Positions 1 through 64,000 of a stretch of 64,000 nucleotides of DNA are shown in pieces. Position numbers and translations under genes: made by a program. Each line of letters starts with the position of its first letter. The first letter of the stretch is position 1. Origin of the DNA: a virus; IMG/VR virus record IMGVR_UViG_3300005573_000064, positions 1 to 64,000 of that record; one strand, 5' to 3'. Below the pieces are notes generated by a model. That model worked only from the letters and a program-made list of their open reading frames with translations. It did no database searches and was not told where the DNA came from.

Positions 1-434
1 AGTCCGGTAGCCGCATTGGATGGGGAGGCCACCAGCAGAGCGTACGTATTAGGGGGCTGCGTACCATATATCCCTATGTTCCCCGAGGAGGCGTGATTCA
101 GGATAATGCCATACTTGTTGACGTAGCAGGTAAAAACCACGCCCGTGGGAATTGGAGAGGCCGCGCTTCCTATGAGGAACGAGCCCGTGGGGGCAACTGT
201 GATGTTTCCATTTAGAACAAGTCCGTAACTGCCTGACGGCATGGTTGACGGAAACAGGAATGTTCCGCTAACCGCGAAGTTATTGCCCGAGACGGCCGAG
301 CTCCAGTTCAAATCCCATGTCAAAACATTGTAAGGGGATATGACTATAGTGTCCCCGTCATTGGGGAGCGCCCCTGTGCTCCAAGTCGAGGGGTTGGATG
401 CGTTGCCGCTTTGTACGGTTGCTACTATGGCCAA
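1..434 (-). CDS. G8-like domain protein, probable tail fibre/adhesin (runs off the left edge; absent from the ORF track)
   Basis: TTG start at 434 with GGAGG RBS about 8 nt upstream; open to position 1; MAIVATVQSGNASNPSTWSTGALPNDGDTIVI matches the SGxWSxPxTW...PxxGDxVxI start of G8 domains. Confidence 0.7.
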   Translation of the reverse strand, partial: MAIVATVQSGNASNPSTWSTGALPNDGDTIVISPYNVLTWDLNWSSAVSGNNFAVSGTFLFPSTMPSGSYGLVLNGNITVAPTGSFLIGSAASPIPTGVVFTCYVNKYGIILNHASSGNIGIYGTQPPNTYALLVASPSNAATG

Positions 435-461
435 GACTTAATCCTCCGTGAGAGTGAGCGT

Positions 462-1130
462 TCAGGAAAGCGCTGCGGTAATCTCAGCCTGAGTTGGAAG
501 AATCACTCCGTTTCCCGCCTGAAGCTGAGCCGTCATTCCCTGCAAAGTCGCCATATACGCTTGTATCTGATTTTGCTTGGCGGCCACCGCATCGGTGAGC
601 GGGGTGAGTTGCGATTGAGCCACGGTGTTTGCGTATGGTATTAGCACGGACTGCAAAGTCTGAAGAAGAGGATTTCCCAACACCTGGTTGACGTCATCCA
701 GCGTTGCCGCGCGGGATAGTATGTTTTGAGCGATGCTTGTCATCTCCAGGGTGAACTGGCTTTCCAGCAACTGCACATCCTGCGAAGTCATAAGCCCGGA
801 GGCTACTGCCGTGGAGATGAACTGCTGAATAACCGGGTTCTCCAAACGAAACTGAGGGTAGTCCGGACTGTCTATGTTTTTTATGAATATTACCGCTTGC
901 TGATACATTGGCGAGGATGGGGTTATCGAGGCTAGCAGCAGCTCATTGTATATGCCATTCGTAGTCAGAATGTTCTTTAGCAATACCCTCGAAATATAGT
1001 GGTTGCCCGTTGGGTACTGCGCGTTCAATAGATTCACAATGCTATTGTAATCCCCGCTGCTCGCATACGAGGCGTAAACCGGCTTTTGAAGCTCCGTTGT
1101 CAAAGACTGTAACTGTTGTTCGTTTAGCAT
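462..1130 (-). CDS. Hypothetical protein (helical, C-terminal coiled coil)
   Basis: 222-aa ORF, AGGAG-like RBS, same strand as the operon. Confidence 0.75.
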   Translation of the reverse strand: MLNEQQLQSLTTELQKPVYASYASSGDYNSIVNLLNAQYPTGNHYISRVLLKNILTTNGIYNELLLASITPSSPMYQQAVIFIKNIDSPDYPQFRLENPVIQQFISTAVASGLMTSQDVQLLESQFTLEMTSIAQNILSRAATLDDVNQVLGNPLLQTLQSVLIPYANTVAQSQLTPLTDAVAAKQNQIQAYMATLQGMTAQLQAGNGVILPTQAEITAALS

Positions 1131-1233
1131 TTCCGTCTTCTCCTTGTCTCCTAATCAATAAAGATGATATCACCGGGGGAGTGACCCCGGCCCGCACCTT
1201 ATTTGAAGCGTTGTTCCGCGGGCTGAGGCGTGG

Positions 1234-1554
1234 TCACATTCGACCGCTTTTACTTGAGTAAAGCTGGTGAATGTCACTAAGTATTTCCATTATTGCCTCG
1301 TGGTCCTTCCGAGCCCTTCGGGTGGCCTCCCTGGATAGTACTATATTTCCAACCATCAGGAGCGGAAGAGCCCAGAGTTGCACCCAGTTGCTCCAGTAAA
1401 GAAGGTCGGCCTCGTGCTTGTGCAAAGCCGGTACGAGAGGGAGCAGCCCGTAGAAGAAACATAGCCAGAAGACCAGCATTGTTCCAAACGCCTTTGTGCC
1501 CCAGGCGGCCAGTCTTTCATCATATTTTTTTATTTTTTTTAGAAAACGTCTCAT
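1234..1554 (-). CDS. Small two-TM membrane protein, DUF1003-like (holin candidate)
   Basis: Two hydrophobic segments; QLWALPLLMVG...RARKDHE resembles the DUF1003 C-terminal pattern; AGGAG RBS. Confidence 0.6.
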   Translation of the reverse strand: MRRFLKKIKKYDERLAAWGTKAFGTMLVFWLCFFYGLLPLVPALHKHEADLLYWSNWVQLWALPLLMVGNIVLSREATRRARKDHEAIMEILSDIHQLYSSKSGRM

Positions 1555-1619
1555 GTCAGGACTCCTATGGGATATCGGGAATCGAGGAGGGTGATTTATT
1601 CACGGGAAGGGGGACGCAA

Positions 1620-1845
1620 TTGACCGCTCGTTTCAGGCAAAGGGTCAGCTCTCACTAAACTTTTTTTAGCGAAATGACCAATCAATAGCGCGTTCAGTGA
1701 CTTATTTAACGCGCACCGCTCAATGAGCATTCACCTTTTGAGCGGGTCGAGCTTTGTTTAACAATTACTCAGGTAATTGAAACTCGCCTATTTGGCGTGG
1801 GCCTTACGTTTATGACCCGCATTCATATGACTTAGCGGGTCATGG
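1620..1845 (-). ncRNA. Candidate structured RNA or structured ssDNA element (serial hairpins)
   Basis: Inverted repeats at about 1621-1647, 1649-1674, 1688-1714, 1716-1745, 1762-1779, 1785-1797 and 1812-1843 in a gene-free stretch. Confidence 0.35.
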
Positions 1846-1848
1846 GTT

Positions 1849-2095
1849 TCATGTCATACGCCTCAATGGGCTATATGTCTCAAGTCATACGCCTCAATGG
1901 GCTATATGTCTCAAGTCATACGCCTCAATGGGCTATATGTCTCAAGTCATATGCCTCAATGGGCTATATGTCTCAAGTCATACGCCTCAATGGGCTATAT
2001 GTCTCAAGTCATATGCCTCAATGGGCTATATGTCTCATGTCATACGCCTCAAGGGGCTATATGTCTCATGTCATACGCCTCAAGGGGCTATATGT
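1849..2095. repeat. Tandem array of 8 x 31-bp direct repeats without spacers
   Basis: Unit TCA[A/T]GTCATA[C/T]GCCTCAA[T/G]GGGCTATATGTC starting at 1849, 1880, 1911, 1942, 1973, 2004, 2035, 2066. Confidence 0.97.
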
Positions 2096-2244
2096 GGTAT
2101 GCCCCCGCATCCCTCCGGTGTAATGCATTTCAAGCAATACGTGTAGAATGAGGTATCGGATAAGTGACGTACTTTCGAAGCATCTCTTTGAAATACATGT
2201 CCCTTTTCAAAGATATTAAAAGGTAGCATATTTTTCGGGATTTG

Positions 2245-2694
2245 TCAAGCCCCTCCGGATATTTTCAGTTGGTGATTTCTCCACTCGTTCCACTCATCCC
2301 GGTCTATGAGCTTGTAAGTGGACACACGCTGCCACAGGAAGTGCCCGGTGAGGACTCCCACGGAGTAGTCGCATAAAAATCTCCATGGATAGGGCGAGTG
2401 GAACAACAGCCAGCGCCACCCAATCCATGGACTTCCTTTGAGTGCCCAATACGCAAACAGCCATATGACAGCGGGAAGCCATCCTATGAGAAGAGCGGTC
2501 CTTACCGAATGCGGGACTATTCTATGCTTTTTCTTTCCTTCGTAAGGCCACCCGCTTCTCACCGTGAAATATCCGACCACCCACCAGATGGCCTCCGACA
2601 AGGTGTAGCCGTGCGAGCGTATGACGGCCCACGCCTCGTATGTCAAAAGCCATATGATAATCGGTATCCACACCTCTAGAACTGATAAAGGCAT
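2245..2694 (-). CDS. Trp-rich membrane protein
   Basis: 149-aa ORF with several hydrophobic segments; GGGGGA RBS. Confidence 0.7.
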   Translation of the reverse strand: MPLSVLEVWIPIIIWLLTYEAWAVIRSHGYTLSEAIWWVVGYFTVRSGWPYEGKKKHRIVPHSVRTALLIGWLPAVIWLFAYWALKGSPWIGWRWLLFHSPYPWRFLCDYSVGVLTGHFLWQRVSTYKLIDRDEWNEWRNHQLKISGGA

Positions 2695-2751
2695 TTTTAT
2701 TTCCCCCAGCGGTTCGTGAATTGTAGGCTTGGCCCGTTTTCAAGGGCGTTG

Positions 2752-2967
2752 TCACTCCTCCAGCGGTTTGCAGACTATGTCTATTCCCGCATCCCTGTGG
2801 CAGATATCGGCTATGCTTCGGCATATTCTATCCAGCGCCTCGGGCCCTCTTTTGGAGTCCTTTATCACAAGAACCCGCCCGGACTCCCATTGAATGGAGG
2901 CCCGGGGAATATGAAGCAGTGCGACAGCCTCGACTATTTCCCTGTCGCGGGGTGATAGGGTGTTCAT
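2752..2967 (-). CDS. Hypothetical protein
   Basis: 71-aa ORF co-oriented and filling the gap between genes. Confidence 0.55.
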   Translation of the reverse strand: MNTLSPRDREIVEAVALLHIPRASIQWESGRVLVIKDSKRGPEALDRICRSIADICHRDAGIDIVCKPLEE

Positions 2968-3002
2968 CGCCTATGCCATGGGAAAAGCGCCAGGTCCTTT
3001 TA

Positions 3003-3686
3003 TCACGATACGGAGAAACTGTACTGCGCGCTTACCACAGCCGTGCCCTTGGTCAAAGGCGAAGGAGACCATAGCATGTGAGCCAGCAGAGTTGAGGATG
3101 CCGGTATCGTGGTGACCGCGCTGGCGCCCGAGCCTGCCGGAGGCACCGTTCCCGTGGTGGCCGCTATCAAGGCCTCGTTCCATGCGAACTGAGCGTCTCC
3201 TGAGGCGAATGTGGCCTGCCAGATTAGCGTGGCTTTTCCGTTGACGAGCGACTCGGTCGGGAATGACGGGTCGATACCCTTGTAGGATTTGGATGTTCCG
3301 GAAAGGTCGGTGTCACTTGCCGTAACCGCTGTCGTTCCGTTTCCTATTCCCATGAACGCCTGGTTGGAGCTTGATGCCGGGCCACCGAAACGAACGGATG
3401 TGGTGAGCGCGGCCGCTGCATTAAGCACCTGAGTCAATCCCGCGGTTATCCCTATGTTCGGAGCCGCATAGATGTTTGAAGCGTAGGAATAGTACGTATT
3501 CAAATGCTCCGATGTAAGATTACCCGGATGAATGGACGCTATGAATTCCTGAGCATCATTGTAAGCCCTCTCATCCTTCCATTCAAGAAACAGAAACTTT
3601 CCTTCATGGGATGCCCCGTCTCTCACGGACATGCCGCCCAGAGCCCCCATTATGTCTTTCGTAGTTGCCGTGTCGATTTGAAGCAT
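3003..3686 (-). CDS. Phage tail/baseplate-associated protein (tail-fibre N-terminal-like)
   Basis: MGIGNGTTAVTASDTDL...ATFASGDAQFAWNEA pattern typical of phage tail-attachment proteins; GGAGG RBS. Confidence 0.65.
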   Translation of the reverse strand: MLQIDTATTKDIMGALGGMSVRDGASHEGKFLFLEWKDERAYNDAQEFIASIHPGNLTSEHLNTYYSYASNIYAAPNIGITAGLTQVLNAAAALTTSVRFGGPASSSNQAFMGIGNGTTAVTASDTDLSGTSKSYKGIDPSFPTESLVNGKATLIWQATFASGDAQFAWNEALIAATTGTVPPAGSGASAVTTIPASSTLLAHMLWSPSPLTKGTAVVSAQYSFSVS

Positions 3687-3725
3687 GACAATCCTCCTAT
3701 GATGGCGTTTGATACGCCTTATAAT

Positions 3726-4214
3726 TTACTTTGCCGCCTCGAACATATTTTTTGTCATCCATTCGGCTCCCGCGAGGAGAGCTTTTTTAACGCTGGCTCT
3801 CTTGGCCATTAGTCCGTAAATGCCACCGCCAACGGCCAGCGCGGTAAGAGACCCGGTCACTATGGACGAGTCCACCGAATGCTTGTCCCGTCTGGCCGCA
3901 TAGACGGCAAGCCCCGCCCCGAGTCCTATGCCTATTGGCGTTCCGAATCGGAATAACGAGTTCGCCATGTTCCTGTCAATGACGTTATAGAACGAGCCTC
4001 CCCATCCCTTTAATCTGTTCAGTCCCTTGGGGCCCCAGTCGGTGGCGAACTTGCTGTTTCTATAATAGTTTCTGGCTTTCGACCGTTGAGTGTCCCACCA
4101 TGAGTCTCGACTTCCCCTAAACCATTCCTGTGCGCTTCTATCGCTAAACCCGTTGGGACCATACCCATTAAATCCTTGGGTGCTATATCCTGCATAAGGA
4201 TCCATGTTATTCAT
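3726..4214 (-). CDS. Hypothetical membrane protein (two Gly-rich TM helices)
   Basis: 162 aa; GIGLGAGLAVYAA and LTALAVGGGIYGLM; GGAGGAGG RBS. Confidence 0.75.
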   Translation of the reverse strand: MNNMDPYAGYSTQGFNGYGPNGFSDRSAQEWFRGSRDSWWDTQRSKARNYYRNSKFATDWGPKGLNRLKGWGGSFYNVIDRNMANSLFRFGTPIGIGLGAGLAVYAARRDKHSVDSSIVTGSLTALAVGGGIYGLMAKRASVKKALLAGAEWMTKNMFEAAK

Positions 4215-4226
4215 CCTCCTCCTATA

Positions 4227-4562
4227 CTAGACTTCCAACTCTATTCTTTCCTTTCGTCTGGCCTTTTGAAGCTCGCCTTTCGAGGTGAGTGTGTACAGTT
4301 CTATCTTTTCCTCTTCGGCTATCAGGGCCACCTGGTCCTCCAGATAATCTTGCAACCAGTCCCTCCATGAAGCGTATGGATAAAACGTTTGGGGTATCGG
4401 GATATTGAACTCGAATATCTGAGTTCTTAACTGAGCCCATACAAACGGGGTTGTTCCGTATGCAAGCCATATCTTTCCAAGTTCGGGAATCATCTTCCAC
4501 TCCCTTATTTTCTTGGCTATGCCTTCATGGTATTCGATTTTAGGTAATGGATCAGCGACCAT
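4227..4562 (-). CDS. Hypothetical protein
   Basis: 111-aa ORF with GAGGG RBS, tight packing. Confidence 0.7.
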   Translation of the reverse strand: MVADPLPKIEYHEGIAKKIREWKMIPELGKIWLAYGTTPFVWAQLRTQIFEFNIPIPQTFYPYASWRDWLQDYLEDQVALIAEEEKIELYTLTSKGELQKARRKERIELEV

Positions 4563-4582
4563 AATTCACACCCTCTTTCCTA

Positions 4583-5653
4583 TTAGAATCTTATATCCAC
4601 CGATGCCACTATCGGGGAGGCGTACGTCTGCTGCTGGGACAGAGCTATCGTGACCAGCGGGCCGGCTATCGTGTAATTAAATCCCGACAGCGTTATCGGG
4701 TCCTTGCCCCCTACAATCACCGTGTTAATGGCTGTCGGGTTGTATGCCGACATGTTGACAGCAAGGTTTGCCGATGTGTCGTATTGGACCAGGTCGACAT
4801 CGAACTCCTGCATTCCCCACCAGCCATACGCGTTAAGAACAAGGCACACTTGCAAAATCTCGGTGGGCGGAAAGTGCAGTCTGGCGGGGCCTAGAAAGCT
4901 GACCTGAGGAGGGTTTGTCAATGTCGTGTAGCCTGGAAGGTAGGAGAAGTCAATCGCGTTCCAGTTTCCTGCGGTGTCCATGTAATAGGCTCCGACCAGT
5001 GCGTGCGAGAATGCGGGTACCGGGTGAAACGTCAGACGGTTGGCCAGGGTACTGGTGTTCAGGGCTTGGGGAAGAACCCCTTTCACGAATACGTAAGTAT
5101 TTACGGGGTTAAAGCCGCCCAGAAAGAACGTATCGGGCTGCGGGCCTATTCCATACTGGTCCTCAACGCTGCCGTAAAACAGGCTATCATCCGGTATTAC
5201 CCCCGGTGAATATGAGGAGGATGAATAAAACCTCAAATGAGAGTCCGAGGGCACCCACACGTTTCCCTGACTATCCACCGAACTCATCTTATCCTGAACC
5301 GACACTATGGGAAGGGTGGCCTGCCCGTAGGTGAGATCTATGTTTGCGGTGTTTGACGGGTCAACGAACGAGGAGGTGTAAAAATCAGCCACGCCTCGAT
5401 TCGGAGAGGCCGCTGGCATTATCGTTTGCATATAGCCCACAAGAGCCTGGATTCCCACGGCTTGTTGTTCAAGGTATACGGCTGTCAGAGCCTGCTTTCT
5501 TTCCAAATCCTGGATGTTGGCGTTAAGGGTGACCACATCCTGCTGTATTCTGGAGTTAATGCTGTTGAGAATGTCGGAGGATGACGGGCCGCCCCTCTTC
5601 AGAACGGGCAGCGTGGCGGTCTCCATTAAGTTTTGCCATGACTGATTTGCCAT
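4583..5653 (-). CDS. Virion structural protein (N-terminal coiled coil, beta-rich body)
   Basis: ORF 4583..5683; better start is MANQ at 5653 behind GGAGGAG; shares motifs with the 737/673/1216-aa neighbours. Confidence 0.75.
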   Translation of the reverse strand: MANQSWQNLMETATLPVLKRGGPSSSDILNSINSRIQQDVVTLNANIQDLERKQALTAVYLEQQAVGIQALVGYMQTIMPAASPNRGVADFYTSSFVDPSNTANIDLTYGQATLPIVSVQDKMSSVDSQGNVWVPSDSHLRFYSSSSYSPGVIPDDSLFYGSVEDQYGIGPQPDTFFLGGFNPVNTYVFVKGVLPQALNTSTLANRLTFHPVPAFSHALVGAYYMDTAGNWNAIDFSYLPGYTTLTNPPQVSFLGPARLHFPPTEILQVCLVLNAYGWWGMQEFDVDLVQYDTSANLAVNMSAYNPTAINTVIVGGKDPITLSGFNYTIAGPLVTIALSQQQTYASPIVASVDIRF

Positions 5654-5661
5654 CTCTCCTC

Positions 5662-6420
5662 CTATGTCAGGTTGACTCTCCACGATAGCTGCACCCTGAA
5701 GTGCTGCAGGTGTCTCAGGGCATAATCCTCCGAGATATACGCGGCCTCCGCGTTGCTATCGTCAAGAAATCCAAGGTATTTGACTTGTATTAGCCCCGTC
5801 TGGGCGTCCGTTCCTGCCGACTTTACGATGCTGTTAAGCTTTGCGCTTTCGTTCTCGCCTCTTCTTCTATGGGCCTGGGAGTAATCACCCTGCGCGTCCC
5901 TTGTAAGAATCGAGCCCCAGCTTTGCCATCCGCTTCCTCCGTAGTTTCCGAACCAATTGGAATAGCCGGGCCACTTGGTGCCGCCTGGCCAGCCCGGGTA
6001 AGGGGCGACAGGATCCGTGGGATCGATGGGCCATCCGGGGTAGCCCGGCCATTCAGGGGGTCCTGGCCATGGGGGTGTGACCGGACCGGTGGGAGGAGGA
6101 GGAGGAAAATTTCCGACAAGATCGGCTATTATATTTACGCTAAATGATAAAGGCTCGTAGTACTCGTACGAAAGGGCGATATACTGAGCGTGGTTTATGG
6201 CGTAAAGCGCGGTGGGATCCATTGAAACCCACACCCCGTTGAAAACCGCTATCGAGTTAATGGACAGGTTTATCCCAAGAGACTGATAAGGGTTTCCCGT
6301 CACGTACCAAGCCCCGGAGGTCACCGTTACACCAACGGGAATTGGCACTTGAAAACCTACGGTTGCCGCCCCGCCCGAGAACCCAACCGGACTCGGGACG
6401 GTTCCGAATGTTTCAACCAT
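5662..6420 (-). CDS. Pro/Trp/Gly-rich structural protein (paralog A)
   Basis: PPPPPTGPVTPPWPGPPEWPGYPGWP; C-terminal half highly similar to 6413..7216. Confidence 0.8.
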   Translation of the reverse strand: MVETFGTVPSPVGFSGGAATVGFQVPIPVGVTVTSGAWYVTGNPYQSLGINLSINSIAVFNGVWVSMDPTALYAINHAQYIALSYEYYEPLSFSVNIIADLVGNFPPPPPTGPVTPPWPGPPEWPGYPGWPIDPTDPVAPYPGWPGGTKWPGYSNWFGNYGGSGWQSWGSILTRDAQGDYSQAHRRRGENESAKLNSIVKSAGTDAQTGLIQVKYLGFLDDSNAEAAYISEDYALRHLQHFRVQLSWRVNLT

Positions 6421-7216
6421 TCCAGATACCTATCCTCCATTCCAGTTGCTGTCTTAAGTGCTGCAAGTGTCTCAGAGCGTAATCAGCGGCAATATAGTAC
6501 GCTTCGTTGTTATTATAGCATAAATACTGAAGCCACTCAGTCTTTATAAGCCCTGTCTGGGCATCGGTACCTGAGGATTTGGCTATGCTGTTTATCTTGT
6601 CACTCTCCCTGCTTCCCCTGTATCTATTGGATTGTATGAAGTCCCCCTGAGGAACCCGGGTAATAATCGAACCCCACCCTTGCCAGCCGCTCCCGCCAAA
6701 CGTGCCGCCCCAAGGAGGATAGCCTGGCCAATCGGGGCCGCCAGGCCATCCCGGATAGGGAAGCCCCGATGCGGGTATTGTGGGAACGCCAGGCCAGCCC
6801 GGATATCCTGGCCATTCGGGAGGCCCCGGCCATGGCGGAGTCGTAGGTCCGGTAGGGGGAGGCGGAGGAAACGTTCCGGTGAGCGAGACGGACAGATCAA
6901 CAGTCGCGGTCACTGAAACACCTGAGCTTGAGCCTAATGCTAGCCGAACCCCGAAAGTTCCCTGAGCGTTGACCTGGCTAATCTCTGCACTCGTCATTGC
7001 GGCCTTCCCATTCCACAGGGAGAGGTTATCGGGTGATACAATGCTGAACGTGAAATAAGGGCTCTCGGGACTGAGGTAAAGGTAGAGCATCCAACTGCCA
7101 CTCGACACGTTGGAACCGGGCGGTACGGGGATGGTTACGGGTACGGTGATTGACTGCCCCGGGCTAAGCGTCTCCGTTATCGGATACGGACTAACGTTTA
7201 CATTATAGGTACTCAT
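6413..7216 (-). CDS. Pro/Trp/Gly-rich structural protein (paralog B)
   Basis: Same architecture as 5662..6420; overlaps both neighbours at start/stop. Confidence 0.8.
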   Translation of the reverse strand: MSTYNVNVSPYPITETLSPGQSITVPVTIPVPPGSNVSSGSWMLYLYLSPESPYFTFSIVSPDNLSLWNGKAAMTSAEISQVNAQGTFGVRLALGSSSGVSVTATVDLSVSLTGTFPPPPPTGPTTPPWPGPPEWPGYPGWPGVPTIPASGLPYPGWPGGPDWPGYPPWGGTFGGSGWQGWGSIITRVPQGDFIQSNRYRGSRESDKINSIAKSSGTDAQTGLIKTEWLQYLCYNNNEAYYIAADYALRHLQHLRQQLEWRIGIWNG

Positions 7217-9429
7217 TAGGTTTGCACCTGAAATTCATAGGAATGAAGCTTGGGAAGCCCGGACCCGTAATTCATGCTTGAAAGAGTTCCCCGATAATAT
7301 ATGGTGGTCACCGGGGAGATGCTCTCCGAATACGTAAGCAGAATGTTCTGCGGGCTGCCGAAGAATCTGCCGTCTATTGTCGTATTGACGGCTGCCGGGT
7401 TGTAGTTCAGCAGCACGGATGTCGGGGACCCTGACGAAGGGTCCAGTCTCCATGCCCAGTAGCTCCTGTTCATCGGGGCCACGTTCCACTGAAGGAAAAA
7501 CTCGGTCACCCTTTTCAAATACTCGCCATCGGCCCATAATGGGTAGGATGAAAGGGCCGGGGAGTAATCATAGGAGTTATCCCACATGGTTATGTCAAAG
7601 ATATTGGGCCTGAACAGGAGGTAAGCCTCATACCCCGATATGTTGGATGGAAGGTCATTCACTGAAGGAACGTATATGAGAACCTCTATCTTGTTCCATC
7701 CGGCCACCAGCGATACGGGGAAGGTCATGCCCTGACTGGCTAGAAGCGTTCCCGACCCCGGAACCGGGGTGGCGTACATTCTATTGTCGGATGCCATTCT
7801 GTTGCCATTGACGTAAAATGTCCAGCCCCAGCCAGCCGTTCCGTTTGGCGGAGTGTACGGATACAGGTAGACGCCCCCGGAGAAGTTGGACAGGGTGGCG
7901 TTTCTATCACTATATAAATAGGACGTAAGCTTGTAGGTGTAGTTGTTGGCGGCTACGAACCCGATGGTCGTATCATGCAGGGCCACGCCCCACCATTCCT
8001 GCTGACTGTTCACGTAGTTGAATATGAAGGACTGCCCGGAAGCCACTATAGTGGGAACCGAGACGCTTGCGGTCGATGCCACGGGAGACATGTAGCAGCT
8101 TTGAACCGTTCCAATATTACCGTTCCAGTCCTCCAGGATGGGTATATGGTTGCCGTCAGAGTAGTTATCATAGTTGAAATACATGGAGTCGACCCGGAAC
8201 TGGCCCACTCCTCTCTGCAGAGTCGCGGAATTTTGGAGAATGGATGAGCCGTTGGAGACCGGGAAGCTCCACAGGCTGGATGGATTTTGGGAATCGGCCG
8301 TAAAGGGCTGACACACTATATTAACGGACAGGTTCTGGCCTATGGATATGACCGAGTCGCCTATCGACAGCCACGGACCGTTCGGACTTGTGGAATACGC
8401 ATGGCTAATCTGAGTCCCCAAAGGCGTCTCCTGAACGGCCGAGAAGGACATGCTTGATATCGGGGACGGGGAGGTTAGCGCGGTCGAGTAAATCACGCCA
8501 TTGGATGCTGCTCCGACATTTCCTATCGTTATGTTTTGTATGCCAACCACCGAGGCCGATGTACCAACGGGGGATATTGAAAATCTGATGAACTTAACAT
8601 ACATCGGGGTGATATTGTAGCTTTTTGGGGCCGATACGGTGTCCGACACCATAAGGTTCCAATTCAAATTATCGTTAGACCCTTCTATTTTCAAGGCTAT
8701 CGGGGTCATCGGCTGTATTGAGATGCTGTTCACATCGACCTCGTTGGCCGTGCCGGCAACGATGGGGCCGCTTGTTAGATTCACCACCGCCTGATATGTT
8801 CCGTTGGCCGGAAGAGAGGCCTTCCAATTCTGATCTATCAGGTTTGTAAACACGTTAAGAAAGGGGGCTCCTATGTTCACTCCCCCTGCGGGATAGGATT
8901 CTGAAACCAGGGTGATTGACGAAGGGGAGTATACGACCGTACTGGATGGCGTGAGAGGAAGAGTCACGTAGTTATTGGTGGTGTCCACGAAGGCGGTGGT
9001 GGTTTGAAGATTAATTTTTGACGTATCCTGAAAATTATCAAACAGCACGGCCTGAGACGTCATGCTTTCCTTTCTAATAAGGGTGTCCATCATGGAGCTT
9101 AGAGCCGTAAGCCTGTTGGTCATATTCTCAAACCGACCGTACGCGGAGTTCAAAGCCATTACCTGAGTATTGACCAAATCCGTCAGGTCGGCAAAGGACA
9201 CCTCCAAATCCTCCCTTATCTCCGATATGTTACTTGTCATTTTCACGGGGTCGACCGTGGTGCCGAGAGCCGCCCCTCTTGGGGTGAAGAAGGGCGCGCC
9301 AAACTTCTTGTACGCGAATTTGGAGGCGAGCTGTCCCAGGATCACAGCATAGTTCGGGATTTGTCCGGCCGCATAGAACGGCTTGAGAAGAGACTTCAGA
9401 ATTTTTCTTTTTTGAATATCGGCTATCAT
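7216..9429 (-). CDS. Virion structural protein (baseplate/fibre; discoidin-like beta domain)
   Basis: 737 aa; coiled coil, TTAFVDTTN motif, IEGSNDNLNW...YVKFIRF segment typical of F5/8-type domains. Confidence 0.7.
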   Translation of the reverse strand: MIADIQKRKILKSLLKPFYAAGQIPNYAVILGQLASKFAYKKFGAPFFTPRGAALGTTVDPVKMTSNISEIREDLEVSFADLTDLVNTQVMALNSAYGRFENMTNRLTALSSMMDTLIRKESMTSQAVLFDNFQDTSKINLQTTTAFVDTTNNYVTLPLTPSSTVVYSPSSITLVSESYPAGGVNIGAPFLNVFTNLIDQNWKASLPANGTYQAVVNLTSGPIVAGTANEVDVNSISIQPMTPIALKIEGSNDNLNWNLMVSDTVSAPKSYNITPMYVKFIRFSISPVGTSASVVGIQNITIGNVGAASNGVIYSTALTSPSPISSMSFSAVQETPLGTQISHAYSTSPNGPWLSIGDSVISIGQNLSVNIVCQPFTADSQNPSSLWSFPVSNGSSILQNSATLQRGVGQFRVDSMYFNYDNYSDGNHIPILEDWNGNIGTVQSCYMSPVASTASVSVPTIVASGQSFIFNYVNSQQEWWGVALHDTTIGFVAANNYTYKLTSYLYSDRNATLSNFSGGVYLYPYTPPNGTAGWGWTFYVNGNRMASDNRMYATPVPGSGTLLASQGMTFPVSLVAGWNKIEVLIYVPSVNDLPSNISGYEAYLLFRPNIFDITMWDNSYDYSPALSSYPLWADGEYLKRVTEFFLQWNVAPMNRSYWAWRLDPSSGSPTSVLLNYNPAAVNTTIDGRFFGSPQNILLTYSESISPVTTIYYRGTLSSMNYGSGLPKLHSYEFQVQT

Positions 9430-9450
9430 AGTTTCTCCGCGTTCCTAAAA

Positions 9451-10125
9451 TTACAGACCATATCCGATTCCGGCATAGCCAAGGCTGTTGTTGCCAAATC
9501 CTCCTCCGTAACCGTTGCCTCCGAAGCCACCGCCATAGCCACCACCGAGGCCACCGCCATAACCACCGAAGCCGCCTATGCCACCGCCCATGCCGCCATA
9601 GCCGCCACCGAAGCCGCCACCGTAACCGCCCATGCCGCCACCGCCCATGGATGTCATCCCCATCATTCCCGCAGTGCTGTAATAATCGGAAATGATTGGG
9701 GTGCCTCCCATTAGAAGAGCGATCTCACCGGAATCAGCGAAGTTGACTTTTATTTTTACATAAGCCTTAGGAAGAGGGACAACAGGCGAAGGCGTTGCAC
9801 TGGTCGAAGTCGCGCTTGCACTCTCCTCCGGTTTCTTCACGTCTATTTGGTATACGCCATTTGTAACCGAGTATGTCAGGTCCTCCCCGGTGGAGGTCAG
9901 GATTGAACGTAGCGCTATGTCAAAGGGAACATCGTTAAGATTCACATTAACAACACCGGGGATGTCCGGGACGCTGAATGATTTCGAAGACGTGGAGAAC
10001 AAGAGAGTCAGGGCGTCCTTCAGACTTGCATTGCTTAGGTTTAGAGTCACGCCCGCCACTGCAGGAGGCATCGGAGCGCACAGAAGGACCACTATGGTTA
10101 TCCATTTTGCAATTGTTCGTTTCAT
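9451..10125 (-). CDS. Secreted secretin N-terminal (STN/N0) domain protein with Gly-rich tail and no beta-barrel
   Basis: Signal peptide MKRTIAKWITIVVLLCAPMPPAVA; VTLNLSNASLKDALTLLF...VNVNLNDVPFDIALRSIL...YSVTNGVYQI (N0); KIKVNFADSGEIALLM (start of N1); GGGYGGGFGG tail. Confidence 0.8.
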   Translation of the reverse strand: MKRTIAKWITIVVLLCAPMPPAVAGVTLNLSNASLKDALTLLFSTSSKSFSVPDIPGVVNVNLNDVPFDIALRSILTSTGEDLTYSVTNGVYQIDVKKPEESASATSTSATPSPVVPLPKAYVKIKVNFADSGEIALLMGGTPIISDYYSTAGMMGMTSMGGGGMGGYGGGFGGGYGGMGGGIGGFGGYGGGLGGGYGGGFGGNGYGGGFGNNSLGYAGIGYGL

Positions 10126-10138
10126 GATGAGACCTCCC

Positions 10139-12160
10139 TTAGGCCGGCAGGGCCTTTATGGCGTAACTGGTTACGGTTGGGGTGATAGAGGAGCTTCCAT
10201 CGGGCGATGACAGGGTTATTCTAACCAGCACCCGCTGTCCGCTTATCGGAACCATCGAATCGCTGGAGGAGCTCAAATTCTGAGGGGCTATTGGCGTCCA
10301 GTTGGAGCCATCGGATGAGACCTCATATGTTATCCACTTCCGTGTCGGATCCCATCCGGACGGTATGTTTTCAGTGACTATGATAGCCACCGCTTGGATA
10401 GGCTTGGGGAATATCCACGGGGTGGACACCATGACGCTTTGGTTGGCGTACGTTCTGGACGATATTCCTATATTCGAAACGCCAATCACGCTTCTTTCAC
10501 CGCTAAAGACATCCATGGCGTTTCCAGACCTCACCACCGATGTGCTTGAGCTTATCCCTAGCATGGAGCCGGCAACATCCCCTATGAGGCCGCCAACCGT
10601 TCCCCCGCCTATGAACCCGGCAAGTTCGCCTATGCTCGACAGGTTCTGGGAGTGATCCCCGGTGTTAATTGCGAGTTGGGGATTGGGTAGTCTAACGGTT
10701 GTGGTGCTGCTTCCCAGTCCTATCGATATTCCGAAAAATCCAAGATGCGAGGACTTGTGAACGATCTCAAAGTAATAAGGATGAGCCAGTCCTATGGTGG
10801 GTGAGTAGGAGCCGTTGGCTTGAAGGGTTATATTTATCGTATCTATGGTTTCATTATTTAATGTAAACACTCCAACGCCCGAGTAATTGGACTGGGGAAC
10901 ACCGACAGTTTGAGAATTAAGAGATTCATTTAGCTTGGAGTCCAAATACACGTCAGTGGCTATGGTCTCCATGTAGGATGACACCTGGGAGTTGCCCACC
11001 GACAGGTTGGTTAGTATGGGATAGACTCCGCCTATTATTTGAGGGGATATTGTAATAATGGAGACGACCGAAGGTTTGGATAGCTTTATGGTCATCGACA
11101 GGGTGGCGTTTTTTCGAGGGACTGCGGATAGCGAGGCCGTTGGCGCCACGGATATGTCTGTCATTGAAGTGTCAAATGTCTTGGTGGATCCGTATATGAT
11201 ATTTCCATTTGAGTCCGTAAACTGGGCTATCGGGTAGCCGTCATTATTCGGTCCCATGTCGTAAGTGGAATTCCCCGGCCATTGTATGTACTTGGACCAC
11301 CCCGCCTCTTTGTTGGCGTTATCCTGCGTAACTTTTAAAACATCCACGTTGGGGGCTGACGGGTCCGCATGGTATTCCGTACCAATCATTTCACAAGGCT
11401 GAATTCGTGGGATGTAGTTCACCTCCCACTCAAACCAGGTGTTGGAGTTACCGTCAAACATATTGCCTACGTTGGCGCGGACGCCATTCGGATCCACTAA
11501 GGTCACTGTTGTCTCCGGTGTACTTGCATCGGGACTTGAAGGAGGTGTTTCGGAAGCTATCTCCATGTTATTCCCGGGAATACCCCAGCTATCAGCCAGA
11601 TTTACCGACACTCCGGATATGGAGGATACGAGGGAGGTTTCGGAAGTCACCTGAAGAGACAACAGTCCGTTGGTCGTATCCACGAACGCTGTCGTCAGGT
11701 TCGTATCCACATGGTCCAATGACGAGAAGCAGTCGCTAGCCCACATAAAGGAAGAATTAGTATCCGATACGAAGAGCTGATACATGACCGACTTGTCCTG
11801 AACCTGATTAAGCAGGCTCGTGACTCCGGCCACCTGAGTCTGATATGAGTTATAGAAGTCCGAAAGAACTCCGCGCATGCTCTCCAGCTGGTCCCATAAA
11901 AAGGATATGTCGTTTTGTATTTGACTGAGAGGAACGGTTATCATGTCCTGCATCGGAAGCTCCCCGGTTCTCATATAAGGAACCTCGGTGGTCACTCCGG
12001 TGTTTCCCGATACGGCTGCGGTCCAAAGATTCTGAACCTCGGTTATGAGAGCGGCCTGACTTCCAATGCTCCCGTTTGCGGTCTTGCTTATAAGGTCGTT
12101 TAACGCCTGTTGAGCCTTTACGGTTTTGGAATTATTTGTAAGCTTCGTATTGAGGAGCAT
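10139..12160 (-). CDS. Virion structural protein (baseplate/fibre paralog)
   Basis: 673 aa; coiled coil, TTAFVDTTNG motif, MFDGNSNTWFE, YEVSSDGSNW. Confidence 0.7.
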   Translation of the reverse strand: MLLNTKLTNNSKTVKAQQALNDLISKTANGSIGSQAALITEVQNLWTAAVSGNTGVTTEVPYMRTGELPMQDMITVPLSQIQNDISFLWDQLESMRGVLSDFYNSYQTQVAGVTSLLNQVQDKSVMYQLFVSDTNSSFMWASDCFSSLDHVDTNLTTAFVDTTNGLLSLQVTSETSLVSSISGVSVNLADSWGIPGNNMEIASETPPSSPDASTPETTVTLVDPNGVRANVGNMFDGNSNTWFEWEVNYIPRIQPCEMIGTEYHADPSAPNVDVLKVTQDNANKEAGWSKYIQWPGNSTYDMGPNNDGYPIAQFTDSNGNIIYGSTKTFDTSMTDISVAPTASLSAVPRKNATLSMTIKLSKPSVVSIITISPQIIGGVYPILTNLSVGNSQVSSYMETIATDVYLDSKLNESLNSQTVGVPQSNYSGVGVFTLNNETIDTINITLQANGSYSPTIGLAHPYYFEIVHKSSHLGFFGISIGLGSSTTTVRLPNPQLAINTGDHSQNLSSIGELAGFIGGGTVGGLIGDVAGSMLGISSSTSVVRSGNAMDVFSGERSVIGVSNIGISSRTYANQSVMVSTPWIFPKPIQAVAIIVTENIPSGWDPTRKWITYEVSSDGSNWTPIAPQNLSSSSDSMVPISGQRVLVRITLSSPDGSSSITPTVTSYAIKALPA

Positions 12161-12161
12161 T

Positions 12162-15100
12162 CTAACCTCTTCTGATATTCATATACAGAGTATAGTCCTT
12201 CACGTAAGGAGTTTCCGATGTGTCATTATTTGATCGTGTCAAGTTTATTGTGACTCTTGGCTTAATGGCGAGCGTTTGATAATTCACTGTTATTATAGCC
12301 GGTAGGTTGCCGTACTGGAACAGGCTGTCGGCAAACACCAAATAGCCATCGGGGTTAAAATAATATTCGAAGACGGGATAATACCCGGGACTCAGGGGAT
12401 CGAGATTGGCCGGAGTCAGCACCGGGGTGGTCCCGTTCACATAGTCCGTCATATTTCTGGTGACCGGATAGTTCTGAGGGACAAGTCCGAGCACAGCCCC
12501 GCTTGAGGCTTGAGTCCCGTAGAAATTTTCACGCGGAGAGGTCTCCGATATCAGGTAAGCGTAAGTGGCTCTTAATTGATTGTATCCGGGAGGAGGGGCC
12601 TGCAGGATTTGAACCGTTCCCAGGGAGGGGTTGACCGCTATTAGCATTGGATTTATTGCGACATCCCCGCTGGGAACTCCATTGGACCACCACGCCTGAA
12701 TATTCACACCGTAAGGGCCGGAGGCTATGTTCCGGTACTGAGTCTGCCAAAGCGTCAGGTTTCGCACCGTGGACAGGGACTGGCTTGATGGTATGTTTAT
12801 CTGAGGATTGCTTGACCCGTCATAGGCGTTAACCAGATTTAGAGTCTGGGTGGAGCTTGAGGATGACTGGCTTAGCGATGCCTGGGTTAGCAGTTCATAT
12901 GTGGAAATGGCGAAATCCATTGGCTTGGGTTTGCCGAGAATATCGGGCTGCACGGTCATCTGGGTGTTCGGGAAATACAGGGACACCGTAATTGGTCTGT
13001 ACCCCTCGGTCGAACCCAGGGAGCCGTTTGCCAAAAGATATCGGGGGTTAAGTGCGTTGGGATCGTACGGAACCTGCTGCCCGTTTAGATTGGACGATAG
13101 TACCGACATTAGATTCAGCATTGTGGACGAGTTGAAATACGGGTAGTCCGAAAGCGGAACTCTTCCGTATCTGTCCGATCCGTTTATAACCTCGGTTCTT
13201 CCCTGAACCGGAGCTATGAAGGACTGCCCCGGCAGATATGTTGAGGGTATGTTATCGGAAGGGTATATGTTCACGGTTGTAAGTGACGAAAGCGACACCA
13301 TCTCGGCTTCGATGTTTCCTAGTGCTATCCATAAGGGATAGCCGCGACCCCAGCTGGTGGACACCCTCATGTATTGCACGGCTTCAAGCTGAGACTGCGG
13401 GAATTGGGACAGGTCGATGCTGAATTGTTTGTACGGCAACGTGGGATTTGTCCAGGTCCAATATATCGGGGTGTCGGTTACGGTGGCGGACATGTCCCAA
13501 TTTATCCCATCGGATGAGAAGGCTATCGTGAACGACACGGGTCCCAGAACCATCCGGGTCATCACGTTGGTGAACAGGGAGTAGCTTCCCACTATTGAAA
13601 GCGCCCCGCTGAGGTTTATAGGAGACGGCATGTTATTCTGAATGTACACCGTCTGAATTTGGCGCGTCTCGGCTTGTCCGACCTGAATTAAAAGGTAGGC
13701 GGAGGATATGGAAAACGGAACTTGAGAAGGCCATGTCGTGGTTATGAAGCCGGTGCCGCCTGCGGTCCATGCCGCGGGATTAAGATACGGTATGGGTGGC
13801 GGGGTGGAGTTGGCGTTCCCTAGAATCGTCTGTCCCCCGAGATTAACGTTTTGCATGCCTATGCCCTTCTCGGGAGGGTCGTTGGGAAACATGGTGACTA
13901 CGTATTGAATTGATCCCGGAGAGGTTATTCCATCGGTCACCGAGTCGTTGGCCCCTATCCGTATCTCCCTAATCTCACCGGGGATGGCGAGCGGTGGGCT
14001 TACATATCGGGACTGTGGTGCGTATTCCCGGTGTATGAGGTTTATCTCATAGGCCCCCATGTTATACTCGTAAGCCGATATCGATGATTGAGGGGTCGGG
14101 TTGGCGTACTTTTCAAGGTCCTGAACCAGGGTCCACGATGTTCCGGGGACCTGCTTCATTAGCGAGGACATTCTTTCACCAAGGGTGGAGGGCCTAAGTA
14201 TTGAAGCCCCAAACACCCTATTCACTTCGGAGTCCCAATCCAAAACATCGGGGTTGGACACTGAAAGTCTGGACAGCCTGTTCCATTTTACATCTTCCGC
14301 AGTCTCACCGGGAGGAAGGGAATAGGAGATGAACGAGGCGTTCTCCTGCGAGAATGAAAGATACACCCTTCTGGCCATTATGGAATTACCCAGGTAAACG
14401 GTGGTGCGGTTTATCAAAGGCTCGTATCGTATCTCCTGCTTTATCGGCTCCAGAAATATGGAGCACACCTCGAGGGAGGCCGGAGCTTTGAAATAGGGAG
14501 GCAGTCCGATCTTCAGATTCACGGAGGTTGCCGCAGGAGGTGCGTCAAAGGATGTGACGATATTGCTCCACCCTATAGACTGTATGTTCACCAGCTCCTC
14601 TCTTGTTATGATGGTGACATTTCCGGAGGATACGAACGATACGCTTATCAGCACCGGAGTGTCATCCCATGTTCTAGCCAGGAAGGACACCTCCAAACTT
14701 CCTGCGGTGGATACCGGTATGTTATTCTGTCTGATAGCTATGGCGCCCGAGGCCACGTAGGTCTGCATGAACACGCAGGGCTCGCCATTCGGGCTATCGG
14801 GTTCGCCATAAGGACTCCCAGCCTCAAGGAGGTACCCTCCCCCGGTGCCTAACACTCCCATTGCCGAGGAGTCAAACCACCACCCGGTCACGGGTACGGA
14901 GGGGTCGGGTATCACCCCACTGGAGAATGTGGGGTCAAGCAGGCTGTTGGTTATTCCGTCAACATAGCCTATGCCTATCAGGTTCATGGGGCTTTTGCCG
15001 TAGGGTCTTATATCAAGTTCGGATATCTGGGTCAGTCTTTCAAGCTCAAGCTTTAGTCTGCATGCCACCCCACCTTGATAACCCAGGGAGGAGTAAGGCG

Positions 15101-15812
15101 AAACGGGCAGCCACGGGAATGTGTCCTGAGTGCAGTAGACGGGGGCGTCCGTGTGCACCGTTTCGTTCCAAAATGTGTCGGGGTTCCCATCAAAGGCTAG
15201 GGGCGCCATGTTTCCTTCGGAGACGGGCCTTCCTATCAGTCTGTCCAGAAACACTGAACTGGGGGTGATGTTGCTTCTTGAAAGTCTTACCTCGAATTCC
15301 CCTTGCACTGGGAGTTTCATCATTCCGTCCTTCGGGTCTATGTAGGAGCGAGGGATGGCCCCGTTCTGATAAAACGACAGGTTCCCCTCCATCGGAGTTT
15401 GAGGAGTGAAGTTTTGAACCAAGGTGTCCGTATAGTTTCCAACGGTCGATGACGTTCCGGAGTAGGACAGCCCGGTCCGGTTCTCCAGATTTTGAATAGC
15501 CGTAAGAAGAGTGAGGCTGTCACTCTCACCCATATTCACTATGGAGTCAAGGATGCCCCACAGATTGAAGCTTTCAGCGTAGAGGGAGCCCAGATCCGCA
15601 AGTATGGACGCCATGGCCGTATTGTATGCAGATACTGAAAAAGAGTTAGGGGATATTTTGGTAAGGGGCCCCGGGCTATTGGACAGCGCCTTGGATATGG
15701 CGGACGCTGAATCGGAAATGACAGGCTCCCCTCCCGATATCATGGATAACAGGGCTGACTGACGGCCTTTGCTGAGAGCGGATACAAAGGAGGTTATAAG
15801 CTTTGATGGCAT
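12162..15812 (-). CDS. Large virion structural protein with carbohydrate-binding-like domains
   Basis: 1216 aa, Ser/Thr/Pro-rich beta protein; AFDGNPDTFW and FSSDGINW motifs. Confidence 0.7.
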   Translation of the reverse strand: MPSKLITSFVSALSKGRQSALLSMISGGEPVISDSASAISKALSNSPGPLTKISPNSFSVSAYNTAMASILADLGSLYAESFNLWGILDSIVNMGESDSLTLLTAIQNLENRTGLSYSGTSSTVGNYTDTLVQNFTPQTPMEGNLSFYQNGAIPRSYIDPKDGMMKLPVQGEFEVRLSRSNITPSSVFLDRLIGRPVSEGNMAPLAFDGNPDTFWNETVHTDAPVYCTQDTFPWLPVSPYSSLGYQGGVACRLKLELERLTQISELDIRPYGKSPMNLIGIGYVDGITNSLLDPTFSSGVIPDPSVPVTGWWFDSSAMGVLGTGGGYLLEAGSPYGEPDSPNGEPCVFMQTYVASGAIAIRQNNIPVSTAGSLEVSFLARTWDDTPVLISVSFVSSGNVTIITREELVNIQSIGWSNIVTSFDAPPAATSVNLKIGLPPYFKAPASLEVCSIFLEPIKQEIRYEPLINRTTVYLGNSIMARRVYLSFSQENASFISYSLPPGETAEDVKWNRLSRLSVSNPDVLDWDSEVNRVFGASILRPSTLGERMSSLMKQVPGTSWTLVQDLEKYANPTPQSSISAYEYNMGAYEINLIHREYAPQSRYVSPPLAIPGEIREIRIGANDSVTDGITSPGSIQYVVTMFPNDPPEKGIGMQNVNLGGQTILGNANSTPPPIPYLNPAAWTAGGTGFITTTWPSQVPFSISSAYLLIQVGQAETRQIQTVYIQNNMPSPINLSGALSIVGSYSLFTNVMTRMVLGPVSFTIAFSSDGINWDMSATVTDTPIYWTWTNPTLPYKQFSIDLSQFPQSQLEAVQYMRVSTSWGRGYPLWIALGNIEAEMVSLSSLTTVNIYPSDNIPSTYLPGQSFIAPVQGRTEVINGSDRYGRVPLSDYPYFNSSTMLNLMSVLSSNLNGQQVPYDPNALNPRYLLANGSLGSTEGYRPITVSLYFPNTQMTVQPDILGKPKPMDFAISTYELLTQASLSQSSSSSTQTLNLVNAYDGSSNPQINIPSSQSLSTVRNLTLWQTQYRNIASGPYGVNIQAWWSNGVPSGDVAINPMLIAVNPSLGTVQILQAPPPGYNQLRATYAYLISETSPRENFYGTQASSGAVLGLVPQNYPVTRNMTDYVNGTTPVLTPANLDPLSPGYYPVFEYYFNPDGYLVFADSLFQYGNLPAIITVNYQTLAIKPRVTINLTRSNNDTSETPYVKDYTLYMNIRRG

Positions 15813-15821
15813 TCGAAACTC

Positions 15822-18800
15822 CTAGACATAGCGTATGATGGGAAGAACACCTGCGGCAACGTGTTTATTGACTATCTCCTCGACCTGGGAGGTGCTGAGC
15901 TGAGAGTATCCGTTGGCCCCGGTAAGCACGTCCTTCGGGATATTCACAATCACTACTCCGTTCATCATGACCGGGTCCCCGTCCCAGCTATTCTCGTCCC
16001 ATATGCTTCCGTTTACGAATTTTCTGGTGACACGTATGGTGGCGTAGACATAGCCGTATCCGTACAGTCCCTGCGTGCTTAGGAACAGCATTCCGGAGGG
16101 AGCCACCGCGTAAGTCGATCCCGTCACATTCACGGTCGGAGCCGCCACTATGTTCCAGACCGGGGTGGGGTTAAATGCCGCGCTCGCTCCGGATGATGGA
16201 ACGGTCGAGGATATGATGGCCCCTATGGGATTGGAGTACTGGAATGCCGAGCCGCTGACCGGCAGTCCGTTGAACGTCACCGTCACGTAGTCGTTGGGGT
16301 ACAGCATTACGCGAGTATTGGTCCACGTTCCGGTCGATGAGAACGGGATGGCGCACCGTGACTCCTCGGTGAATGTCGGAGGCGGATTGGATGTCGATAT
16401 GGAGTCGGGCAGGCCACCTCCTCTGCTTCTCACATCCATAAGCCAAATATCGTCAATGGTTCCCGGAGGGGTTATGAAAATCTTGCTTATTATTGCGGCA
16501 CTGGGATATCCCGGAACGGTCCCCTGAAGAATATTGCCGCCCGACATATGCCTGAGGAAGGAGTATGGAGGAACGAACCCCGAAGCCGCCACGTCAAAAG
16601 CCGTCCTGTACACGTAATTTCCCGTTAAGTCACCGCTGGCGTAATAGGCGCATGTCGGGATGAGATAAAGAAGAATGGGATTGTCAAGCAGGGACGCTCC
16701 GGGCTTTCCTTTGTAATCAACGCCTACGTCCGTCATGTGTCCTGCCGAGGGGTTCAGGTCAAGGTCGTGCCACGAAACGCCATCGTAATACCCTCTGTAT
16801 ATGTGTCGGGGGGATTGATATACGAATGACGCCTCTATGATATCCGTGCTGTTGACGCTGCGTGACAGGGTTATGGTTCCGTTGACGGGGTCAGCCGAGC
16901 TCACAATACCGGGATATGCCGTTGCGAGATTGTACATGGCGGCACTTCCGGAAGGGGGTTGCGATATTACGGAAACCCCGTTTATTATAAGCTCCGTAAG
17001 ATAGGCAATATTGGACCTTCCCAGGGAGATAATGTTATCGGTCAGGGACTGACATAGAATCCGGGTCTCCAGCTGATAATGGTTGAGAACGTTAGGATTG
17101 GACGGGTCTATCCACTGATTGCCCAAGTTGTATTCGGGAAGAGTGTACACCAGAACAAGATTGTCCCCGTCCTTAAATCCCGCCTGTCTAAGCCAGCTTC
17201 CTGTGGGCTCCAAGGAGCTCATGACATAGGGGCGCTCGAAGACGCCATCCTTGACCAGAAGCCTCCAGCCTCCCGCGCTATCCTGCATCGCTCCGTCAAC
17301 GGTTATGGAACTTGACACTCCGTACACGGTGGAGTAGGGATTGTTTGATATGACAGTGCCGGAGGTCGTGGTCGTGCCGACCGTTGATGTGAAGTACGGA
17401 GCCATGTTGACATTGGTGACCCCGGCTATGGTGGCTATGAACGATATGGAGATTCGACCCGACACCGTCTGCGGATTAGTGAACTCAAACTGAGGGAGAA
17501 GCATCGGGGCCTGATAGTTCGTATCCCCGGCATTTCTCACATAGGACAGGGGAAGGTTTCCATCCCTGGGGCTGATTTCGTAATTTAACGGAGTTTCGGT
17601 AACCGCGCCACCCGAGTTCAGTCCGTTCACAGTAACCAGTATTCGTCCGTAATCAACCACCTGATACGTTCGGCCCGTTCCGGAGTGTCCCGGCACCGGA
17701 AATTGCGCTGTGAACGGTTCGGCAAAAGCTCCGCGCACGGTGTTGTCCATATCGAGAGTCACGCCTTGAATGGCTCCGGGCCAGCATAATGTAAGATTAA
17801 CGCCATAAGGGGAATTCCGGCTGACAGGCTCCGGTTCCGAAGTCATGATATGTTTGGTATTGAAATACCTGTTGCAAAAATCACCGGACAGGAAAAACTC
17901 CTGGTTCTTGTATATCGTTTCAACCGGCTGAACTATGTGACTCTGCACCGTCTCCCCGGTGTTAACTTGATTAAATGTGAACTTGGCTCCGGCCTCACCG
18001 TAAGCCAGAACGGCTCCAGGATTACTTGAGTAATAGGACAGCGGAAGACTGATTTGAGGGGTGGTGAGAGTGAGAAAGTAACCGGCCGCTCCGGTCGGGC
18101 TTACGGACTGAAACTCATTGAACGTCCACGGGGATATTATCGAACCCAAAGGCTGAACGTACATATCGTCCCAGTTCATGTAGGACAGGTTGGACGAGGT
18201 GTCAGCGCCCTCGACCTTTAATCTCCACATTGTCGCGGTGGGGTAGGTCACCAAATTTACGGTCATCGAGGCCGGGGAGTAAGTGACAGCCCCCGATATT
18301 GGCGCGGACGTGAAAGTCCCCAGCAGCGAGCCGTTCGGAGCGCTCCACGCCTCCAGCTTCAGGACGCAGCTGTCGGCTAGCGAGCCTCCCTGGCTCGTGT
18401 CCGTGTAATGCCATCCGCCTATGTTGTATGAGCCCGAGGCGTTCAACCCCGTTATTTGAATGTAAGCCCCGTGCCCGGTATTTGGAAGAAGTCCTAGGAA
18501 GTTGTTTCCGGTTCGCGATGTCCCATGCCAATGGCTCTGATTCAGCCAGTTGATATTTTCGAAGTACACCTGCGTGCCGTAGATGGTCCACTCCTCCAAC
18601 TCGAAGGACGGGTCAGGGCACATGTTCAGATAAGACTGGCTGAAATCCCCGGATATGTGCGAGGAATCGACAAGCCCCGGATTGGCCAGAATTCCCGATC
18701 CCGCCACGGAGACAATTGAGGTGTTTATCGGAGCGTACGAGAAGCTCGCCAGCCGTATGTCATCGAAGTACACCCCTTGGGCGTACATGCACTGCATCTG

Positions 18801-19619
18801 TATTACGATACTGGTTGCGCCTGCCGGTAATGAGAAAAGCGGGGATTCAAACTTCAGGTATGTTGTCGTTGGTTGGTTAAGGTACTTTTGAGTTTGAGGC
18901 CACGCCCACCCTATGTTTCCCTCCCATACGGTTCCCAGCGGAGTGTTCGAGGCGTAAGCGTATATGTTCACCGTTATCATGGTGTCGGATATGTCCTGCA
19001 TCTGCCCGTTCGGACCAACCCTGTATCCTGCGTTATTCACCGGGTCGGTGGCCACCCACATGGAGAACTGGTAGGCGATGGAGGACAAGGGGAGCGATAG
19101 CTCCCCGCCTGACGCCTGTGCCGTTATATGCGGGCTTTGCATCGTAAACATCGGAGTGCCGCTGGCCCACAGTCCGGCAGCGCAGTATGGCTGCGCGTAG
19201 GAGGGTTGCCCGAGGCCCGGGTCGTCCCCCGTCTGATAGGAGCTGTTCAACGAAGTTCTGCCATTTACGAGATTCCAGCCCAACGCCCCTCCCGTATCGT
19301 TTTGGTCAATCCACCATCCCCCGCTTGCCGCAGGGTATACGCCAAACTGGAAGGTTGAGTCGGGTATCTTGTCGGCCACCAGTATTCCCGAGACTCCGTA
19401 AGTTGGGTTGGGAACGGAGCTTGAGACGGTTATGCCGCCACCAAGCTCGCTTTTCAGTATCGCCCCGTCCGTATTCTCCGGTGTATATCCCAACCCTCCT
19501 ATTATTTTCAAATCCCTCCCTATCTCGGGAACAGGCGTGTTTATGTAGGCGAGAGGAAGGCACCCTTCGGGAACGGAAACGGAAAAGCTGAAATCAATAT
19601 TGTTAAATTGGCTAGGCAT
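15822..19619 (-). CDS. Large virion structural protein with CBM-like repeats (baseplate/receptor-binding)
   Basis: 1265 aa; DPSFE...W, YFDDIRL and MNWDDMYV motifs of galactose-binding-like folds; C-terminal DVRSRGGGL...WDG...VEEIVNKHVAAG. Confidence 0.7.
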   Translation of the reverse strand: MPSQFNNIDFSFSVSVPEGCLPLAYINTPVPEIGRDLKIIGGLGYTPENTDGAILKSELGGGITVSSSVPNPTYGVSGILVADKIPDSTFQFGVYPAASGGWWIDQNDTGGALGWNLVNGRTSLNSSYQTGDDPGLGQPSYAQPYCAAGLWASGTPMFTMQSPHITAQASGGELSLPLSSIAYQFSMWVATDPVNNAGYRVGPNGQMQDISDTMITVNIYAYASNTPLGTVWEGNIGWAWPQTQKYLNQPTTTYLKFESPLFSLPAGATSIVIQMQCMYAQGVYFDDIRLASFSYAPINTSIVSVAGSGILANPGLVDSSHISGDFSQSYLNMCPDPSFELEEWTIYGTQVYFENINWLNQSHWHGTSRTGNNFLGLLPNTGHGAYIQITGLNASGSYNIGGWHYTDTSQGGSLADSCVLKLEAWSAPNGSLLGTFTSAPISGAVTYSPASMTVNLVTYPTATMWRLKVEGADTSSNLSYMNWDDMYVQPLGSIISPWTFNEFQSVSPTGAAGYFLTLTTPQISLPLSYYSSNPGAVLAYGEAGAKFTFNQVNTGETVQSHIVQPVETIYKNQEFFLSGDFCNRYFNTKHIMTSEPEPVSRNSPYGVNLTLCWPGAIQGVTLDMDNTVRGAFAEPFTAQFPVPGHSGTGRTYQVVDYGRILVTVNGLNSGGAVTETPLNYEISPRDGNLPLSYVRNAGDTNYQAPMLLPQFEFTNPQTVSGRISISFIATIAGVTNVNMAPYFTSTVGTTTTSGTVISNNPYSTVYGVSSSITVDGAMQDSAGGWRLLVKDGVFERPYVMSSLEPTGSWLRQAGFKDGDNLVLVYTLPEYNLGNQWIDPSNPNVLNHYQLETRILCQSLTDNIISLGRSNIAYLTELIINGVSVISQPPSGSAAMYNLATAYPGIVSSADPVNGTITLSRSVNSTDIIEASFVYQSPRHIYRGYYDGVSWHDLDLNPSAGHMTDVGVDYKGKPGASLLDNPILLYLIPTCAYYASGDLTGNYVYRTAFDVAASGFVPPYSFLRHMSGGNILQGTVPGYPSAAIISKIFITPPGTIDDIWLMDVRSRGGGLPDSISTSNPPPTFTEESRCAIPFSSTGTWTNTRVMLYPNDYVTVTFNGLPVSGSAFQYSNPIGAIISSTVPSSGASAAFNPTPVWNIVAAPTVNVTGSTYAVAPSGMLFLSTQGLYGYGYVYATIRVTRKFVNGSIWDENSWDGDPVMMNGVVIVNIPKDVLTGANGYSQLSTSQVEEIVNKHVAAGVLPIIRYV

Positions 19620-19632
19620 GTTTTCTCCGATG

Positions 19633-21345
19633 CTACGATATGGTCACCAGAAGCGGGGTTGATACGAATGAATAGGCCGACCCGTTCAGATTGGACGGGG
19701 TGGCCGTTATCACGTCACCGTTAACCGGAAGGTACTGACACATGGCGGTGACCGACTGATTGCTCATGGTGACGCTCAGGGACTTGACTCCGTTTACCGA
19801 CCCGGAGGATCCGTAAGTGGATGCCAAATATAAAAGACCCAGCTTGCATTGCAGGGTTACGGTGACTGGCTTTAACACGGGAACCCCTAACTGGTTGGTC
19901 AGGTATACGTACAGATTAAGAAGGCCGTTCGGATTGGGGTTGGGGTTAAGATAGGTTATCGCTTTCACGGTGTTTATTGCGTCCGTAAGGATGAGAGGCG
20001 TGGCCACGGATACGGTCTTTGATGTCGTAATCAAATTCCCTGTCGAGGTGTATGCCGAGGCCCCTATGGTGTAAGTCCCAACGGATATCGAGGGGTTTGT
20101 CACCCAGGAAAAGAACTGAGCCCCGTTAAAATCGGTCTGGCCGTATATGGAGGATTGAAGCAATACGGGTTGTATGTTCACTGCGGAAGGTCCGGAAACC
20201 GAAGTCCGCACGGGTATTCCTTGAACGGGAAGGTTATTTGCGTCAAGAGCCGTAACCGTTATGTTGACGGTCTCCCCCAGCATCGAGGACACCGTTCCAG
20301 GAGAAGCCTCTATTTGAAGGGACGCCAGTCTTTCAGCCGCGCTTCTTTTATCGGACAGGTACAGAAAGCCGTAGGATATTCCGCACAATAGCGGATTGAG
20401 CTGCACGGCCGGCAGTATGCCATCATACAGACTCTGTTGCCCGTTCGATCCGAGCGGCTGAAGGTCCAGAGGCGCGTTCCATTTGGCCGTCTCCCATCTA
20501 ACCGTGGCCGGTTCGGAAACACTCCTGTACGTAGAGAGATTCGTGGTTCCGGGAGACGTGGCGCTGTCCGATATGCAGAAGGAGCCATCAACCAAATACC
20601 TTACTGAAACCCTTTGGTTTTCGGGTAGAGGGATGGCCGGAGTCACTACGTTTCCAGCGGCCGACCCGCTAACCTGACCGACCCCGGGAATGGTGATGGT
20701 CACCGGGGAGACTACGTTCGTTAGCATGGTTCTTACGAGGCCGTCCGAGTCGACAAGAAGAATCTCATCCTGATACAAATCCGGCCTGTCCTTAAGCCAG
20801 GAAAGGTACAGAATTTCATTCCTGTTCGGGTCGTTTGGGTCTCTGCTTATCCAAAACAGTCTGTTTACAAAATCCCAGTAGTAATAGTTTCTCTGCTGAA
20901 GGTATGAAAGCCCCGGCACGGGAATCATATCCGTTCCATCGTTCCCGGTGGCAAGCACGAGCTCGCCAGGTATGTTAACGTACATCAGGCTGCCGGACGC
21001 CCCGCTGCTTGGCGTATATATGACGGGAACGCAGGGATTAAATGCCGAGAAATTCGAGGAAAGTCTTTGGTACCTGTAAAAGGCCCCATCGATGATGAGC
21101 GGACCTTTCACGGCTGACGCGGCCAGGTCACCGGTTGCGGGAAGAGCGAGAGCCAGGGTGGCTCCGGACGGGATTATGACATCGGCCCATCCCTCCCTGG
21201 CATATAAATAATGCTCCTGTCCGTCAATGTAATACCAGCCGGGATTCACCTGAGGATACCAGGCCCCGGAGTCGCCTTCGTGAAGGCGAACTCTGAGGTC
21301 ATCGCTCCATCCTATTCCCGCCTGAACCGGGCGCTTATTATGCAC
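19633..21345 (-). CDS. Virion structural protein with Ig-like (Big-1-like) domain
   Basis: 570 aa; VNITVTALDANNLPVQGIPV...TDFNG Ig-like signature. Confidence 0.7.
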   Translation of the reverse strand: MHNKRPVQAGIGWSDDLRVRLHEGDSGAWYPQVNPGWYYIDGQEHYLYAREGWADVIIPSGATLALALPATGDLAASAVKGPLIIDGAFYRYQRLSSNFSAFNPCVPVIYTPSSGASGSLMYVNIPGELVLATGNDGTDMIPVPGLSYLQQRNYYYWDFVNRLFWISRDPNDPNRNEILYLSWLKDRPDLYQDEILLVDSDGLVRTMLTNVVSPVTITIPGVGQVSGSAAGNVVTPAIPLPENQRVSVRYLVDGSFCISDSATSPGTTNLSTYRSVSEPATVRWETAKWNAPLDLQPLGSNGQQSLYDGILPAVQLNPLLCGISYGFLYLSDKRSAAERLASLQIEASPGTVSSMLGETVNITVTALDANNLPVQGIPVRTSVSGPSAVNIQPVLLQSSIYGQTDFNGAQFFSWVTNPSISVGTYTIGASAYTSTGNLITTSKTVSVATPLILTDAINTVKAITYLNPNPNPNGLLNLYVYLTNQLGVPVLKPVTVTLQCKLGLLYLASTYGSSGSVNGVKSLSVTMSNQSVTAMCQYLPVNGDVITATPSNLNGSAYSFVSTPLLVTIS

Positions 21346-21354
21346 TCTCTTCTC

Positions 21355-22755
21355 CTATGAATCCAAAACTCTGGGTATGTAACTTATTTGAGGAAGTTCC
21401 GTGGTCGAATCAAACCAGGTGACATTATTCCACGAAGCTTCGCCCAGTGATATTTTCACGGTCTGCTGAACCTGCTCCCCTATCGTTTGAAAGTAGGGGG
21501 TCGGATCTCCGTTGGGGTAATAAAGACTGTCAATCATATCGGGGGAGCCTAGCGTATTCAAACTGATTCCGCGCGCAAGCCACACCGGAGTCTCGCTCAT
21601 TGATATTATAGCCCCGGTTGACGGAACTATTTGAATGACATATCCCGAGGCCGATAGCTGGGGCTCGTATCTGGTCACGCCATACGACACCGTAATCCCG
21701 TTTGAACCGAATAGCGGCTGAACCATATTTCCGGTAACGGCCGCAGATATGTAGGGCTGCATGTTATCGTTCAATATGTAGACCGTATTGGCATCGGGTG
21801 TGTTTGAAAGCAGGTAGGTGTTGTTCCCGATTGCAAGCGGAGTCTCTGTTATCAGGGAGTACTGCGGTATCAGAGGTATGGAGTATGCCGTAACGTCCCC
21901 GTACGGAGGAACGTATGGAGAGTCCGGAACCCATGATGACAGCTCAATCAGGTTAAGCTCCCTGGCTATGGTCGCCATTAATCCGGAAGGGTACGGGGCT
22001 CCCGGAAATCCGTAGGACGAGGATTGCCTTGTGAAGAAGTCATAGTTGTTCTCCCTTTGCAGTCTGGAGAGACCGTACAGGGACCCGGTCTCGTCCCACC
22101 TGTTCCACAGGTCGTGCGGGGACAATGGAATCCAGGGACCGTTGTTAAAGCTTACAAAACCTGAGACGTCAAGGGAGGCCGCGAGAAGGCTTGCCGAGTA
22201 TGTGACCAGGACGGTCGAGGACATGGGAAGCTGAAACATCCCGCTTGCCGCGTACACGGTCGGGGACATGCACGGAATTCTTTCCCACGCGTAGCCTCCC
22301 GGCTCCATCCAAAATATATCGACATCCTCGCTTATGGGCGTGACGGTCACCATGAAATCGGAGCCCGGAGTTGTCGAGGTCGTCACAAAGTCCAGACCCG
22401 CGAACAGCGCCACGCCACTATCGTCAATGATAGCCACCGGGGAGAGTGAGTGGGTGAAGTCGAACATATTGTCCACGAGGGCGACCGAACCGCTAGCCAT
22501 GGGGCACATGAATCGTATGGACGGGCTTGATGACGAATTAAACGGGGTCGCGCATTTCCAGCTTATTCGCGGCTGTCCCCATGTGTTGTACAGACCGGCC
22601 GCGCTGAAGTCGGACATGTCCTTGGACACCTGGGCGTATTGCTCAAGCCACGAAGAAAGCCAGAACGTGGCCAGGAGCGAGCTTGCCGGAGGGTTGAGCC
22701 GGCAGTTCATCCACTGGGGCCACCATCTAATATACTCCATGTCATACATAGTCAT
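21355..22755 (-). CDS. Baseplate wedge-like protein (paralog 2)
   Basis: 466 aa; DLWNRWDETGSLYGLSRLQRENN...FPGAPYPSGL; colinear with 22752..24155; ATGA overlap. Confidence 0.65.
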   Translation of the reverse strand: MTMYDMEYIRWWPQWMNCRLNPPASSLLATFWLSSWLEQYAQVSKDMSDFSAAGLYNTWGQPRISWKCATPFNSSSSPSIRFMCPMASGSVALVDNMFDFTHSLSPVAIIDDSGVALFAGLDFVTTSTTPGSDFMVTVTPISEDVDIFWMEPGGYAWERIPCMSPTVYAASGMFQLPMSSTVLVTYSASLLAASLDVSGFVSFNNGPWIPLSPHDLWNRWDETGSLYGLSRLQRENNYDFFTRQSSSYGFPGAPYPSGLMATIARELNLIELSSWVPDSPYVPPYGDVTAYSIPLIPQYSLITETPLAIGNNTYLLSNTPDANTVYILNDNMQPYISAAVTGNMVQPLFGSNGITVSYGVTRYEPQLSASGYVIQIVPSTGAIISMSETPVWLARGISLNTLGSPDMIDSLYYPNGDPTPYFQTIGEQVQQTVKISLGEASWNNVTWFDSTTELPQISYIPRVLDS

Positions 22756-24155
22756 TGGTCCATCATCACAGGTCTGAAGTTTTCACTAGGCAAGGTCGAG
22801 CCACCCTTATACCACCTCACGCTGTTCCAGGATACGTACCCCAGGGTTACGGGGACGCGCTCCATTATCTGATCCCCCAGGGCCTGGAACTCCTGATTGG
22901 GGGAGCCGTCCGGATTTAGCAAATTGTTTTGTTTCCATATCGGGTCATTGACCGAATTCACGCTCACTCCGTAAGTCCACATGACACGCCTTAATCCGGG
23001 CGTGGAGTTCTTGGTCGGAAACAGAGCGGTTATTCCCTGCGAGGTTCCGCTTGTTTGCCAGTTGAGATACGAATAGCTGGCGAAGAATTCGTAGCTTCCG
23101 CTTCCGGGGTATGTTATCATGCCACCTGACAATGGCGCGGTTAAAAGAGAGGAGCCTTGAAATACGTAAGTATTATACGGGTCCGCCTTTTCGATGTAAT
23201 TTACCGAGCCCTGTCGCTTCATGGGCTCCATCACGGAAAAGCCGGTTGCCGGATAGTTGCAAACCCAAACGTTTGACACTCCGGTCACCGGCCATGTAAG
23301 AGTCATCACTCCGTCCCACCAGTAGTCCCCGGATAACCCTATGCTTCTGCTTATGGCTTGCTCCAAGCCATCGGGCGCGGGCGATCCGGGAAACGGAAAG
23401 ACGGTGGACAGTCTCCTCCAATAGGTTTCGTTGTCCTCGCCATTCAGTCTGTACTCGTCAACTATGAGCCCGGTTTCGTCAATATCCGTCCACAAGTCCT
23501 GATAGTTCAACGGGATTGGCGGCCCGTTGTTAATTGACGCATAGCCGCTGGACGCCAGGTTGAACATATTAAGCGAGGAGTATGATATGGTCACTGTCCC
23601 GGTGCAGTTAAGACTTACAACGGGGCCAACTATATTGACGGATCCAGCGTAAACTATCCATTGGACCCCTTGCGGGTCAATCCAGTAAATATCCGAGCCT
23701 TTCATAAGGTCGGGCAGGGTCACCGTACCGGTCACCGATTGAGAGATGACGGCCCTCTCAAGATTTCTAAAATAGATGGCCCCTTCATCGTCATCGATTA
23801 TGAATACGGGACCCGTTTCACTTAGGAATCCCCATTCGGTCGTGGCGCAAACCAGCGGTATGGGACCGTTCGAGGTCCAGGCTGTGACGCTTGTCACGTC
23901 CTTCGCCTGATAAGGACAAGTCACCCACCAGGCTCGGCTCGGCTCCCCCAGCCAGTTATCCCATCTCTTCCTTCTTCTTTCGACATTCAAATAAAACCCG
24001 AATTCCAGTAATTGCTCCTGAAAGGGTTTTAAAAAGTCGCCAAGAAGAGAACCGCTTGTCGGATGGTTCACATTCATCCATTGAGGAAAATACGAACCAA
24101 GTCCGGCAACGGTCTCTGAAATTAAGATATCCGATATATACCCGGTAACTGGCAT
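22752..24155 (-). CDS. Baseplate wedge-like protein (paralog 1)
   Basis: 467 aa; DLWTDIDETGLIVDEYRLNGEDNETYWRRL...FPGSPAPDGL, resembling the D-x-G-x4-R-x2-GE-x-N/D-x2-Y-x2-R motif of wedge proteins. Confidence 0.65.
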   Translation of the reverse strand: MPVTGYISDILISETVAGLGSYFPQWMNVNHPTSGSLLGDFLKPFQEQLLEFGFYLNVERRRKRWDNWLGEPSRAWWVTCPYQAKDVTSVTAWTSNGPIPLVCATTEWGFLSETGPVFIIDDDEGAIYFRNLERAVISQSVTGTVTLPDLMKGSDIYWIDPQGVQWIVYAGSVNIVGPVVSLNCTGTVTISYSSLNMFNLASSGYASINNGPPIPLNYQDLWTDIDETGLIVDEYRLNGEDNETYWRRLSTVFPFPGSPAPDGLEQAISRSIGLSGDYWWDGVMTLTWPVTGVSNVWVCNYPATGFSVMEPMKRQGSVNYIEKADPYNTYVFQGSSLLTAPLSGGMITYPGSGSYEFFASYSYLNWQTSGTSQGITALFPTKNSTPGLRRVMWTYGVSVNSVNDPIWKQNNLLNPDGSPNQEFQALGDQIMERVPVTLGYVSWNSVRWYKGGSTLPSENFRPVMMDQ

Positions 24156-24161
24156 TCACGC

Positions 24162-24932
24162 TTATTCCTGTTCGGCCGGAACGCTTATGGTCCAATACTC
24201 CCAAACATAGTCGGGATTGTTTGCGTAATCGTAAGGCATGAGAAAGTAGCCGTCCTGGCCCCAGGCGGTACCCCAGGAGTTTCTAACCTTAAACATTCCG
24301 GAGTTGTCATCATAACCGACTATGAGCACCGCATGCCCTCCCTCGGATCTTTCGTTGGGAGCCGGCATAGGCAGAACGCCCGACTTGGCCATCGCGGTTG
24401 ATTCCATGGACTCGAAGACCTCCATGCCTATGATGACGGGCGAACCTGCGGCAATGCTCGCCTTTATGGCGTCCGGGGTCTCCAATTCCGCATACCCTGA
24501 GACCTTGTAGTTTTTAGCCAGCGCGTAAAGATCATCGGGCGGTTTTGCGAACAAATGATTTGCGGGCTCGTAAGTCCACACCGGCTCGGGAACCCACGCA
24601 TTAAGCTTGGTGGCTAGTAGACCGGTTAGTAACGAGCTGCCGTTGTCAACGTTAACCTCGCCATTGGCGGCTCTTTCGTTGTAATATATGAACAGTCTGG
24701 AAGGGGTCGCGGACAGTCTTCCTATGTTGTAATGTATCGCCCCGGCTATTGCGTTCGCGCTGCAGCTTCCCACTCTTCCTTGGTCGTAAGCTTCCGGAAA
24801 TTTATCCGATAAATCGCATGACTTGGGAAGAGGCTGGGCCGGAGGGGTCGGGGCTTGGTATGTCCTGCTTCTGTTCGGGTCCGAACGTTTCAGGCTGTGC
24901 TTTCTTGTTGACGCTAATCTTGATTTTCTCAT
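24162..24932 (-). CDS. Papain-like cysteine peptidase (family C1A)
   Basis: YDQGRVGSCSANA (Gln/Cys), GGHAVLIVGYDD (His), RNSWGTAWGQDGYF (Asn). Confidence 0.95.
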   Translation of the reverse strand: MRKSRLASTRKHSLKRSDPNRSRTYQAPTPPAQPLPKSCDLSDKFPEAYDQGRVGSCSANAIAGAIHYNIGRLSATPSRLFIYYNERAANGEVNVDNGSSLLTGLLATKLNAWVPEPVWTYEPANHLFAKPPDDLYALAKNYKVSGYAELETPDAIKASIAAGSPVIIGMEVFESMESTAMAKSGVLPMPAPNERSEGGHAVLIVGYDDNSGMFKVRNSWGTAWGQDGYFLMPYDYANNPDYVWEYWTISVPAEQE

Positions 24933-24942
24933 AATTTCCCTC

Positions 24943-25581
24943 TTAAACTAAATTAAAGTGTCTGACCAAATCCTCGTGAGTTCCTCTGAACTTATTGGAA
25001 TCAACGGTGCCGACTCCGGGCAGCGCGCGGGCCCCGGGTCCCCCGCCTTCGGCATACTGCCAAATGGTCCAGTTACGCCAGCCTTTGGGAATGGACGGGC
25101 TTGGATTGTCGGTGTAGTGGGCGACCCATAGTTCGTAGTTGTATCCGAAAACCTCGGCCGCGCCATTGGTTATCGCACCGTTCCAGAATCCCGGCATGGT
25201 ATAGATGATGGGGCGTCTTCCGCAGCCCTCCTCAACTTTGATGAGCCATGAATGAATATCCCGTCCGAGATTTACGGAACTTAGATTTCCCGGGTTCCGT
25301 TCAATGTCCAGGGCGACTGGAAGATTATGTTTTTGCAGCTTCAAATATTTCAGGCATAGGGCTGCCTGCTCCCCCGGTGAATATCTACTGTCATAGAAGA
25401 AATAAGCTCCGTTTGTAAATCCCTTCATCTCAGCCTCCCCGCGCCTTAATAGAAACTTGGGGTCCAGGGTGTCCCCTTGCCCAAGTTTAAGATAAACGAA
25501 GGAGAAGCCTGACGCAATGGCGTCATCGTAATTCCAATCCTTGTCCCCATGGTACATGTCAAATCCGTAGCACAGGCTCAT
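24943..25581 (-). CDS. GH25 muramidase (lysozyme/endolysin)
   Basis: GFDMYHG, FVYLKLGQG, GAYFFY, ALDIE, PIIYT, LWVAHY, WTIWQY; true start MSLCY at 25581 behind GGGAGG. Confidence 0.93.
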   Translation of the reverse strand: MSLCYGFDMYHGDKDWNYDDAIASGFSFVYLKLGQGDTLDPKFLLRRGEAEMKGFTNGAYFFYDSRYSPGEQAALCLKYLKLQKHNLPVALDIERNPGNLSSVNLGRDIHSWLIKVEEGCGRRPIIYTMPGFWNGAITNGAAEVFGYNYELWVAHYTDNPSPSIPKGWRNWTIWQYAEGGGPGARALPGVGTVDSNKFRGTHEDLVRHFNLV

Positions 25582-25606
25582 AATGCACCTCCCCGGCTCT
25601 CGCAAA

Positions 25607-26710
25607 CTACGATACAGTGATTGTTCGAGCCACAAACCTTGACCCTATCGGAAGGGTTTGATCCGACATAAGTGCCGGAAGATTGTTTACAGTAAGCGAT
25701 ACGGTCGCCCCTGAAATATCCGCTGAGGCGAACTGTATTCTGGATTGCAGAACCGAATAGGAAAGCGTCCCGTTTCCCGAACCGTTCTCTATTGGAAGGC
25801 TGTTGATATAGCCCTGCACGATACTGGATATGATTGTGGTTACATTGGCCAGATTGCCACCGGGGCGCAGGGACACCTGCACCGCCACGTCAACGTAAAC
25901 TATGTCTGGAGCCTTGGCTATTGCGGATATCCCGGCAGCGACCGTGGAATTAAGCACTGCTTGACATTGAGACAGGATGGATTGAGAGACGACTGGATCG
26001 TATCCGTATATCAGAACATCAACCGTTCCGGTGCCTCTTGCCAGGTTATTGACTTGAACGGAGCTAACCCCCGGGATTTGAGTCAGGGCCGTGGTGATAG
26101 CCGTGGTGTTGGCGCTTTCCCTGAGGTAAATTTGATTTTGAATTCTCACCCTGAAGTCATTGTCACTCTCCACATCGGAGCCATTGGAGATGGGCAGCGG
26201 ATTTGTAACGGTCACCAGCGATCCCATCGAGCTGCTGTCGAGGACCCCGGCCCCCACGTTATAATAGGAGCCGGGGGCAACCGCGGTGACATCAACATAC
26301 CCGACTTGACCGGCAGGGATGGTTATTGTAAGGGAGGTTAGGAAGGATAGATTAGGCTGAGAGGAGGGCCACACCCGGGTCCCTGCGGGAACGTTAAGGG
26401 AGGTTGCACCGTTATTAGTGAACGCCACGGAATTGGGGGTGCCCGCGGTTGTCGCGGAGGTTGCCGTCTTTCTGGCGAGCCCGAAGAAGGCTCCTATGGA
26501 GTCCAGGTTGGAGCCTATCGCGCTTGACAGGGATGTCTGGTTATCTATGTACTCCAGCTCGTCCCATAGAAGCATAAGTTCGTTGCAAAAAACCCTCAGA
26601 ATATTCATGCCGAAGGCTGACTCCGAACTTGCGGTAAGACCGGTGGCCTGGGATACTTTATTCCAGGCCCTGTTAAGCATTGAATTAAACGAGGGTTTTG
26701 TTAGCGGCAT
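25607..26710 (-). CDS. Baseplate J/gp47-like wedge protein
   Basis: LSSAIGSNLDSIGAFFGLARK, GSYYNVGAG, NGSDVESDNDFRVRI, GTGTVDVLI motifs. Confidence 0.93.
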   Translation of the reverse strand: MPLTKPSFNSMLNRAWNKVSQATGLTASSESAFGMNILRVFCNELMLLWDELEYIDNQTSLSSAIGSNLDSIGAFFGLARKTATSATTAGTPNSVAFTNNGATSLNVPAGTRVWPSSQPNLSFLTSLTITIPAGQVGYVDVTAVAPGSYYNVGAGVLDSSSMGSLVTVTNPLPISNGSDVESDNDFRVRIQNQIYLRESANTTAITTALTQIPGVSSVQVNNLARGTGTVDVLIYGYDPVVSQSILSQCQAVLNSTVAAGISAIAKAPDIVYVDVAVQVSLRPGGNLANVTTIISSIVQGYINSLPIENGSGNGTLSYSVLQSRIQFASADISGATVSLTVNNLPALMSDQTLPIGSRFVARTITVS

Positions 26711-26729
26711 GTCCAGTTTTCTCCGTTAG

Positions 26730-27092
26730 TCACAAAGTTCTCAATATGGGATTCCTTTCCACCGTGCAGTACTCCTCCACGGACTCGAGTCCCGGCCGGA
26801 AGGGAAGGTTTTCAAACTTGAAGGTGTAGCCCATCATGGACACCAATAGGTCCATCGCCCCTCCGGAATACTTAAGTATTGTCACGTAAATTGAATTAAA
26901 TCTAAGAGGCGGCTCCTTCTCGAATCTTTCGTTTTTCATCCCGGACAGGCCGAGGGTTATGGAGTACGCCATAGTCGATTCAATCGCCTTCTTGTGCAGA
27001 AGGGAGATATCGGCTCCCGTGGCGATTATCGAAGCGGCCTCGTTCAGTGCGTTCCCTATCAGCTTAAGTCCCAACTCCTTGTTGTCACTCAT
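26730..27092 (-). CDS. Hypothetical protein
   Basis: 120-aa ORF with AAGGA RBS. Confidence 0.7.
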   Translation of the reverse strand: MSDNKELGLKLIGNALNEAASIIATGADISLLHKKAIESTMAYSITLGLSGMKNERFEKEPPLRFNSIYVTILKYSGGAMDLLVSMMGYTFKFENLPFRPGLESVEEYCTVERNPILRTL

Positions 27093-27105
27093 AACAATTC
27101 CTTTC

Positions 27106-29469
27106 CTAGCCCCAGGCGGGATAGCAGCACGCCTTGTATTTTTTACCCGACCCGCAGGGGCATTTATCGTTTCTGCCGACTCTTCCGTAACTTACATTGT
27201 ACTCCTTGTGGCCCCTCTCCCCGGTGGCCGCTCTGGTGAGCAGTTCCGTCCAGGCGTCATACCACTTGGAATAGTTGATCTCCAGGTTGTACTCCTCGAG
27301 AACCTGCTTTTTTATATTGGCCCCTATTCCTCTTCTTTTCTCTTCGTCATCTATGAGGATTGACAGCTTCTCCAGCCATTCGCTGGGGCTCCCGGCCAGG
27401 TAGCCGTTTTCACCTTCTCTTACAAGCCTTGCGTACGGGGCCACTCTTGAGGCAACGGATGGAATAGCTCGCGCGCCCGCCTCAAGGATTTTTAACGGAC
27501 TGTTGTGTGACACTATTCCAGCGGCCACGAATTGCTCCCCCTCCACCTGTATGTCAACCGAATCGAGTTCAATGGGAAGTATTTCCGTAACCTTATCCTT
27601 CCATGTCTCCGCGGTATAGGCGTTTGAGTGAGACCTATCAGCCATCTCACTCAGCTTTTTATTTTTTCTTTCGCTTACAAATCCCACTTCCTTAAAGTAC
27701 AAGTCACTTGACGATCTTTTTAGCCTTAAGGAGTAGTAGTTATTGTTTGGGTATTCCTTCGGTGACTTGTCATGGGTCAACCTGGAGGGTATCCCGAAAG
27801 CCATTAATAGTAGCTGACAGTCCGCAAGCAATTCCCTATCCTTGGAGGTGACACTTATTCCACTTTTACCTACGGTGCCATCAGACTCAAAATATCCCCT
27901 TAGGAAAGCTCTTATGACACTCTTTGGAGACCTTAAAATAGCCTCGGGGACTTTGGGAGTGCGCTTATGGTTAGTAACAACTCCAAGAAGCTCCAGAAAA
28001 CTTACCAGTCTTCGGCTTGAGGACCTAACCTCCTTGCACCCCACCAACTTCTTGTCGAAGGTATACTTGTCTCGTATTGAGCTGCCCAGCCCCAGTTGAG
28101 CGAATAGTTTAATGACTCTTTCCAGGACATCGGTGTCCTTGGAGTCGCAAGTAATAGTCATGCCTCCGCTATTTATACATCCGTCACCCACTATGAATCC
28201 AAGAAGCTCGCCCCATGTTTCATCAATAACTATTTCCGGCAGGGAAACCATATCCTCGGAAGAGGGGAGGATACGGTTCGAGTTTCTTCTGGGGTGGCGC
28301 GTCTCCCACAAGGAGAACGGAATTCTTTGATATTCTCTTTGTCCTATCTCAAGAGGGTTTAGCGTCAGGAAGTCTCCGACCTTGATATCCTTTGCATACA
28401 CCCATTCGTCATTCACAAGAAGCCTATGCTCCTTGGTCAGCTTCAGGGAATAACCTCGATAGGTTCTTATTTCCAACCCTTCGCTCCTGGACTGAAGCTC
28501 GGTAGCCAGCACTTTTTTCCATCCTGTCGGGGTGTACACGCTATCGGAATCGGTAAGCTCCCCTATGGGAATAATTCCCCTCGGAGTGGACACCTTGGTA
28601 TCCAAACTAAGACATTTTGACAAGTTAAAGCTGCATCCTACGATTGGAGCCACCGAGATGTCAAAGTACCCCAGACCGAGAGGATGCTCTCTGAAACTTC
28701 TTGGGGCTATGAGAAACACTCTCGAAGAGTCGAACTCCATCCTGCGGGCCTTCGCCTCCAATGCGAATCTCATCATGGCCCACTGAGCCAGCTCGACCGA
28801 GGTGTACAGCCCGAATCTTATTCGGGGATATTTTCGTAAAAGCTCGGGGATGACCGGAACGAGTATCTCCAGATCCTCCCTGTGGGTCGAACCACCGGAC
28901 CAGCCAACGACCAAAGTGTCCGGGTCCTTGTCAGGTGGCATGCTCGTCCAATCCCGTATTCCGAAGTCTATGCTGTTGGGAACCACGGTGATATTGGAGT
29001 TGTAGCTGGAGTAGTGAGAGGCCAGCTCCTCGGTGCTTACGGTCACTCCGTGGCATCTGCTCATTATTTCCGCCAGCACCTTAAGCTCATCCCTTCCCTG
29101 ATGATATACGCCATACACCGGGGAGGTGGGCAGCACGGCATCAAGATTGTCATCTATTTCATATATGACCTTCTTACCGTACTTCATCACCTCGTATAGG
29201 GTGAGCTCGGACACCGACCGTCCGTTCTGTCTTTGAGCTATTATAAGGTCGGCATCCATCAGGTCCTGAGGTCTGCACACCTGGGACCATGTGCAGTCGG
29301 CCCCGTGCATGTTCATGTAGCGAAGAGGCTGCATGACTCTGTAATGTCCGCATGCCGTCAGGTCGGCCACAAGCCCTATGATCTTAAGGCCTTTGTACTT
29401 CTCGCTTTTTTTGACGCCCAGAGGGGCCCAGTAGGAATCGGAGTCAAACGTTCTTAGTCCGTTAATCAT
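27106..29469 (-). CDS. GT-B (GT4-like) glycosyltransferase with intein and C-terminal SEC-C motif
   Basis: ACGHYRV, VIYEIDDNL, VVGWSGGSTHREDL, spliced FNLSK/SPLKILEAGA; ends GRNDKCPCGSGKKYKACC; likely start ATG 29469 (ATGA overlap with the upstream small ORF), alternative GTG 29490. Confidence 0.9.
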   Translation of the reverse strand: MINGLRTFDSDSYWAPLGVKKSEKYKGLKIIGLVADLTACGHYRVMQPLRYMNMHGADCTWSQVCRPQDLMDADLIIAQRQNGRSVSELTLYEVMKYGKKVIYEIDDNLDAVLPTSPVYGVYHQGRDELKVLAEIMSRCHGVTVSTEELASHYSSYNSNITVVPNSIDFGIRDWTSMPPDKDPDTLVVGWSGGSTHREDLEILVPVIPELLRKYPRIRFGLYTSVELAQWAMMRFALEAKARRMEFDSSRVFLIAPRSFREHPLGLGYFDISVAPIVGCSFNLSKCLSLDTKVSTPRGIIPIGELTDSDSVYTPTGWKKVLATELQSRSEGLEIRTYRGYSLKLTKEHRLLVNDEWVYAKDIKVGDFLTLNPLEIGQREYQRIPFSLWETRHPRRNSNRILPSSEDMVSLPEIVIDETWGELLGFIVGDGCINSGGMTITCDSKDTDVLERVIKLFAQLGLGSSIRDKYTFDKKLVGCKEVRSSSRRLVSFLELLGVVTNHKRTPKVPEAILRSPKSVIRAFLRGYFESDGTVGKSGISVTSKDRELLADCQLLLMAFGIPSRLTHDKSPKEYPNNNYYSLRLKRSSSDLYFKEVGFVSERKNKKLSEMADRSHSNAYTAETWKDKVTEILPIELDSVDIQVEGEQFVAAGIVSHNSPLKILEAGARAIPSVASRVAPYARLVREGENGYLAGSPSEWLEKLSILIDDEEKRRGIGANIKKQVLEEYNLEINYSKWYDAWTELLTRAATGERGHKEYNVSYGRVGRNDKCPCGSGKKYKACCYPAWG
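27502..28614 (-). mobile_element. Intein (371 aa) with LAGLIDADG homing endonuclease
   Basis: Starts CLSLDTKVSTPRG, block B LTKEHRLLV, LAGLIDADG motifs LLGFIVGDG and FLRGYFESDG, ends VDIQVEGEQFVAAGIVSHN followed by Ser +1. Confidence 0.96.
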
Positions 29470-29591
29470 AAATCTTTGGCGCTGAACCACCGTCCGGTAG
29501 GGTGGTGCAAGTCGCTATCCCCTTTCTTTGATAAATTTTTAGCTTCTAACATTGCGTGGATTATCACCTTATTTTCTCTGTCACTTGTCAT
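29466..29591 (-). CDS. Small 41-aa protein (absent from the ORF track)
   Basis: GGAGGA RBS; MTSDRENKVIIHAMLEAKNLSKKGDSDLHHPTGRWFSAKDL*; its TGA overlaps the ATG of the glycosyltransferase. Confidence 0.55.
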   Translation of the reverse strand: MTSDRENKVIIHAMLEAKNLSKKGDSDLHHPTGRWFSAKDL

Positions 29592-29593
29592 AA

Positions 29594-29926
29594 CTAGACT
29601 CCTCCCGCTACTGTCGAACAGGTCCCCAATAACTGTTCGCCTTCGCTGAATGACTCCAGTTTAATCACCCAATTCGCAGCGAAGTTCGTTTTTCTGTTGA
29701 AGCTGAATATCTCCATATTCAAATCCGGTTCGATTTCAATTTCAAAATGAAGTTCTCCGATATCAAGCGCGAACATGAAATCATCGTCAATCGCCACGCA
29801 ATCAGGAACCTCTTTTAAAAAGGGGATGAATGTTTGAAACAATAGAAGCGCGCGCTTTTTAACTTCATCGCTGATATCGGATGCCATTATATATTCCAGC
29901 ATTCTATTTTCTCTGCTGTTTAACAT
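29594..29926 (-). CDS. Hypothetical acidic protein
   Basis: 110-aa ORF overlapping the upstream stop; GGGAG RBS. Confidence 0.7.
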   Translation of the reverse strand: MLNSRENRMLEYIMASDISDEVKKRALLLFQTFIPFLKEVPDCVAIDDDFMFALDIGELHFEIEIEPDLNMEIFSFNRKTNFAANWVIKLESFSEGEQLLGTCSTVAGGV

Positions 29927-30588
29927 TTCACTCCCCAGTAACCGTTCGCCTTCGCATTTTGAACGCGCTCAAGCATTTTCGGATCATAGATGTTATCGTG
30001 TCCGATATGTATTAAATATGCATAAGGATCGAAATATTCATCACCGCACCATTGAATAATTCTCCCAGGATACAATGTGCGACCGTAATTTTGAAAATCG
30101 CGTGTCGCAAGATCATGCGCCACCTGATACGGGTAGACACCATGCGCATACCCGATTTCCTTGAAGATTCGCGGTATTAGATCGTATGCATTCTCCACCC
30201 ACGCCTCATGCGCATTGGCTGCAAATAATGGCGCCAATACGTTAAGTTCACGTGTTTTCACCATCTCCCATTCGTTCATGACAGAGAACGAACCGTTTGC
30301 GATAGTCCAGAGTGGATATAGCGGTCTCACGCATAGCATATCCGAATCAATGTAAATCCCACCATAATTGCGGACTATTTCTATGCGCATGATATCGGAT
30401 GACTCAGAGGGAGTCTCGCACTGAGCGATAATATCGCGGTGGTCGAATTCGGGAAGGTTGCCCTCATTCCACTCCATGTATTCGAATTCGGGATTCATAT
30501 CCCTTACGGATTGCATGCATTCCCGAATTATGGCGGGCTTTTCCGGACCGATCCAAATTTGATGAATAACGCCTTTTTCAACGCTCAT
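29920..30588 (-). CDS. GT32 (OCH1-like, DXD sugar-binding) glycosyltransferase
   Basis: IHQIWIG, MNPEFEYMEW, SDIMRIEIVRNYGGIYIDSDM. Confidence 0.9.
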   Translation of the reverse strand: MSVEKGVIHQIWIGPEKPAIIRECMQSVRDMNPEFEYMEWNEGNLPEFDHRDIIAQCETPSESSDIMRIEIVRNYGGIYIDSDMLCVRPLYPLWTIANGSFSVMNEWEMVKTRELNVLAPLFAANAHEAWVENAYDLIPRIFKEIGYAHGVYPYQVAHDLATRDFQNYGRTLYPGRIIQWCGDEYFDPYAYLIHIGHDNIYDPKMLERVQNAKANGYWGVKC

Positions 30589-30622
30589 GTTTTATCAATC
30601 CCCGGTCTTTCAAGGTCGAAAG

Positions 30623-30895
30623 TTACTGGCCGGATTTCCTTTCAAATTCGTTGGTTCTTTTAATCGCCTTGGCGAAGGCATCCAGAACGGACATTATAAG
30701 CTCCGCAAGGATAAAGTCCGGGGTCGAGCTTCTGCCGTCAACTCCGTATTTGTTAAACACGCTGGCCAAATCCTTGGTGAGGCTGTCCCTGCTCTCCGAA
30801 TTTTCCATGGCTTCCTCAAGGACCGACTTGATCGTGTCCACGAACTCATCCTTCTCGCTGCTGTCGTACCGACTATCGGAATTAAATATGGTCAT
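30623..30895 (-). CDS. Small phage hypothetical protein
   Basis: 90 aa containing STPDFILAEL; AGGAGA RBS. Confidence 0.7.
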   Translation of the reverse strand: MTIFNSDSRYDSSEKDEFVDTIKSVLEEAMENSESRDSLTKDLASVFNKYGVDGRSSTPDFILAELIMSVLDAFAKAIKRTNEFERKSGQ

Positions 30896-30904
30896 AAGAT
30901 TCTC

Positions 30905-31861
30905 CTACCAGGGAAAGCCCAGACTGGCGTAGGCGCTGCTTTCCCTCTCCCATATCCCGGCTCTTTTTCTCGCTTCGATAACCGCGCTCGTAAGGTCATC
31001 CACCTTCGTCCCGTGAAGTCCGGACGACATCGAGAGGGCCGTGGTACTGCGGCAGTGGTCGATTCTGGAATCCGTCTGCCTCACGTAATTTAGCTCGACC
31101 CCTATCGAGTTAAAGGGGATGCCCAACTCCTTCAGTTTCTCTCCGAAGGCTATCTCGGTATCGGTCCATATCGCCTCCCCCATTTTAAACCCATAACGAA
31201 GTCCGTACTTGTCCCTTATTGTCGGGACGTGAAGCATCAGACAGGCGTGTCCCGGTACACCCTTGTAATTAATGGGATACGGGGATGTTCTTCTGGCATC
31301 CTCGCGGTTACTCATTGAATAGCCAACCACCGGGGAGTCCTCCGAGGTCAGCGTCATTAATTCCTCGAGTAATGAGCGGCTCATGGGAAACACATCACTG
31401 TGGGAGAAATACAGGTATTGGCTCCGACATATCGATAGGGCCAGGTCCAGCGCCCAACTTACCGGCTGACTGGCGTGAAGAGACGCATGGTGCCTGATAT
31501 AATGTATTTCCGTATCCGCGGTGCGAAGACTCTCAAGCTTCTCGACATTGGACCACATGCTGCCGGTGTCTATTATCATGATGTAAGGCTTGACGGTCTG
31601 ATACCAGTACAGCGGTTGAATAACCTGCACCAGTTCCGGAGAATCCCTGTGAGGTATGCATACGGTGACGTGATAATCCCACGGTTTTCTTGCTATCGAC
31701 CCGGAGAATGTTTCCATCCCGGGTAGTAATTCATCTCTTTTATCAACCTCGGCTTTCGGATAGCCCTCCGGCTTGGGAGAATCCTCCCGCGTTTCCCGCG
31801 GTGCGACCACTCTATCCGGTGTTTTCTTTTTCACATCAGGAACATTAAACCTGAATTGCAT
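30905..31861 (-). CDS. GT2-family (GT-A) glycosyltransferase
   Basis: VTVCIPHRD, IMIIDTGS, YLYFSHSDVF. Confidence 0.85.
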   Translation of the reverse strand: MQFRFNVPDVKKKTPDRVVAPRETREDSPKPEGYPKAEVDKRDELLPGMETFSGSIARKPWDYHVTVCIPHRDSPELVQVIQPLYWYQTVKPYIMIIDTGSMWSNVEKLESLRTADTEIHYIRHHASLHASQPVSWALDLALSICRSQYLYFSHSDVFPMSRSLLEELMTLTSEDSPVVGYSMSNREDARRTSPYPINYKGVPGHACLMLHVPTIRDKYGLRYGFKMGEAIWTDTEIAFGEKLKELGIPFNSIGVELNYVRQTDSRIDHCRSTTALSMSSGLHGTKVDDLTSAVIEARKRAGIWERESSAYASLGFPW

Positions 31862-31883
31862 CGCCAGCCCTTCTTTCCATTGT

Positions 31884-32873
31884 TTAAATAGGTTCGTTTC
31901 CCTGTGACGTTATCGCTGGAGGAGGATTGTCCCATGGGTTGGGATCCGGCACGTGAACGGGCGGGTCGTCCTTCATGTTGTCAGGCTCGTACCCGTAGCC
32001 ATGGTCGGCTCTACGTTTCAGATAATCGTCAAAATCCCCGGCACTTTGCCCGTGAAGATCCGCAAGTTCGGTGTACAGTCTTTGCATTTCACTGCACACC
32101 GCCATGCTTTCCTTGAGGCGCTTTATTTTTTCAGAGTCCAGCTTATCGGGGTCTTGCGCCAGCATCTCCTTGATCTTATCCTGAATGGACTCCTTCACCC
32201 GTCTGTAGTGGTGGGACTCAAGTATCGCATCGCCATGAAGCCTTGTATGGTATTCCAGTCCGTCATCCACCGAATGCGCTCCGCTTTCGTCATAGTCGAA
32301 CAAACTGGGCAGTCTCATGGGCATCGAGGCGGGTCCGTTGGATCCTCCGGAATCATCGATATCGCCCATCTTATCAGAACCGCCAATCTCCTTGGCCTTT
32401 GCACTCTCCTTGGCGACCTTCGAGGCTAGGGCCGAATGAATCCTGGCTGAGTCCAGAAAAGCCTGGGCCCTCCTATTATGAAAGTCCCCCATCTTCTCGT
32501 GCACGAACATGGCGGCTTCGATTAACGGATCCTTCATGTCTGCCGCTTCGTTATCCAGTTCCGGATCCGTAATTATGGGGTCCTGAGGCGTGGCCAGCCC
32601 GTTGGAGTAGGAGGGCGGATCACTCATGTTCTCGGCACTCTTTGGCGTGAACTGCAAAGGATTGCCCGGATTGGGAACGATTGGAGGAACCTGAGCCTTG
32701 GCCGGACCGGTTCCGGTGTCTCTCGCCTTTTTCATCAGGTCGTAGTGCCTGGCCGCTATCTTTTGATCCTGCGTGTAAAATTTAATGGCGTACTTTGAGG
32801 CCGCTGTATGGGATATTCGGCCCAGGTTCCCGGTTCCATATCTGGCGGGAAGATAGGAATATGATTTACTCAC
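31884..32873 (-). CDS. Hypothetical acidic, His/Pro-rich protein
   Basis: 329-aa ORF, GTG start behind AGGAGG. Confidence 0.7.
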   Translation of the reverse strand: MSKSYSYLPARYGTGNLGRISHTAASKYAIKFYTQDQKIAARHYDLMKKARDTGTGPAKAQVPPIVPNPGNPLQFTPKSAENMSDPPSYSNGLATPQDPIITDPELDNEAADMKDPLIEAAMFVHEKMGDFHNRRAQAFLDSARIHSALASKVAKESAKAKEIGGSDKMGDIDDSGGSNGPASMPMRLPSLFDYDESGAHSVDDGLEYHTRLHGDAILESHHYRRVKESIQDKIKEMLAQDPDKLDSEKIKRLKESMAVCSEMQRLYTELADLHGQSAGDFDDYLKRRADHGYGYEPDNMKDDPPVHVPDPNPWDNPPPAITSQGNEPI

Positions 32874-32883
32874 GATTTTCTCC

Positions 32884-33303
32884 TTAGGCTCTGGCCACGC
32901 TTAGTTCGCCCTCCACGAGGTCAAGGGCTACTGACAAGGCGGTGCGCCTTCCGTTATACGTTATTACAACAACCAACAATATTGTCGAACTGTTTACAGG
33001 TATTGGTGTGATGGCTATGTTCGAGGCGTTTAAAAACCCGTCATGGGTCAAGGCGTTCGTAGCCAGAGTCACCATGGTCATGGCGGTGCTCGAGCTATTG
33101 GGTTCCCCGATCACGCTTTCCAGGGAGGCTCCGCACTCCGGAGCCAGAACCCAATCCCCGGCTACGGTCTTCAATCTGAACATGGCTTCCTGAATGACCG
33201 TATCCGAACCCTCCACGAACAGGAAATCCCCGTTAGGCCCTATGGAGGGCTCCCCGGTGGTATCCATAGCTATGTCATTTAAAAGATCAGGATTTAGGTA
33301 CAT
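32884..33303 (-). CDS. gp25/W-like baseplate (sheath-initiator) protein
   Basis: GDFLFVEG...QEAMFRLKTVAGDWVLAPECGASLESVIGEPN. Confidence 0.85.
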   Translation of the reverse strand: MYLNPDLLNDIAMDTTGEPSIGPNGDFLFVEGSDTVIQEAMFRLKTVAGDWVLAPECGASLESVIGEPNSSSTAMTMVTLATNALTHDGFLNASNIAITPIPVNSSTILLVVVITYNGRRTALSVALDLVEGELSVARA

Positions 33304-33820
33304 TCAATTCCTCAAGTAATTTGGAGAGTCTGCTTATCTCTTTTATTGTTTCATTATTTTGCACGGGCTTAAGAAACAAGGGCTTTCTGCTCATTAAATC
33401 GGTTAACGGTATGGATGACTGGCCTTCCTGAGGAACTCCCACTATAACGTTAGTCGACAATCCCATATCGGTGAACGTGAGAGGGGATACTGCAAGCTCG
33501 GGATTGTTCCCAAGCCACCCTTGATTAAGCTGTGAGCTGTTTATGGAAAAGGACGGGGTCAGAATATTCGTTCTCGTATTGGACAGAAGAAAGGCTTGCG
33601 ATGCCGAGGCGACCGTTCCATTGTCACCGTCCAGGAAAAATCCGCAATTTCCGGCCGCGAGTTCGAGTATTCCATCCTCCCTAAGATGAACGCTGACATT
33701 CTCGGCAATGTTAACCAGTGACACCTCATCCGGGCGTGTCATGTGAGCGGTGCTTTTGAACGCGCTTAGTCTTTCGGAAAGAGGTGTCGCCAGGTTTTTC
33801 ACAACGCTTTTAATATCCAT
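33287..33820 (-). CDS. Baseplate-associated protein (possible spike C-terminal part)
   Basis: 177 aa between the spike-like and gp25-like genes; beta-repeat VHLREDGILELAAG. Confidence 0.55.
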   Translation of the reverse strand: MDIKSVVKNLATPLSERLSAFKSTAHMTRPDEVSLVNIAENVSVHLREDGILELAAGNCGFFLDGDNGTVASASQAFLLSNTRTNILTPSFSINSSQLNQGWLGNNPELAVSPLTFTDMGLSTNVIVGVPQEGQSSIPLTDLMSRKPLFLKPVQNNETIKEISRLSKLLEELNVPKS

Positions 33821-34161
33821 CAGCCCTGAGGCGCTCCGTTTCTAGGGAGTTTTTGGTTTGTGAATTCATCAGGCTCCTTGCTAAGAATGGAGGATATCCC
33901 GGAGTAGGTGTAGTTTCCGTGTATGGAATGAAGAATCACTCGTTTTCCGGGCCTCGGCTTGCTTGGGTTGACGCCTTCGAATATGGGAAGGGAGGATCCC
34001 ACTATTCGTATGAAGCCGTTTCCGCTTGGGTTTTGGATGGTGACCGTTGCGGTGTTCTTGACGCCATCCACATCCTCCACTCTTCCGATAATGGAGGGTG
34101 ACCGTTTCCCCACCTCGTTCTGTATCAGACCTTCCAGTTTTTTTCTAAGTTCACCAGCCAT
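33820..34161 (-). CDS. Baseplate spike OB-fold-like protein
   Basis: IIGRVEDVDGVKNTATV...PRPGKRVIL resembles the gpV/gp5 N-terminal OB fold; directly downstream of the hub gene. Confidence 0.55.
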   Translation of the reverse strand: MAGELRKKLEGLIQNEVGKRSPSIIGRVEDVDGVKNTATVTIQNPSGNGFIRIVGSSLPIFEGVNPSKPRPGKRVILHSIHGNYTYSGISSILSKEPDEFTNQKLPRNGAPQG

Positions 34162-34176
34162 TTCAATCTCCTCCCG

Positions 34177-34188
34177 TATATTATAGCA
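34177..34188 (-). promoter_or_regulatory. Extended -10 promoter-like motif TGCTATAATATA
   Basis: Intergenic, just upstream of the GGAGGAG RBS; the same 11-mer occurs at 61874 and 63243. Confidence 0.55.
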
Positions 34189-34200
34189 CGAACCGTAAGC

Positions 34201-37200
34201 CTATCGCCCGAATTGAGACTCTCGTGTCGCTAGCCAGGTATCCCATCCGATTTGGTTTGGTTGCGTTTTCAGCACCGATGAGGCGAAGCCCTGCGCTATT
34301 GTCGGGATAAGCTCTATATGCACCTTGTCGGTCGAAGCGATCGGGAACCACAGGTTATATTTCCGCGCCTCGGAGTGCACATAACTCCATGCGCTCGAGG
34401 GTGAGACGTTTAGGTCTGCGGCCATCCCGAACCCATGCCCGGAATATCCCGGGCGTGCGGCCACCTTCTCGTTCTCATGATGACTAAGATATATGGCGTT
34501 TTGTTCGGCCCATCCCCTGTACCCCGAGGTGACTGTTATGATTATGTTCTGTTTTCTCATGTCCTCTATGAATCTGCTCAGGTTCGTGGCGAAGGTGGGA
34601 TTAAGATCCGCAAGGTCCGGATGCGTTCCCGGGGTTACCGGCAATCTATAAATCGAGGACGTTTTATTACTTGAGTAATCCATGTTGGGATTATTCACAG
34701 CAGGGCTCGAAGGCGTGGAGGTGTTGGAAGTATTCCCGCCATCGAACAGGTAATCGTAGTTGCTCTGCGGATTACTCATGCCCTGGCTGCTGGCCGCCAA
34801 TCGGTTATTCAAGGAGGTCATGTAGCTATTCCAGGCATCGGTGTTAGGCTTCGTCAGCTTGTTTTTTATAAAGTCCTCGGAACTTGAGAAGTTGGTGTGC
34901 AACGGGTTTTGCATGGTCGCTCCGGGGAAAACGAAGTTCATGACCCAGGGAATGATCTCCCCGATTATGCCATGCTCCTCTCTTCCGTAGCTTGTAGAGA
35001 ATATTGAGGCCCACCAGGCGTCCCCCAGCGAGATGGGGTCGCCAACTACGCTGCCCAAATGTCCTTCTATTCCGGCCGAGAATTCAAACCCATTGACTTG
35101 AAGAGGCATTATGACCAGGCACTTCTTAGCCGCCAGGTATCTGCCTATCATATCTCCCAGGGACGAAGTTATGACCAGCGCGCCTAACTGAACAAGCAGA
35201 GGAATAATGCCAACCCCGGTTGCCCCCTCCGCAACGTCCGAACCCACTTGCGTTCCGACATCGATACCTTCGGTTACAGCCTTCTCACCTTCGGTTACAG
35301 CGGTCTCACCTTGGGTTACAGCGGTCTCACCTTGGGTTACAGCAGTCTCACCTTCGGTTACAGCAGTCTCACCTTCGGTTACAGCAGTCTCACCTTGGGT
35401 TACAGCGGTCTCACCTTGGGTTACAGCGGTCTCACCTTGGGTTACAGCGGTCTCACCTTCGGTTGGAAGTATGGTCTCGTCCGGAGCCGCTGCCTCGCCA
35501 CCCCCTCCGGTGTCCGGTGAAGTGGCGGTGTTGGTATCGGTTGAGGCGTTGGCGTTCGCCTGCGCTCCCTCGGGCGTGGTCGCCCTTCTGGGCTCCTCCG
35601 AGCCTAGGCCGTACCTTTCAATATCCCTGTAGACTGACTTTATTATACCTTTAGCGGCATCGGAAAGACCCTCCCATCCCTTCTTGATAAGGCCCAGAAT
35701 TTTACTTCCCGTAGGCGAGTCAGCACCCTTGTTTATGGCGTCCTTTATACCCTGGCCCATATCCCTAATGGTTTTTCTAGCGTTCAGAAGGTCATCAACA
35801 GGTTTTACACCCGTCTCCGAAGGAGTAGCCTCAGGATCTCCGGCTATTGTTTCGAAGGCTTTTTGCGCTTTTCCCGCAACCGCCTCTTTTATAGCCTGCG
35901 GCCTTCCCGTAATCCATCTCACTATTCTGGACTCCAGCCCCCACCTGCTGAAAGCTTTCAGTATTGTTCCAATCGCGATCAGGTAAAGCCGAGCCGAGAC
36001 TACGGTCATGCCGAATCTGGCCAGTGACATCCACACTCCGGTATCCATGCCGCTGGCCACCGAGACAAGACAATCCGGAGACACAAGGGTTATGTAGCCG
36101 GTTTCCAGGGATAGCTGTGTTATAACCTCCTTCACCTGAAACATGCCGTTCATCAATTTTCCACGATCCATGAAATAGACGTAATCCCACGGCCACATGT
36201 AAGGATCACCGGCTATCATGCTGTAGCCCTGATACATATCGGCAACGGCATCCCTGAGAGTCATGGCCGAGTACATGTTAGCCGCATGACACACCACGTT
36301 TATCGGAGTGAACCAGGTGAAGGCTCTCTGCAGACCCTCCCACCCGTAACCGGGTCCGGATAATAGACCGGATTGTATGACCTCACCTTTTCTAACCTGG
36401 GGATATATGTCATCATCCACATGCATAACGTCCGCATACACCATTGCGCTGCCCCACGCTCCGCCATAGATATATTTGGACTGACACTCGGTAAGCACGT
36501 TATCCGAGGAGGCCGTTATGTCGCTGGAAATAAGATTATAACCTGACGAGATCACATGGAACTGGGAAAAAGCCTTGCTCTCCATTAGGGTGGTGTAATC
36601 CGGATCCGTATCTTGAAGAACATCGACACCATCCACATAGTAATCCTTGGCGGCAGTGGATCCGGTTTGAGGGTTGGGTGCGGATACATTATACTGAAAC
36701 GGGTTCTCCGTCATATACTTGTACTTATAGTAATAGGGGAACCAGTCCCTGCCATAGAATAGGGTTGACCTATACTCGAAAGGACGCACAGCGAGAATGA
36801 AGTCGCTAACAGCCATACGGCAGGTTTCCGCTATCCCCCACGGGCTGGCGGATTCCATTTCTATGCCTATGAGAGTCTGGCCATGTAGCGCGGCTATGGA
36901 GCCATTTATGGTGTACCAATTCTCAGCGGCATAGCTTTTATTATTGGGGTCCTGGGTGCTCTCGTAAAGATTCACTCCGCATTCGCCCAGACTGTAACTT
37001 CCATAAGCGCGAAAGTCCAGGTTTCCAAAGTCGACAATACCGTAAGGGTTGTCCGTCATCCATCTTGCATGCGTTAACGTTTCAATAATGCTCGAAGTCG
37101 GGGAGAATAGCTGACCGATAATGTTTCTAGGCTCGATCCCGTGAAAGTTGAACAACCCCGTATTCTGCCAGACCTGATGGGAGTCTATCGGGTCGCTTAT

Positions 37201-40200
37201 CCAGTGACCGTCATTCCTGCTAGCCTCCTTGACAAGTTCAGCGCCATCGCCCAAAGCCACCACTTCGCAGATATCGGAAGCCGTGGGGACTTCGGAAACG
37301 GTGCCGTTAAATCTGACGGGATATTGAGAGGCGTCACTACCGTATCCGACTCTGATATGAATGCGAACACCGGGACGCAGGGCGAGCATCTTAGCCCACT
37401 GCTCCCTTCTTGCCTCAAGATCGGGGGTTACCTGGCTAGTGAAAAACTGTTTAATTCCATTTATCCACGACTCGAAGGTGTCCGTTGTTCTAGTGTCCTG
37501 CATCTTCTGGAGCTCGATCATCGCGGCCATTGAATTAAGTCTGTTATAGAGATTGGAGAATGCCAAAGTGGCCACGTCAACGGGATCCTTTCTGGTTTGG
37601 ACTATGCTAATCGATATCACGGAGGACATCCCGTAGAAATGGTCGCTAAGTCTTTCTATGCCAACCCACATGCCACCATCCACAAGTTGAACAAGATAGG
37701 ACGGAAACGCCCCGACAAGCCTGCCGATGTACTCCTTCTTTTGGAAGTCGTGAAACATAGGCCGAAACTTCATAGGCAGTGTTGAGGGCGCGGGAGGGTT
37801 AAGAGCCCCGGGTTTTTTCGAGTAAAGATAATCGTATATGTTTGCCGCCTTGGACGGATCGGGAAAAGCTGCCGGAGTGATATCCGTGTATACAGTGTAA
37901 CCATACCACTCCTTGTTTCCGTTTTCAGGCTCCGTAGGATATGGATATCCGTTATGCATATTCGATGAATCGACCAGGTTGCTCTTGGGCGTGGTCGTCT
38001 CATTATCCGGGTATATCGGTATGTTGGTAGGGAGACAGGGTAGGATAGCCAGTCTCGCCTCCCCTTGAAGAGGCTCCCACTTTTTAGTTCCGGGGAAGTA
38101 TTTTTCAAGAACAACATTCCAAGGGGATGTCTTCTTTTCGCCTTTGGGAGTGGCGAAGAGCCTAGTCTCCATTTGGCATAGATGGTATCTGTAAATACTG
38201 TCAAGGCCTATCTGACCGGATTCCAGCATTTGGAGGTATCTGGCCGCCTCGGGCTTCGGGATCCCAGCGTTGCTTATAACCTCCTCGTATATCTTCTTAC
38301 CGGAGGGGGACGTTCGAGAGGGGTTGTTTATCGGACTGCTCTTCGAGTATACGTTATTCCACAAACTGGCGAAGGCCATTACACCGGGGGTGTACCCGGC
38401 CCCGCCCATTTCACCAGCACCGAAATTGATACCGCGATAGCCCTGAACTCCGTTAGCCTGCATGGTCCAGGGGTCGTTTGAAAAAGCCGCCATCTTTCCA
38501 GCAATCAGGAGAATGCCGGCTAGGACGTTGGCCACGGGGTCGTAGTTGTTATTCCTCAAAGCATCGTACGCGTTATCAGGAGGCGGACCGCTTGAATCCA
38601 TGCCAAGCGGAGGCTCCCCCGGGCCCTTCCCGGTGTACTGGTTAAGCTCCCTGGCGATAGCCGGAGCGTCCTGGCTGAAACTTACCGACATCAGGCCCTT
38701 GTGGCTTCCACCTCCCCCGCTACCGGATCTCACACCACCATCGGATTCCGCAAGTATTACTCCTAGAATAAGGCCCGGATCAAGATGGTTGGCCACGTCC
38801 TGGGAAATCCCCCATTGCGTGGGATTTGTCTTTATCAGGTGAAGAAGAGGGGTTACGATTTTATTGTCAAGATCCACTGCATTGTAAATTTGCGGGGTTG
38901 ATTTTCTATTTAGGAATTCGTTGACCCTGCTGGCCAGGGCTGGATGGTCTTTAATCACCTCGTTGTAATTTGACGTGGCGTAACTCGGATCGGTTTGGAC
39001 GCCCAGCACCGGATAGCCGTTCCAGACGGGGGCGTCTCTTCCGGCCTCCATTTGAAGAAGTGACAGGCCATCCAAGGTCTGGCCCCAGTATCGCTCGGCA
39101 TACTCGGTGTCAACCGGGGTGTTTCCATAGTGACTCGAGGAATACCGCTCGGAGGACTGTTTTCCCGCCAATATGGTTTGATAGGCGGAGCTGAGGTCAA
39201 GCTGTTGCTGAGCGTAAGCTTCACCGCTATCCTCAGTGGGCGTGGAGGAGGATATGTGACTTCCCGCCTTGTGTATGGCTTGAATACCAAAACTATCCGT
39301 CAGCAGCATATGTGCGTAACCTTTGGGGGAGTTGGCCTTGGCCGATGGCCTGTTCAACTCCTCCGTAGGGACTTCAACTCCGAAGTTCGCATCCACAAGC
39401 TCGGAGGCCCAGGTCGTGGGCTGAACCGCAGGCACACAGAAAAAGTCAGGCTCCGCATATCCCATGGGGTCGTTGGATGGGGCCATCATCATTATATTTT
39501 CCAGGGTGTGCTTGTTCACACTCATGACGGACCGCATGGACTTAAGAAGCTTCCTATCCTCAGGGTCATCAGGGTCCTTTCCGGTGTGGGCCCAGTCTCT
39601 TAGAATGGTTATCCAATGGTCCAGCTTGACTTTTGAAGGCAGGCACATATCCGGATACATCTCCACCATCCTAAGTCTGGCGTCAAGCAGCGACATACGC
39701 CACTCCTTCATTGCCGAACCCTCGTGAATATCCTGCATAAGAGGGTCGGCTTGAGTAAGAGGACGGTAGAAATTACCCAGGACTTTCTCAAGATATTCCG
39801 GCTTATCGGCATTCTCGGCCATTACCTGTGCCAACTTATCCTGTGGAATTCCGGTGGCCAGGGACAAGCTCCAGTTGGTTATAAGCTTGTCCATAACATC
39901 AAACTCCTCTCTTCTCATTTGGGTGGGGCTATATTCCATGATATCCAGCTGATAGGAATACAGGTGAGGAAAGCCGTCCACGGTGGAGACAGAGAAGTTA
40001 ATAGGTATGAAATGAAGGAGGCCCAGGGAGTTTATAAGGCTGTTCTTAATACCGAAAAACCCGGGATACGGAATGTCCCACTCCATGGTTCTATAGTATC
40101 GGCCCAGTTCTCTTACCTCGTCCAGCATGGCGCGAAGCAATTCCAAATCTCTCTCCCCCGCAAGAATGCCTTGAATGGATACGAAGCCATCCCCCCCACC

Positions 40201-42090
40201 TAGATACTGATGTCTGGGTAACGGAGCGTCCTCGACTTGAAGAGTGGACAGGTGACTGGCGAACTGAACTGTTACCGAGCTTACGGTGGACATGGGGCTT
40301 AAGGCGTAATAGTCCATGTCCACGATGTCGTTTATGGTCTTGGAGGTTGAGGAGTTCAGCGCCTGCCATACATACGTCCAGACTGCGGAGTTCATGGGAA
40401 TCAGGAACCATAAGTTCGAGTACTCCGACTTCGAAGCTCCGTATGTTTGGTTTTTTGCAGCGACTCTTAAAGCCTCCGCTTTGGCCATTTTCTCCTTATC
40501 GCTCAATTGATTCGACAGGGTTATGTCGTTTATGGTGAGAGACGTGGCGGACTTGTACCCGCTCCTTAACGCTGCCGACTCATACACTTGGATATCCGCA
40601 GAGGTCAAGGCGTGCAGAACATTTCTATCGGATTGAAACTGAAGGAGTGCGAAGGGCTGACCATTGGCCATAAGTGTAACCACTGGGGATTTATCCACCC
40701 TCTCCCATTTGTAAACCCCACTCCTAAGGTTTTGAAGGGCCTTAAGAACCACGGACGAATCCCTGTCAAGAACGGTCTGATTTCCTCCCGGACCTAGTTG
40801 CACCTTGTAACTCCCGGATGACAGGTTCTGACTGAGCACCGACTTGGACGGTCCCCTCCCCGGCACCGGAGTGGTTGGAACGTTCTGAGTGGGTAGTTGA
40901 GACTTGTCAATCAGGGCTTGTTTTCTTGGGATTGAAAAGACCAGATTGGAGTTGAGGCCTGAGTCCTTCGAGGAAAGGGGTGTCGGGCATCTCCTGCCTT
41001 TTACCACATCCTCGCACCACACCTTGAATAACGGCCAGCAAAAGCTTTCCTGATAGCTGCTATTCATGGGAAGGTAGCTCTTCCAGTCAAAGGGCTCGGC
41101 ATCGATGGAGACGGCAATGCCCCCGGGTATTCCCTCAAGGGATGAGATCACGACATCCCTTATGGCCAGCGCGTCAATATTCCAGGATGAATTCAAAAAC
41201 ACATTAGTGACGGGAAGAAACGGCATCCTGTTATATTGCTGAAGGATGGGAATCACAACCTCGTTATATTGTCTTTCTCCTATTGAGGAGAACTCTATTT
41301 GCACTCTTTGTATGGTGTTGTAGTCTACACTGTTAAGATCACCCTGGGATCTTAGAATGTCAACGGCCACCACCCCGTTCTCGGTGGTTATCGTTATGGA
41401 TTTGGGAGGGATGAGAAGGGTCACGTAGCCCAGCCTGAAATAGTTCATCGGGTCATAAAATCTAGCATCCTCTATCGGCAAGTCTATGGGAAATATCGCG
41501 GGCTGAGCCACCGGGGCTGCCGGGTCATAGGTCATAGTCTTCGGAGTGGTCTTATTCGAAGGGTGCTTATTGGAGGAGTCCATCAGGCTCTTCGTCTTAG
41601 GTGTTGAAGGTGCGGACTTTGAGTTTGAGCCCAGGTATGTTGGAGGCCATACGCCATCCACCGGGGATATGACCACACGGCCGGGCGCCTCCGTTAGAGG
41701 GGGAACCTGTCCTTTAATTGATTGACCGTAGATAGTGATGGCGTAAACACCGCCCGGAATTAGCGGCTCGGTTCGAGTCGGGGAGGACCCCATGAGCTTG
41801 ATGGTGAATACCGAGGACACCTGGGACGGCTGATTCTCGCTCGGCCACCGTCCCGGTGATTTGGACAATATCGCCTCATATTCGGATTTAGTATCGCACC
41901 ATTCGGATATTGAGCCGGGAGGGGAGGGGGAGTTGGCCGGAGTTGCGAATATCGGAGTTTGCGTGGCGTCATTTGATATAAGCGTAATCGGGCCCGAAGC
42001 GTCAATAACCGACTCCGGTTCCGCTCTGTAGAACACTCCGATTCCGTTATTGGAGCTTTGATAGATGCCGTATATTACAGTGTTAGCCAT
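34201..42090 (-). CDS. Giant tail/baseplate hub protein with lytic transglycosylase-like and M15 peptidase domains
   Basis: 2629 aa; SLT-like LILGVILAESDG...GLMSV...YDPVANVLAG (about 38500-38790); hub-like LRPGVRIHIRVGYGS...FNGTVSEV; C-terminal SGYR...ARPGYSGHGFGMAAD...HIEL (M15). Confidence 0.85.
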   Translation of the reverse strand: MANTVIYGIYQSSNNGIGVFYRAEPESVIDASGPITLISNDATQTPIFATPANSPSPPGSISEWCDTKSEYEAILSKSPGRWPSENQPSQVSSVFTIKLMGSSPTRTEPLIPGGVYAITIYGQSIKGQVPPLTEAPGRVVISPVDGVWPPTYLGSNSKSAPSTPKTKSLMDSSNKHPSNKTTPKTMTYDPAAPVAQPAIFPIDLPIEDARFYDPMNYFRLGYVTLLIPPKSITITTENGVVAVDILRSQGDLNSVDYNTIQRVQIEFSSIGERQYNEVVIPILQQYNRMPFLPVTNVFLNSSWNIDALAIRDVVISSLEGIPGGIAVSIDAEPFDWKSYLPMNSSYQESFCWPLFKVWCEDVVKGRRCPTPLSSKDSGLNSNLVFSIPRKQALIDKSQLPTQNVPTTPVPGRGPSKSVLSQNLSSGSYKVQLGPGGNQTVLDRDSSVVLKALQNLRSGVYKWERVDKSPVVTLMANGQPFALLQFQSDRNVLHALTSADIQVYESAALRSGYKSATSLTINDITLSNQLSDKEKMAKAEALRVAAKNQTYGASKSEYSNLWFLIPMNSAVWTYVWQALNSSTSKTINDIVDMDYYALSPMSTVSSVTVQFASHLSTLQVEDAPLPRHQYLGGGDGFVSIQGILAGERDLELLRAMLDEVRELGRYYRTMEWDIPYPGFFGIKNSLINSLGLLHFIPINFSVSTVDGFPHLYSYQLDIMEYSPTQMRREEFDVMDKLITNWSLSLATGIPQDKLAQVMAENADKPEYLEKVLGNFYRPLTQADPLMQDIHEGSAMKEWRMSLLDARLRMVEMYPDMCLPSKVKLDHWITILRDWAHTGKDPDDPEDRKLLKSMRSVMSVNKHTLENIMMMAPSNDPMGYAEPDFFCVPAVQPTTWASELVDANFGVEVPTEELNRPSAKANSPKGYAHMLLTDSFGIQAIHKAGSHISSSTPTEDSGEAYAQQQLDLSSAYQTILAGKQSSERYSSSHYGNTPVDTEYAERYWGQTLDGLSLLQMEAGRDAPVWNGYPVLGVQTDPSYATSNYNEVIKDHPALASRVNEFLNRKSTPQIYNAVDLDNKIVTPLLHLIKTNPTQWGISQDVANHLDPGLILGVILAESDGGVRSGSGGGGSHKGLMSVSFSQDAPAIARELNQYTGKGPGEPPLGMDSSGPPPDNAYDALRNNNYDPVANVLAGILLIAGKMAAFSNDPWTMQANGVQGYRGINFGAGEMGGAGYTPGVMAFASLWNNVYSKSSPINNPSRTSPSGKKIYEEVISNAGIPKPEAARYLQMLESGQIGLDSIYRYHLCQMETRLFATPKGEKKTSPWNVVLEKYFPGTKKWEPLQGEARLAILPCLPTNIPIYPDNETTTPKSNLVDSSNMHNGYPYPTEPENGNKEWYGYTVYTDITPAAFPDPSKAANIYDYLYSKKPGALNPPAPSTLPMKFRPMFHDFQKKEYIGRLVGAFPSYLVQLVDGGMWVGIERLSDHFYGMSSVISISIVQTRKDPVDVATLAFSNLYNRLNSMAAMIELQKMQDTRTTDTFESWINGIKQFFTSQVTPDLEARREQWAKMLALRPGVRIHIRVGYGSDASQYPVRFNGTVSEVPTASDICEVVALGDGAELVKEASRNDGHWISDPIDSHQVWQNTGLFNFHGIEPRNIIGQLFSPTSSIIETLTHARWMTDNPYGIVDFGNLDFRAYGSYSLGECGVNLYESTQDPNNKSYAAENWYTINGSIAALHGQTLIGIEMESASPWGIAETCRMAVSDFILAVRPFEYRSTLFYGRDWFPYYYKYKYMTENPFQYNVSAPNPQTGSTAAKDYYVDGVDVLQDTDPDYTTLMESKAFSQFHVISSGYNLISSDITASSDNVLTECQSKYIYGGAWGSAMVYADVMHVDDDIYPQVRKGEVIQSGLLSGPGYGWEGLQRAFTWFTPINVVCHAANMYSAMTLRDAVADMYQGYSMIAGDPYMWPWDYVYFMDRGKLMNGMFQVKEVITQLSLETGYITLVSPDCLVSVASGMDTGVWMSLARFGMTVVSARLYLIAIGTILKAFSRWGLESRIVRWITGRPQAIKEAVAGKAQKAFETIAGDPEATPSETGVKPVDDLLNARKTIRDMGQGIKDAINKGADSPTGSKILGLIKKGWEGLSDAAKGIIKSVYRDIERYGLGSEEPRRATTPEGAQANANASTDTNTATSPDTGGGGEAAAPDETILPTEGETAVTQGETAVTQGETAVTQGETAVTEGETAVTEGETAVTQGETAVTQGETAVTEGEKAVTEGIDVGTQVGSDVAEGATGVGIIPLLVQLGALVITSSLGDMIGRYLAAKKCLVIMPLQVNGFEFSAGIEGHLGSVVGDPISLGDAWWASIFSTSYGREEHGIIGEIIPWVMNFVFPGATMQNPLHTNFSSSEDFIKNKLTKPNTDAWNSYMTSLNNRLAASSQGMSNPQSNYDYLFDGGNTSNTSTPSSPAVNNPNMDYSSNKTSSIYRLPVTPGTHPDLADLNPTFATNLSRFIEDMRKQNIIITVTSGYRGWAEQNAIYLSHHENEKVAARPGYSGHGFGMAADLNVSPSSAWSYVHSEARKYNLWFPIASTDKVHIELIPTIAQGFASSVLKTQPNQIGWDTWLATRESQFGR
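35266..35464. repeat. Coding tandem repeat, 9 x 21 bp encoding GE[T/K]AVT[Q/E]
   Basis: Unit ACCTT[C/G]GGTTACAGC[G/A]GTCTC repeated in frame within the hub gene. Confidence 0.97.
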
Positions 42091-45000
42091 TACTTAAGTA
42101 ATCTCCCGAGAATTAGTTTTTCTATCTTGGCGATATCCGCTTTGGCATCGGTGACTTTCACCGAGACGTGACTCTTGACTTTCGCCTGGGGAATATCCTG
42201 AACATTTTTAACCAGGGATGTAATATCTCCGGCCGTTTCGGAGGATACTGAGATGTGATCTTCAACGTGCGGATCCGGGGGCGGACTTACCGGTTGAACG
42301 GCTCCGTATATTGCGGGGGTCCTTGGAATCATGTTATCAAACGCCATCTTGCCCGAGTACTCGGGGCCTGAGGCCAGGCTCGTAATCTGGCGCGTGTCAT
42401 TTCTTATTATAGCCCGTTTCTCGGTCCCCGAGAGAAACACCCTTCGTTCAGCGGGCATATCACTGCGGCCCGATCTCTTGAACGAGGTCAGGATGGTTCT
42501 CACCTCCTGCAGGTTGACGCCTCTCCCGCGCACCTTCCTGGTGGCCGTGTTGTTTCTTAGCCAGTAGTACAGGTCATTCTCCGAAATATTGAAGCGTTCG
42601 AAGACGGCTTTATGCAGAGTCTCAAGAGAAACCCCCATGATTTCGGAATCTCTTCTGGTTGCGGCCAGCCGTATCTCGCCATCTATCGCGGCCTTGATCG
42701 GGTCGACCCTGGACTTGTCCTTATAATCCCTGAGCTTCCTCCGCTGTTCCTCGGTGTTCATCTCCCCGCTTGTTTCCAAATTTTGGTGAGGCGTAAGGCT
42801 TGAATCGCCTAGAACGTTACCCTCGGTATCCTTTGGAAGCATGGCTTTATATGCGTCCAGCAGGGCCTTGTCCACTTCCTCCTCGCTTACTTTAATTTCA
42901 ACTTTTTTTACCAAAAGGTTTGTAGGTTCGATATTGCGAAGCGACTTGCCAAAATGCCGTTCAAGCTCCGAAAAACCAGGAACGTCAAAAGTAGCGGTCA
43001 AAGTATCAATGGATGTTTTCGCCCAGGGACGATACCTGAGTCTGGCTACGAAATCCAAATATCGCTCCTGTTCAAATTCATCCGGCAGATAATCCTCGTG
43101 CACTATCATTTCGGGGTGTGCTGAAGTGGCGGGGTTTATGTCTCTAAGTTTTGACTGGATAAAATATTCATCCTCCTTGCCAAGGAAGCCCTTTATAAGT
43201 TTAGGATATTTTAGGTATGCGCGTTGCTCGGATGCCGATAGCGAACTTAACTTTCGCGCTATCTCCTCCTCCTCCGTTCTACTCGAGACGGGATCGCTCC
43301 TGTACATGTAGTGCTTTTTAAAGAAATCATACAGCTCCAATTCATATAACGTGGTTTTTCCGTTAACCGCTCTGATTCCCTCGTATGCGTAATCGAATAT
43401 CTGTTCGGTGCTAAGAACTATTCCATCATAGGTATGAAAGGCTTTTCTATATAACAGACTTAGCTTCTTATCCGCCACTATATGGGACCTTGGAATATCC
43501 TTGGGAATATCAACAAGTCCCCTATAGTACGAGGCGATACGCTCCTCTTCACTTAAGCCGGTGTATTTTGCGAAGGCGTCCTCTATGCTCTTGCCGGTAT
43601 TGACCGAATCCTGTGTCAGACTAGGAAGAATCTTTTTCCTGTACATTCCGAGCATGTAGTCGTGGTACTCTAGAGACGCCACTCTCGCATTCATTTTCGC
43701 CCCCCACGCTTTTATCTTGCTAGGTCTTTTAACCTTGACTCTCTTGGGTTTCACAAGAGCCTGGGATTGCTCGGTAATCCTGTTCATCGTATTAACATGT
43801 TCGGATAGATCCTTTTCGATGCTGCTATTCCCTAACCTTAAAGCCATCTTGAAGTTACGCATTACAATCTTGAGAGGGTCGGTGACGGAATGCTCCTTGA
43901 ACGTACCCAGGATTCTAGCCCACAATCTGGAGGCCCAGCCCTTCTCACCCACGCCCCAGTGTGAAGTGGCTATGTAATGGGATATCTCTCTGGCTTTATT
44001 AAGAGAATACCTGGCCCCTCTCGCAAGATGGGAGAATAATCTGGCTGCGGGAGATTTAAGAGAGTCAGACCCCATCCTCGCCTGAGGCGAATTTTTCGGA
44101 AAGAGATAATAGTACCTTTTATGGTAGGGATCTTGAATCTGTGCAAACTGTTTGAGAATATGATCGATGTTATACTGTGCGGTGGATTCTCTGTCAAACG
44201 GCCCATCGGTACCTACGCCCCCTTCCAGATATCCTCTTATCCAACTAGGCAGTCTCTTGTAATTTCCGTAAGTTATTGCATACTCCCTTATGGGATGCGC
44301 TTCGGCAAAATTATCCAGTGTTTCAGTATCCACGGCCCCCCAACGGGCGTTCGCCATATCCACCGCGCCATAACCGGGTACTAGTTTTATTTTTATCCAG
44401 TCTCTATTTCTTGGTTCCCATCCCGTTCTGTTTTCAATATCAATGAGGTTGCTCTCAAGCCTGTCGCTGCTAAAAGTCAGCACCACCATAGGGCCTGTGC
44501 CTTTGGGGTAAGCTGCGTGCACTCGATATTTTTTAGGAAGATAGTTGGGATAACAGCAGAGTATTTTGTCAGCTTCAGACATGCCTTTAGCCATATCTGG
44601 CCACATATAGGCCCCCGGCCCGTAATGGTGAATATAAAAGGTTTCAGGCTTGGCTCCCCACGTAAACACGCCATTCCTTCCGCCAATCGGGATGGCGTGG
44701 AACAAGGCGCCTGACATATTATCCCACCTATCGGAATCACCACCGTATTCGCCCTCCTCCCATCCCCTAACCACTTGTCTAAGATCCCTGTCGGAGGAAT
44801 AGTCCGTAAATAGAAAAGCCTGTACCGAGGACCTGGTAACGGTGGGAGACGCCATGCGATTAACCGTCTTGTAATTAAAAGCGCTCCGAGGAGGAATAAA
44901 GCTCGCTATGGCGAAGGCCATGGCTATTGAGGCGAGAATTGTTAGACCCATGCCTCCTTCCAGACTCTTCATGGCGGCTTTCAAGGCATCCACGCGGGAA

Positions 45001-48000
45001 TGCTCCTTGAAGGTGCCCAGGATTCTGGCCCACAATCTGGAGGCCCACCCCTTCTCGCCAACGCTCCAGTGGCTTATGATGTAGCGACCCAGCTGTCTCG
45101 CCTTGTCAAGCGCGTGAGGAAGGAAGCCTTTTCCAAGAACCCTTCTAGCGATGGGGGATATCGAGGCTCTGGTCAGACTGCGAAATCTGCCAGGGCTCCA
45201 GCGCCTTCTAGCGTGGGAGGGCGGAAGCGAAAGCGGGGATAATGTTTCATCCATATTTAGTTGATCAACTTTGGATTCCTCGTACTTTTCTTCGAAGGGA
45301 TTCTTCTCTTCCTCCTTGGAAGGTATTACAGCCTCTCCTCCGATTATCCTATCTATTTCATCCTGGCTAAACACATATCCCGGTTCCTTTGACAGATAGG
45401 CTTTATATAACTCACTTTCCAGCCCCATTGCATTAATGTTTCTAGAAAAATCTTCATCAGCAGCTTCGGGATCGAGATACTTAGCAAAGTAATGGCGAGG
45501 GAGCGTTGCTTCAAAGCCTATGGCTTTGATATAGCCTTTAAGTCTTTTCGTGGCTTTATCTCTGCGACCTCCCACTTTCCTTGCCAATTCGTTAAGCATA
45601 TCATCATTGGATTTACGGATCGGAGGAGTTAGCTCTCCAGCCTGAGCCCTGTAAAACACTCTTCGCATTATACTGCCTTCAGGACCTGGTCCGAATATCT
45701 CGTACCATATGAGGGACATGAACTCGTTGGCTTTTTGCTCCTCCTCGCCACCAGGATGCACATAACTAGACATGGCACTCATGCGAGCTTTCGTTAGTCT
45801 GCCCTTATCTATAAGATTCCCACGAGAAAATTTCCCAATAGCTATACTAAAGTTGAAGGGGGTTTCGCCAGACATATCGATAGGAATCTCGTGTAAAATA
45901 AGGTCTCTGGCCAAGGAGGAATTTGCATATCTGGAGAAGTGAGTGATTGCTCTGACGCCTTCTATAATGTGTTCTTTATGAAATTTGACCCTCGCCCTTT
46001 GGAGCTCGTCTTGTGGTATTGACCGAAATGTTCTTGTCTGATCCAGCTTAAGATACTCAATGAAGGACAGCGCGTGGCCAAACTCATGAGCCATCGATGC
46101 CGCGATCAGCTCCTCGTCAGACAAATTCCCGAAAGATTTGTGCTGAGATCTCATTAGATCGAAAACGTCACGATTTTCGGCCCATGCGCTCCTATCGTGA
46201 GGTAGCTGAATAAGTCCGTAGTCACATATAGGTGCAAAAGCTGGCTCGGAGAAGGGATACGCACTTATATCCACAAAAGCCAACACCGGGTACTTACGAA
46301 TTATGTGCTTGTACACTCTACTGGCCAGGGGAAGGTCCTTTAGAATTATAAGATTAGTGGTTACGGTGCTATGCTGTCGCAGGTTGACACTCCCGCTTAG
46401 CCAATGCATAAAGTCTTCATCCGAAACCTCGGGCGCAGTCTGGGAGCCGGACCACCCCATCCGATCCAAAGCGTACGCTGCGGCACGCAGCGGCTCAAGT
46501 GTTGAATGCTCCTTGAACGTCCCTAGAATTCTAGCCCATAGTCTGGAGGCCCAGCCCTTCTCACCTACGCCCCAATGGCTTATGACATAGCGACCCAACT
46601 GTCTCGCCTTGTCAAGCGCGTGAGGAATGAAGCCTTTTCCAAGAACCCTTCTATCGATGGGGGATATCGAGGCTCCGGTCAGACTGCGAAATCTGCCAAG
46701 GCTCCAGCGCCTTCTAGCGCGGGAGGAGGAAAGTGAAAGCGGTGGTAATGTTCTAGCCATATTTATAGGTATGGAAGGTAGCGTATTCAGTATTACCAAT
46801 ACTTTTTCCAGGCCGTACTTATCCGATAGCGCCTTAAGTTGGTCACCGGCCTCCAAGGAATTCCTATTTATGCCTCTAATTTCCTCGGCTATCTTTCTTA
46901 CTTCATCCTCACCGTATGCGGAGAAAACATCGTTAAGGTTTGACCTTTGGTACCCTTCGATACGTAACTCGCTCTCACTCTTCTCCATTAGGGGTATTGG
47001 AATAACTCCTCCGGTTATTCTGCTTATTTCATTGGGACTAAATACGAATCCCTCCCCTTTCGCCAAATAGGTTTCGTATAACTTGTTATGCGCTCTTAAA
47101 TTAATGGATAACTGCCTGGGGTTCCTCTCTAAATAACGACCAAAGTATGCATTAAAGTACTCGTCAGGAGTCATTACCCCATAGCCCATGGCTTTGATAA
47201 AGCCTTCAAGTCTTTCCGTGGCTTTGTCTCTGCGACCTCCCGCTGTCCTTGCCAATTCGTTAAACACATCCTCGTTGGATCTGCGGGCCCGAGGAGTTAG
47301 CTTTCCGGCCTGGACCATATGGAATATTCTTCGCATTATACTGCCTTCAGGACCTGGTCCGAACATCTCGTACCACGTGCGGGACATGAACTCGTTGGCT
47401 TTTTGCTCCTCCTCGCCACCAGGATGCACATGAAGACTTATGGCATCCATGCGAGCCTTCGTTAGTCTGTCCTGGTCTATAAGACCCCACAGAGAAACTT
47501 TAGAAACAAAGTTACTCAGATTAAAGGAGAGTCCGTTACGCCTATTGATAGGAATCTCGTATAAAATAAGGTCTTTGGCAAAGGGGGAATTTGCATACCT
47601 GGAGAAGTGAGTAACTATTCTGGTGTTTTCTATAATGTTTTCTATTGCAAATTTGTGCGATACTCTTAGGAACTCGTTTCGTAACGTTGAGTCAAACGAC
47701 TCATATGACGCATTCGGATCAAGCTTAAGGTGCTCCAAGGCGGACAGCGCATGACCAAACTCATGAGCCATCGCTGTCGCGACCACCTCCTCGTCAGACA
47801 AATTCCCGAAAAATTTGTGCTGAGCTCTAATTAGATCGAAAAACTCCCTGTACTTAGGCCACTCGCTCCTATCGTGAGGTAAATACATAATTAGAGAGTA
47901 ATACTGAAATTCAAACCCCGGCTCATCGATGGGGAACCGACCTATATCCACATAACTTAAAATCGGGTACTTACTAATTAAGTGCTTGTACACTCTACTT

Positions 48001-51000
48001 AGCAGAGGCAGATCTTTTAGGATATCAAGATTTTTGATTATGGTGTCACGTTGCCCCTCATTAACAGCCCCGCTTAGCCAATGCATAAAGTCTTCATCCG
48101 AAATCTTAGGCGCAGTCTGGGAGCCGGACCACCCCATCCGATCCAAAGCGTACGCTGCGGCACGCAGCGGCTCAAGCGATGAGTGCTCCTTGAACGTGCC
48201 TAGAATTCTAGCCCACAGTCTGGAGGCCCAGCCCTTCTCGCCAACGCCCCAATGGCTTATGACATAACGACCCAATTGTCTCGCCTTGTCAAGCGCGTGA
48301 GGAATGAAGCCTTTTCCAAGAACCCTTCTAGCGATGGGGGATATCGAGGCTCCGGTCAGACTGCGAAATCTGCCAAGGCTCCAGCGCCTTCTCTCGCGAG
48401 ATGGCGGCATCAGGAATGCGGAGGACCCTATGATTCCGTTTGAGGGCATCCCATTCGGCTCAGCATTCGCCATTACCGTTTTGACTGCGTTGGGCGCCAT
48501 CCCGGGATCAGGCCCAGGTCCGAAATTTTGCTTCAGATAGAGATCATACGCCTTGAATGCATCTTCCTCCGCCTGTGCCGAAAGGAGGCCTTCCTTAACC
48601 AGAAAGATATACTCTTCGGGTGTTGTATTAAGCCCCTGGGCTTCGAAGTACTTTCGCAGCCTTAGGTCGCTTTCCCTCTGAAGCCGTCTGGCCTTTTCCA
48701 GGGTTCGAGCCAGCCTCTCATCACCGGACATTCTAATCGGGGGAGTTAGCTTTCCGGCCTGAGCCATGTCGAACATTCTTCGCATTACACTGCCTTCAGG
48801 ACCCGGGCCACGTAGCTTGTACCACATGCGGAACATGTACTCATTGGCTATTTGCTCGTCCTCCTGCGTGGTGTGCATCCAGCGGTTCCAGGCATAGATG
48901 CGGGCTTCGGTAAGCTTGGTGGTGTCTAGGAATTTCGCAGAACGGAATGTATTAAGTCTGTCAATAGCTGACTGATCCTCCCAAGTAGGGAGTTGTGATA
49001 AAATAAGATCCCTGTACAAAGAGGACTTCGCATATCGAGATCCCGTAATGGCTCTTCTAATGCTTTCCGTAATTGGTGTTGTCCAGTACATCCTTTCCGT
49101 CTTTGACACCTGCATGCTCATGGCATTACTTAACGATACTCTCCGATTGACACCGAAAGTCTTATACGCATCCAAAGCGTGCCCGAATTCATGGGCTAAT
49201 ACCACTGCAGCCGTCTCCTCGTCAGATAACTTTCCTAAGGCTTTATATTGCATTTTGGTCGCTTTCAGAAGTTTATCTCTTACATCTCCCCTAACTATGG
49301 AGAATAGGTGAACGATCCCGTACTCGGAGTTCGGATCAAAACGCGGAGATTGAGACGTATCAGTGCTTATTTTCACAAAAGCCAGAGTCGGGCTTCTAAG
49401 AATTACGTGCTTATACATGCTCCTGACAAGGTTAAGATCCTTTAGGAGATTAAGATTTTCAATTATGGTGTCACGTTGCCGCTCATCGATAATCCCGCTT
49501 AGCGAACTTATAAAAGCTTCGTCCGAAACCTCAGGTGCAGGCTGGAAGTTGAACCCCATCTGAGTCAAAGCGTACACTGCGGCACGCAGTGGCTCAAGCG
49601 ATGAGTGCTCCTTGAACGTGCCCAGGATTCTGGCCCACAATCTGGAGGCCCACCCCTTCTCACCCACGCCCCAATGGCTGATGACATAACGACCCAATTG
49701 TCTCGCCTTGTCAAGCGCGTGAGGAAGGAAGCCTTTTCCAAGAACCCTTCTGGCGATGGGGGATATCGAGGCTCCGGTCAGACTACGAAATCTGCCAAGG
49801 CTCCAGCGCCTTCTCTCGCGAGATGGCGGCATCAGTAATGCGGAGGACCATGTGATTCCCTTTGAGGGCATGCCGTTCGGCTCAGCGTCCGCCATTACCG
49901 TTTTGGCTGCGGTGGGCGCCATCCCGGAATCAAATCCGCGTTCGGAATTTTGCTTCAGATAGAGATCATACGCCTCGGATGCGGCCTCCTCCGCCCCTGG
50001 CGGGAGGTGCCCTTCACTAACAATATTGACAAAACCTTCGGGTGTGATATTAAGTTTATGAGCTTCAAAGAACTTTCGCAGCTTCCGGTCGCTTTCCTTC
50101 CTAAGCCGTCTGGCCTTTTCCAGGGTTCGAGCCAGCCTCTCATCACCGGACATTCTAATCGGGGGAGTTAGCTTTCCGGCCTGAGCCATGTCGAACATTC
50201 TTCGCATTACACTGCCTTCAGGACCCGGGCCACGTAGCTTGTACATCATGAGGAACATGTACTCGTTAGCTATCTGCTCGTCCTCCTGCGTGGTGTGCAT
50301 CCAGCGGTTCCACGCATCGATGCGGGCTTCGGTAAGCTTAGCGGTATCTAGGAATCTACTGCTGTAAAATTGCTCAAGGCCACCAACAGCGGAAGTCCTT
50401 GCACGGGTAGGTAGTTGTGATAGAATCAGGTCTCTGTGCAGAGAGGACTTCGCATATCGGGACTCCATCATGGCACTTCGAATACTTTCAGTGATCGGTG
50501 TTGTCCAGTCCGCCTTCACTTTTAGTGCCTTCTTAATTCCCCTAAGGTACCTTAACGACAGACTCTGATTGACACCAAAAGTCCTATACGCATCCAAAGC
50601 GTGTCCAAACTCATGAGCCATCGCTGCTGCAATCATCTCCTCGTCCGAAACCGCTCCCAGGGCTTTGTTCTGTGTTCTGAGTATCCTCAGAAGCAGGTCC
50701 TTATTCCTGCCACTGGCCATGGAGAGAATGTTAATGGTCCCGTATTCGGAGCCTGCATTAAAACTCGGAGGGCGGGACGTATCAGCGCTTATTTTCACAA
50801 AAGCCAGAATCGGGTTTTCAGTAATTATGTGCTTGTACATCCTCCCGACCAGAGGAAGGTTTCTTAGGAGATTAAGATTTTCGATTATGGTTTCACGCTG
50901 TCGCCAATTGATAATCCCGCTTAGCGAACTCAGAAAGGCTTCGTCCGAAACCTCGGGCGCAGTCTGGGAGCCGGACCACCCCATCTGAGTCGCAGCATAC

Positions 51001-54000
51001 GCTGCGGCACGCAGCGGCTCAAGTGACGAATGCTCCTTGAATGTACCTAGTAGCGTAGCCAGCAGTCGGGAGGCCGGCCCTTTCTCTCCAACGCCCCAGT
51101 GCTTGACAAGATAGGATGAAAAGACTCTCGCTTTCCGTAGCGCCCATCCCGTTCTTATATCGGAAGGAATTGCGGCCACGACTCCCGGGCCTCCCTTTCT
51201 CTTAAAGAGATTAAGAAAGCTTTTTAGCGGATTCCACGCGAGTTTTCCTATCCCGCCAGTATACTCGACAGCCCATTGACTAGACCTATAGTAAACTCCG
51301 AGTGAGTCCAGAATCTTCTTTTCCATCTGCACAAGGTCAGTCTCGTTCCTTGTAAGAAAGGCGTAATGGGATGTTATGGATCTTGGATTCTCAAGGGATT
51401 TTTTAAAGGCTCTGATAACTCTGCCATAATCGCCACTCTGTACGCTCTCCAAGCCCTTCTGTATTCTTCTCTCTATTAAGTCTTTATTTGTAAGTGTTAT
51501 ATTGCCTCTGTAAGCCATGGACATTAGAGTCTCGTAGGCAAACGCATCGGCATAAACTTCGGCCGGATTTTCTCTGTAGATAATGTTTCCGTATAGGAGT
51601 TTAAGATACGGATTGACGGATGACCTGCGGAACCTTAACTTGCTTGCCGCCCTTCTCCTCCATACTCGGTTTCTAATATCCTCAAACGCATCCTCGCTGA
51701 ATACGCCCATTTCCGAGCTGGCTATCTTGTTTCCAACATCCAGCCATCTGTGAGCATGCCCCATCTCATGAGCGAAAATGAACTTGGATAAGACCTCAGG
51801 ATCATTGGGATCAAACCCGGCACGCCCAACGAAATACCTTAAGGGAATCTGGCTGGGATCTGTGAAACTAGCCAGGGACCCTCCGGGGGGGAACACCACC
51901 TTATAGTCGCTAGGCGATTCGAAATTGCCAAAGAACATACCGGGAATTCCCGCTATAAGGAATTCGACATCAAAGTGGATGGGTATGGTTGACAGCCTGG
52001 GATCGAGCGCGATGGCTTCCTCGTACACATCCTGCAGATAATCAGGCAGGGATTGCAGCGTTTGCTGGTAGGCTCTCCTTTGAGTCTCTGTCAGTTCGGG
52101 TTTTGCGTAATCGGACCTGGTGAGCTTTCCTTCGTATATCCTTTTGGCCACGCCAAGAGCCGCTATTCGGGCCGCTGCGGCCACGGAATGGGATTTGTAC
52201 GTGCCAAGAGCGTTAGCCTGAGCCCGGGAGTGGGGACCTTTCTCTCCGACTCCCGCGTGGGAGTAGGCGATTTGGGCGGAGTAATCGTCCTTTCTCATAT
52301 GCCTGTCAATCCACCTTCCCACCGGAACCAGTATTCCCTTCATTACGTAGAAGGACGCGATATCGATTACAGGGTCTATTATCTCCTGAATAGGCAATGA
52401 CACGCTGCGCAAGGTGTCTCTTCCCAAGGCCTGCTCGATATTGCCGGTTATTTTGCCAGAGAGGCTTTGAAGAAGACTGACCCCTCTTTTAACGCTGGCG
52501 CTTTTCTCGGAAGCCCACGCGCTTCCGAAGTCGGAGCCAAGACTCCCATAGAACTCGGCCATCCCGGTTAGAAGCTTTGCCGCCCCCTCCCTTACCGAAG
52601 GATAGCGAACGAGCTGATGACTAAGGTACTGGGAGACGGGATAGGAAATGGCCTCCTTGGCCACCCAAGGCAGGGATGAGACAAACTGCCCCAGTGTTTG
52701 GTCGCCTGCCGCGTAGCCTAAAAGCGAACGTATGGCCTTTCCGGTTCCGAAGGATATGAAGAGTCGGGGGTAGCTTCCGGAGACATGAGCGAGCCCGGCT
52801 ATGATTTTACCGGCCGTAGGCTCGTCCTCCGACAATTTGGCCGCCTGCAGCCACCCTCGTCTGAACAGAGAAGCCGCATGCAAAAGCGTCCAGTGGCCGG
52901 CCAAAAACATAGCGCCTTTCATAAGAGGATTATTTGAGTAATTGTCGTCCTCCACCGGGGAGCCGGGGCCGCTGCCTAGATTGCCGACCCAGTTGGCCTC
53001 GTCCCAGCTGTACGCTCTGTTATTGGTTGCCGACCAGCGCTGCGCGATTCGGTCCTCGGCCTCCCGTCTCGCCTCGTCCCTTCTCTTCTCAGATTGATTT
53101 ATGACATGATATAATCCGTAAGCGGCCCCTATCACCCCGAGAGCCGCAAGTCCGTAGCCTACGGGCTTTTTATTCTTGTCGAACCAGTCAAACAGGGAAT
53201 CCCACATCGAACCGGTGGGGGGCTCGCCCCCTCCTCCGATCCCGCCTCCGGCTTCGGGCGGCACACCGGTACCTCCGCCTGCACTCCCGGCCCCGGCCAC
53301 TCCTCCGGTGCTTCCTTCGGCCGCGCGTACGCTCTCGCTTTCCCTTAGTTTCCTTTGCCGTCTGCGTTCTCGCGCTTCATCCCGCTGTTTCAGCAGCTTA
53401 TCCAGTTTCTGCTTTCTAGCCTTTTCCCACTGTTCGTTCTGACGCCTCCATTCCTCCTCTTGCTGACGCTGTCGCTCCTCCTTCGCTTGTTGCTCCCGTA
53501 TCCTAGTTTGCTCCTTCGCTTTCGCCTCTTCCTCTATGCGCTGCAGGATCCTTTCGCTTCGGTTTCTTTCGATCTCCTGTCTGGCCTCCCACTCCGACAT
53601 GGCCTTCTCGTACTCACGCTTGTACTCCGGGTCGGAAGCCAGCCTCTCCTCGTGAATCTTTCTTTGCTCCTCTAACCGCTCTCGGAACGACCTGTCCTGC
53701 TCCTCCTGTAATTTTCTGAACTCCTCAAGCCTCTCGAATGTTGAAGGGGATTGTGGGGACTCGGAGTTCAGCTTCGCGTAAATCTCCGCCCACCCGGTAG
53801 CACGCTTGGAGGTCCTTCTCCACATCGCCTCCACCTTACCGGGAATAGGAGTTGAGGCGCCATGCTTTTTCTTCCACCATTCCGCCATCCGGTTGACATA
53901 TGTTTCCTCGGGCTCGATAAGACCGGTCATGCGGCCTGTTAGAAGAGAGTGGTGGAACGCTATGGTCCTTGGATTGCGCATGGACCTTTCAAAGGCCTCC

Positions 54001-56078
54001 ATGGCCTCATCATATCCACCTTGGTGAATGATATCCATAGCGGACTCTATCTTCTTCTTCAGGAGGGTCCCACTGGCGAGCGGCAAATCGCCACTGTAAG
54101 CGAGGGACATTAGGACCTCATAAGCAAACTTGTCCGCATAAACCTCGGCAGGGTTCTCCCTGTAGAGGATGTTTCCGTATATGTTTCTGAGGTACGGGTT
54201 GGAGGATAACGTCTTGATCTCCTCGCTCTCTTTTCCCCACACCGTATTTATAATGTCCTCGAACGCCTTCCCGCTAAATACGTTTTTCTCCGCGTGGTAC
54301 TCCTTTTTCCCTATATCCAGCAGTCTGTGTGCGTGTCCCATTTCATGAGTGAAAATAAACCTGGATATGGTTTCGTCATTAGGATCAAGTCCGGCACGTT
54401 CAATGAGACGTTTCAGGGGAAGTATGCGAGGGTCATAAATACTCGCCAGACGGTCCCCCTTTCTTCCTAGCGGATATACCAACCTGTAATTCTCTATGGA
54501 GTTGGTCTTGCTGACGAATATACCAGGGATATTTTTCTTGGCCAATTCAGGATCGAATACCACAGGTATGGACACCAGTCTTGGATCTAACGCTATGGCC
54601 CTCGCGTACGCGCCTTTCAGATACTTAGGCAAGGACTGCAGCGTTCTCTGATACAACTCTTCCTGCTCCGCTGTCAGTACCGGTCTTGTGTAACCGCTCG
54701 CGGTTAGCTTGCCTTCATATATCCTTTTGGCCACGCCAAGCGCGGCTATTCGGGCCGCTGCGGCCACGGAATGGGACTTGTACGTGCCAAGCGCGTCCGC
54801 CTGAGCCCGGGAGTAAGGGCCTTTCTCCCCGACTCCCGCATGGGAGTAGGCGTAAGCCTGCGATGCCGAGCTGGAGCCGCTCATAAGCCTTTTCTTTCTC
54901 TCGGCATCGCCTCTTCTTCCGGATAAGATATGATACAACCCGTAGCCCGCTCCGAGAATTCCCGCAGCGGCAAGGCCGTAACCTAAAAGACTTTTTACTT
55001 CGCCAAGTCCGCTGGAACTCAGGCTGCGCGCCAAACCGGAGGCCTGATTGTCGTCCTCGCTTTCGGCCTCAACCCCAAGCGTGCTTTTCACCGCCTTTTC
55101 CACTACGGTTTTCGCTTCAGCCGCTCGCGATTCTTCAGCCACCCTTTCAGTCGCTGTCGGAGCTTCGAATGCGCTTGCGCTTTTTGCCACAGGTTCACCC
55201 GCAGGCCTCGCTTCGGACCGTTCCAATCGACTTGAAAAATCACCCGATTTCTCCGTCTCTTTTCCGGGACTTACCTCCTCAGGCTTACCTACGGACTCAC
55301 GCACATACGGTTCAAGTTCGGAGATGCGTTCTTGGAGATTCGCCATCATTTTGAGACGGACGTCATCCAGAACCTGATCACCAAAATTCAGATTGCCGAG
55401 TTCCCTGTGGGATTGCTCCATCCATCCCTGAAACTCGGATACCCGTCTTCTTAGCTCCTCGTTCCCCGGCTCACCGTTATACTGTCGTACCCACTTGAGA
55501 AACTCAGATGTTCGGACGCCAAGCTCTCCCACAACTTGGGCGAAGAGAACGGACGGACGCTCCCGACCGGGGCCCAGACTGCGGGACACCTCTTCGGCTC
55601 CCTTCCGGGCGGCCTTTAACGGATCAACCTGTGAGTGGGACTTGTACGTACCCAGCTCCTCGGCCTGAGCTCTGGAGTAAGGGCCTTTTTCTCCAACCCC
55701 TGCATGAGAGTAGGCGTAGGCCTGAGACGCCAGACCGGAGCTTTCGCTAATATCAGTAAACAGACTCCCTCTCACCGGGACGGGCACCGAATCCAACCCT
55801 CCGCTCCATACTCTATCGTCAGGAATCAGGAATGGGGAAAGAGCCAGCCTGTTTCTTTCCGGTTCGTAAAAGTGGGAGCCAAGACTTTTGGAACCAAGTC
55901 CTGAAACTAGAAAAGGCGCAGGAGCCCCGCTGTCATCGGGGGATGCCGAACGCATCGGGGAGGCCACATTAAAGGCGCCAAGATGCGCCCCCGAAAGTTG
56001 CGAACCTGTCTCAAGGTACGGCCTTGTCTCCCAATATACGCCTCGTCCTGCTATGCCTCTATCATTAACAATTGACAT
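42090..56078 (-). CDS. 4662-aa modular (polyvalent-like) protein: nine copies of a 25-aa motif, six HEXXH metallopeptidase domains, TM helices
   Basis: HEMGH x2 and HEFGH x4, each with a downstream E-x2-A-[DN]-x-[FY] helix; repeated HxGVGEKG...LGT[FY]KxHS; stop overlaps the start of the hub gene (TAATG). Confidence 0.9.
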   Translation of the reverse strand: MSIVNDRGIAGRGVYWETRPYLETGSQLSGAHLGAFNVASPMRSASPDDSGAPAPFLVSGLGSKSLGSHFYEPERNRLALSPFLIPDDRVWSGGLDSVPVPVRGSLFTDISESSGLASQAYAYSHAGVGEKGPYSRAQAEELGTYKSHSQVDPLKAARKGAEEVSRSLGPGRERPSVLFAQVVGELGVRTSEFLKWVRQYNGEPGNEELRRRVSEFQGWMEQSHRELGNLNFGDQVLDDVRLKMMANLQERISELEPYVRESVGKPEEVSPGKETEKSGDFSSRLERSEARPAGEPVAKSASAFEAPTATERVAEESRAAEAKTVVEKAVKSTLGVEAESEDDNQASGLARSLSSSGLGEVKSLLGYGLAAAGILGAGYGLYHILSGRRGDAERKKRLMSGSSSASQAYAYSHAGVGEKGPYSRAQADALGTYKSHSVAAAARIAALGVAKRIYEGKLTASGYTRPVLTAEQEELYQRTLQSLPKYLKGAYARAIALDPRLVSIPVVFDPELAKKNIPGIFVSKTNSIENYRLVYPLGRKGDRLASIYDPRILPLKRLIERAGLDPNDETISRFIFTHEMGHAHRLLDIGKKEYHAEKNVFSGKAFEDIINTVWGKESEEIKTLSSNPYLRNIYGNILYRENPAEVYADKFAYEVLMSLAYSGDLPLASGTLLKKKIESAMDIIHQGGYDEAMEAFERSMRNPRTIAFHHSLLTGRMTGLIEPEETYVNRMAEWWKKKHGASTPIPGKVEAMWRRTSKRATGWAEIYAKLNSESPQSPSTFERLEEFRKLQEEQDRSFRERLEEQRKIHEERLASDPEYKREYEKAMSEWEARQEIERNRSERILQRIEEEAKAKEQTRIREQQAKEERQRQQEEEWRRQNEQWEKARKQKLDKLLKQRDEARERRRQRKLRESESVRAAEGSTGGVAGAGSAGGGTGVPPEAGGGIGGGGEPPTGSMWDSLFDWFDKNKKPVGYGLAALGVIGAAYGLYHVINQSEKRRDEARREAEDRIAQRWSATNNRAYSWDEANWVGNLGSGPGSPVEDDNYSNNPLMKGAMFLAGHWTLLHAASLFRRGWLQAAKLSEDEPTAGKIIAGLAHVSGSYPRLFISFGTGKAIRSLLGYAAGDQTLGQFVSSLPWVAKEAISYPVSQYLSHQLVRYPSVREGAAKLLTGMAEFYGSLGSDFGSAWASEKSASVKRGVSLLQSLSGKITGNIEQALGRDTLRSVSLPIQEIIDPVIDIASFYVMKGILVPVGRWIDRHMRKDDYSAQIAYSHAGVGEKGPHSRAQANALGTYKSHSVAAAARIAALGVAKRIYEGKLTRSDYAKPELTETQRRAYQQTLQSLPDYLQDVYEEAIALDPRLSTIPIHFDVEFLIAGIPGMFFGNFESPSDYKVVFPPGGSLASFTDPSQIPLRYFVGRAGFDPNDPEVLSKFIFAHEMGHAHRWLDVGNKIASSEMGVFSEDAFEDIRNRVWRRRAASKLRFRRSSVNPYLKLLYGNIIYRENPAEVYADAFAYETLMSMAYRGNITLTNKDLIERRIQKGLESVQSGDYGRVIRAFKKSLENPRSITSHYAFLTRNETDLVQMEKKILDSLGVYYRSSQWAVEYTGGIGKLAWNPLKSFLNLFKRKGGPGVVAAIPSDIRTGWALRKARVFSSYLVKHWGVGEKGPASRLLATLLGTFKEHSSLEPLRAAAYAATQMGWSGSQTAPEVSDEAFLSSLSGIINWRQRETIIENLNLLRNLPLVGRMYKHIITENPILAFVKISADTSRPPSFNAGSEYGTINILSMASGRNKDLLLRILRTQNKALGAVSDEEMIAAAMAHEFGHALDAYRTFGVNQSLSLRYLRGIKKALKVKADWTTPITESIRSAMMESRYAKSSLHRDLILSQLPTRARTSAVGGLEQFYSSRFLDTAKLTEARIDAWNRWMHTTQEDEQIANEYMFLMMYKLRGPGPEGSVMRRMFDMAQAGKLTPPIRMSGDERLARTLEKARRLRKESDRKLRKFFEAHKLNITPEGFVNIVSEGHLPPGAEEAASEAYDLYLKQNSERGFDSGMAPTAAKTVMADAEPNGMPSKGITWSSALLMPPSRERRRWSLGRFRSLTGASISPIARRVLGKGFLPHALDKARQLGRYVISHWGVGEKGWASRLWARILGTFKEHSSLEPLRAAVYALTQMGFNFQPAPEVSDEAFISSLSGIIDERQRDTIIENLNLLKDLNLVRSMYKHVILRSPTLAFVKISTDTSQSPRFDPNSEYGIVHLFSIVRGDVRDKLLKATKMQYKALGKLSDEETAAVVLAHEFGHALDAYKTFGVNRRVSLSNAMSMQVSKTERMYWTTPITESIRRAITGSRYAKSSLYRDLILSQLPTWEDQSAIDRLNTFRSAKFLDTTKLTEARIYAWNRWMHTTQEDEQIANEYMFRMWYKLRGPGPEGSVMRRMFDMAQAGKLTPPIRMSGDERLARTLEKARRLQRESDLRLRKYFEAQGLNTTPEEYIFLVKEGLLSAQAEEDAFKAYDLYLKQNFGPGPDPGMAPNAVKTVMANAEPNGMPSNGIIGSSAFLMPPSRERRRWSLGRFRSLTGASISPIARRVLGKGFIPHALDKARQLGRYVISHWGVGEKGWASRLWARILGTFKEHSSLEPLRAAAYALDRMGWSGSQTAPKISDEDFMHWLSGAVNEGQRDTIIKNLDILKDLPLLSRVYKHLISKYPILSYVDIGRFPIDEPGFEFQYYSLIMYLPHDRSEWPKYREFFDLIRAQHKFFGNLSDEEVVATAMAHEFGHALSALEHLKLDPNASYESFDSTLRNEFLRVSHKFAIENIIENTRIVTHFSRYANSPFAKDLILYEIPINRRNGLSFNLSNFVSKVSLWGLIDQDRLTKARMDAISLHVHPGGEEEQKANEFMSRTWYEMFGPGPEGSIMRRIFHMVQAGKLTPRARRSNEDVFNELARTAGGRRDKATERLEGFIKAMGYGVMTPDEYFNAYFGRYLERNPRQLSINLRAHNKLYETYLAKGEGFVFSPNEISRITGGVIPIPLMEKSESELRIEGYQRSNLNDVFSAYGEDEVRKIAEEIRGINRNSLEAGDQLKALSDKYGLEKVLVILNTLPSIPINMARTLPPLSLSSSRARRRWSLGRFRSLTGASISPIDRRVLGKGFIPHALDKARQLGRYVISHWGVGEKGWASRLWARILGTFKEHSTLEPLRAAAYALDRMGWSGSQTAPEVSDEDFMHWLSGSVNLRQHSTVTTNLIILKDLPLASRVYKHIIRKYPVLAFVDISAYPFSEPAFAPICDYGLIQLPHDRSAWAENRDVFDLMRSQHKSFGNLSDEELIAASMAHEFGHALSFIEYLKLDQTRTFRSIPQDELQRARVKFHKEHIIEGVRAITHFSRYANSSLARDLILHEIPIDMSGETPFNFSIAIGKFSRGNLIDKGRLTKARMSAMSSYVHPGGEEEQKANEFMSLIWYEIFGPGPEGSIMRRVFYRAQAGELTPPIRKSNDDMLNELARKVGGRRDKATKRLKGYIKAIGFEATLPRHYFAKYLDPEAADEDFSRNINAMGLESELYKAYLSKEPGYVFSQDEIDRIIGGEAVIPSKEEEKNPFEEKYEESKVDQLNMDETLSPLSLPPSHARRRWSPGRFRSLTRASISPIARRVLGKGFLPHALDKARQLGRYIISHWSVGEKGWASRLWARILGTFKEHSRVDALKAAMKSLEGGMGLTILASIAMAFAIASFIPPRSAFNYKTVNRMASPTVTRSSVQAFLFTDYSSDRDLRQVVRGWEEGEYGGDSDRWDNMSGALFHAIPIGGRNGVFTWGAKPETFYIHHYGPGAYMWPDMAKGMSEADKILCCYPNYLPKKYRVHAAYPKGTGPMVVLTFSSDRLESNLIDIENRTGWEPRNRDWIKIKLVPGYGAVDMANARWGAVDTETLDNFAEAHPIREYAITYGNYKRLPSWIRGYLEGGVGTDGPFDRESTAQYNIDHILKQFAQIQDPYHKRYYYLFPKNSPQARMGSDSLKSPAARLFSHLARGARYSLNKAREISHYIATSHWGVGEKGWASRLWARILGTFKEHSVTDPLKIVMRNFKMALRLGNSSIEKDLSEHVNTMNRITEQSQALVKPKRVKVKRPSKIKAWGAKMNARVASLEYHDYMLGMYRKKILPSLTQDSVNTGKSIEDAFAKYTGLSEEERIASYYRGLVDIPKDIPRSHIVADKKLSLLYRKAFHTYDGIVLSTEQIFDYAYEGIRAVNGKTTLYELELYDFFKKHYMYRSDPVSSRTEEEEIARKLSSLSASEQRAYLKYPKLIKGFLGKEDEYFIQSKLRDINPATSAHPEMIVHEDYLPDEFEQERYLDFVARLRYRPWAKTSIDTLTATFDVPGFSELERHFGKSLRNIEPTNLLVKKVEIKVSEEEVDKALLDAYKAMLPKDTEGNVLGDSSLTPHQNLETSGEMNTEEQRRKLRDYKDKSRVDPIKAAIDGEIRLAATRRDSEIMGVSLETLHKAVFERFNISENDLYYWLRNNTATRKVRGRGVNLQEVRTILTSFKRSGRSDMPAERRVFLSGTEKRAIIRNDTRQITSLASGPEYSGKMAFDNMIPRTPAIYGAVQPVSPPPDPHVEDHISVSSETAGDITSLVKNVQDIPQAKVKSHVSVKVTDAKADIAKIEKLILGRLLK
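43887..55706 (-). repeat. Dispersed in-frame 75-bp motif repeats (9 copies) plus longer linker repeats
   Basis: Copies at 55632-55706, 54768-54842, 52185-52259, 51027-51101, 49602-49676, 48180-48254, 46503-46577, 44997-45071, 43887-43961. Confidence 0.95.
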
Positions 56079-56092
56079 TTACATTCTCCATG

Positions 56093-59000
56093 CTACCCGA
56101 GTATTTTATGGACAACCTTTCCACGCTCTCTTTCCCTACCACTCCTATCCTCCGTCAAAGTCTGGCTTCTGTTGGTGGGGCTTGTAGTATGCATGTCAAT
56201 GGCCGTATGAATGGCGTTAATGACATGCATGGGATTAAGAGTGCCGCCAATTTTTCCTCTAACTCTTATTCTCACTCTTTGGTGTTGAATATCCGCACGA
56301 TGCTCCGTTTCCACCTTCCTCTCCTTGTCCTCCTTTTCCTTGGCCTCTTCATACTCACCTTCATCCTTGGTGTTAACCGCATTAAGAGTCGCCATTATGA
56401 CAAGGGCCGCCTTGGCCACTCCGGCCGCCACTTGGAATCGTTTGTTATGAAGGACGGCCCGTATGCCCGATGATAACGCATCACTGGAGAGCTCCGTCCG
56501 GCCGGCCAATACGCCAACCAGGTCTCTGGCCTTGCCTGACACCCTGGCCCATGTATTGGCTCCCAAAAGCGCGGCTCTGGCCACAGAAGGCCCTTTTGAT
56601 TCGGCATTTTTAATCTCCTGGTTAAGTGCAGCCACCACTGTCTTGGCCGGGGACATCCCAGCCCCCGGTCCCACCACGCCTACCGGAGATGGCACCGCAG
56701 GGTTGGCGTTGGTTCCGAAGTATATCTCTGCGGCCCTTTGAAGGTAGCCTGACAGCCTAAGATTGGCTCTGGCCTTTTGCAAAATCTCCTCGGCAGTTCC
56801 CGAGCGTAGGAAATCCTCGAAGCTTTGATGCCCCGAGGAGGACGGGACTATGGCCTTGCCTATATCCACTAGCTCATCCTTGACTCTCACCGGGCGGATG
56901 ACGCCACGGGATACGCCTTTGATGGCTTCGTCAAGATGCCTCCACTTTAGGAGCCTTTCTATTTCATCCTTCTGGTACATGTTCAGAAAAGAGGTGGAGG
57001 TCCCAAGCAAAGAGTCGCTGTATTCGCGCTCCGCGTTCCTTAGCAGCATGGAGGCCAGGACACCATAACCCTCCTTTTCGTTTGAGGCCAGGTAACTCTG
57101 AGGGGTCTTGCCCAGAACCGAAGGGGCCCACTTGTTGTTCTTGAACATCTTCGGAATAAAAATACTGCTGAATTTGAGCTGCTCCACCTTGCGTGCAGGG
57201 TTGGCCTCCCAGAGTCTGGCCTCCTCGCTCCTTATGAAGCCCTCCCTGACGTTCCTTGAGGAGAACAGCCTCCACAGGCCCTGCTCATACTTGCGTATTT
57301 TTTCAATATTGGCTGCAGTGTCGGTGTATCCTTTCTCCTCCAAGGTTTTCCATAGTGGAACGCCTATGAACTCCTGGTTGAGAGATGGGTTGGTTCTGAG
57401 CTGCTCCTCCGCGTGTGTCTTGACGTATTCCCGTATTCTTCCGGCCATTTCCGAAACATCGCTTCCCAGATCCGATTTCGCGGGCATTTGTGCCGCTTCG
57501 GCCAGAAGGGCGGAGATAGTCTTGTTCTCAAAGGTGAATCCGGTGGAAATAAGATGAGAGGCGATTCTCCCTCTCTTGGAGGTCTTATTCCCCGCGAATC
57601 TTCCGCTTTCAAGAAACTCCAGGGCCTCCCTTCTTGACAACCCCATGGAGGTTAGGAATGTGGCCCCCTTGTTTCTGTCCCCGCTAAACTTTCGTCTGAA
57701 CGTTTGAAGCGCGAACTCCTCTATGTCATACCGGGTTTGGCCTACGTCTCCCACCCTTATTCTGTAGGAGTTGGTTATCCTCGGGGTTATTGTCCACTCG
57801 TGAAACGGCTTGACCACCTTCTCGGGAGTCGCGGGAAACCCTCTTCTGGCAAGAGCCTCTCCGCCTATACCATAGAGTTCACGATTTCTCCTATGTATGA
57901 GAAGTTCGGCCTCGTACCGGTCTATGTTGCCGGAGCGTATCTCCTCGCTGATTTTATCAAAGAACGGTTTGTCATAAACCGAATATTGCTTGTCATACCA
58001 ATACTTGCCCTCGACATATTGCTTCGCCATTCGGGGATCGTTTATAAGATAGTTTCTTATCCACCTTATCCTTTCCGTCCCCTCCGCCACATTCTCCCCG
58101 TTTTCCACCATTCGCTCAAGATCCGCGACTTTGTCCAGTAACTCCTTGCGAGGCATGTTGGCGTACTCCATTCGCCAATCAATAACTTCATGAACAAACG
58201 GAGAGTTGCCGCCCCTTTCCCCGGTGTATAGTCTGTGTAACTGTCTTTGGAATAGGTCCAGGGCTATCCTGTCGCTTTCAGCATTGGCTTGCTCCGGGGA
58301 CAGGCCCGAAGGCTTAAGATTTTGAAGAATCACGGAAAGGTCAAGCGCGTCATTGGCTCTTATGACTCTTGGGGCTTCACCCGACACATCGTTGACATGC
58401 AGGTAATACTCATGCCCCCCGGTGAGTTCATTCTCTGCGGAAAAGACACCCTCAACCTTGACCATCCTATTGGATATGGGCAGATTGATGGGGTTGCCGA
58501 ACGCATCCTTGCTTCGAGTGGGGCGCCCGTACATAATCGGATTGGTGATGTCATCGGACGAGAGCCTTTGCCACTCGTTCGGGTTAATACCCAAGTAATC
58601 CCCGGCTCCGGCCTCGAACACCTTGGCCGTGACAGCCGCATCATAAGCCGCTCCGTGCAGTTGAGCCTCCTCAATTTGTAACCCTCTGCCCAGGGCGGCA
58701 TGCTCCAGGGATTGAAACCCTCCCTTGGGGTTCGCACCCTGCTCAAGAAACAGAACGTTTATGGCCCTATTTTCATTGGCCTCCTTGAATATGGCGGATG
58801 CTTTCTCCATTTCATCCGCCATAACCGTCTGTCCCTCCCCCTTTAGCCGTTTGGCGTGAGAGGCGGCCATGGCGGATAGTTTTCCAAGGTCAACGTCCTC
58901 ATTGTATATCAGAACATGCAAATCCTTGTGCTTATCCAAGAGTTGAGACGCTTCGGACAGCATGCTGACCTCAGCCTCATCGGGGTTACCCATAGTAAGA

Positions 59001-61849
59001 TCCGTAGGGGAGGATGGAAGGTTTCTCATGGTCTTCCATTTTAACCACGACCTGTCAAGAATGTTCGAGGCTGCGCCTCTCTCGGACTTGACAATCCCCA
59101 CCGACCCAAGCCTTTCATAGGCGGGACCGTATGTCTCAATGTCAATCGCCAGGTATTTTCCCGACTCGTAAGCCTTGCGGGCTCTTTGAATCTGTTCCTC
59201 CGGGCCGCCCTTCATTGACAGGCCAATCATGACATCGTCCTTGGTTTTCCATATCGGAAGTTCGGACATTCTTGTCGCCCCCTCGGGAACAATGGGAACG
59301 TTAAAATCCACCTGCTTCAGAAGGGATTGAGCGCCTAGCGTTGCCGTTCCGCCTTCCTCCAAGGCGTAGGATATTCCTGAATTCACGTCCACTATTCGAT
59401 GAGGGCCTTGAGGGCGCTCCTCGATCATCGCGCCATGTATGCTCTCCGTAGGAGTCTTCGAGCCACTATTAAAGGGGCTTTTGGCGGAGCCGCCTACGGT
59501 ATTCCAATTCATCTCTATTTCAGCATTCTTGTCAGGCAATATGTAGGACGTGTTGGCGGTCCGTATAAGCGTTCCAGTCTCTCCGTTAACCTCACCGGTT
59601 TCCAGATAGTCTTTCAATCTTTCCGCCAGATTAGGTACGCTGGCGTTATCGGTCTCAAAATATAGACGACCGTTCTCGTCCTGTTTAATATTTACCCCAT
59701 TCCAGGTTGACGGATGGGTTTTGAAAAGCTCCGTTAACTGTGTAGTCCACTTCTCATTAATTTTTCCAAGCTTTTCCTTCTCCTCAGCCTCCTCCTCCTT
59801 TTGCAACATGGCTTGCTCGGGGCTCGGAGTGTATCCCATGGCCTGGGCCTCGGCTTCCAAAGTTTCTTGAGGATTCCCCTCCTCGTCCTCTCTCGATGCA
59901 TTAAGACTTGTGACCTCTTCATCAGGCTGCCCTGTGATGGCGCCTCTTAGTCCATGCGTCCCGCCATGTCTGGCACGTGCAGTCTCCACTATCGCGCTTA
60001 TAAATTCATTTCCGATCGCCCCTATGTTATCCATCTTAAACTTGGAACTTCTTAGTGTCCACATAGTCTCCAAGTAAATGTTCGAGGCGATATCCTCGTT
60101 CAGGTCTCGATCCTCCCGCGGTGAGTAGGCGATCCTTTTAAGAAACGCTCTTCCGATCTCACTTTTGGAAAGCGCCCTGAACGAAGGCATCTCGCCTGAT
60201 TCGCTCGTTAGTTTCAGATCAACCATGATCTGCTCCACCGATCTTTCCTTGCCACCCACCTTGAGTTCATTCCTGGTAAACGTCTCCACCTCCTCGCCAA
60301 TAGCGCTTCTAGCGGCATTTCTTGCAACGGAGGGGATGAAATCTTCCGGTGGCTGCTCCGGGGAGCCGGCCCTCGCCACAATCTCCCGCACTAAGCTCTC
60401 TGGATCAAACCTAAGATATACTCTCGCTTTTTCCAGGCCATTCTCAGTTTCAGTAGTAAGGTTTTTCACCACGGGAGTCACCCTTTCAAACTTTTGGGTG
60501 AGAGGATTGAACCCCTCCAGCATGACGGCAAGCTTATCAGTTCGTCTTATCCCCATTCCCAGAGAGCTCGAGGAGGCCTCGTTCATTCGTTCTATGATAT
60601 GAGAGGTCGTATCAGGGCTCCATGCAGTCTCCTCGGGCCTTCCGTACAGATCATGAATCAGGCTTCGGGTCCTCCACTGCGCGTCCCTGTCAACGGAGTT
60701 AAACATAATTCGTGATAATTCCGAAAGGTCCAGAGGATGATCGGACTTGGACATGATCTCCCTAAGCCTGTTCAAATCCGATCTTCTGCTGGATTCGTAG
60801 TACGAATACTCCGCATCCAGGTTCCCCCATCTTCTAAACTCATCCTCCCGGTTGGACGCCTCCTCCTGATAACCGCCTGCTGTGTGCGGGTTATACTCGT
60901 CCTGCAGGGCGTTGACGTCCTCAATCCCGAATCCTATGTTTTGAAGTATCGAACTGAGTCGAGCGCTCTTCTTATCCTCCTCCCTCTGCACATCTCTTAT
61001 ATTCCGCTGGGCCTCCTTGATTACGTCCGCGAGAGTTTTCTCCACCTCTACGGCATGTGCCGACAGATGCCCTATCCCCTTTCCGGTTACATTGGTGTTT
61101 AAAGTCTTGAATATCCTGTCAACGCTATTGGCGGGCGTAATCTCCCCCGCCAACCCTCTTTTCAGAGTTTCTCGGAAGGATGGGGAGAACAGGTCGGAAT
61201 AGTGGGCCGCACTTAGTCTGGAAACGATCGACTTGGCTCTCATAACCCAGTTCGTGATCTGGCTTCCGGCCCTGCCGAGAGTGTCATGAAGACCCACCAC
61301 CGGCTCGCCTAGCTCCCCCATGATTCCGGTTTTGGCGTCCAGGGATATACGAACCGTGTGATCACGCTCTATTGCGTCCAGAACGTGGGTCGGTAGATTC
61401 TCCACCAGAACGTGGGAGAGAAAATCCAAATCCGATTCGGTGACGCTGCCGTCCTTTGGAATCAGCTTGCTCTCCTCGAGAGAGTCCTTGATGATTTTTC
61501 TGGCGGTCTCGTAAGCCCCCGGGGCCTTCTGCCGAACGCCTAGCTTATCGGGCGGAGGAGTGTTGCCGGTTCTTATCTCCTCCTTGACGGAGGCGCGAGG
61601 CTCGGAAGGCGGGGGCTCCTTATGCGTAAATCCCTCGAAAGGTTTGCCGTTCCTGTACAGGATGGTCACATTCTCAGGTTTCCAATCCTCGTAGGTTCCC
61701 AAGGTCTTGACATAAACCTGCAAGGTGGCCCCGCCAGTGGCGTTCTTCTTGATGGCGCTAATTACACCTACTCTGTGGGTTACGCGATCTCTAACCTTGT
61801 CACCTATCTTGTAATCATCCGGATTGAGGGAGTAAAATACGACTTTCAT
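56093..61849 (-). CDS. Large multidomain protein: SH3-like N-terminus, sigma-70-like segment, DEDDh 3'-5' exonuclease-like domain, C-terminal hydrophobic helix
   Basis: YLAIDIETYG (ExoI), IYNEDVDL (ExoII), LHGAAYDAAVT (ExoIII); likely start MKVVF at 61849 behind GGAGG. Confidence 0.75.
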   Translation of the reverse strand: MKVVFYSLNPDDYKIGDKVRDRVTHRVGVISAIKKNATGGATLQVYVKTLGTYEDWKPENVTILYRNGKPFEGFTHKEPPPSEPRASVKEEIRTGNTPPPDKLGVRQKAPGAYETARKIIKDSLEESKLIPKDGSVTESDLDFLSHVLVENLPTHVLDAIERDHTVRISLDAKTGIMGELGEPVVGLHDTLGRAGSQITNWVMRAKSIVSRLSAAHYSDLFSPSFRETLKRGLAGEITPANSVDRIFKTLNTNVTGKGIGHLSAHAVEVEKTLADVIKEAQRNIRDVQREEDKKSARLSSILQNIGFGIEDVNALQDEYNPHTAGGYQEEASNREDEFRRWGNLDAEYSYYESSRRSDLNRLREIMSKSDHPLDLSELSRIMFNSVDRDAQWRTRSLIHDLYGRPEETAWSPDTTSHIIERMNEASSSSLGMGIRRTDKLAVMLEGFNPLTQKFERVTPVVKNLTTETENGLEKARVYLRFDPESLVREIVARAGSPEQPPEDFIPSVARNAARSAIGEEVETFTRNELKVGGKERSVEQIMVDLKLTSESGEMPSFRALSKSEIGRAFLKRIAYSPREDRDLNEDIASNIYLETMWTLRSSKFKMDNIGAIGNEFISAIVETARARHGGTHGLRGAITGQPDEEVTSLNASREDEEGNPQETLEAEAQAMGYTPSPEQAMLQKEEEAEEKEKLGKINEKWTTQLTELFKTHPSTWNGVNIKQDENGRLYFETDNASVPNLAERLKDYLETGEVNGETGTLIRTANTSYILPDKNAEIEMNWNTVGGSAKSPFNSGSKTPTESIHGAMIEERPQGPHRIVDVNSGISYALEEGGTATLGAQSLLKQVDFNVPIVPEGATRMSELPIWKTKDDVMIGLSMKGGPEEQIQRARKAYESGKYLAIDIETYGPAYERLGSVGIVKSERGAASNILDRSWLKWKTMRNLPSSPTDLTMGNPDEAEVSMLSEASQLLDKHKDLHVLIYNEDVDLGKLSAMAASHAKRLKGEGQTVMADEMEKASAIFKEANENRAINVLFLEQGANPKGGFQSLEHAALGRGLQIEEAQLHGAAYDAAVTAKVFEAGAGDYLGINPNEWQRLSSDDITNPIMYGRPTRSKDAFGNPINLPISNRMVKVEGVFSAENELTGGHEYYLHVNDVSGEAPRVIRANDALDLSVILQNLKPSGLSPEQANAESDRIALDLFQRQLHRLYTGERGGNSPFVHEVIDWRMEYANMPRKELLDKVADLERMVENGENVAEGTERIRWIRNYLINDPRMAKQYVEGKYWYDKQYSVYDKPFFDKISEEIRSGNIDRYEAELLIHRRNRELYGIGGEALARRGFPATPEKVVKPFHEWTITPRITNSYRIRVGDVGQTRYDIEEFALQTFRRKFSGDRNKGATFLTSMGLSRREALEFLESGRFAGNKTSKRGRIASHLISTGFTFENKTISALLAEAAQMPAKSDLGSDVSEMAGRIREYVKTHAEEQLRTNPSLNQEFIGVPLWKTLEEKGYTDTAANIEKIRKYEQGLWRLFSSRNVREGFIRSEEARLWEANPARKVEQLKFSSIFIPKMFKNNKWAPSVLGKTPQSYLASNEKEGYGVLASMLLRNAEREYSDSLLGTSTSFLNMYQKDEIERLLKWRHLDEAIKGVSRGVIRPVRVKDELVDIGKAIVPSSSGHQSFEDFLRSGTAEEILQKARANLRLSGYLQRAAEIYFGTNANPAVPSPVGVVGPGAGMSPAKTVVAALNQEIKNAESKGPSVARAALLGANTWARVSGKARDLVGVLAGRTELSSDALSSGIRAVLHNKRFQVAAGVAKAALVIMATLNAVNTKDEGEYEEAKEKEDKERKVETEHRADIQHQRVRIRVRGKIGGTLNPMHVINAIHTAIDMHTTSPTNRSQTLTEDRSGRERERGKVVHKILG

Positions 61850-61873
61850 GAGGGCCTCCGAGGACTTGTTTCT

Positions 61874-61884
61874 TATATTATAGC
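61874..61884 (-). promoter_or_regulatory. -10 promoter-like motif GCTATAATATA
   Basis: Between a terminator and the RBS of the 1.9-kaa gene. Confidence 0.55.
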
Positions 61885-61890
61885 CCCCGA

Positions 61891-61929
61891 CAAAAAAAGA
61901 TCCTGAGTTTATTATGCGTAAACTCAGGA
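61891..61929 (-). terminator. Intrinsic terminator
   Basis: TCCTGAGTTTA-7 nt loop-TAAACTCAGGA followed by TCTTTTTTT on the minus strand. Confidence 0.8.
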
Positions 61930-61937
61930 CCAAATAC

Positions 61938-61957
61938 GGGATTTAGTACTAAATCCC
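61938..61957. promoter_or_regulatory. Perfect 20-bp palindrome GGGATTTAGTACTAAATCCC (operator-like)
   Basis: Exact inverted repeat with no loop in an intergenic region. Confidence 0.55.
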
Positions 61958-62027
61958 TAGAGGATATAATGAGAGGGTTGGAAAGGACAATGATTGCCGC
62001 TTGCGACCAGGGATATGCTCCCTTGGC

Positions 62028-62255
62028 CTAGGACGGACCGTAAATATCGGTTAAATCCATGTTGTTTCTTCTAAGAAGACTTCTACGACTGAGCGTGTTG
62101 AGATGCCCGGGTATTTGGCGGCCTTCGTTTTTAATCAGCGCCTGCATCTCATTCTTTTTTCGGAGAATCGCTTGCTCGGCTTCGGATAGCCTGGGCTTGC
62201 CGTTTGATGACTTCTCCTTGGTCAGAACTTTTCTCTTGTTTTTTCTCACGCTCAA
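62028..62255 (-). CDS. Small basic protein
   Basis: 75 aa, Lys/Arg-rich, GGAGG RBS, start overlaps the upstream stop. Confidence 0.7.
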   Translation of the reverse strand: MSVRKNKRKVLTKEKSSNGKPRLSEAEQAILRKKNEMQALIKNEGRQIPGHLNTLSRRSLLRRNNMDLTDIYGPS

Positions 62256-63196
62256 TTTACAGCCACCTCCTCGGATAAATATGACTTAAGATGAAATCTT
62301 ATCATTTGATTATAATTATCGACCCACTCCATGAAGTTATATTTGACATGGTCAAAGGACAAGGCCTTGGTCGACCTTATGGCGTCCCATTCATCCGACT
62401 GCCCAAAGAAGACGGTATAGGGAAGGTTAAAAGCCCAGCCCAGCCAGGAAATCCAATTATCGGAGACCGTCAGCAAGCAGGAGGGGTTGCCGATTATGGC
62501 TAGCGTTTCACCCAGTGACAGCGACTCCGAGGTGTTTATAACCTTTCCCGACTTGTCAATGTATATGTTGATGACACCAGGGAGAGGGCGCTTGAGGGAC
62601 ATTTCCATATACGTGTCTCTTAGGGATTCATCTTCCAGCGCGATTATCGCGTAATTGTCGTCTCGCACGGGCGCGCCATCAAGCTCCCAGGCGATGATGG
62701 ATTTTCTCAGTTTGCTTTTCACGCTCTTTAAATATCCGCGCGGAAAGGACGCATAAGGGGAGAGAGTCAACCTATCGGACTTCTTGGATATGGAGTACGA
62801 AGGTCTTACCGTTTTCAGAGCCTCCTCCATGGCCATCGACATTGATGACACCATGCCATAGGCCTGATCCGGAAGATCCTCCGGAGGAGCCTGCCCGGTC
62901 AGTCGTCTCATCTCCTCCATCCTGGCTCGGAGATCGGACTTGCCGAACAGAACGCCATCCTCTATTGTAAGGTCCAGGTTAACCGCAACATCGTATGGAT
63001 CAGGTGAAACCTTGCAATTAAAAACCCGGGAGGGAAGCCCGCTTAATACGGCCAACTCGCAAGCGCGTTCGTTCTCCAGGGATAGGTGAATGTCAAGAGC
63101 CTCGGGAAAATAGTCCATGCTTTCCCTCAGCGCCCTAAGGATGGCCAGGGTCTGCCTCTCGTCCCCCGTGGCCTCGATAAGAACCTTTTTCGCCAT
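62252..63196 (-). CDS. Divergent GT9 (heptosyltransferase)-like protein
   Basis: YDVAVNL and LSLGETLAIIGNPSCLLTVSDNWISWLGWAFNLPYTVFFG parallel the GT9 C-terminal motif, but the DSG...H core is altered. Confidence 0.55.
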   Translation of the reverse strand: MAKKVLIEATGDERQTLAILRALRESMDYFPEALDIHLSLENERACELAVLSGLPSRVFNCKVSPDPYDVAVNLDLTIEDGVLFGKSDLRARMEEMRRLTGQAPPEDLPDQAYGMVSSMSMAMEEALKTVRPSYSISKKSDRLTLSPYASFPRGYLKSVKSKLRKSIIAWELDGAPVRDDNYAIIALEDESLRDTYMEMSLKRPLPGVINIYIDKSGKVINTSESLSLGETLAIIGNPSCLLTVSDNWISWLGWAFNLPYTVFFGQSDEWDAIRSTKALSFDHVKYNFMEWVDNYNQMIRFHLKSYLSEEVAVN

Positions 63197-63242
63197 TATC
63201 AGTTCCTTTCCCGGACCTCAAAGTCCTTTCAATCGCTCCATT

Positions 63243-63254
63243 TATATTATAGCA
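63243..63254 (-). promoter_or_regulatory. Extended -10 promoter-like motif TGCTATAATATA
   Basis: Intergenic, upstream of 62252..63196; third copy of the motif. Confidence 0.55.
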
Positions 63255-63267
63255 GATTTTTATGCCG

Positions 63268-64000
63268 CTAGAGAAGAGATTTGATTGTGGCTTTAACAAG
63301 ATGCTGAGTCACATCCCTTTCAAGTCTCACATCGGCATACGATTCGGTCTCATCGTCATTTGACGCAACGGATACGTTCACGCTCAAGTCACTGACACCC
63401 ACTCCGGCCAGAAGTCTGGATAGAGTCTCCCGTATGTTCGAGCTGCTTCCATGTATGAGAGGAGTGGGCACGCCCACCGATTCCTGCTTGGCCTGAGCCT
63501 CGTTTTGCGGATATATTCCCAAATCCTGAGGGTTTATCTTCTCGTACATTGCGGTCATTATTCTCGGATTGTTCAAGTCCACGCTTTCAAGCCAACCGGC
63601 CCAGCTCTCATCAGGCAGCTGATGCGATTTGAAATAGTCCTCAAGCGATTCCTTTGGCGGAATTCGGGAGGCCTTTATGCCCAGACTAGGTCCCAAGGCC
63701 GTCTTCTCCCTGTTGCTAAGCAGGCTGAAGAACTCCCTTTTCTCCTTGGCGGTTCCATTCGTGGCTATGTCCATGGCCAGCTCACGCTCATACCTGGGCA
63801 ATCCCGCCATGGCGTCATTGAGAGGGGCTCCGGGTTTCGAGCCTATGAGGGTGTGCGCGGCCATCTCCCTGTACATCAAGGCTCGGGCTCCCATCGGTCC
63901 GAGCCTGAAATGCATTCTATTCGCCTTGATTAAATTATTAACTTCTCTGATAAGTTTTTTGTTAGCCTTATCCTTGGAGGCCTCGCTCATATCGGACATA
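63268..64000 (-). CDS. C-terminal part of a large phage virion protein (runs off the right edge)
   Basis: Open reading frame to the window edge; YFKSHQLPDESWAGW...VDL motif recalled from C-termini of giant proteins of large phages (not verified by search). Confidence 0.7.
   Translation of the reverse strand, partial: MSDMSEASKDKANKKLIREVNNLIKANRMHFRLGPMGARALMYREMAAHTLIGSKPGAPLNDAMAGLPRYERELAMDIATNGTAKEKREFFSLLSNREKTALGPSLGIKASRIPPKESLEDYFKSHQLPDESWAGWLESVDLNNPRIMTAMYEKINPQDLGIYPQNEAQAKQESVGVPTPLIHGSSSNIRETLSRLLAGVGVSDLSVNVSVASNDDETESYADVRLERDVTQHLVKATIKSLL

Follow-up and report, generated by a model that had tools for sequence, protein, structure and literature searches.

A conserved peptide of about 40 residues at each module boundary of a 4662-residue phage tail-module protein, very probably a greatly expanded member of a small family

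To our knowledge, only a few systems, all inside the head, have revealed how proteins that travel with phage DNA are packed and released. In phage T4, a capsid targeting sequence marks the internal proteins and Alt, including an ADP-ribosyltransferase, for carriage and injection; this signal is about 10 aa long, lies at the N-terminus of separate proteins in the head, and is cut after Glu by a phage protease. MARTX toxins, which are secreted bacterial toxins and not virion proteins, are giant chains whose swappable effector modules are cut apart after delivery by their own cysteine protease domain at short Leu sites. In polymorphic toxins, a single border motif per protein, VENN (CdiA) or DPxGL (Rhs), separates the constant part from an exchangeable cargo that is only C-terminal, the Rhs motif being also a cleavage site.

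As described in the main text of Iyer et al. (2017, PMC5512222), polyvalent phage proteins comprise 2-15 domains, the commonest being a zincin MPTase present in one to five copies; their delivery with the DNA and their proteolytic processing have been proposed, the zincin MPTase being the proposed processor of the chain. Here, we analysed a stretch of 64,000 nucleotides of an IMG/VR virus record from an uncultured hot-spring phage (IMGVR_UViG_3300005573_000064; hereafter the window), in which 42090..56078 (-) codes for a protein of 4662 aa (P0001) bearing a repeated peptide, hereafter the tag. Like the polyvalent proteins as presented in that main text, this ORF joins many unrelated effector-type domains in one polypeptide (HExxH modules in groups of two and four, one module with a free-standing paralogue, a hydrophobic domain and two further modules), and a zincin-like peptidase, putative in the ORF, dominates in both groups, often in multiple copies (six in the ORF versus one to five in PMC5512222), with an ADP-ribosyltransferase among the cargo of the tag family as well. 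Unlike them, the ORF has the same peptide of about 40 aa at every module boundary and appears as the expansion of a small tail-module protein with fixed N- and C-terminal domains; the word "linker" is absent from the main text of PMC5512222. By its domain composition, the ORF falls under the known "polyvalent protein" theme, and its boundary-tag form is new. The tag shares with the T4 signal an invariant G-E, and differs from it in its length of about 40 aa, its internal position, its repetition in one chain and the location of its gene in a tail module. MARTX-type autoprocessing was considered, and Pfam revealed no cysteine protease domain in the 4662-aa ORF. Compared with polymorphic toxins, the ORF has up to nine internal borders and conserved domains at both ends.

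An earlier note on this DNA had described nine copies of a 25-aa motif. The pattern H.[GS]VGEKG..SR.....LGT[FY]K.HS indeed gave nine exact matches at the residues announced (aa 125, 413, 1274, 1660, 2135, 2609, 3168, 3670 and 4040; spacings of 288, 861, 386, 475, 474, 559, 502 and 370 aa, with 623 aa past tag 9). An HMM built from these copies recovered each of them at domain E-values of 1e-18 to 1e-27 and yielded no further significant match in the six-frame translation of the 117,564-bp genome. While the nine cores stand, the conserved unit is really about 40 aa long (5 aa, the 25-aa core and about 10 aa), and the trailing helix of DPLKAA/EPLRAA type, which had been assigned to all copies, follows seven of the nine as [DE][PA]L[KR], tags 2 and 3 carrying VAAAARIAAL instead. 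The decayed tenth copy of the earlier note was found as a half tag, in which the first block has decayed and only the second is kept; it scores E 3.8 in the genome-wide HMM search and is genuine to judge from comparable remnants before the C-domain of the relatives P0002 and P0020. The coordinates of all features are collected below.

Features of the 4662-aa ORF and its neighbours (positions in the window; residues of the ORF unless stated)
Feature	Position	Strand	Basis
Upstream neighbour, 1946 aa, tape-measure-sized	56093..61933	(-)	position and size only
N-terminal domain, conserved, aa 1-119	55722..56078	(-)	aa 2-185 similar to aa 3-142 of 580-aa orthologue, E 2e-13; same block in relatives
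Tag 1, A-type, aa 120-159	55602..55721	(-)	pattern + HMM
Module 1 cargo, aa 160-407, ending in glycine-zipper hydrophobic segment (nt 54921-54983)	54858..55601	(-)	no Pfam family
Tag 2, A-type, aa 408-447	54738..54857	(-)	pattern + HMM
Module 2 zincin, A-type, HEMGH at aa 578	53679..54767	(-)	HExxH motif
After module 2 zincin: charged coil, Gly-rich stretch, second glycine-zipper segment (nt 53097-53159)		(-)	
Hydrophobic helical domain of family core, aa 1083-1268	52275..52832	(-)	similar to aa 139-353 of 580-aa orthologue, E 2e-33
Tag 3, A-type, aa 1269-1308	52155..52274	(-)	pattern + HMM
Module 3 zincin, HEMGH at aa 1437	51114..52184	(-)	module 2 paralogue, 53% over 333 aligned aa
Tag 4, B-type, aa 1655-1694	50997..51116	(-)	pattern + HMM
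Module 4 zincin, B-type, HEFGH at aa 1822	49824..51026	(-)	HExxH motif
Tag 5, aa 2130-2169	49572..49691	(-)	pattern + HMM
Module 5 zincin, HEFGH at aa 2296	48399..49601	(-)	HExxH motif, AlphaFold model
Tag 6, aa 2604-2643	48150..48269	(-)	pattern + HMM
Module 6 zincin, HEFGH at aa 2772	46749..48179	(-)	HExxH motif
Tag 7, aa 3163-3202	46473..46592	(-)	pattern + HMM
Module 7 zincin, HEFGH at aa 3331	45219..46502	(-)	HExxH motif
Tag 8, aa 3665-3704	44967..45086	(-)	pattern + HMM
Module 8 cargo, aa 3715-4002: hydrophobic leader and non-zincin domain	44073..44936	(-)	paralogue of free-standing gene
Tag 9, aa 4035-4074	43857..43976	(-)	pattern + HMM
Module 9 cargo, aa 4075-4448	42735..43856	(-)	shares only tag with zincin modules
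Half tag, aa 4449-4465, leading into C-domain	42684..42734	(-)	remnant; likewise in P0002 and P0020
C-terminal domain, conserved, aa 4466-4662	42093..42683	(-)	aa 4442-4660 similar to aa 338-575 of 580-aa orthologue, E 3e-33
Basic 47-codon pre-tag linkers	49677..49817, 48255-48395, 46578-46718, 45072-45212	(-)	near-identical DNA, before tags 5-8
Downstream neighbour, 2629 aa, hub protein with C-terminal VanY domain (Pfam)	34201..42090	(-)	homologue of 0305phi8-36 gp147

The tag is predicted to form a loop-helix-turn-helix with two conserved blocks and has a net charge of 0 to +2 (+1 or +2 in 8/9 copies). Two AlphaFold models give it pLDDT values below 50, against up to 70-87 for adjacent domains, and place it outside any confidently folded domain. 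A Pfam scan of the nine tags at E<=10 returned no family, bar one chance GYF_2 row, and no PDB sequence matched the tag profile at E<=10; by these searches the tag fits no named family, as had been stated earlier. Both results argue against its being a DNA clamp, in which the Gly-x-Gly loop between helices would be HhH-like and the chain a pilot protein on the leading DNA end. HhH motifs have a GhG hairpin pattern, and phage Mu gpN, in a slot between tape-measure and hub genes, is what we take to be a positional analogue. The helix - HxGVGEKG loop - helix layout of the AlphaFold models and the similar gene slot would suit such a clamp; nevertheless, the tag loop is one residue longer than the HhH pattern, and Pfam HHH (PF00633) gave 0 matches at E<=10 in the whole genome against matches in 14/14 control genomes, so that we regard this reading as very improbable.

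Tags differ among copies by 5-12 synonymous and 0-1 non-synonymous changes; for copies 5 and 6, recomputation returned 7.0 and 0, the counts first reported. The resulting dN/dS is 0-0.09 for the tag versus 0.45-0.64 for the cargo, and tags of non-zincin modules are as conserved as those of zincin modules. Such values uphold the earlier claim that the peptide itself is selected: from codon comparison, selection at the tags is on the peptide and not on the DNA, and no other part of the family is as well conserved as the tag, every copy of which is under strong purifying selection. If the tags were mere recombination joints, unequal crossing-over would be enough to raise their number, but joints alone would not account for this excess of synonymous changes. 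All six zincins evolve fast (dN/dS about 0.5), which is indicative of an arms race with host targets. The 47-codon linkers before tags 5-8 have a dS of 0.09-0.27, compared with 0.37-2.9 in the adjoining tags, and a net charge of +9 to +11; no RNA structure signal was found in these basic linkers. Across B-type copies the charge of the pre-tag linkers is +6 to +11, whereas the pre-tag regions of A-type copies lack this basic character (net charge -3, +4 and -1).

The cargo agrees with the six zinc-peptidase and three unrelated modules of the earlier note, since HExxH occurs at six sites, in modules 2-7, which form two groups of two (A-type) and four (B-type) copies, and modules 1, 8 and 9 have only the tag in common with them. 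Pfam matches within these putative zincin modules are limited to 26-aa stretches around HExxH (M48, M43). The ImmA/IrrE (M78) family was considered and was absent from Pfam scans of the whole ORF (E<=0.1) and of eight pieces (E<=1; covering seven modules out of nine and the N-terminal stretch), remote homology to M78 being possible. In the AlphaFold model of module 5 (mean pLDDT 55.7), the zincin core reaches 60-86 and the tags about 45-50; this model matches lethal factor (1yqy_A) weakly (Z 6.7, rmsd 4.7, 138 aligned), with further weak fold matches to M1 aminopeptidases, Wss1 and oligoendopeptidase F (Z 5.5-6.2). The counterpart of the hydrophobic helical domain in the 580-aa orthologue is modelled as a helical bundle (pLDDT 70-87). 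Module 8, with its hydrophobic segment at aa 3710-3728, shares 56% identity over 288 aa (E 1e-115) with the product of a free-standing gene of 307 aa that bears no tag (genome 69300..70223(-)). The minus-strand ORFs in the first 100 kb of the genome, and the 60 kb sampled from a relative, yielded no further HExxH protein.

The tag profile was searched against 1.84 billion proteins and gave 18 hits at E<=1e-3. The family comprises 14 proteins, namely the query, 10 from the profile search, 2 later finds and the full 1063-aa member, from uncultured contractile-tailed phages that are distant kin of Bacillus phage 0305phi8-36. Their 29 full tags retain G-E and two further Gly (29/29), a Ser (29/29), a His (28/29) and an Arg (27/29); the second His occurs in just 13/29, which makes a conserved two-His metal site, raised earlier as a point to test, unlikely. 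Family members other than the query have 310-1318 aa and 1-3 tags each, against nine in the 4662-aa ORF. The recurrence foreseen by the earlier note was observed beside varied cargo (zincins, an ADP-ribosyltransferase, the hydrophobic domain) but not in giant proteins, the 4662-aa ORF being the only giant member. HExxH modules occur in P0019, P0004 and the L006 protein, and the ADP-ribosyltransferase in P0002 (Pfam ADPrib_exo_Tox, PF03496; E 2.9e-7, 30.5 bits, cut-off 23.4).

The family plan reads N-domain - tag - [module - tag]n - C-domain, around a core of N-domain - tag - (hydrophobic helical domain - tag) - C-domain. The number of extra modules, every one of which adds a tag, is zero in the smallest members (these have the tag and no cargo), one or two elsewhere in the family and eight in the 4662-aa ORF. 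The C-terminal domain is common to all complete relatives, and in every member it is preceded by a tag or half tag; no stand-alone tagged protein was found in the two genomes searched whole. To judge from these architectures, the tag is an internal junction element and not a general N-terminal address. The 580-aa orthologue (P0020), in a collinear 122-kb relative, aligns with the 4662-aa ORF in three collinear BLAST blocks. Architecture and orthology together make the ORF very probably a greatly expanded member of a small tail-module family.

This distribution bears on whether the tag is an N-terminal element (pro-segment or first helices) of the zincin family, spread as a recombination passenger. 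HExxH lies 161-165 aa past the tag start in 6/6 zincin modules, A and B types alike, and about 153-158 aa past the tag in P0019 and both L006 modules; because of this near-constant distance, tag and zincin look like one inherited unit. Yet 8/14 family proteins have tags without HExxH, tags 1, 8 and 9 head non-zincin modules and are equally conserved, every member has a tag or half tag before its C-domain, and AlphaFold, in a low-confidence model, leaves the tag unpacked from the zincin core. We find this origin highly unlikely.

The gene neighbourhood is that of a contractile tail, with sheath and tube genes upstream and a baseplate J-like gene downstream. Gene order is shared with the 122-kb contig (in aa, 314~321, 1946~2604, 4662~580, 2629~2783 and 177~190), the two genomes being collinear from head to baseplate, and the 580-aa orthologue also sits between a tape-measure-sized gene and a gp27-like hub gene. 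Over 1275 aa, the 1946-aa neighbour shares 35% identity with the 2604-aa protein encoded next to the orthologue; it has no family hit and no cultured-phage match. A 1990-aa ORF is homologous to gp145 of 0305phi8-36. In the account of that phage by Hardies et al. (2007, PMC2147016), gp147 is assigned as a T4 gp27 homologue, and the homologous hub and a gp145-like giant protein occur here in the same gene order; in contrast, 0305phi8-36 has no tag and no gene of the tag family, its tape-measure candidate gp146 preceding the hub gene. A papain-family peptidase is encoded as a separate gene at 24162-24932, and a candidate head protease was weakly recognised at genome 84256-85875 (E 2.7e-4).

As 0305phi8-36 has the 2537-aa gp146 in the slot directly before the hub gene, the ORF could be a tape measure with the motif as its repeat. 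Its length nevertheless varies from 310 to 4662 aa among relatives with collinear tail modules and sheath and tube proteins about 60% identical, with 580 versus 4662 aa in two collinear genomes; the chain holds globular alpha/beta zincin cores; no Pfam or PHROG tape-measure family matches the ORF, which has no similarity to the tagless gp146; and relatives keep a separate 2604-2810-aa neighbour. We consider it extremely unlikely that the ORF is a tape measure or that its repeats are mere recombination joints. Since the position of the gene is within the tail module, with the gp27-like hub gene immediately after it, carriage in the tail or hub lumen is more likely than capsid loading, the basis being gene order only. 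The expandable effector magazine of the earlier note is borne out as modular expansion within the family, in a tail-module gene rather than as a means of loading the capsid.

Contigs from two hot-spring metagenome runs of two studies, one of which may be the source sample of the window, lie on it at >=99% identity (25/26 pieces in run X1 and 29/29 in X2; 30/30 and 26/30 bins covered) with no indels and no joints. Module order rests on the original assembly because a single contig spanning all tags is absent; no single public contig bridges it across the near-identical linkers.

The protein is rather probably an ejected effector carrier, which would ride in the tail or hub lumen and exit ahead of or with the DNA. 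Such a tail-borne "polyvalent protein" would bring zincin peptidases and a membrane-active domain into the host, and in a relative an ADP-ribosyltransferase. The tag would be an element needed at each module boundary, where the cargo zincins, or a protease of phage or host origin, may sever the chain so that each module comes free; whatever is inserted between two tags would then, after cutting, have no effect on the essential N-terminal, hydrophobic and C-terminal parts. We tentatively put forward the tag as a candidate processing (cleavage) site. Protease sites are usually far shorter than the two conserved blocks of about 35-40 aa, whose extent is more reminiscent of a binding peptide, and the smallest members carry a tag yet no cargo to free. 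Zincin self-processing is not a general mechanism, because 8/14 members are without HExxH and none was found elsewhere in the ORFs sampled.

A docking peptide acting without cleavage is a second reading, which we rank below a processing site as a possible though doubtful role. The tag would fold on a repeating particle surface (tube lumen, tape-measure protein, hub or capsid wall), each tag pinning its module, and the giant chain would perhaps be packed and released in order. About 40 conserved aa in two blocks, disordered alone, are typical of peptides that fold on binding; selection at every copy and the basic character of the tags and B-type linkers fit as well, and precedents include the P22 scaffolding helix-turn-helix, encapsulin cargo-loading peptides and PVC N-terminal packing signals. 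Conversely, a per-module address seems redundant when modules are already covalently tied to the N and C domains, the tape-measure-sized neighbour, which must also occupy the tube, is without tag, and A-type pre-tag regions lack the basic charge.

Whichever role applies, the family shows the growth of a tail-module protein from about 330 to 4662 aa by module addition, one selected peptide bounding each module, with natural variants having zero, one, two or eight extra modules. It illustrates concretely the assembly and growth of "polyvalent" effector chains, and the tag is a defined, short and testable element for module loading or release. A stronger proposal, which we hold to be uncertain and rather unlikely, is that the tag on its own suffices as a portable signal for both loading into and release from the lumen of the contractile tail. 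If so, a protein placed between two tags, whatever its nature, would travel in the particle and be freed in the host, and the gene would be a magazine, natural and able to evolve, from which proteins are delivered into bacteria; the tag could then be put to use for loading phage tails with proteins of choice and would offer a handle for probing contractile-tail delivery in laboratory phage-host pairs.

The tag pattern proposed in the earlier note matched the 4662-aa chain encoded by the giant ORF exactly nine times, at every residue it had named. An HMM built from these nine tags recovered all of them (domain E-values from 1e-18 to 1e-27) in a six-frame translation of the whole genome, with no other match anywhere in it. 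The source is a single virus contig of 117,564 bp, of which the window is the first 64 kb, classed as linear in IMG/VR and estimated by CheckV to be 65% complete. The ORF is covered at ≥99% identity, without indels or joints, by contigs from two hot-spring metagenome runs originating from two studies. These contigs break at the repeats, so the module order is confirmed by no public piece from the two runs; none of the public runs listed as holding the stretch is an RNA run.

Coordinates of the features discussed (L001, L002 and L006 are contigs of relatives; L003 is a part of the same genome beyond the window)
Feature	Position	Strand	Remark
Giant ORF	window 42090..56078	-	open for 4662 codons
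Basic linkers preceding tags 5-8	window 49677-49817, 48255-48395, 46578-46718, 45072-45212	-	near-identical DNA
Glycine-zipper-like hydrophobic segments	window 54921-54983, 53097-53159	-	GYGLAA.G..GA.YGLYH
TPR-like helical hairpin	window 53679-54767	-	alignment A5, profile positions 252-279
C-terminal block of tape-measure-sized neighbours	window 56096-56335 (-); L001 9698-9937; L002 9505-9744; L006 1746-1985
Papain-family cysteine peptidase	window 24162-24932	-	Pfam Peptidase_C1
GH25 muramidase	window 24943-25635	-
Glycosyltransferase-like genes	window 27106-29490, 29920-30588, 30905-31861	-
1990-aa ORF	genome 63268..69240
Free 307-aa paralogue of module 8	genome 69300..70223 (L003 7301-8224)	-	no tag
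188-aa acidic protein	genome 70260-70826
508-aa Ser/Gly-rich ORF	genome 70817-72343 (L003 8818-10344)	-	hydrophobic leader
Tube-like paralogues	genome 74007-74801, 73255-73920, 72346-73245	-	after the sheath gene

Six HExxH motifs are found in the chain, in modules 2 to 7. BLAST among the modules revealed one paralogue pair, the A-type zincins of modules 2 and 3 (53% over 333 aligned amino acids), and a second paralogue group, the B-type zincins of modules 4 to 7 (43-72%), while modules 1, 8 and 9 match other modules just in their first 30-45 residues, which correspond to the tag. In each of the six zincin modules, whatever their type, the HExxH stands 161-165 residues past the start of the tag, and in two relatives (P0019 and the protein of contig L006) it stands about 153-158 residues past a tag. 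Given this constant distance, tag and zincin look like one inherited unit, which would be consistent with cutting in cis and also with a tag that began as a part of the zincin. Module 8, hydrophobic leader included, shows 56% identity to a free-standing gene of 307 aa that is absent from the collinear 122-kb relative and for which the ESM Atlas provided no usable lead. Module 5 had no tblastn match in 50,697 GenBank phage records.

Profile searches against the PDB gave nothing real for the B-type zincins. For the A-type, the only signal came from one TPR-like hairpin, whose matches to designed consensus TPR proteins add up to a whole-sequence E-value of 4e-16, yet with no single stretch passing. 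This hairpin follows the A-type zincin core. Two copies of a glycine-zipper-like hydrophobic segment were also observed, at aa 366 (about 27 aa ahead of tag 2) and aa 974 (about 280 aa ahead of tag 3), the second being separated from the module 2 zincin by a coil rich in Glu, Arg and Lys and a stretch rich in Gly (aa ~800-960).

The nine-tag profile was scored against 1.84 billion representative proteins, leading to 18 matches at E ≤ 1e-3, query included. Eleven of the 17 others were fetched for reading, and ten were true relatives of 310-1318 aa; P0013 was rejected as an unrelated repeat protein. P0008, P0011, P0012, P0015, P0016 and P0018 were set aside, as they showed many repeated matches to short parts of the profile only. 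Searching with a family profile brought in P0019 (792 aa) and P0020 (580 aa), and a metagenome contig supplied the full 1063-aa form of P0009. Common to all complete members and the giant ORF are an N-terminal block, one or more tags, and a C-terminal domain some 200 aa long. The simplest architecture, N-tag-C, is that of P0007, P0014 and P0017; P0003, P0005, P0006 and P0020 are organized as N-tag-hydrophobic domain-tag-C; one zincin and a third tag are added in P0019, and the L006 protein has two zincins. P0002 has a Pfam ADP-ribosyltransferase domain (PF03496, E-value 2.9e-7, passing the curated cut-off) at the end of the module enclosed by its tags 2 and 3. No member of the family is present in the 50,697 GenBank phage records (tblastn with P0020 as query), and the family alignment retrieved none from 185,579 prokaryote genomes and just one contig from metagenomes. 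It is rare in IMG/VR, with two loci; a search of this database with the nine-tag alignment returned no relative.

The conserved unit of the tag extends over about 40 aa and comprises three parts, namely a short aromatic lead (A-Y-x), a block 1 (H-x-G-[VPA]-G-E-K-G-P-x-S-R), and a helix with L-G-T-[YF] at its end followed by a block 2 (S-x-V-D-x-L-K-A), the latter block missing from tag copies 2 and 3. The earlier note had wondered whether the two histidines bind metal; the second histidine occurs in just 13 of 29 tags, which makes a conserved two-His site unlikely. A helix-hairpin-helix likeness was dropped after searches with Pfam HHH, of Pfam with the tags and of the PDB with the tag profile all returned nothing. 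The tag has no match in Pfam, in solved structures (PDB profile search) or in the main texts of the literature searched. Neither this genome nor the 122-kb relative has the peptide in any other gene, and it is missing from gp145-150 of Bacillus phage 0305phi8-36.

AlphaFold models were computed from shallow alignments for the 580-aa orthologue (ten sequences) and for module 5 with both flanking tags (four sequences). In the former, the hydrophobic domain is modeled as a helical bundle (pLDDT 70-87), with both tags below 50; in the latter, a moderately confident alpha/beta-plus-helix core surrounds the HExxH, and the tags (pLDDT ~45-50) are drawn as helix, Gly loop, helix and helix. The tag lies outside any confidently folded domain of these models. 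With Foldseek, neither model had a match at E ≤ 0.001, and the ESM Atlas gave no usable lead for the 580-aa orthologue. VIA-align of the module 5 model yielded no chain at Z ≥ 8 and weak zincin rows at Z 5.5-6.7 (lethal factor, M1 aminopeptidases, Wss1 and oligoendopeptidase F), from which the cargo is predicted to be zincin-like.

For the four B-type units, Nei-Gojobori counts gave a dN/dS of 0-0.09 in the tags versus 0.45-0.64 in the cargo. These values indicate that the tags are as old as the modules and have been kept as peptides, copy by copy, which excludes a purely DNA-level role. Tags 5 to 8 are preceded by a basic linker of 47 codons (net charge +9 to +11) whose DNA is almost identical among copies (dS 0.09-0.27; each pair shows 2-7.5 synonymous differences at some 35 synonymous sites), whereas the adjoining 25-codon tags have a dS of 0.37-2.9 (5-12 synonymous-site differences) with essentially no amino-acid change. 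The shift in dS is sharp and placed exactly at the tag start. No RNA structure was found that could account for the linker identity (z from -1.26 to +0.37), and our guess, as the simplest reading, is a recent gene conversion limited to the linker.

Gene context was read in this genome and on three relatives' contigs (L001, L002 and L006). On the 122-kb contig of L001, genes for proteins of 321, 2604, 580 (the tag protein) and 2783 aa are followed by small genes, and the counterparts here have 314, 1946, 4662, 2629 and 177 aa, the two genomes being collinear from head genes to baseplate. The 580-aa protein aligns with the giant chain in three collinear blocks, namely the N-domain (aa 2-185), the hydrophobic domain (aa 1083-1299) and the C-domain (aa 4442-4660), so the extra modules were added at two places, modules 1-2 past tag 1 and modules 3-9 past the tag next to the end of the hydrophobic domain. 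Paralogues of sheath and tube are found upstream, and a gp25-like protein and a J-like baseplate protein downstream. The 2629-aa neighbour bears a C-terminal VanY domain and is homologous to gp147 of 0305phi8-36, and the 1990-aa ORF to gp145. In that phage, gp147 has been assigned as a hyperplastic homologue of the T4 gp27 hub, and the preceding gp146 as the tape measure (Hardies et al., PMC2147016). By these neighbours, the tag gene is an addition to a contractile-tail module, placed between the hub gene and a gene of tape-measure size. The tag protein itself is not the ruler, since it differs eightfold in length between genomes that have about 60% identity in their sheath and tube proteins, its chain contains globular modules, and it matches no tape-measure family.

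The 1946-aa neighbour had no tblastn match in the 50,697 GenBank phage records. The tape-measure-sized neighbours have a C-terminal block in common; a C-terminal anchor uniting them with the tag family, seen by eye, was discarded at an hhalign probability of 0.6%. In Moorella phage MTATph1, a 313-aa protein that was rejected as a tag-family member is encoded before the hub gene and after a transposase gene, and by eye resembles the C-terminal piece of these neighbours; if the likeness holds, a tape-measure gene of MTATph1 may have been split by insertion.

Several other genes of the region deserve mention. Both genomes keep, at differing positions of the tail module, a papain-family cysteine peptidase whose Cys/His/Asn signature is intact. 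It adjoins a GH25 muramidase just past the J-like gene here, and its counterpart in the 122-kb relative (41% identical) lies between two tube genes. A complex prediction of this peptidase with the tag, run without controls, gave a score of 0.08 and a mark of 0.32, which speaks neither for nor against the pairing; the enzyme is at most a candidate protease. The 307-aa gene and a 508-aa ORF, both absent from the collinear relative, are placed between the tube/chaperone genes and the gp145-like giant gene, near three tube-like paralogues and an acidic protein that is, by position alone, a likely tail assembly chaperone. Between the hub and baseplate genes, three glycosyltransferase-like genes encode a 794-aa protein with glycosyltransferase and endonuclease/terminase-like PHROG matches, a 222-aa protein with a DXD sugar-binding region (Pfam Gly_transf_sug, Caps_synth, TcdA_TcdB family) and a third with a weak GT2 match.

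Family members have fixed ends, with modules spliced in from one tag to the next; selection acts on each tag, and the gene adjoins the hub gene. Possible analogies to the tag or its chain are the T4 capsid targeting sequence, MARTX toxins, Rhs/CdiA boundary motifs, PVC signals, the P22 scaffolding helix-turn-helix and Mu gpN. We rank first, tentatively, a role as a putative processing site: the need for an element at every junction is a polyprotein trait, cuts at the tags would leave the core parts unharmed by any insertion, the module 8 counterpart is a separate protein with its own leader, and zincins of polyvalent-type chains have already been proposed as processing enzymes. However, the conserved stretch is long for a cleavage site, and eight of the 14 members have tags but no zincins. 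Almost as likely, though itself doubtful, is a docking peptide, which would fold upon contact with some repeating surface of the particle.

The closest known kind is that of the polyvalent proteins (Iyer et al., PMC5512222), whose theme the tag chain fits, and the closest known locus is the 0305phi8-36 hub region, where fusions of exchangeable domains to conserved structural arrays had already been noted by its authors (PMC2147016). None of the papers that pair polyvalent proteins with tape measures, PMC7824862 among them, seems to concern such a tag; supplements of the literature may hold similar architectures. As far as our searches of main texts reach, three aspects are new: the repetition of one strongly conserved junction peptide at each boundary between modules, a natural series graded from one tag to nine, and the placement of such a chain between tape-measure and hub genes. 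The chain would be carried in the lumen of the tail or hub and leave first upon contraction, thereby bringing into the host a membrane-active domain and effectors, which would be zincins here and an ADP-ribosyltransferase in a relative.
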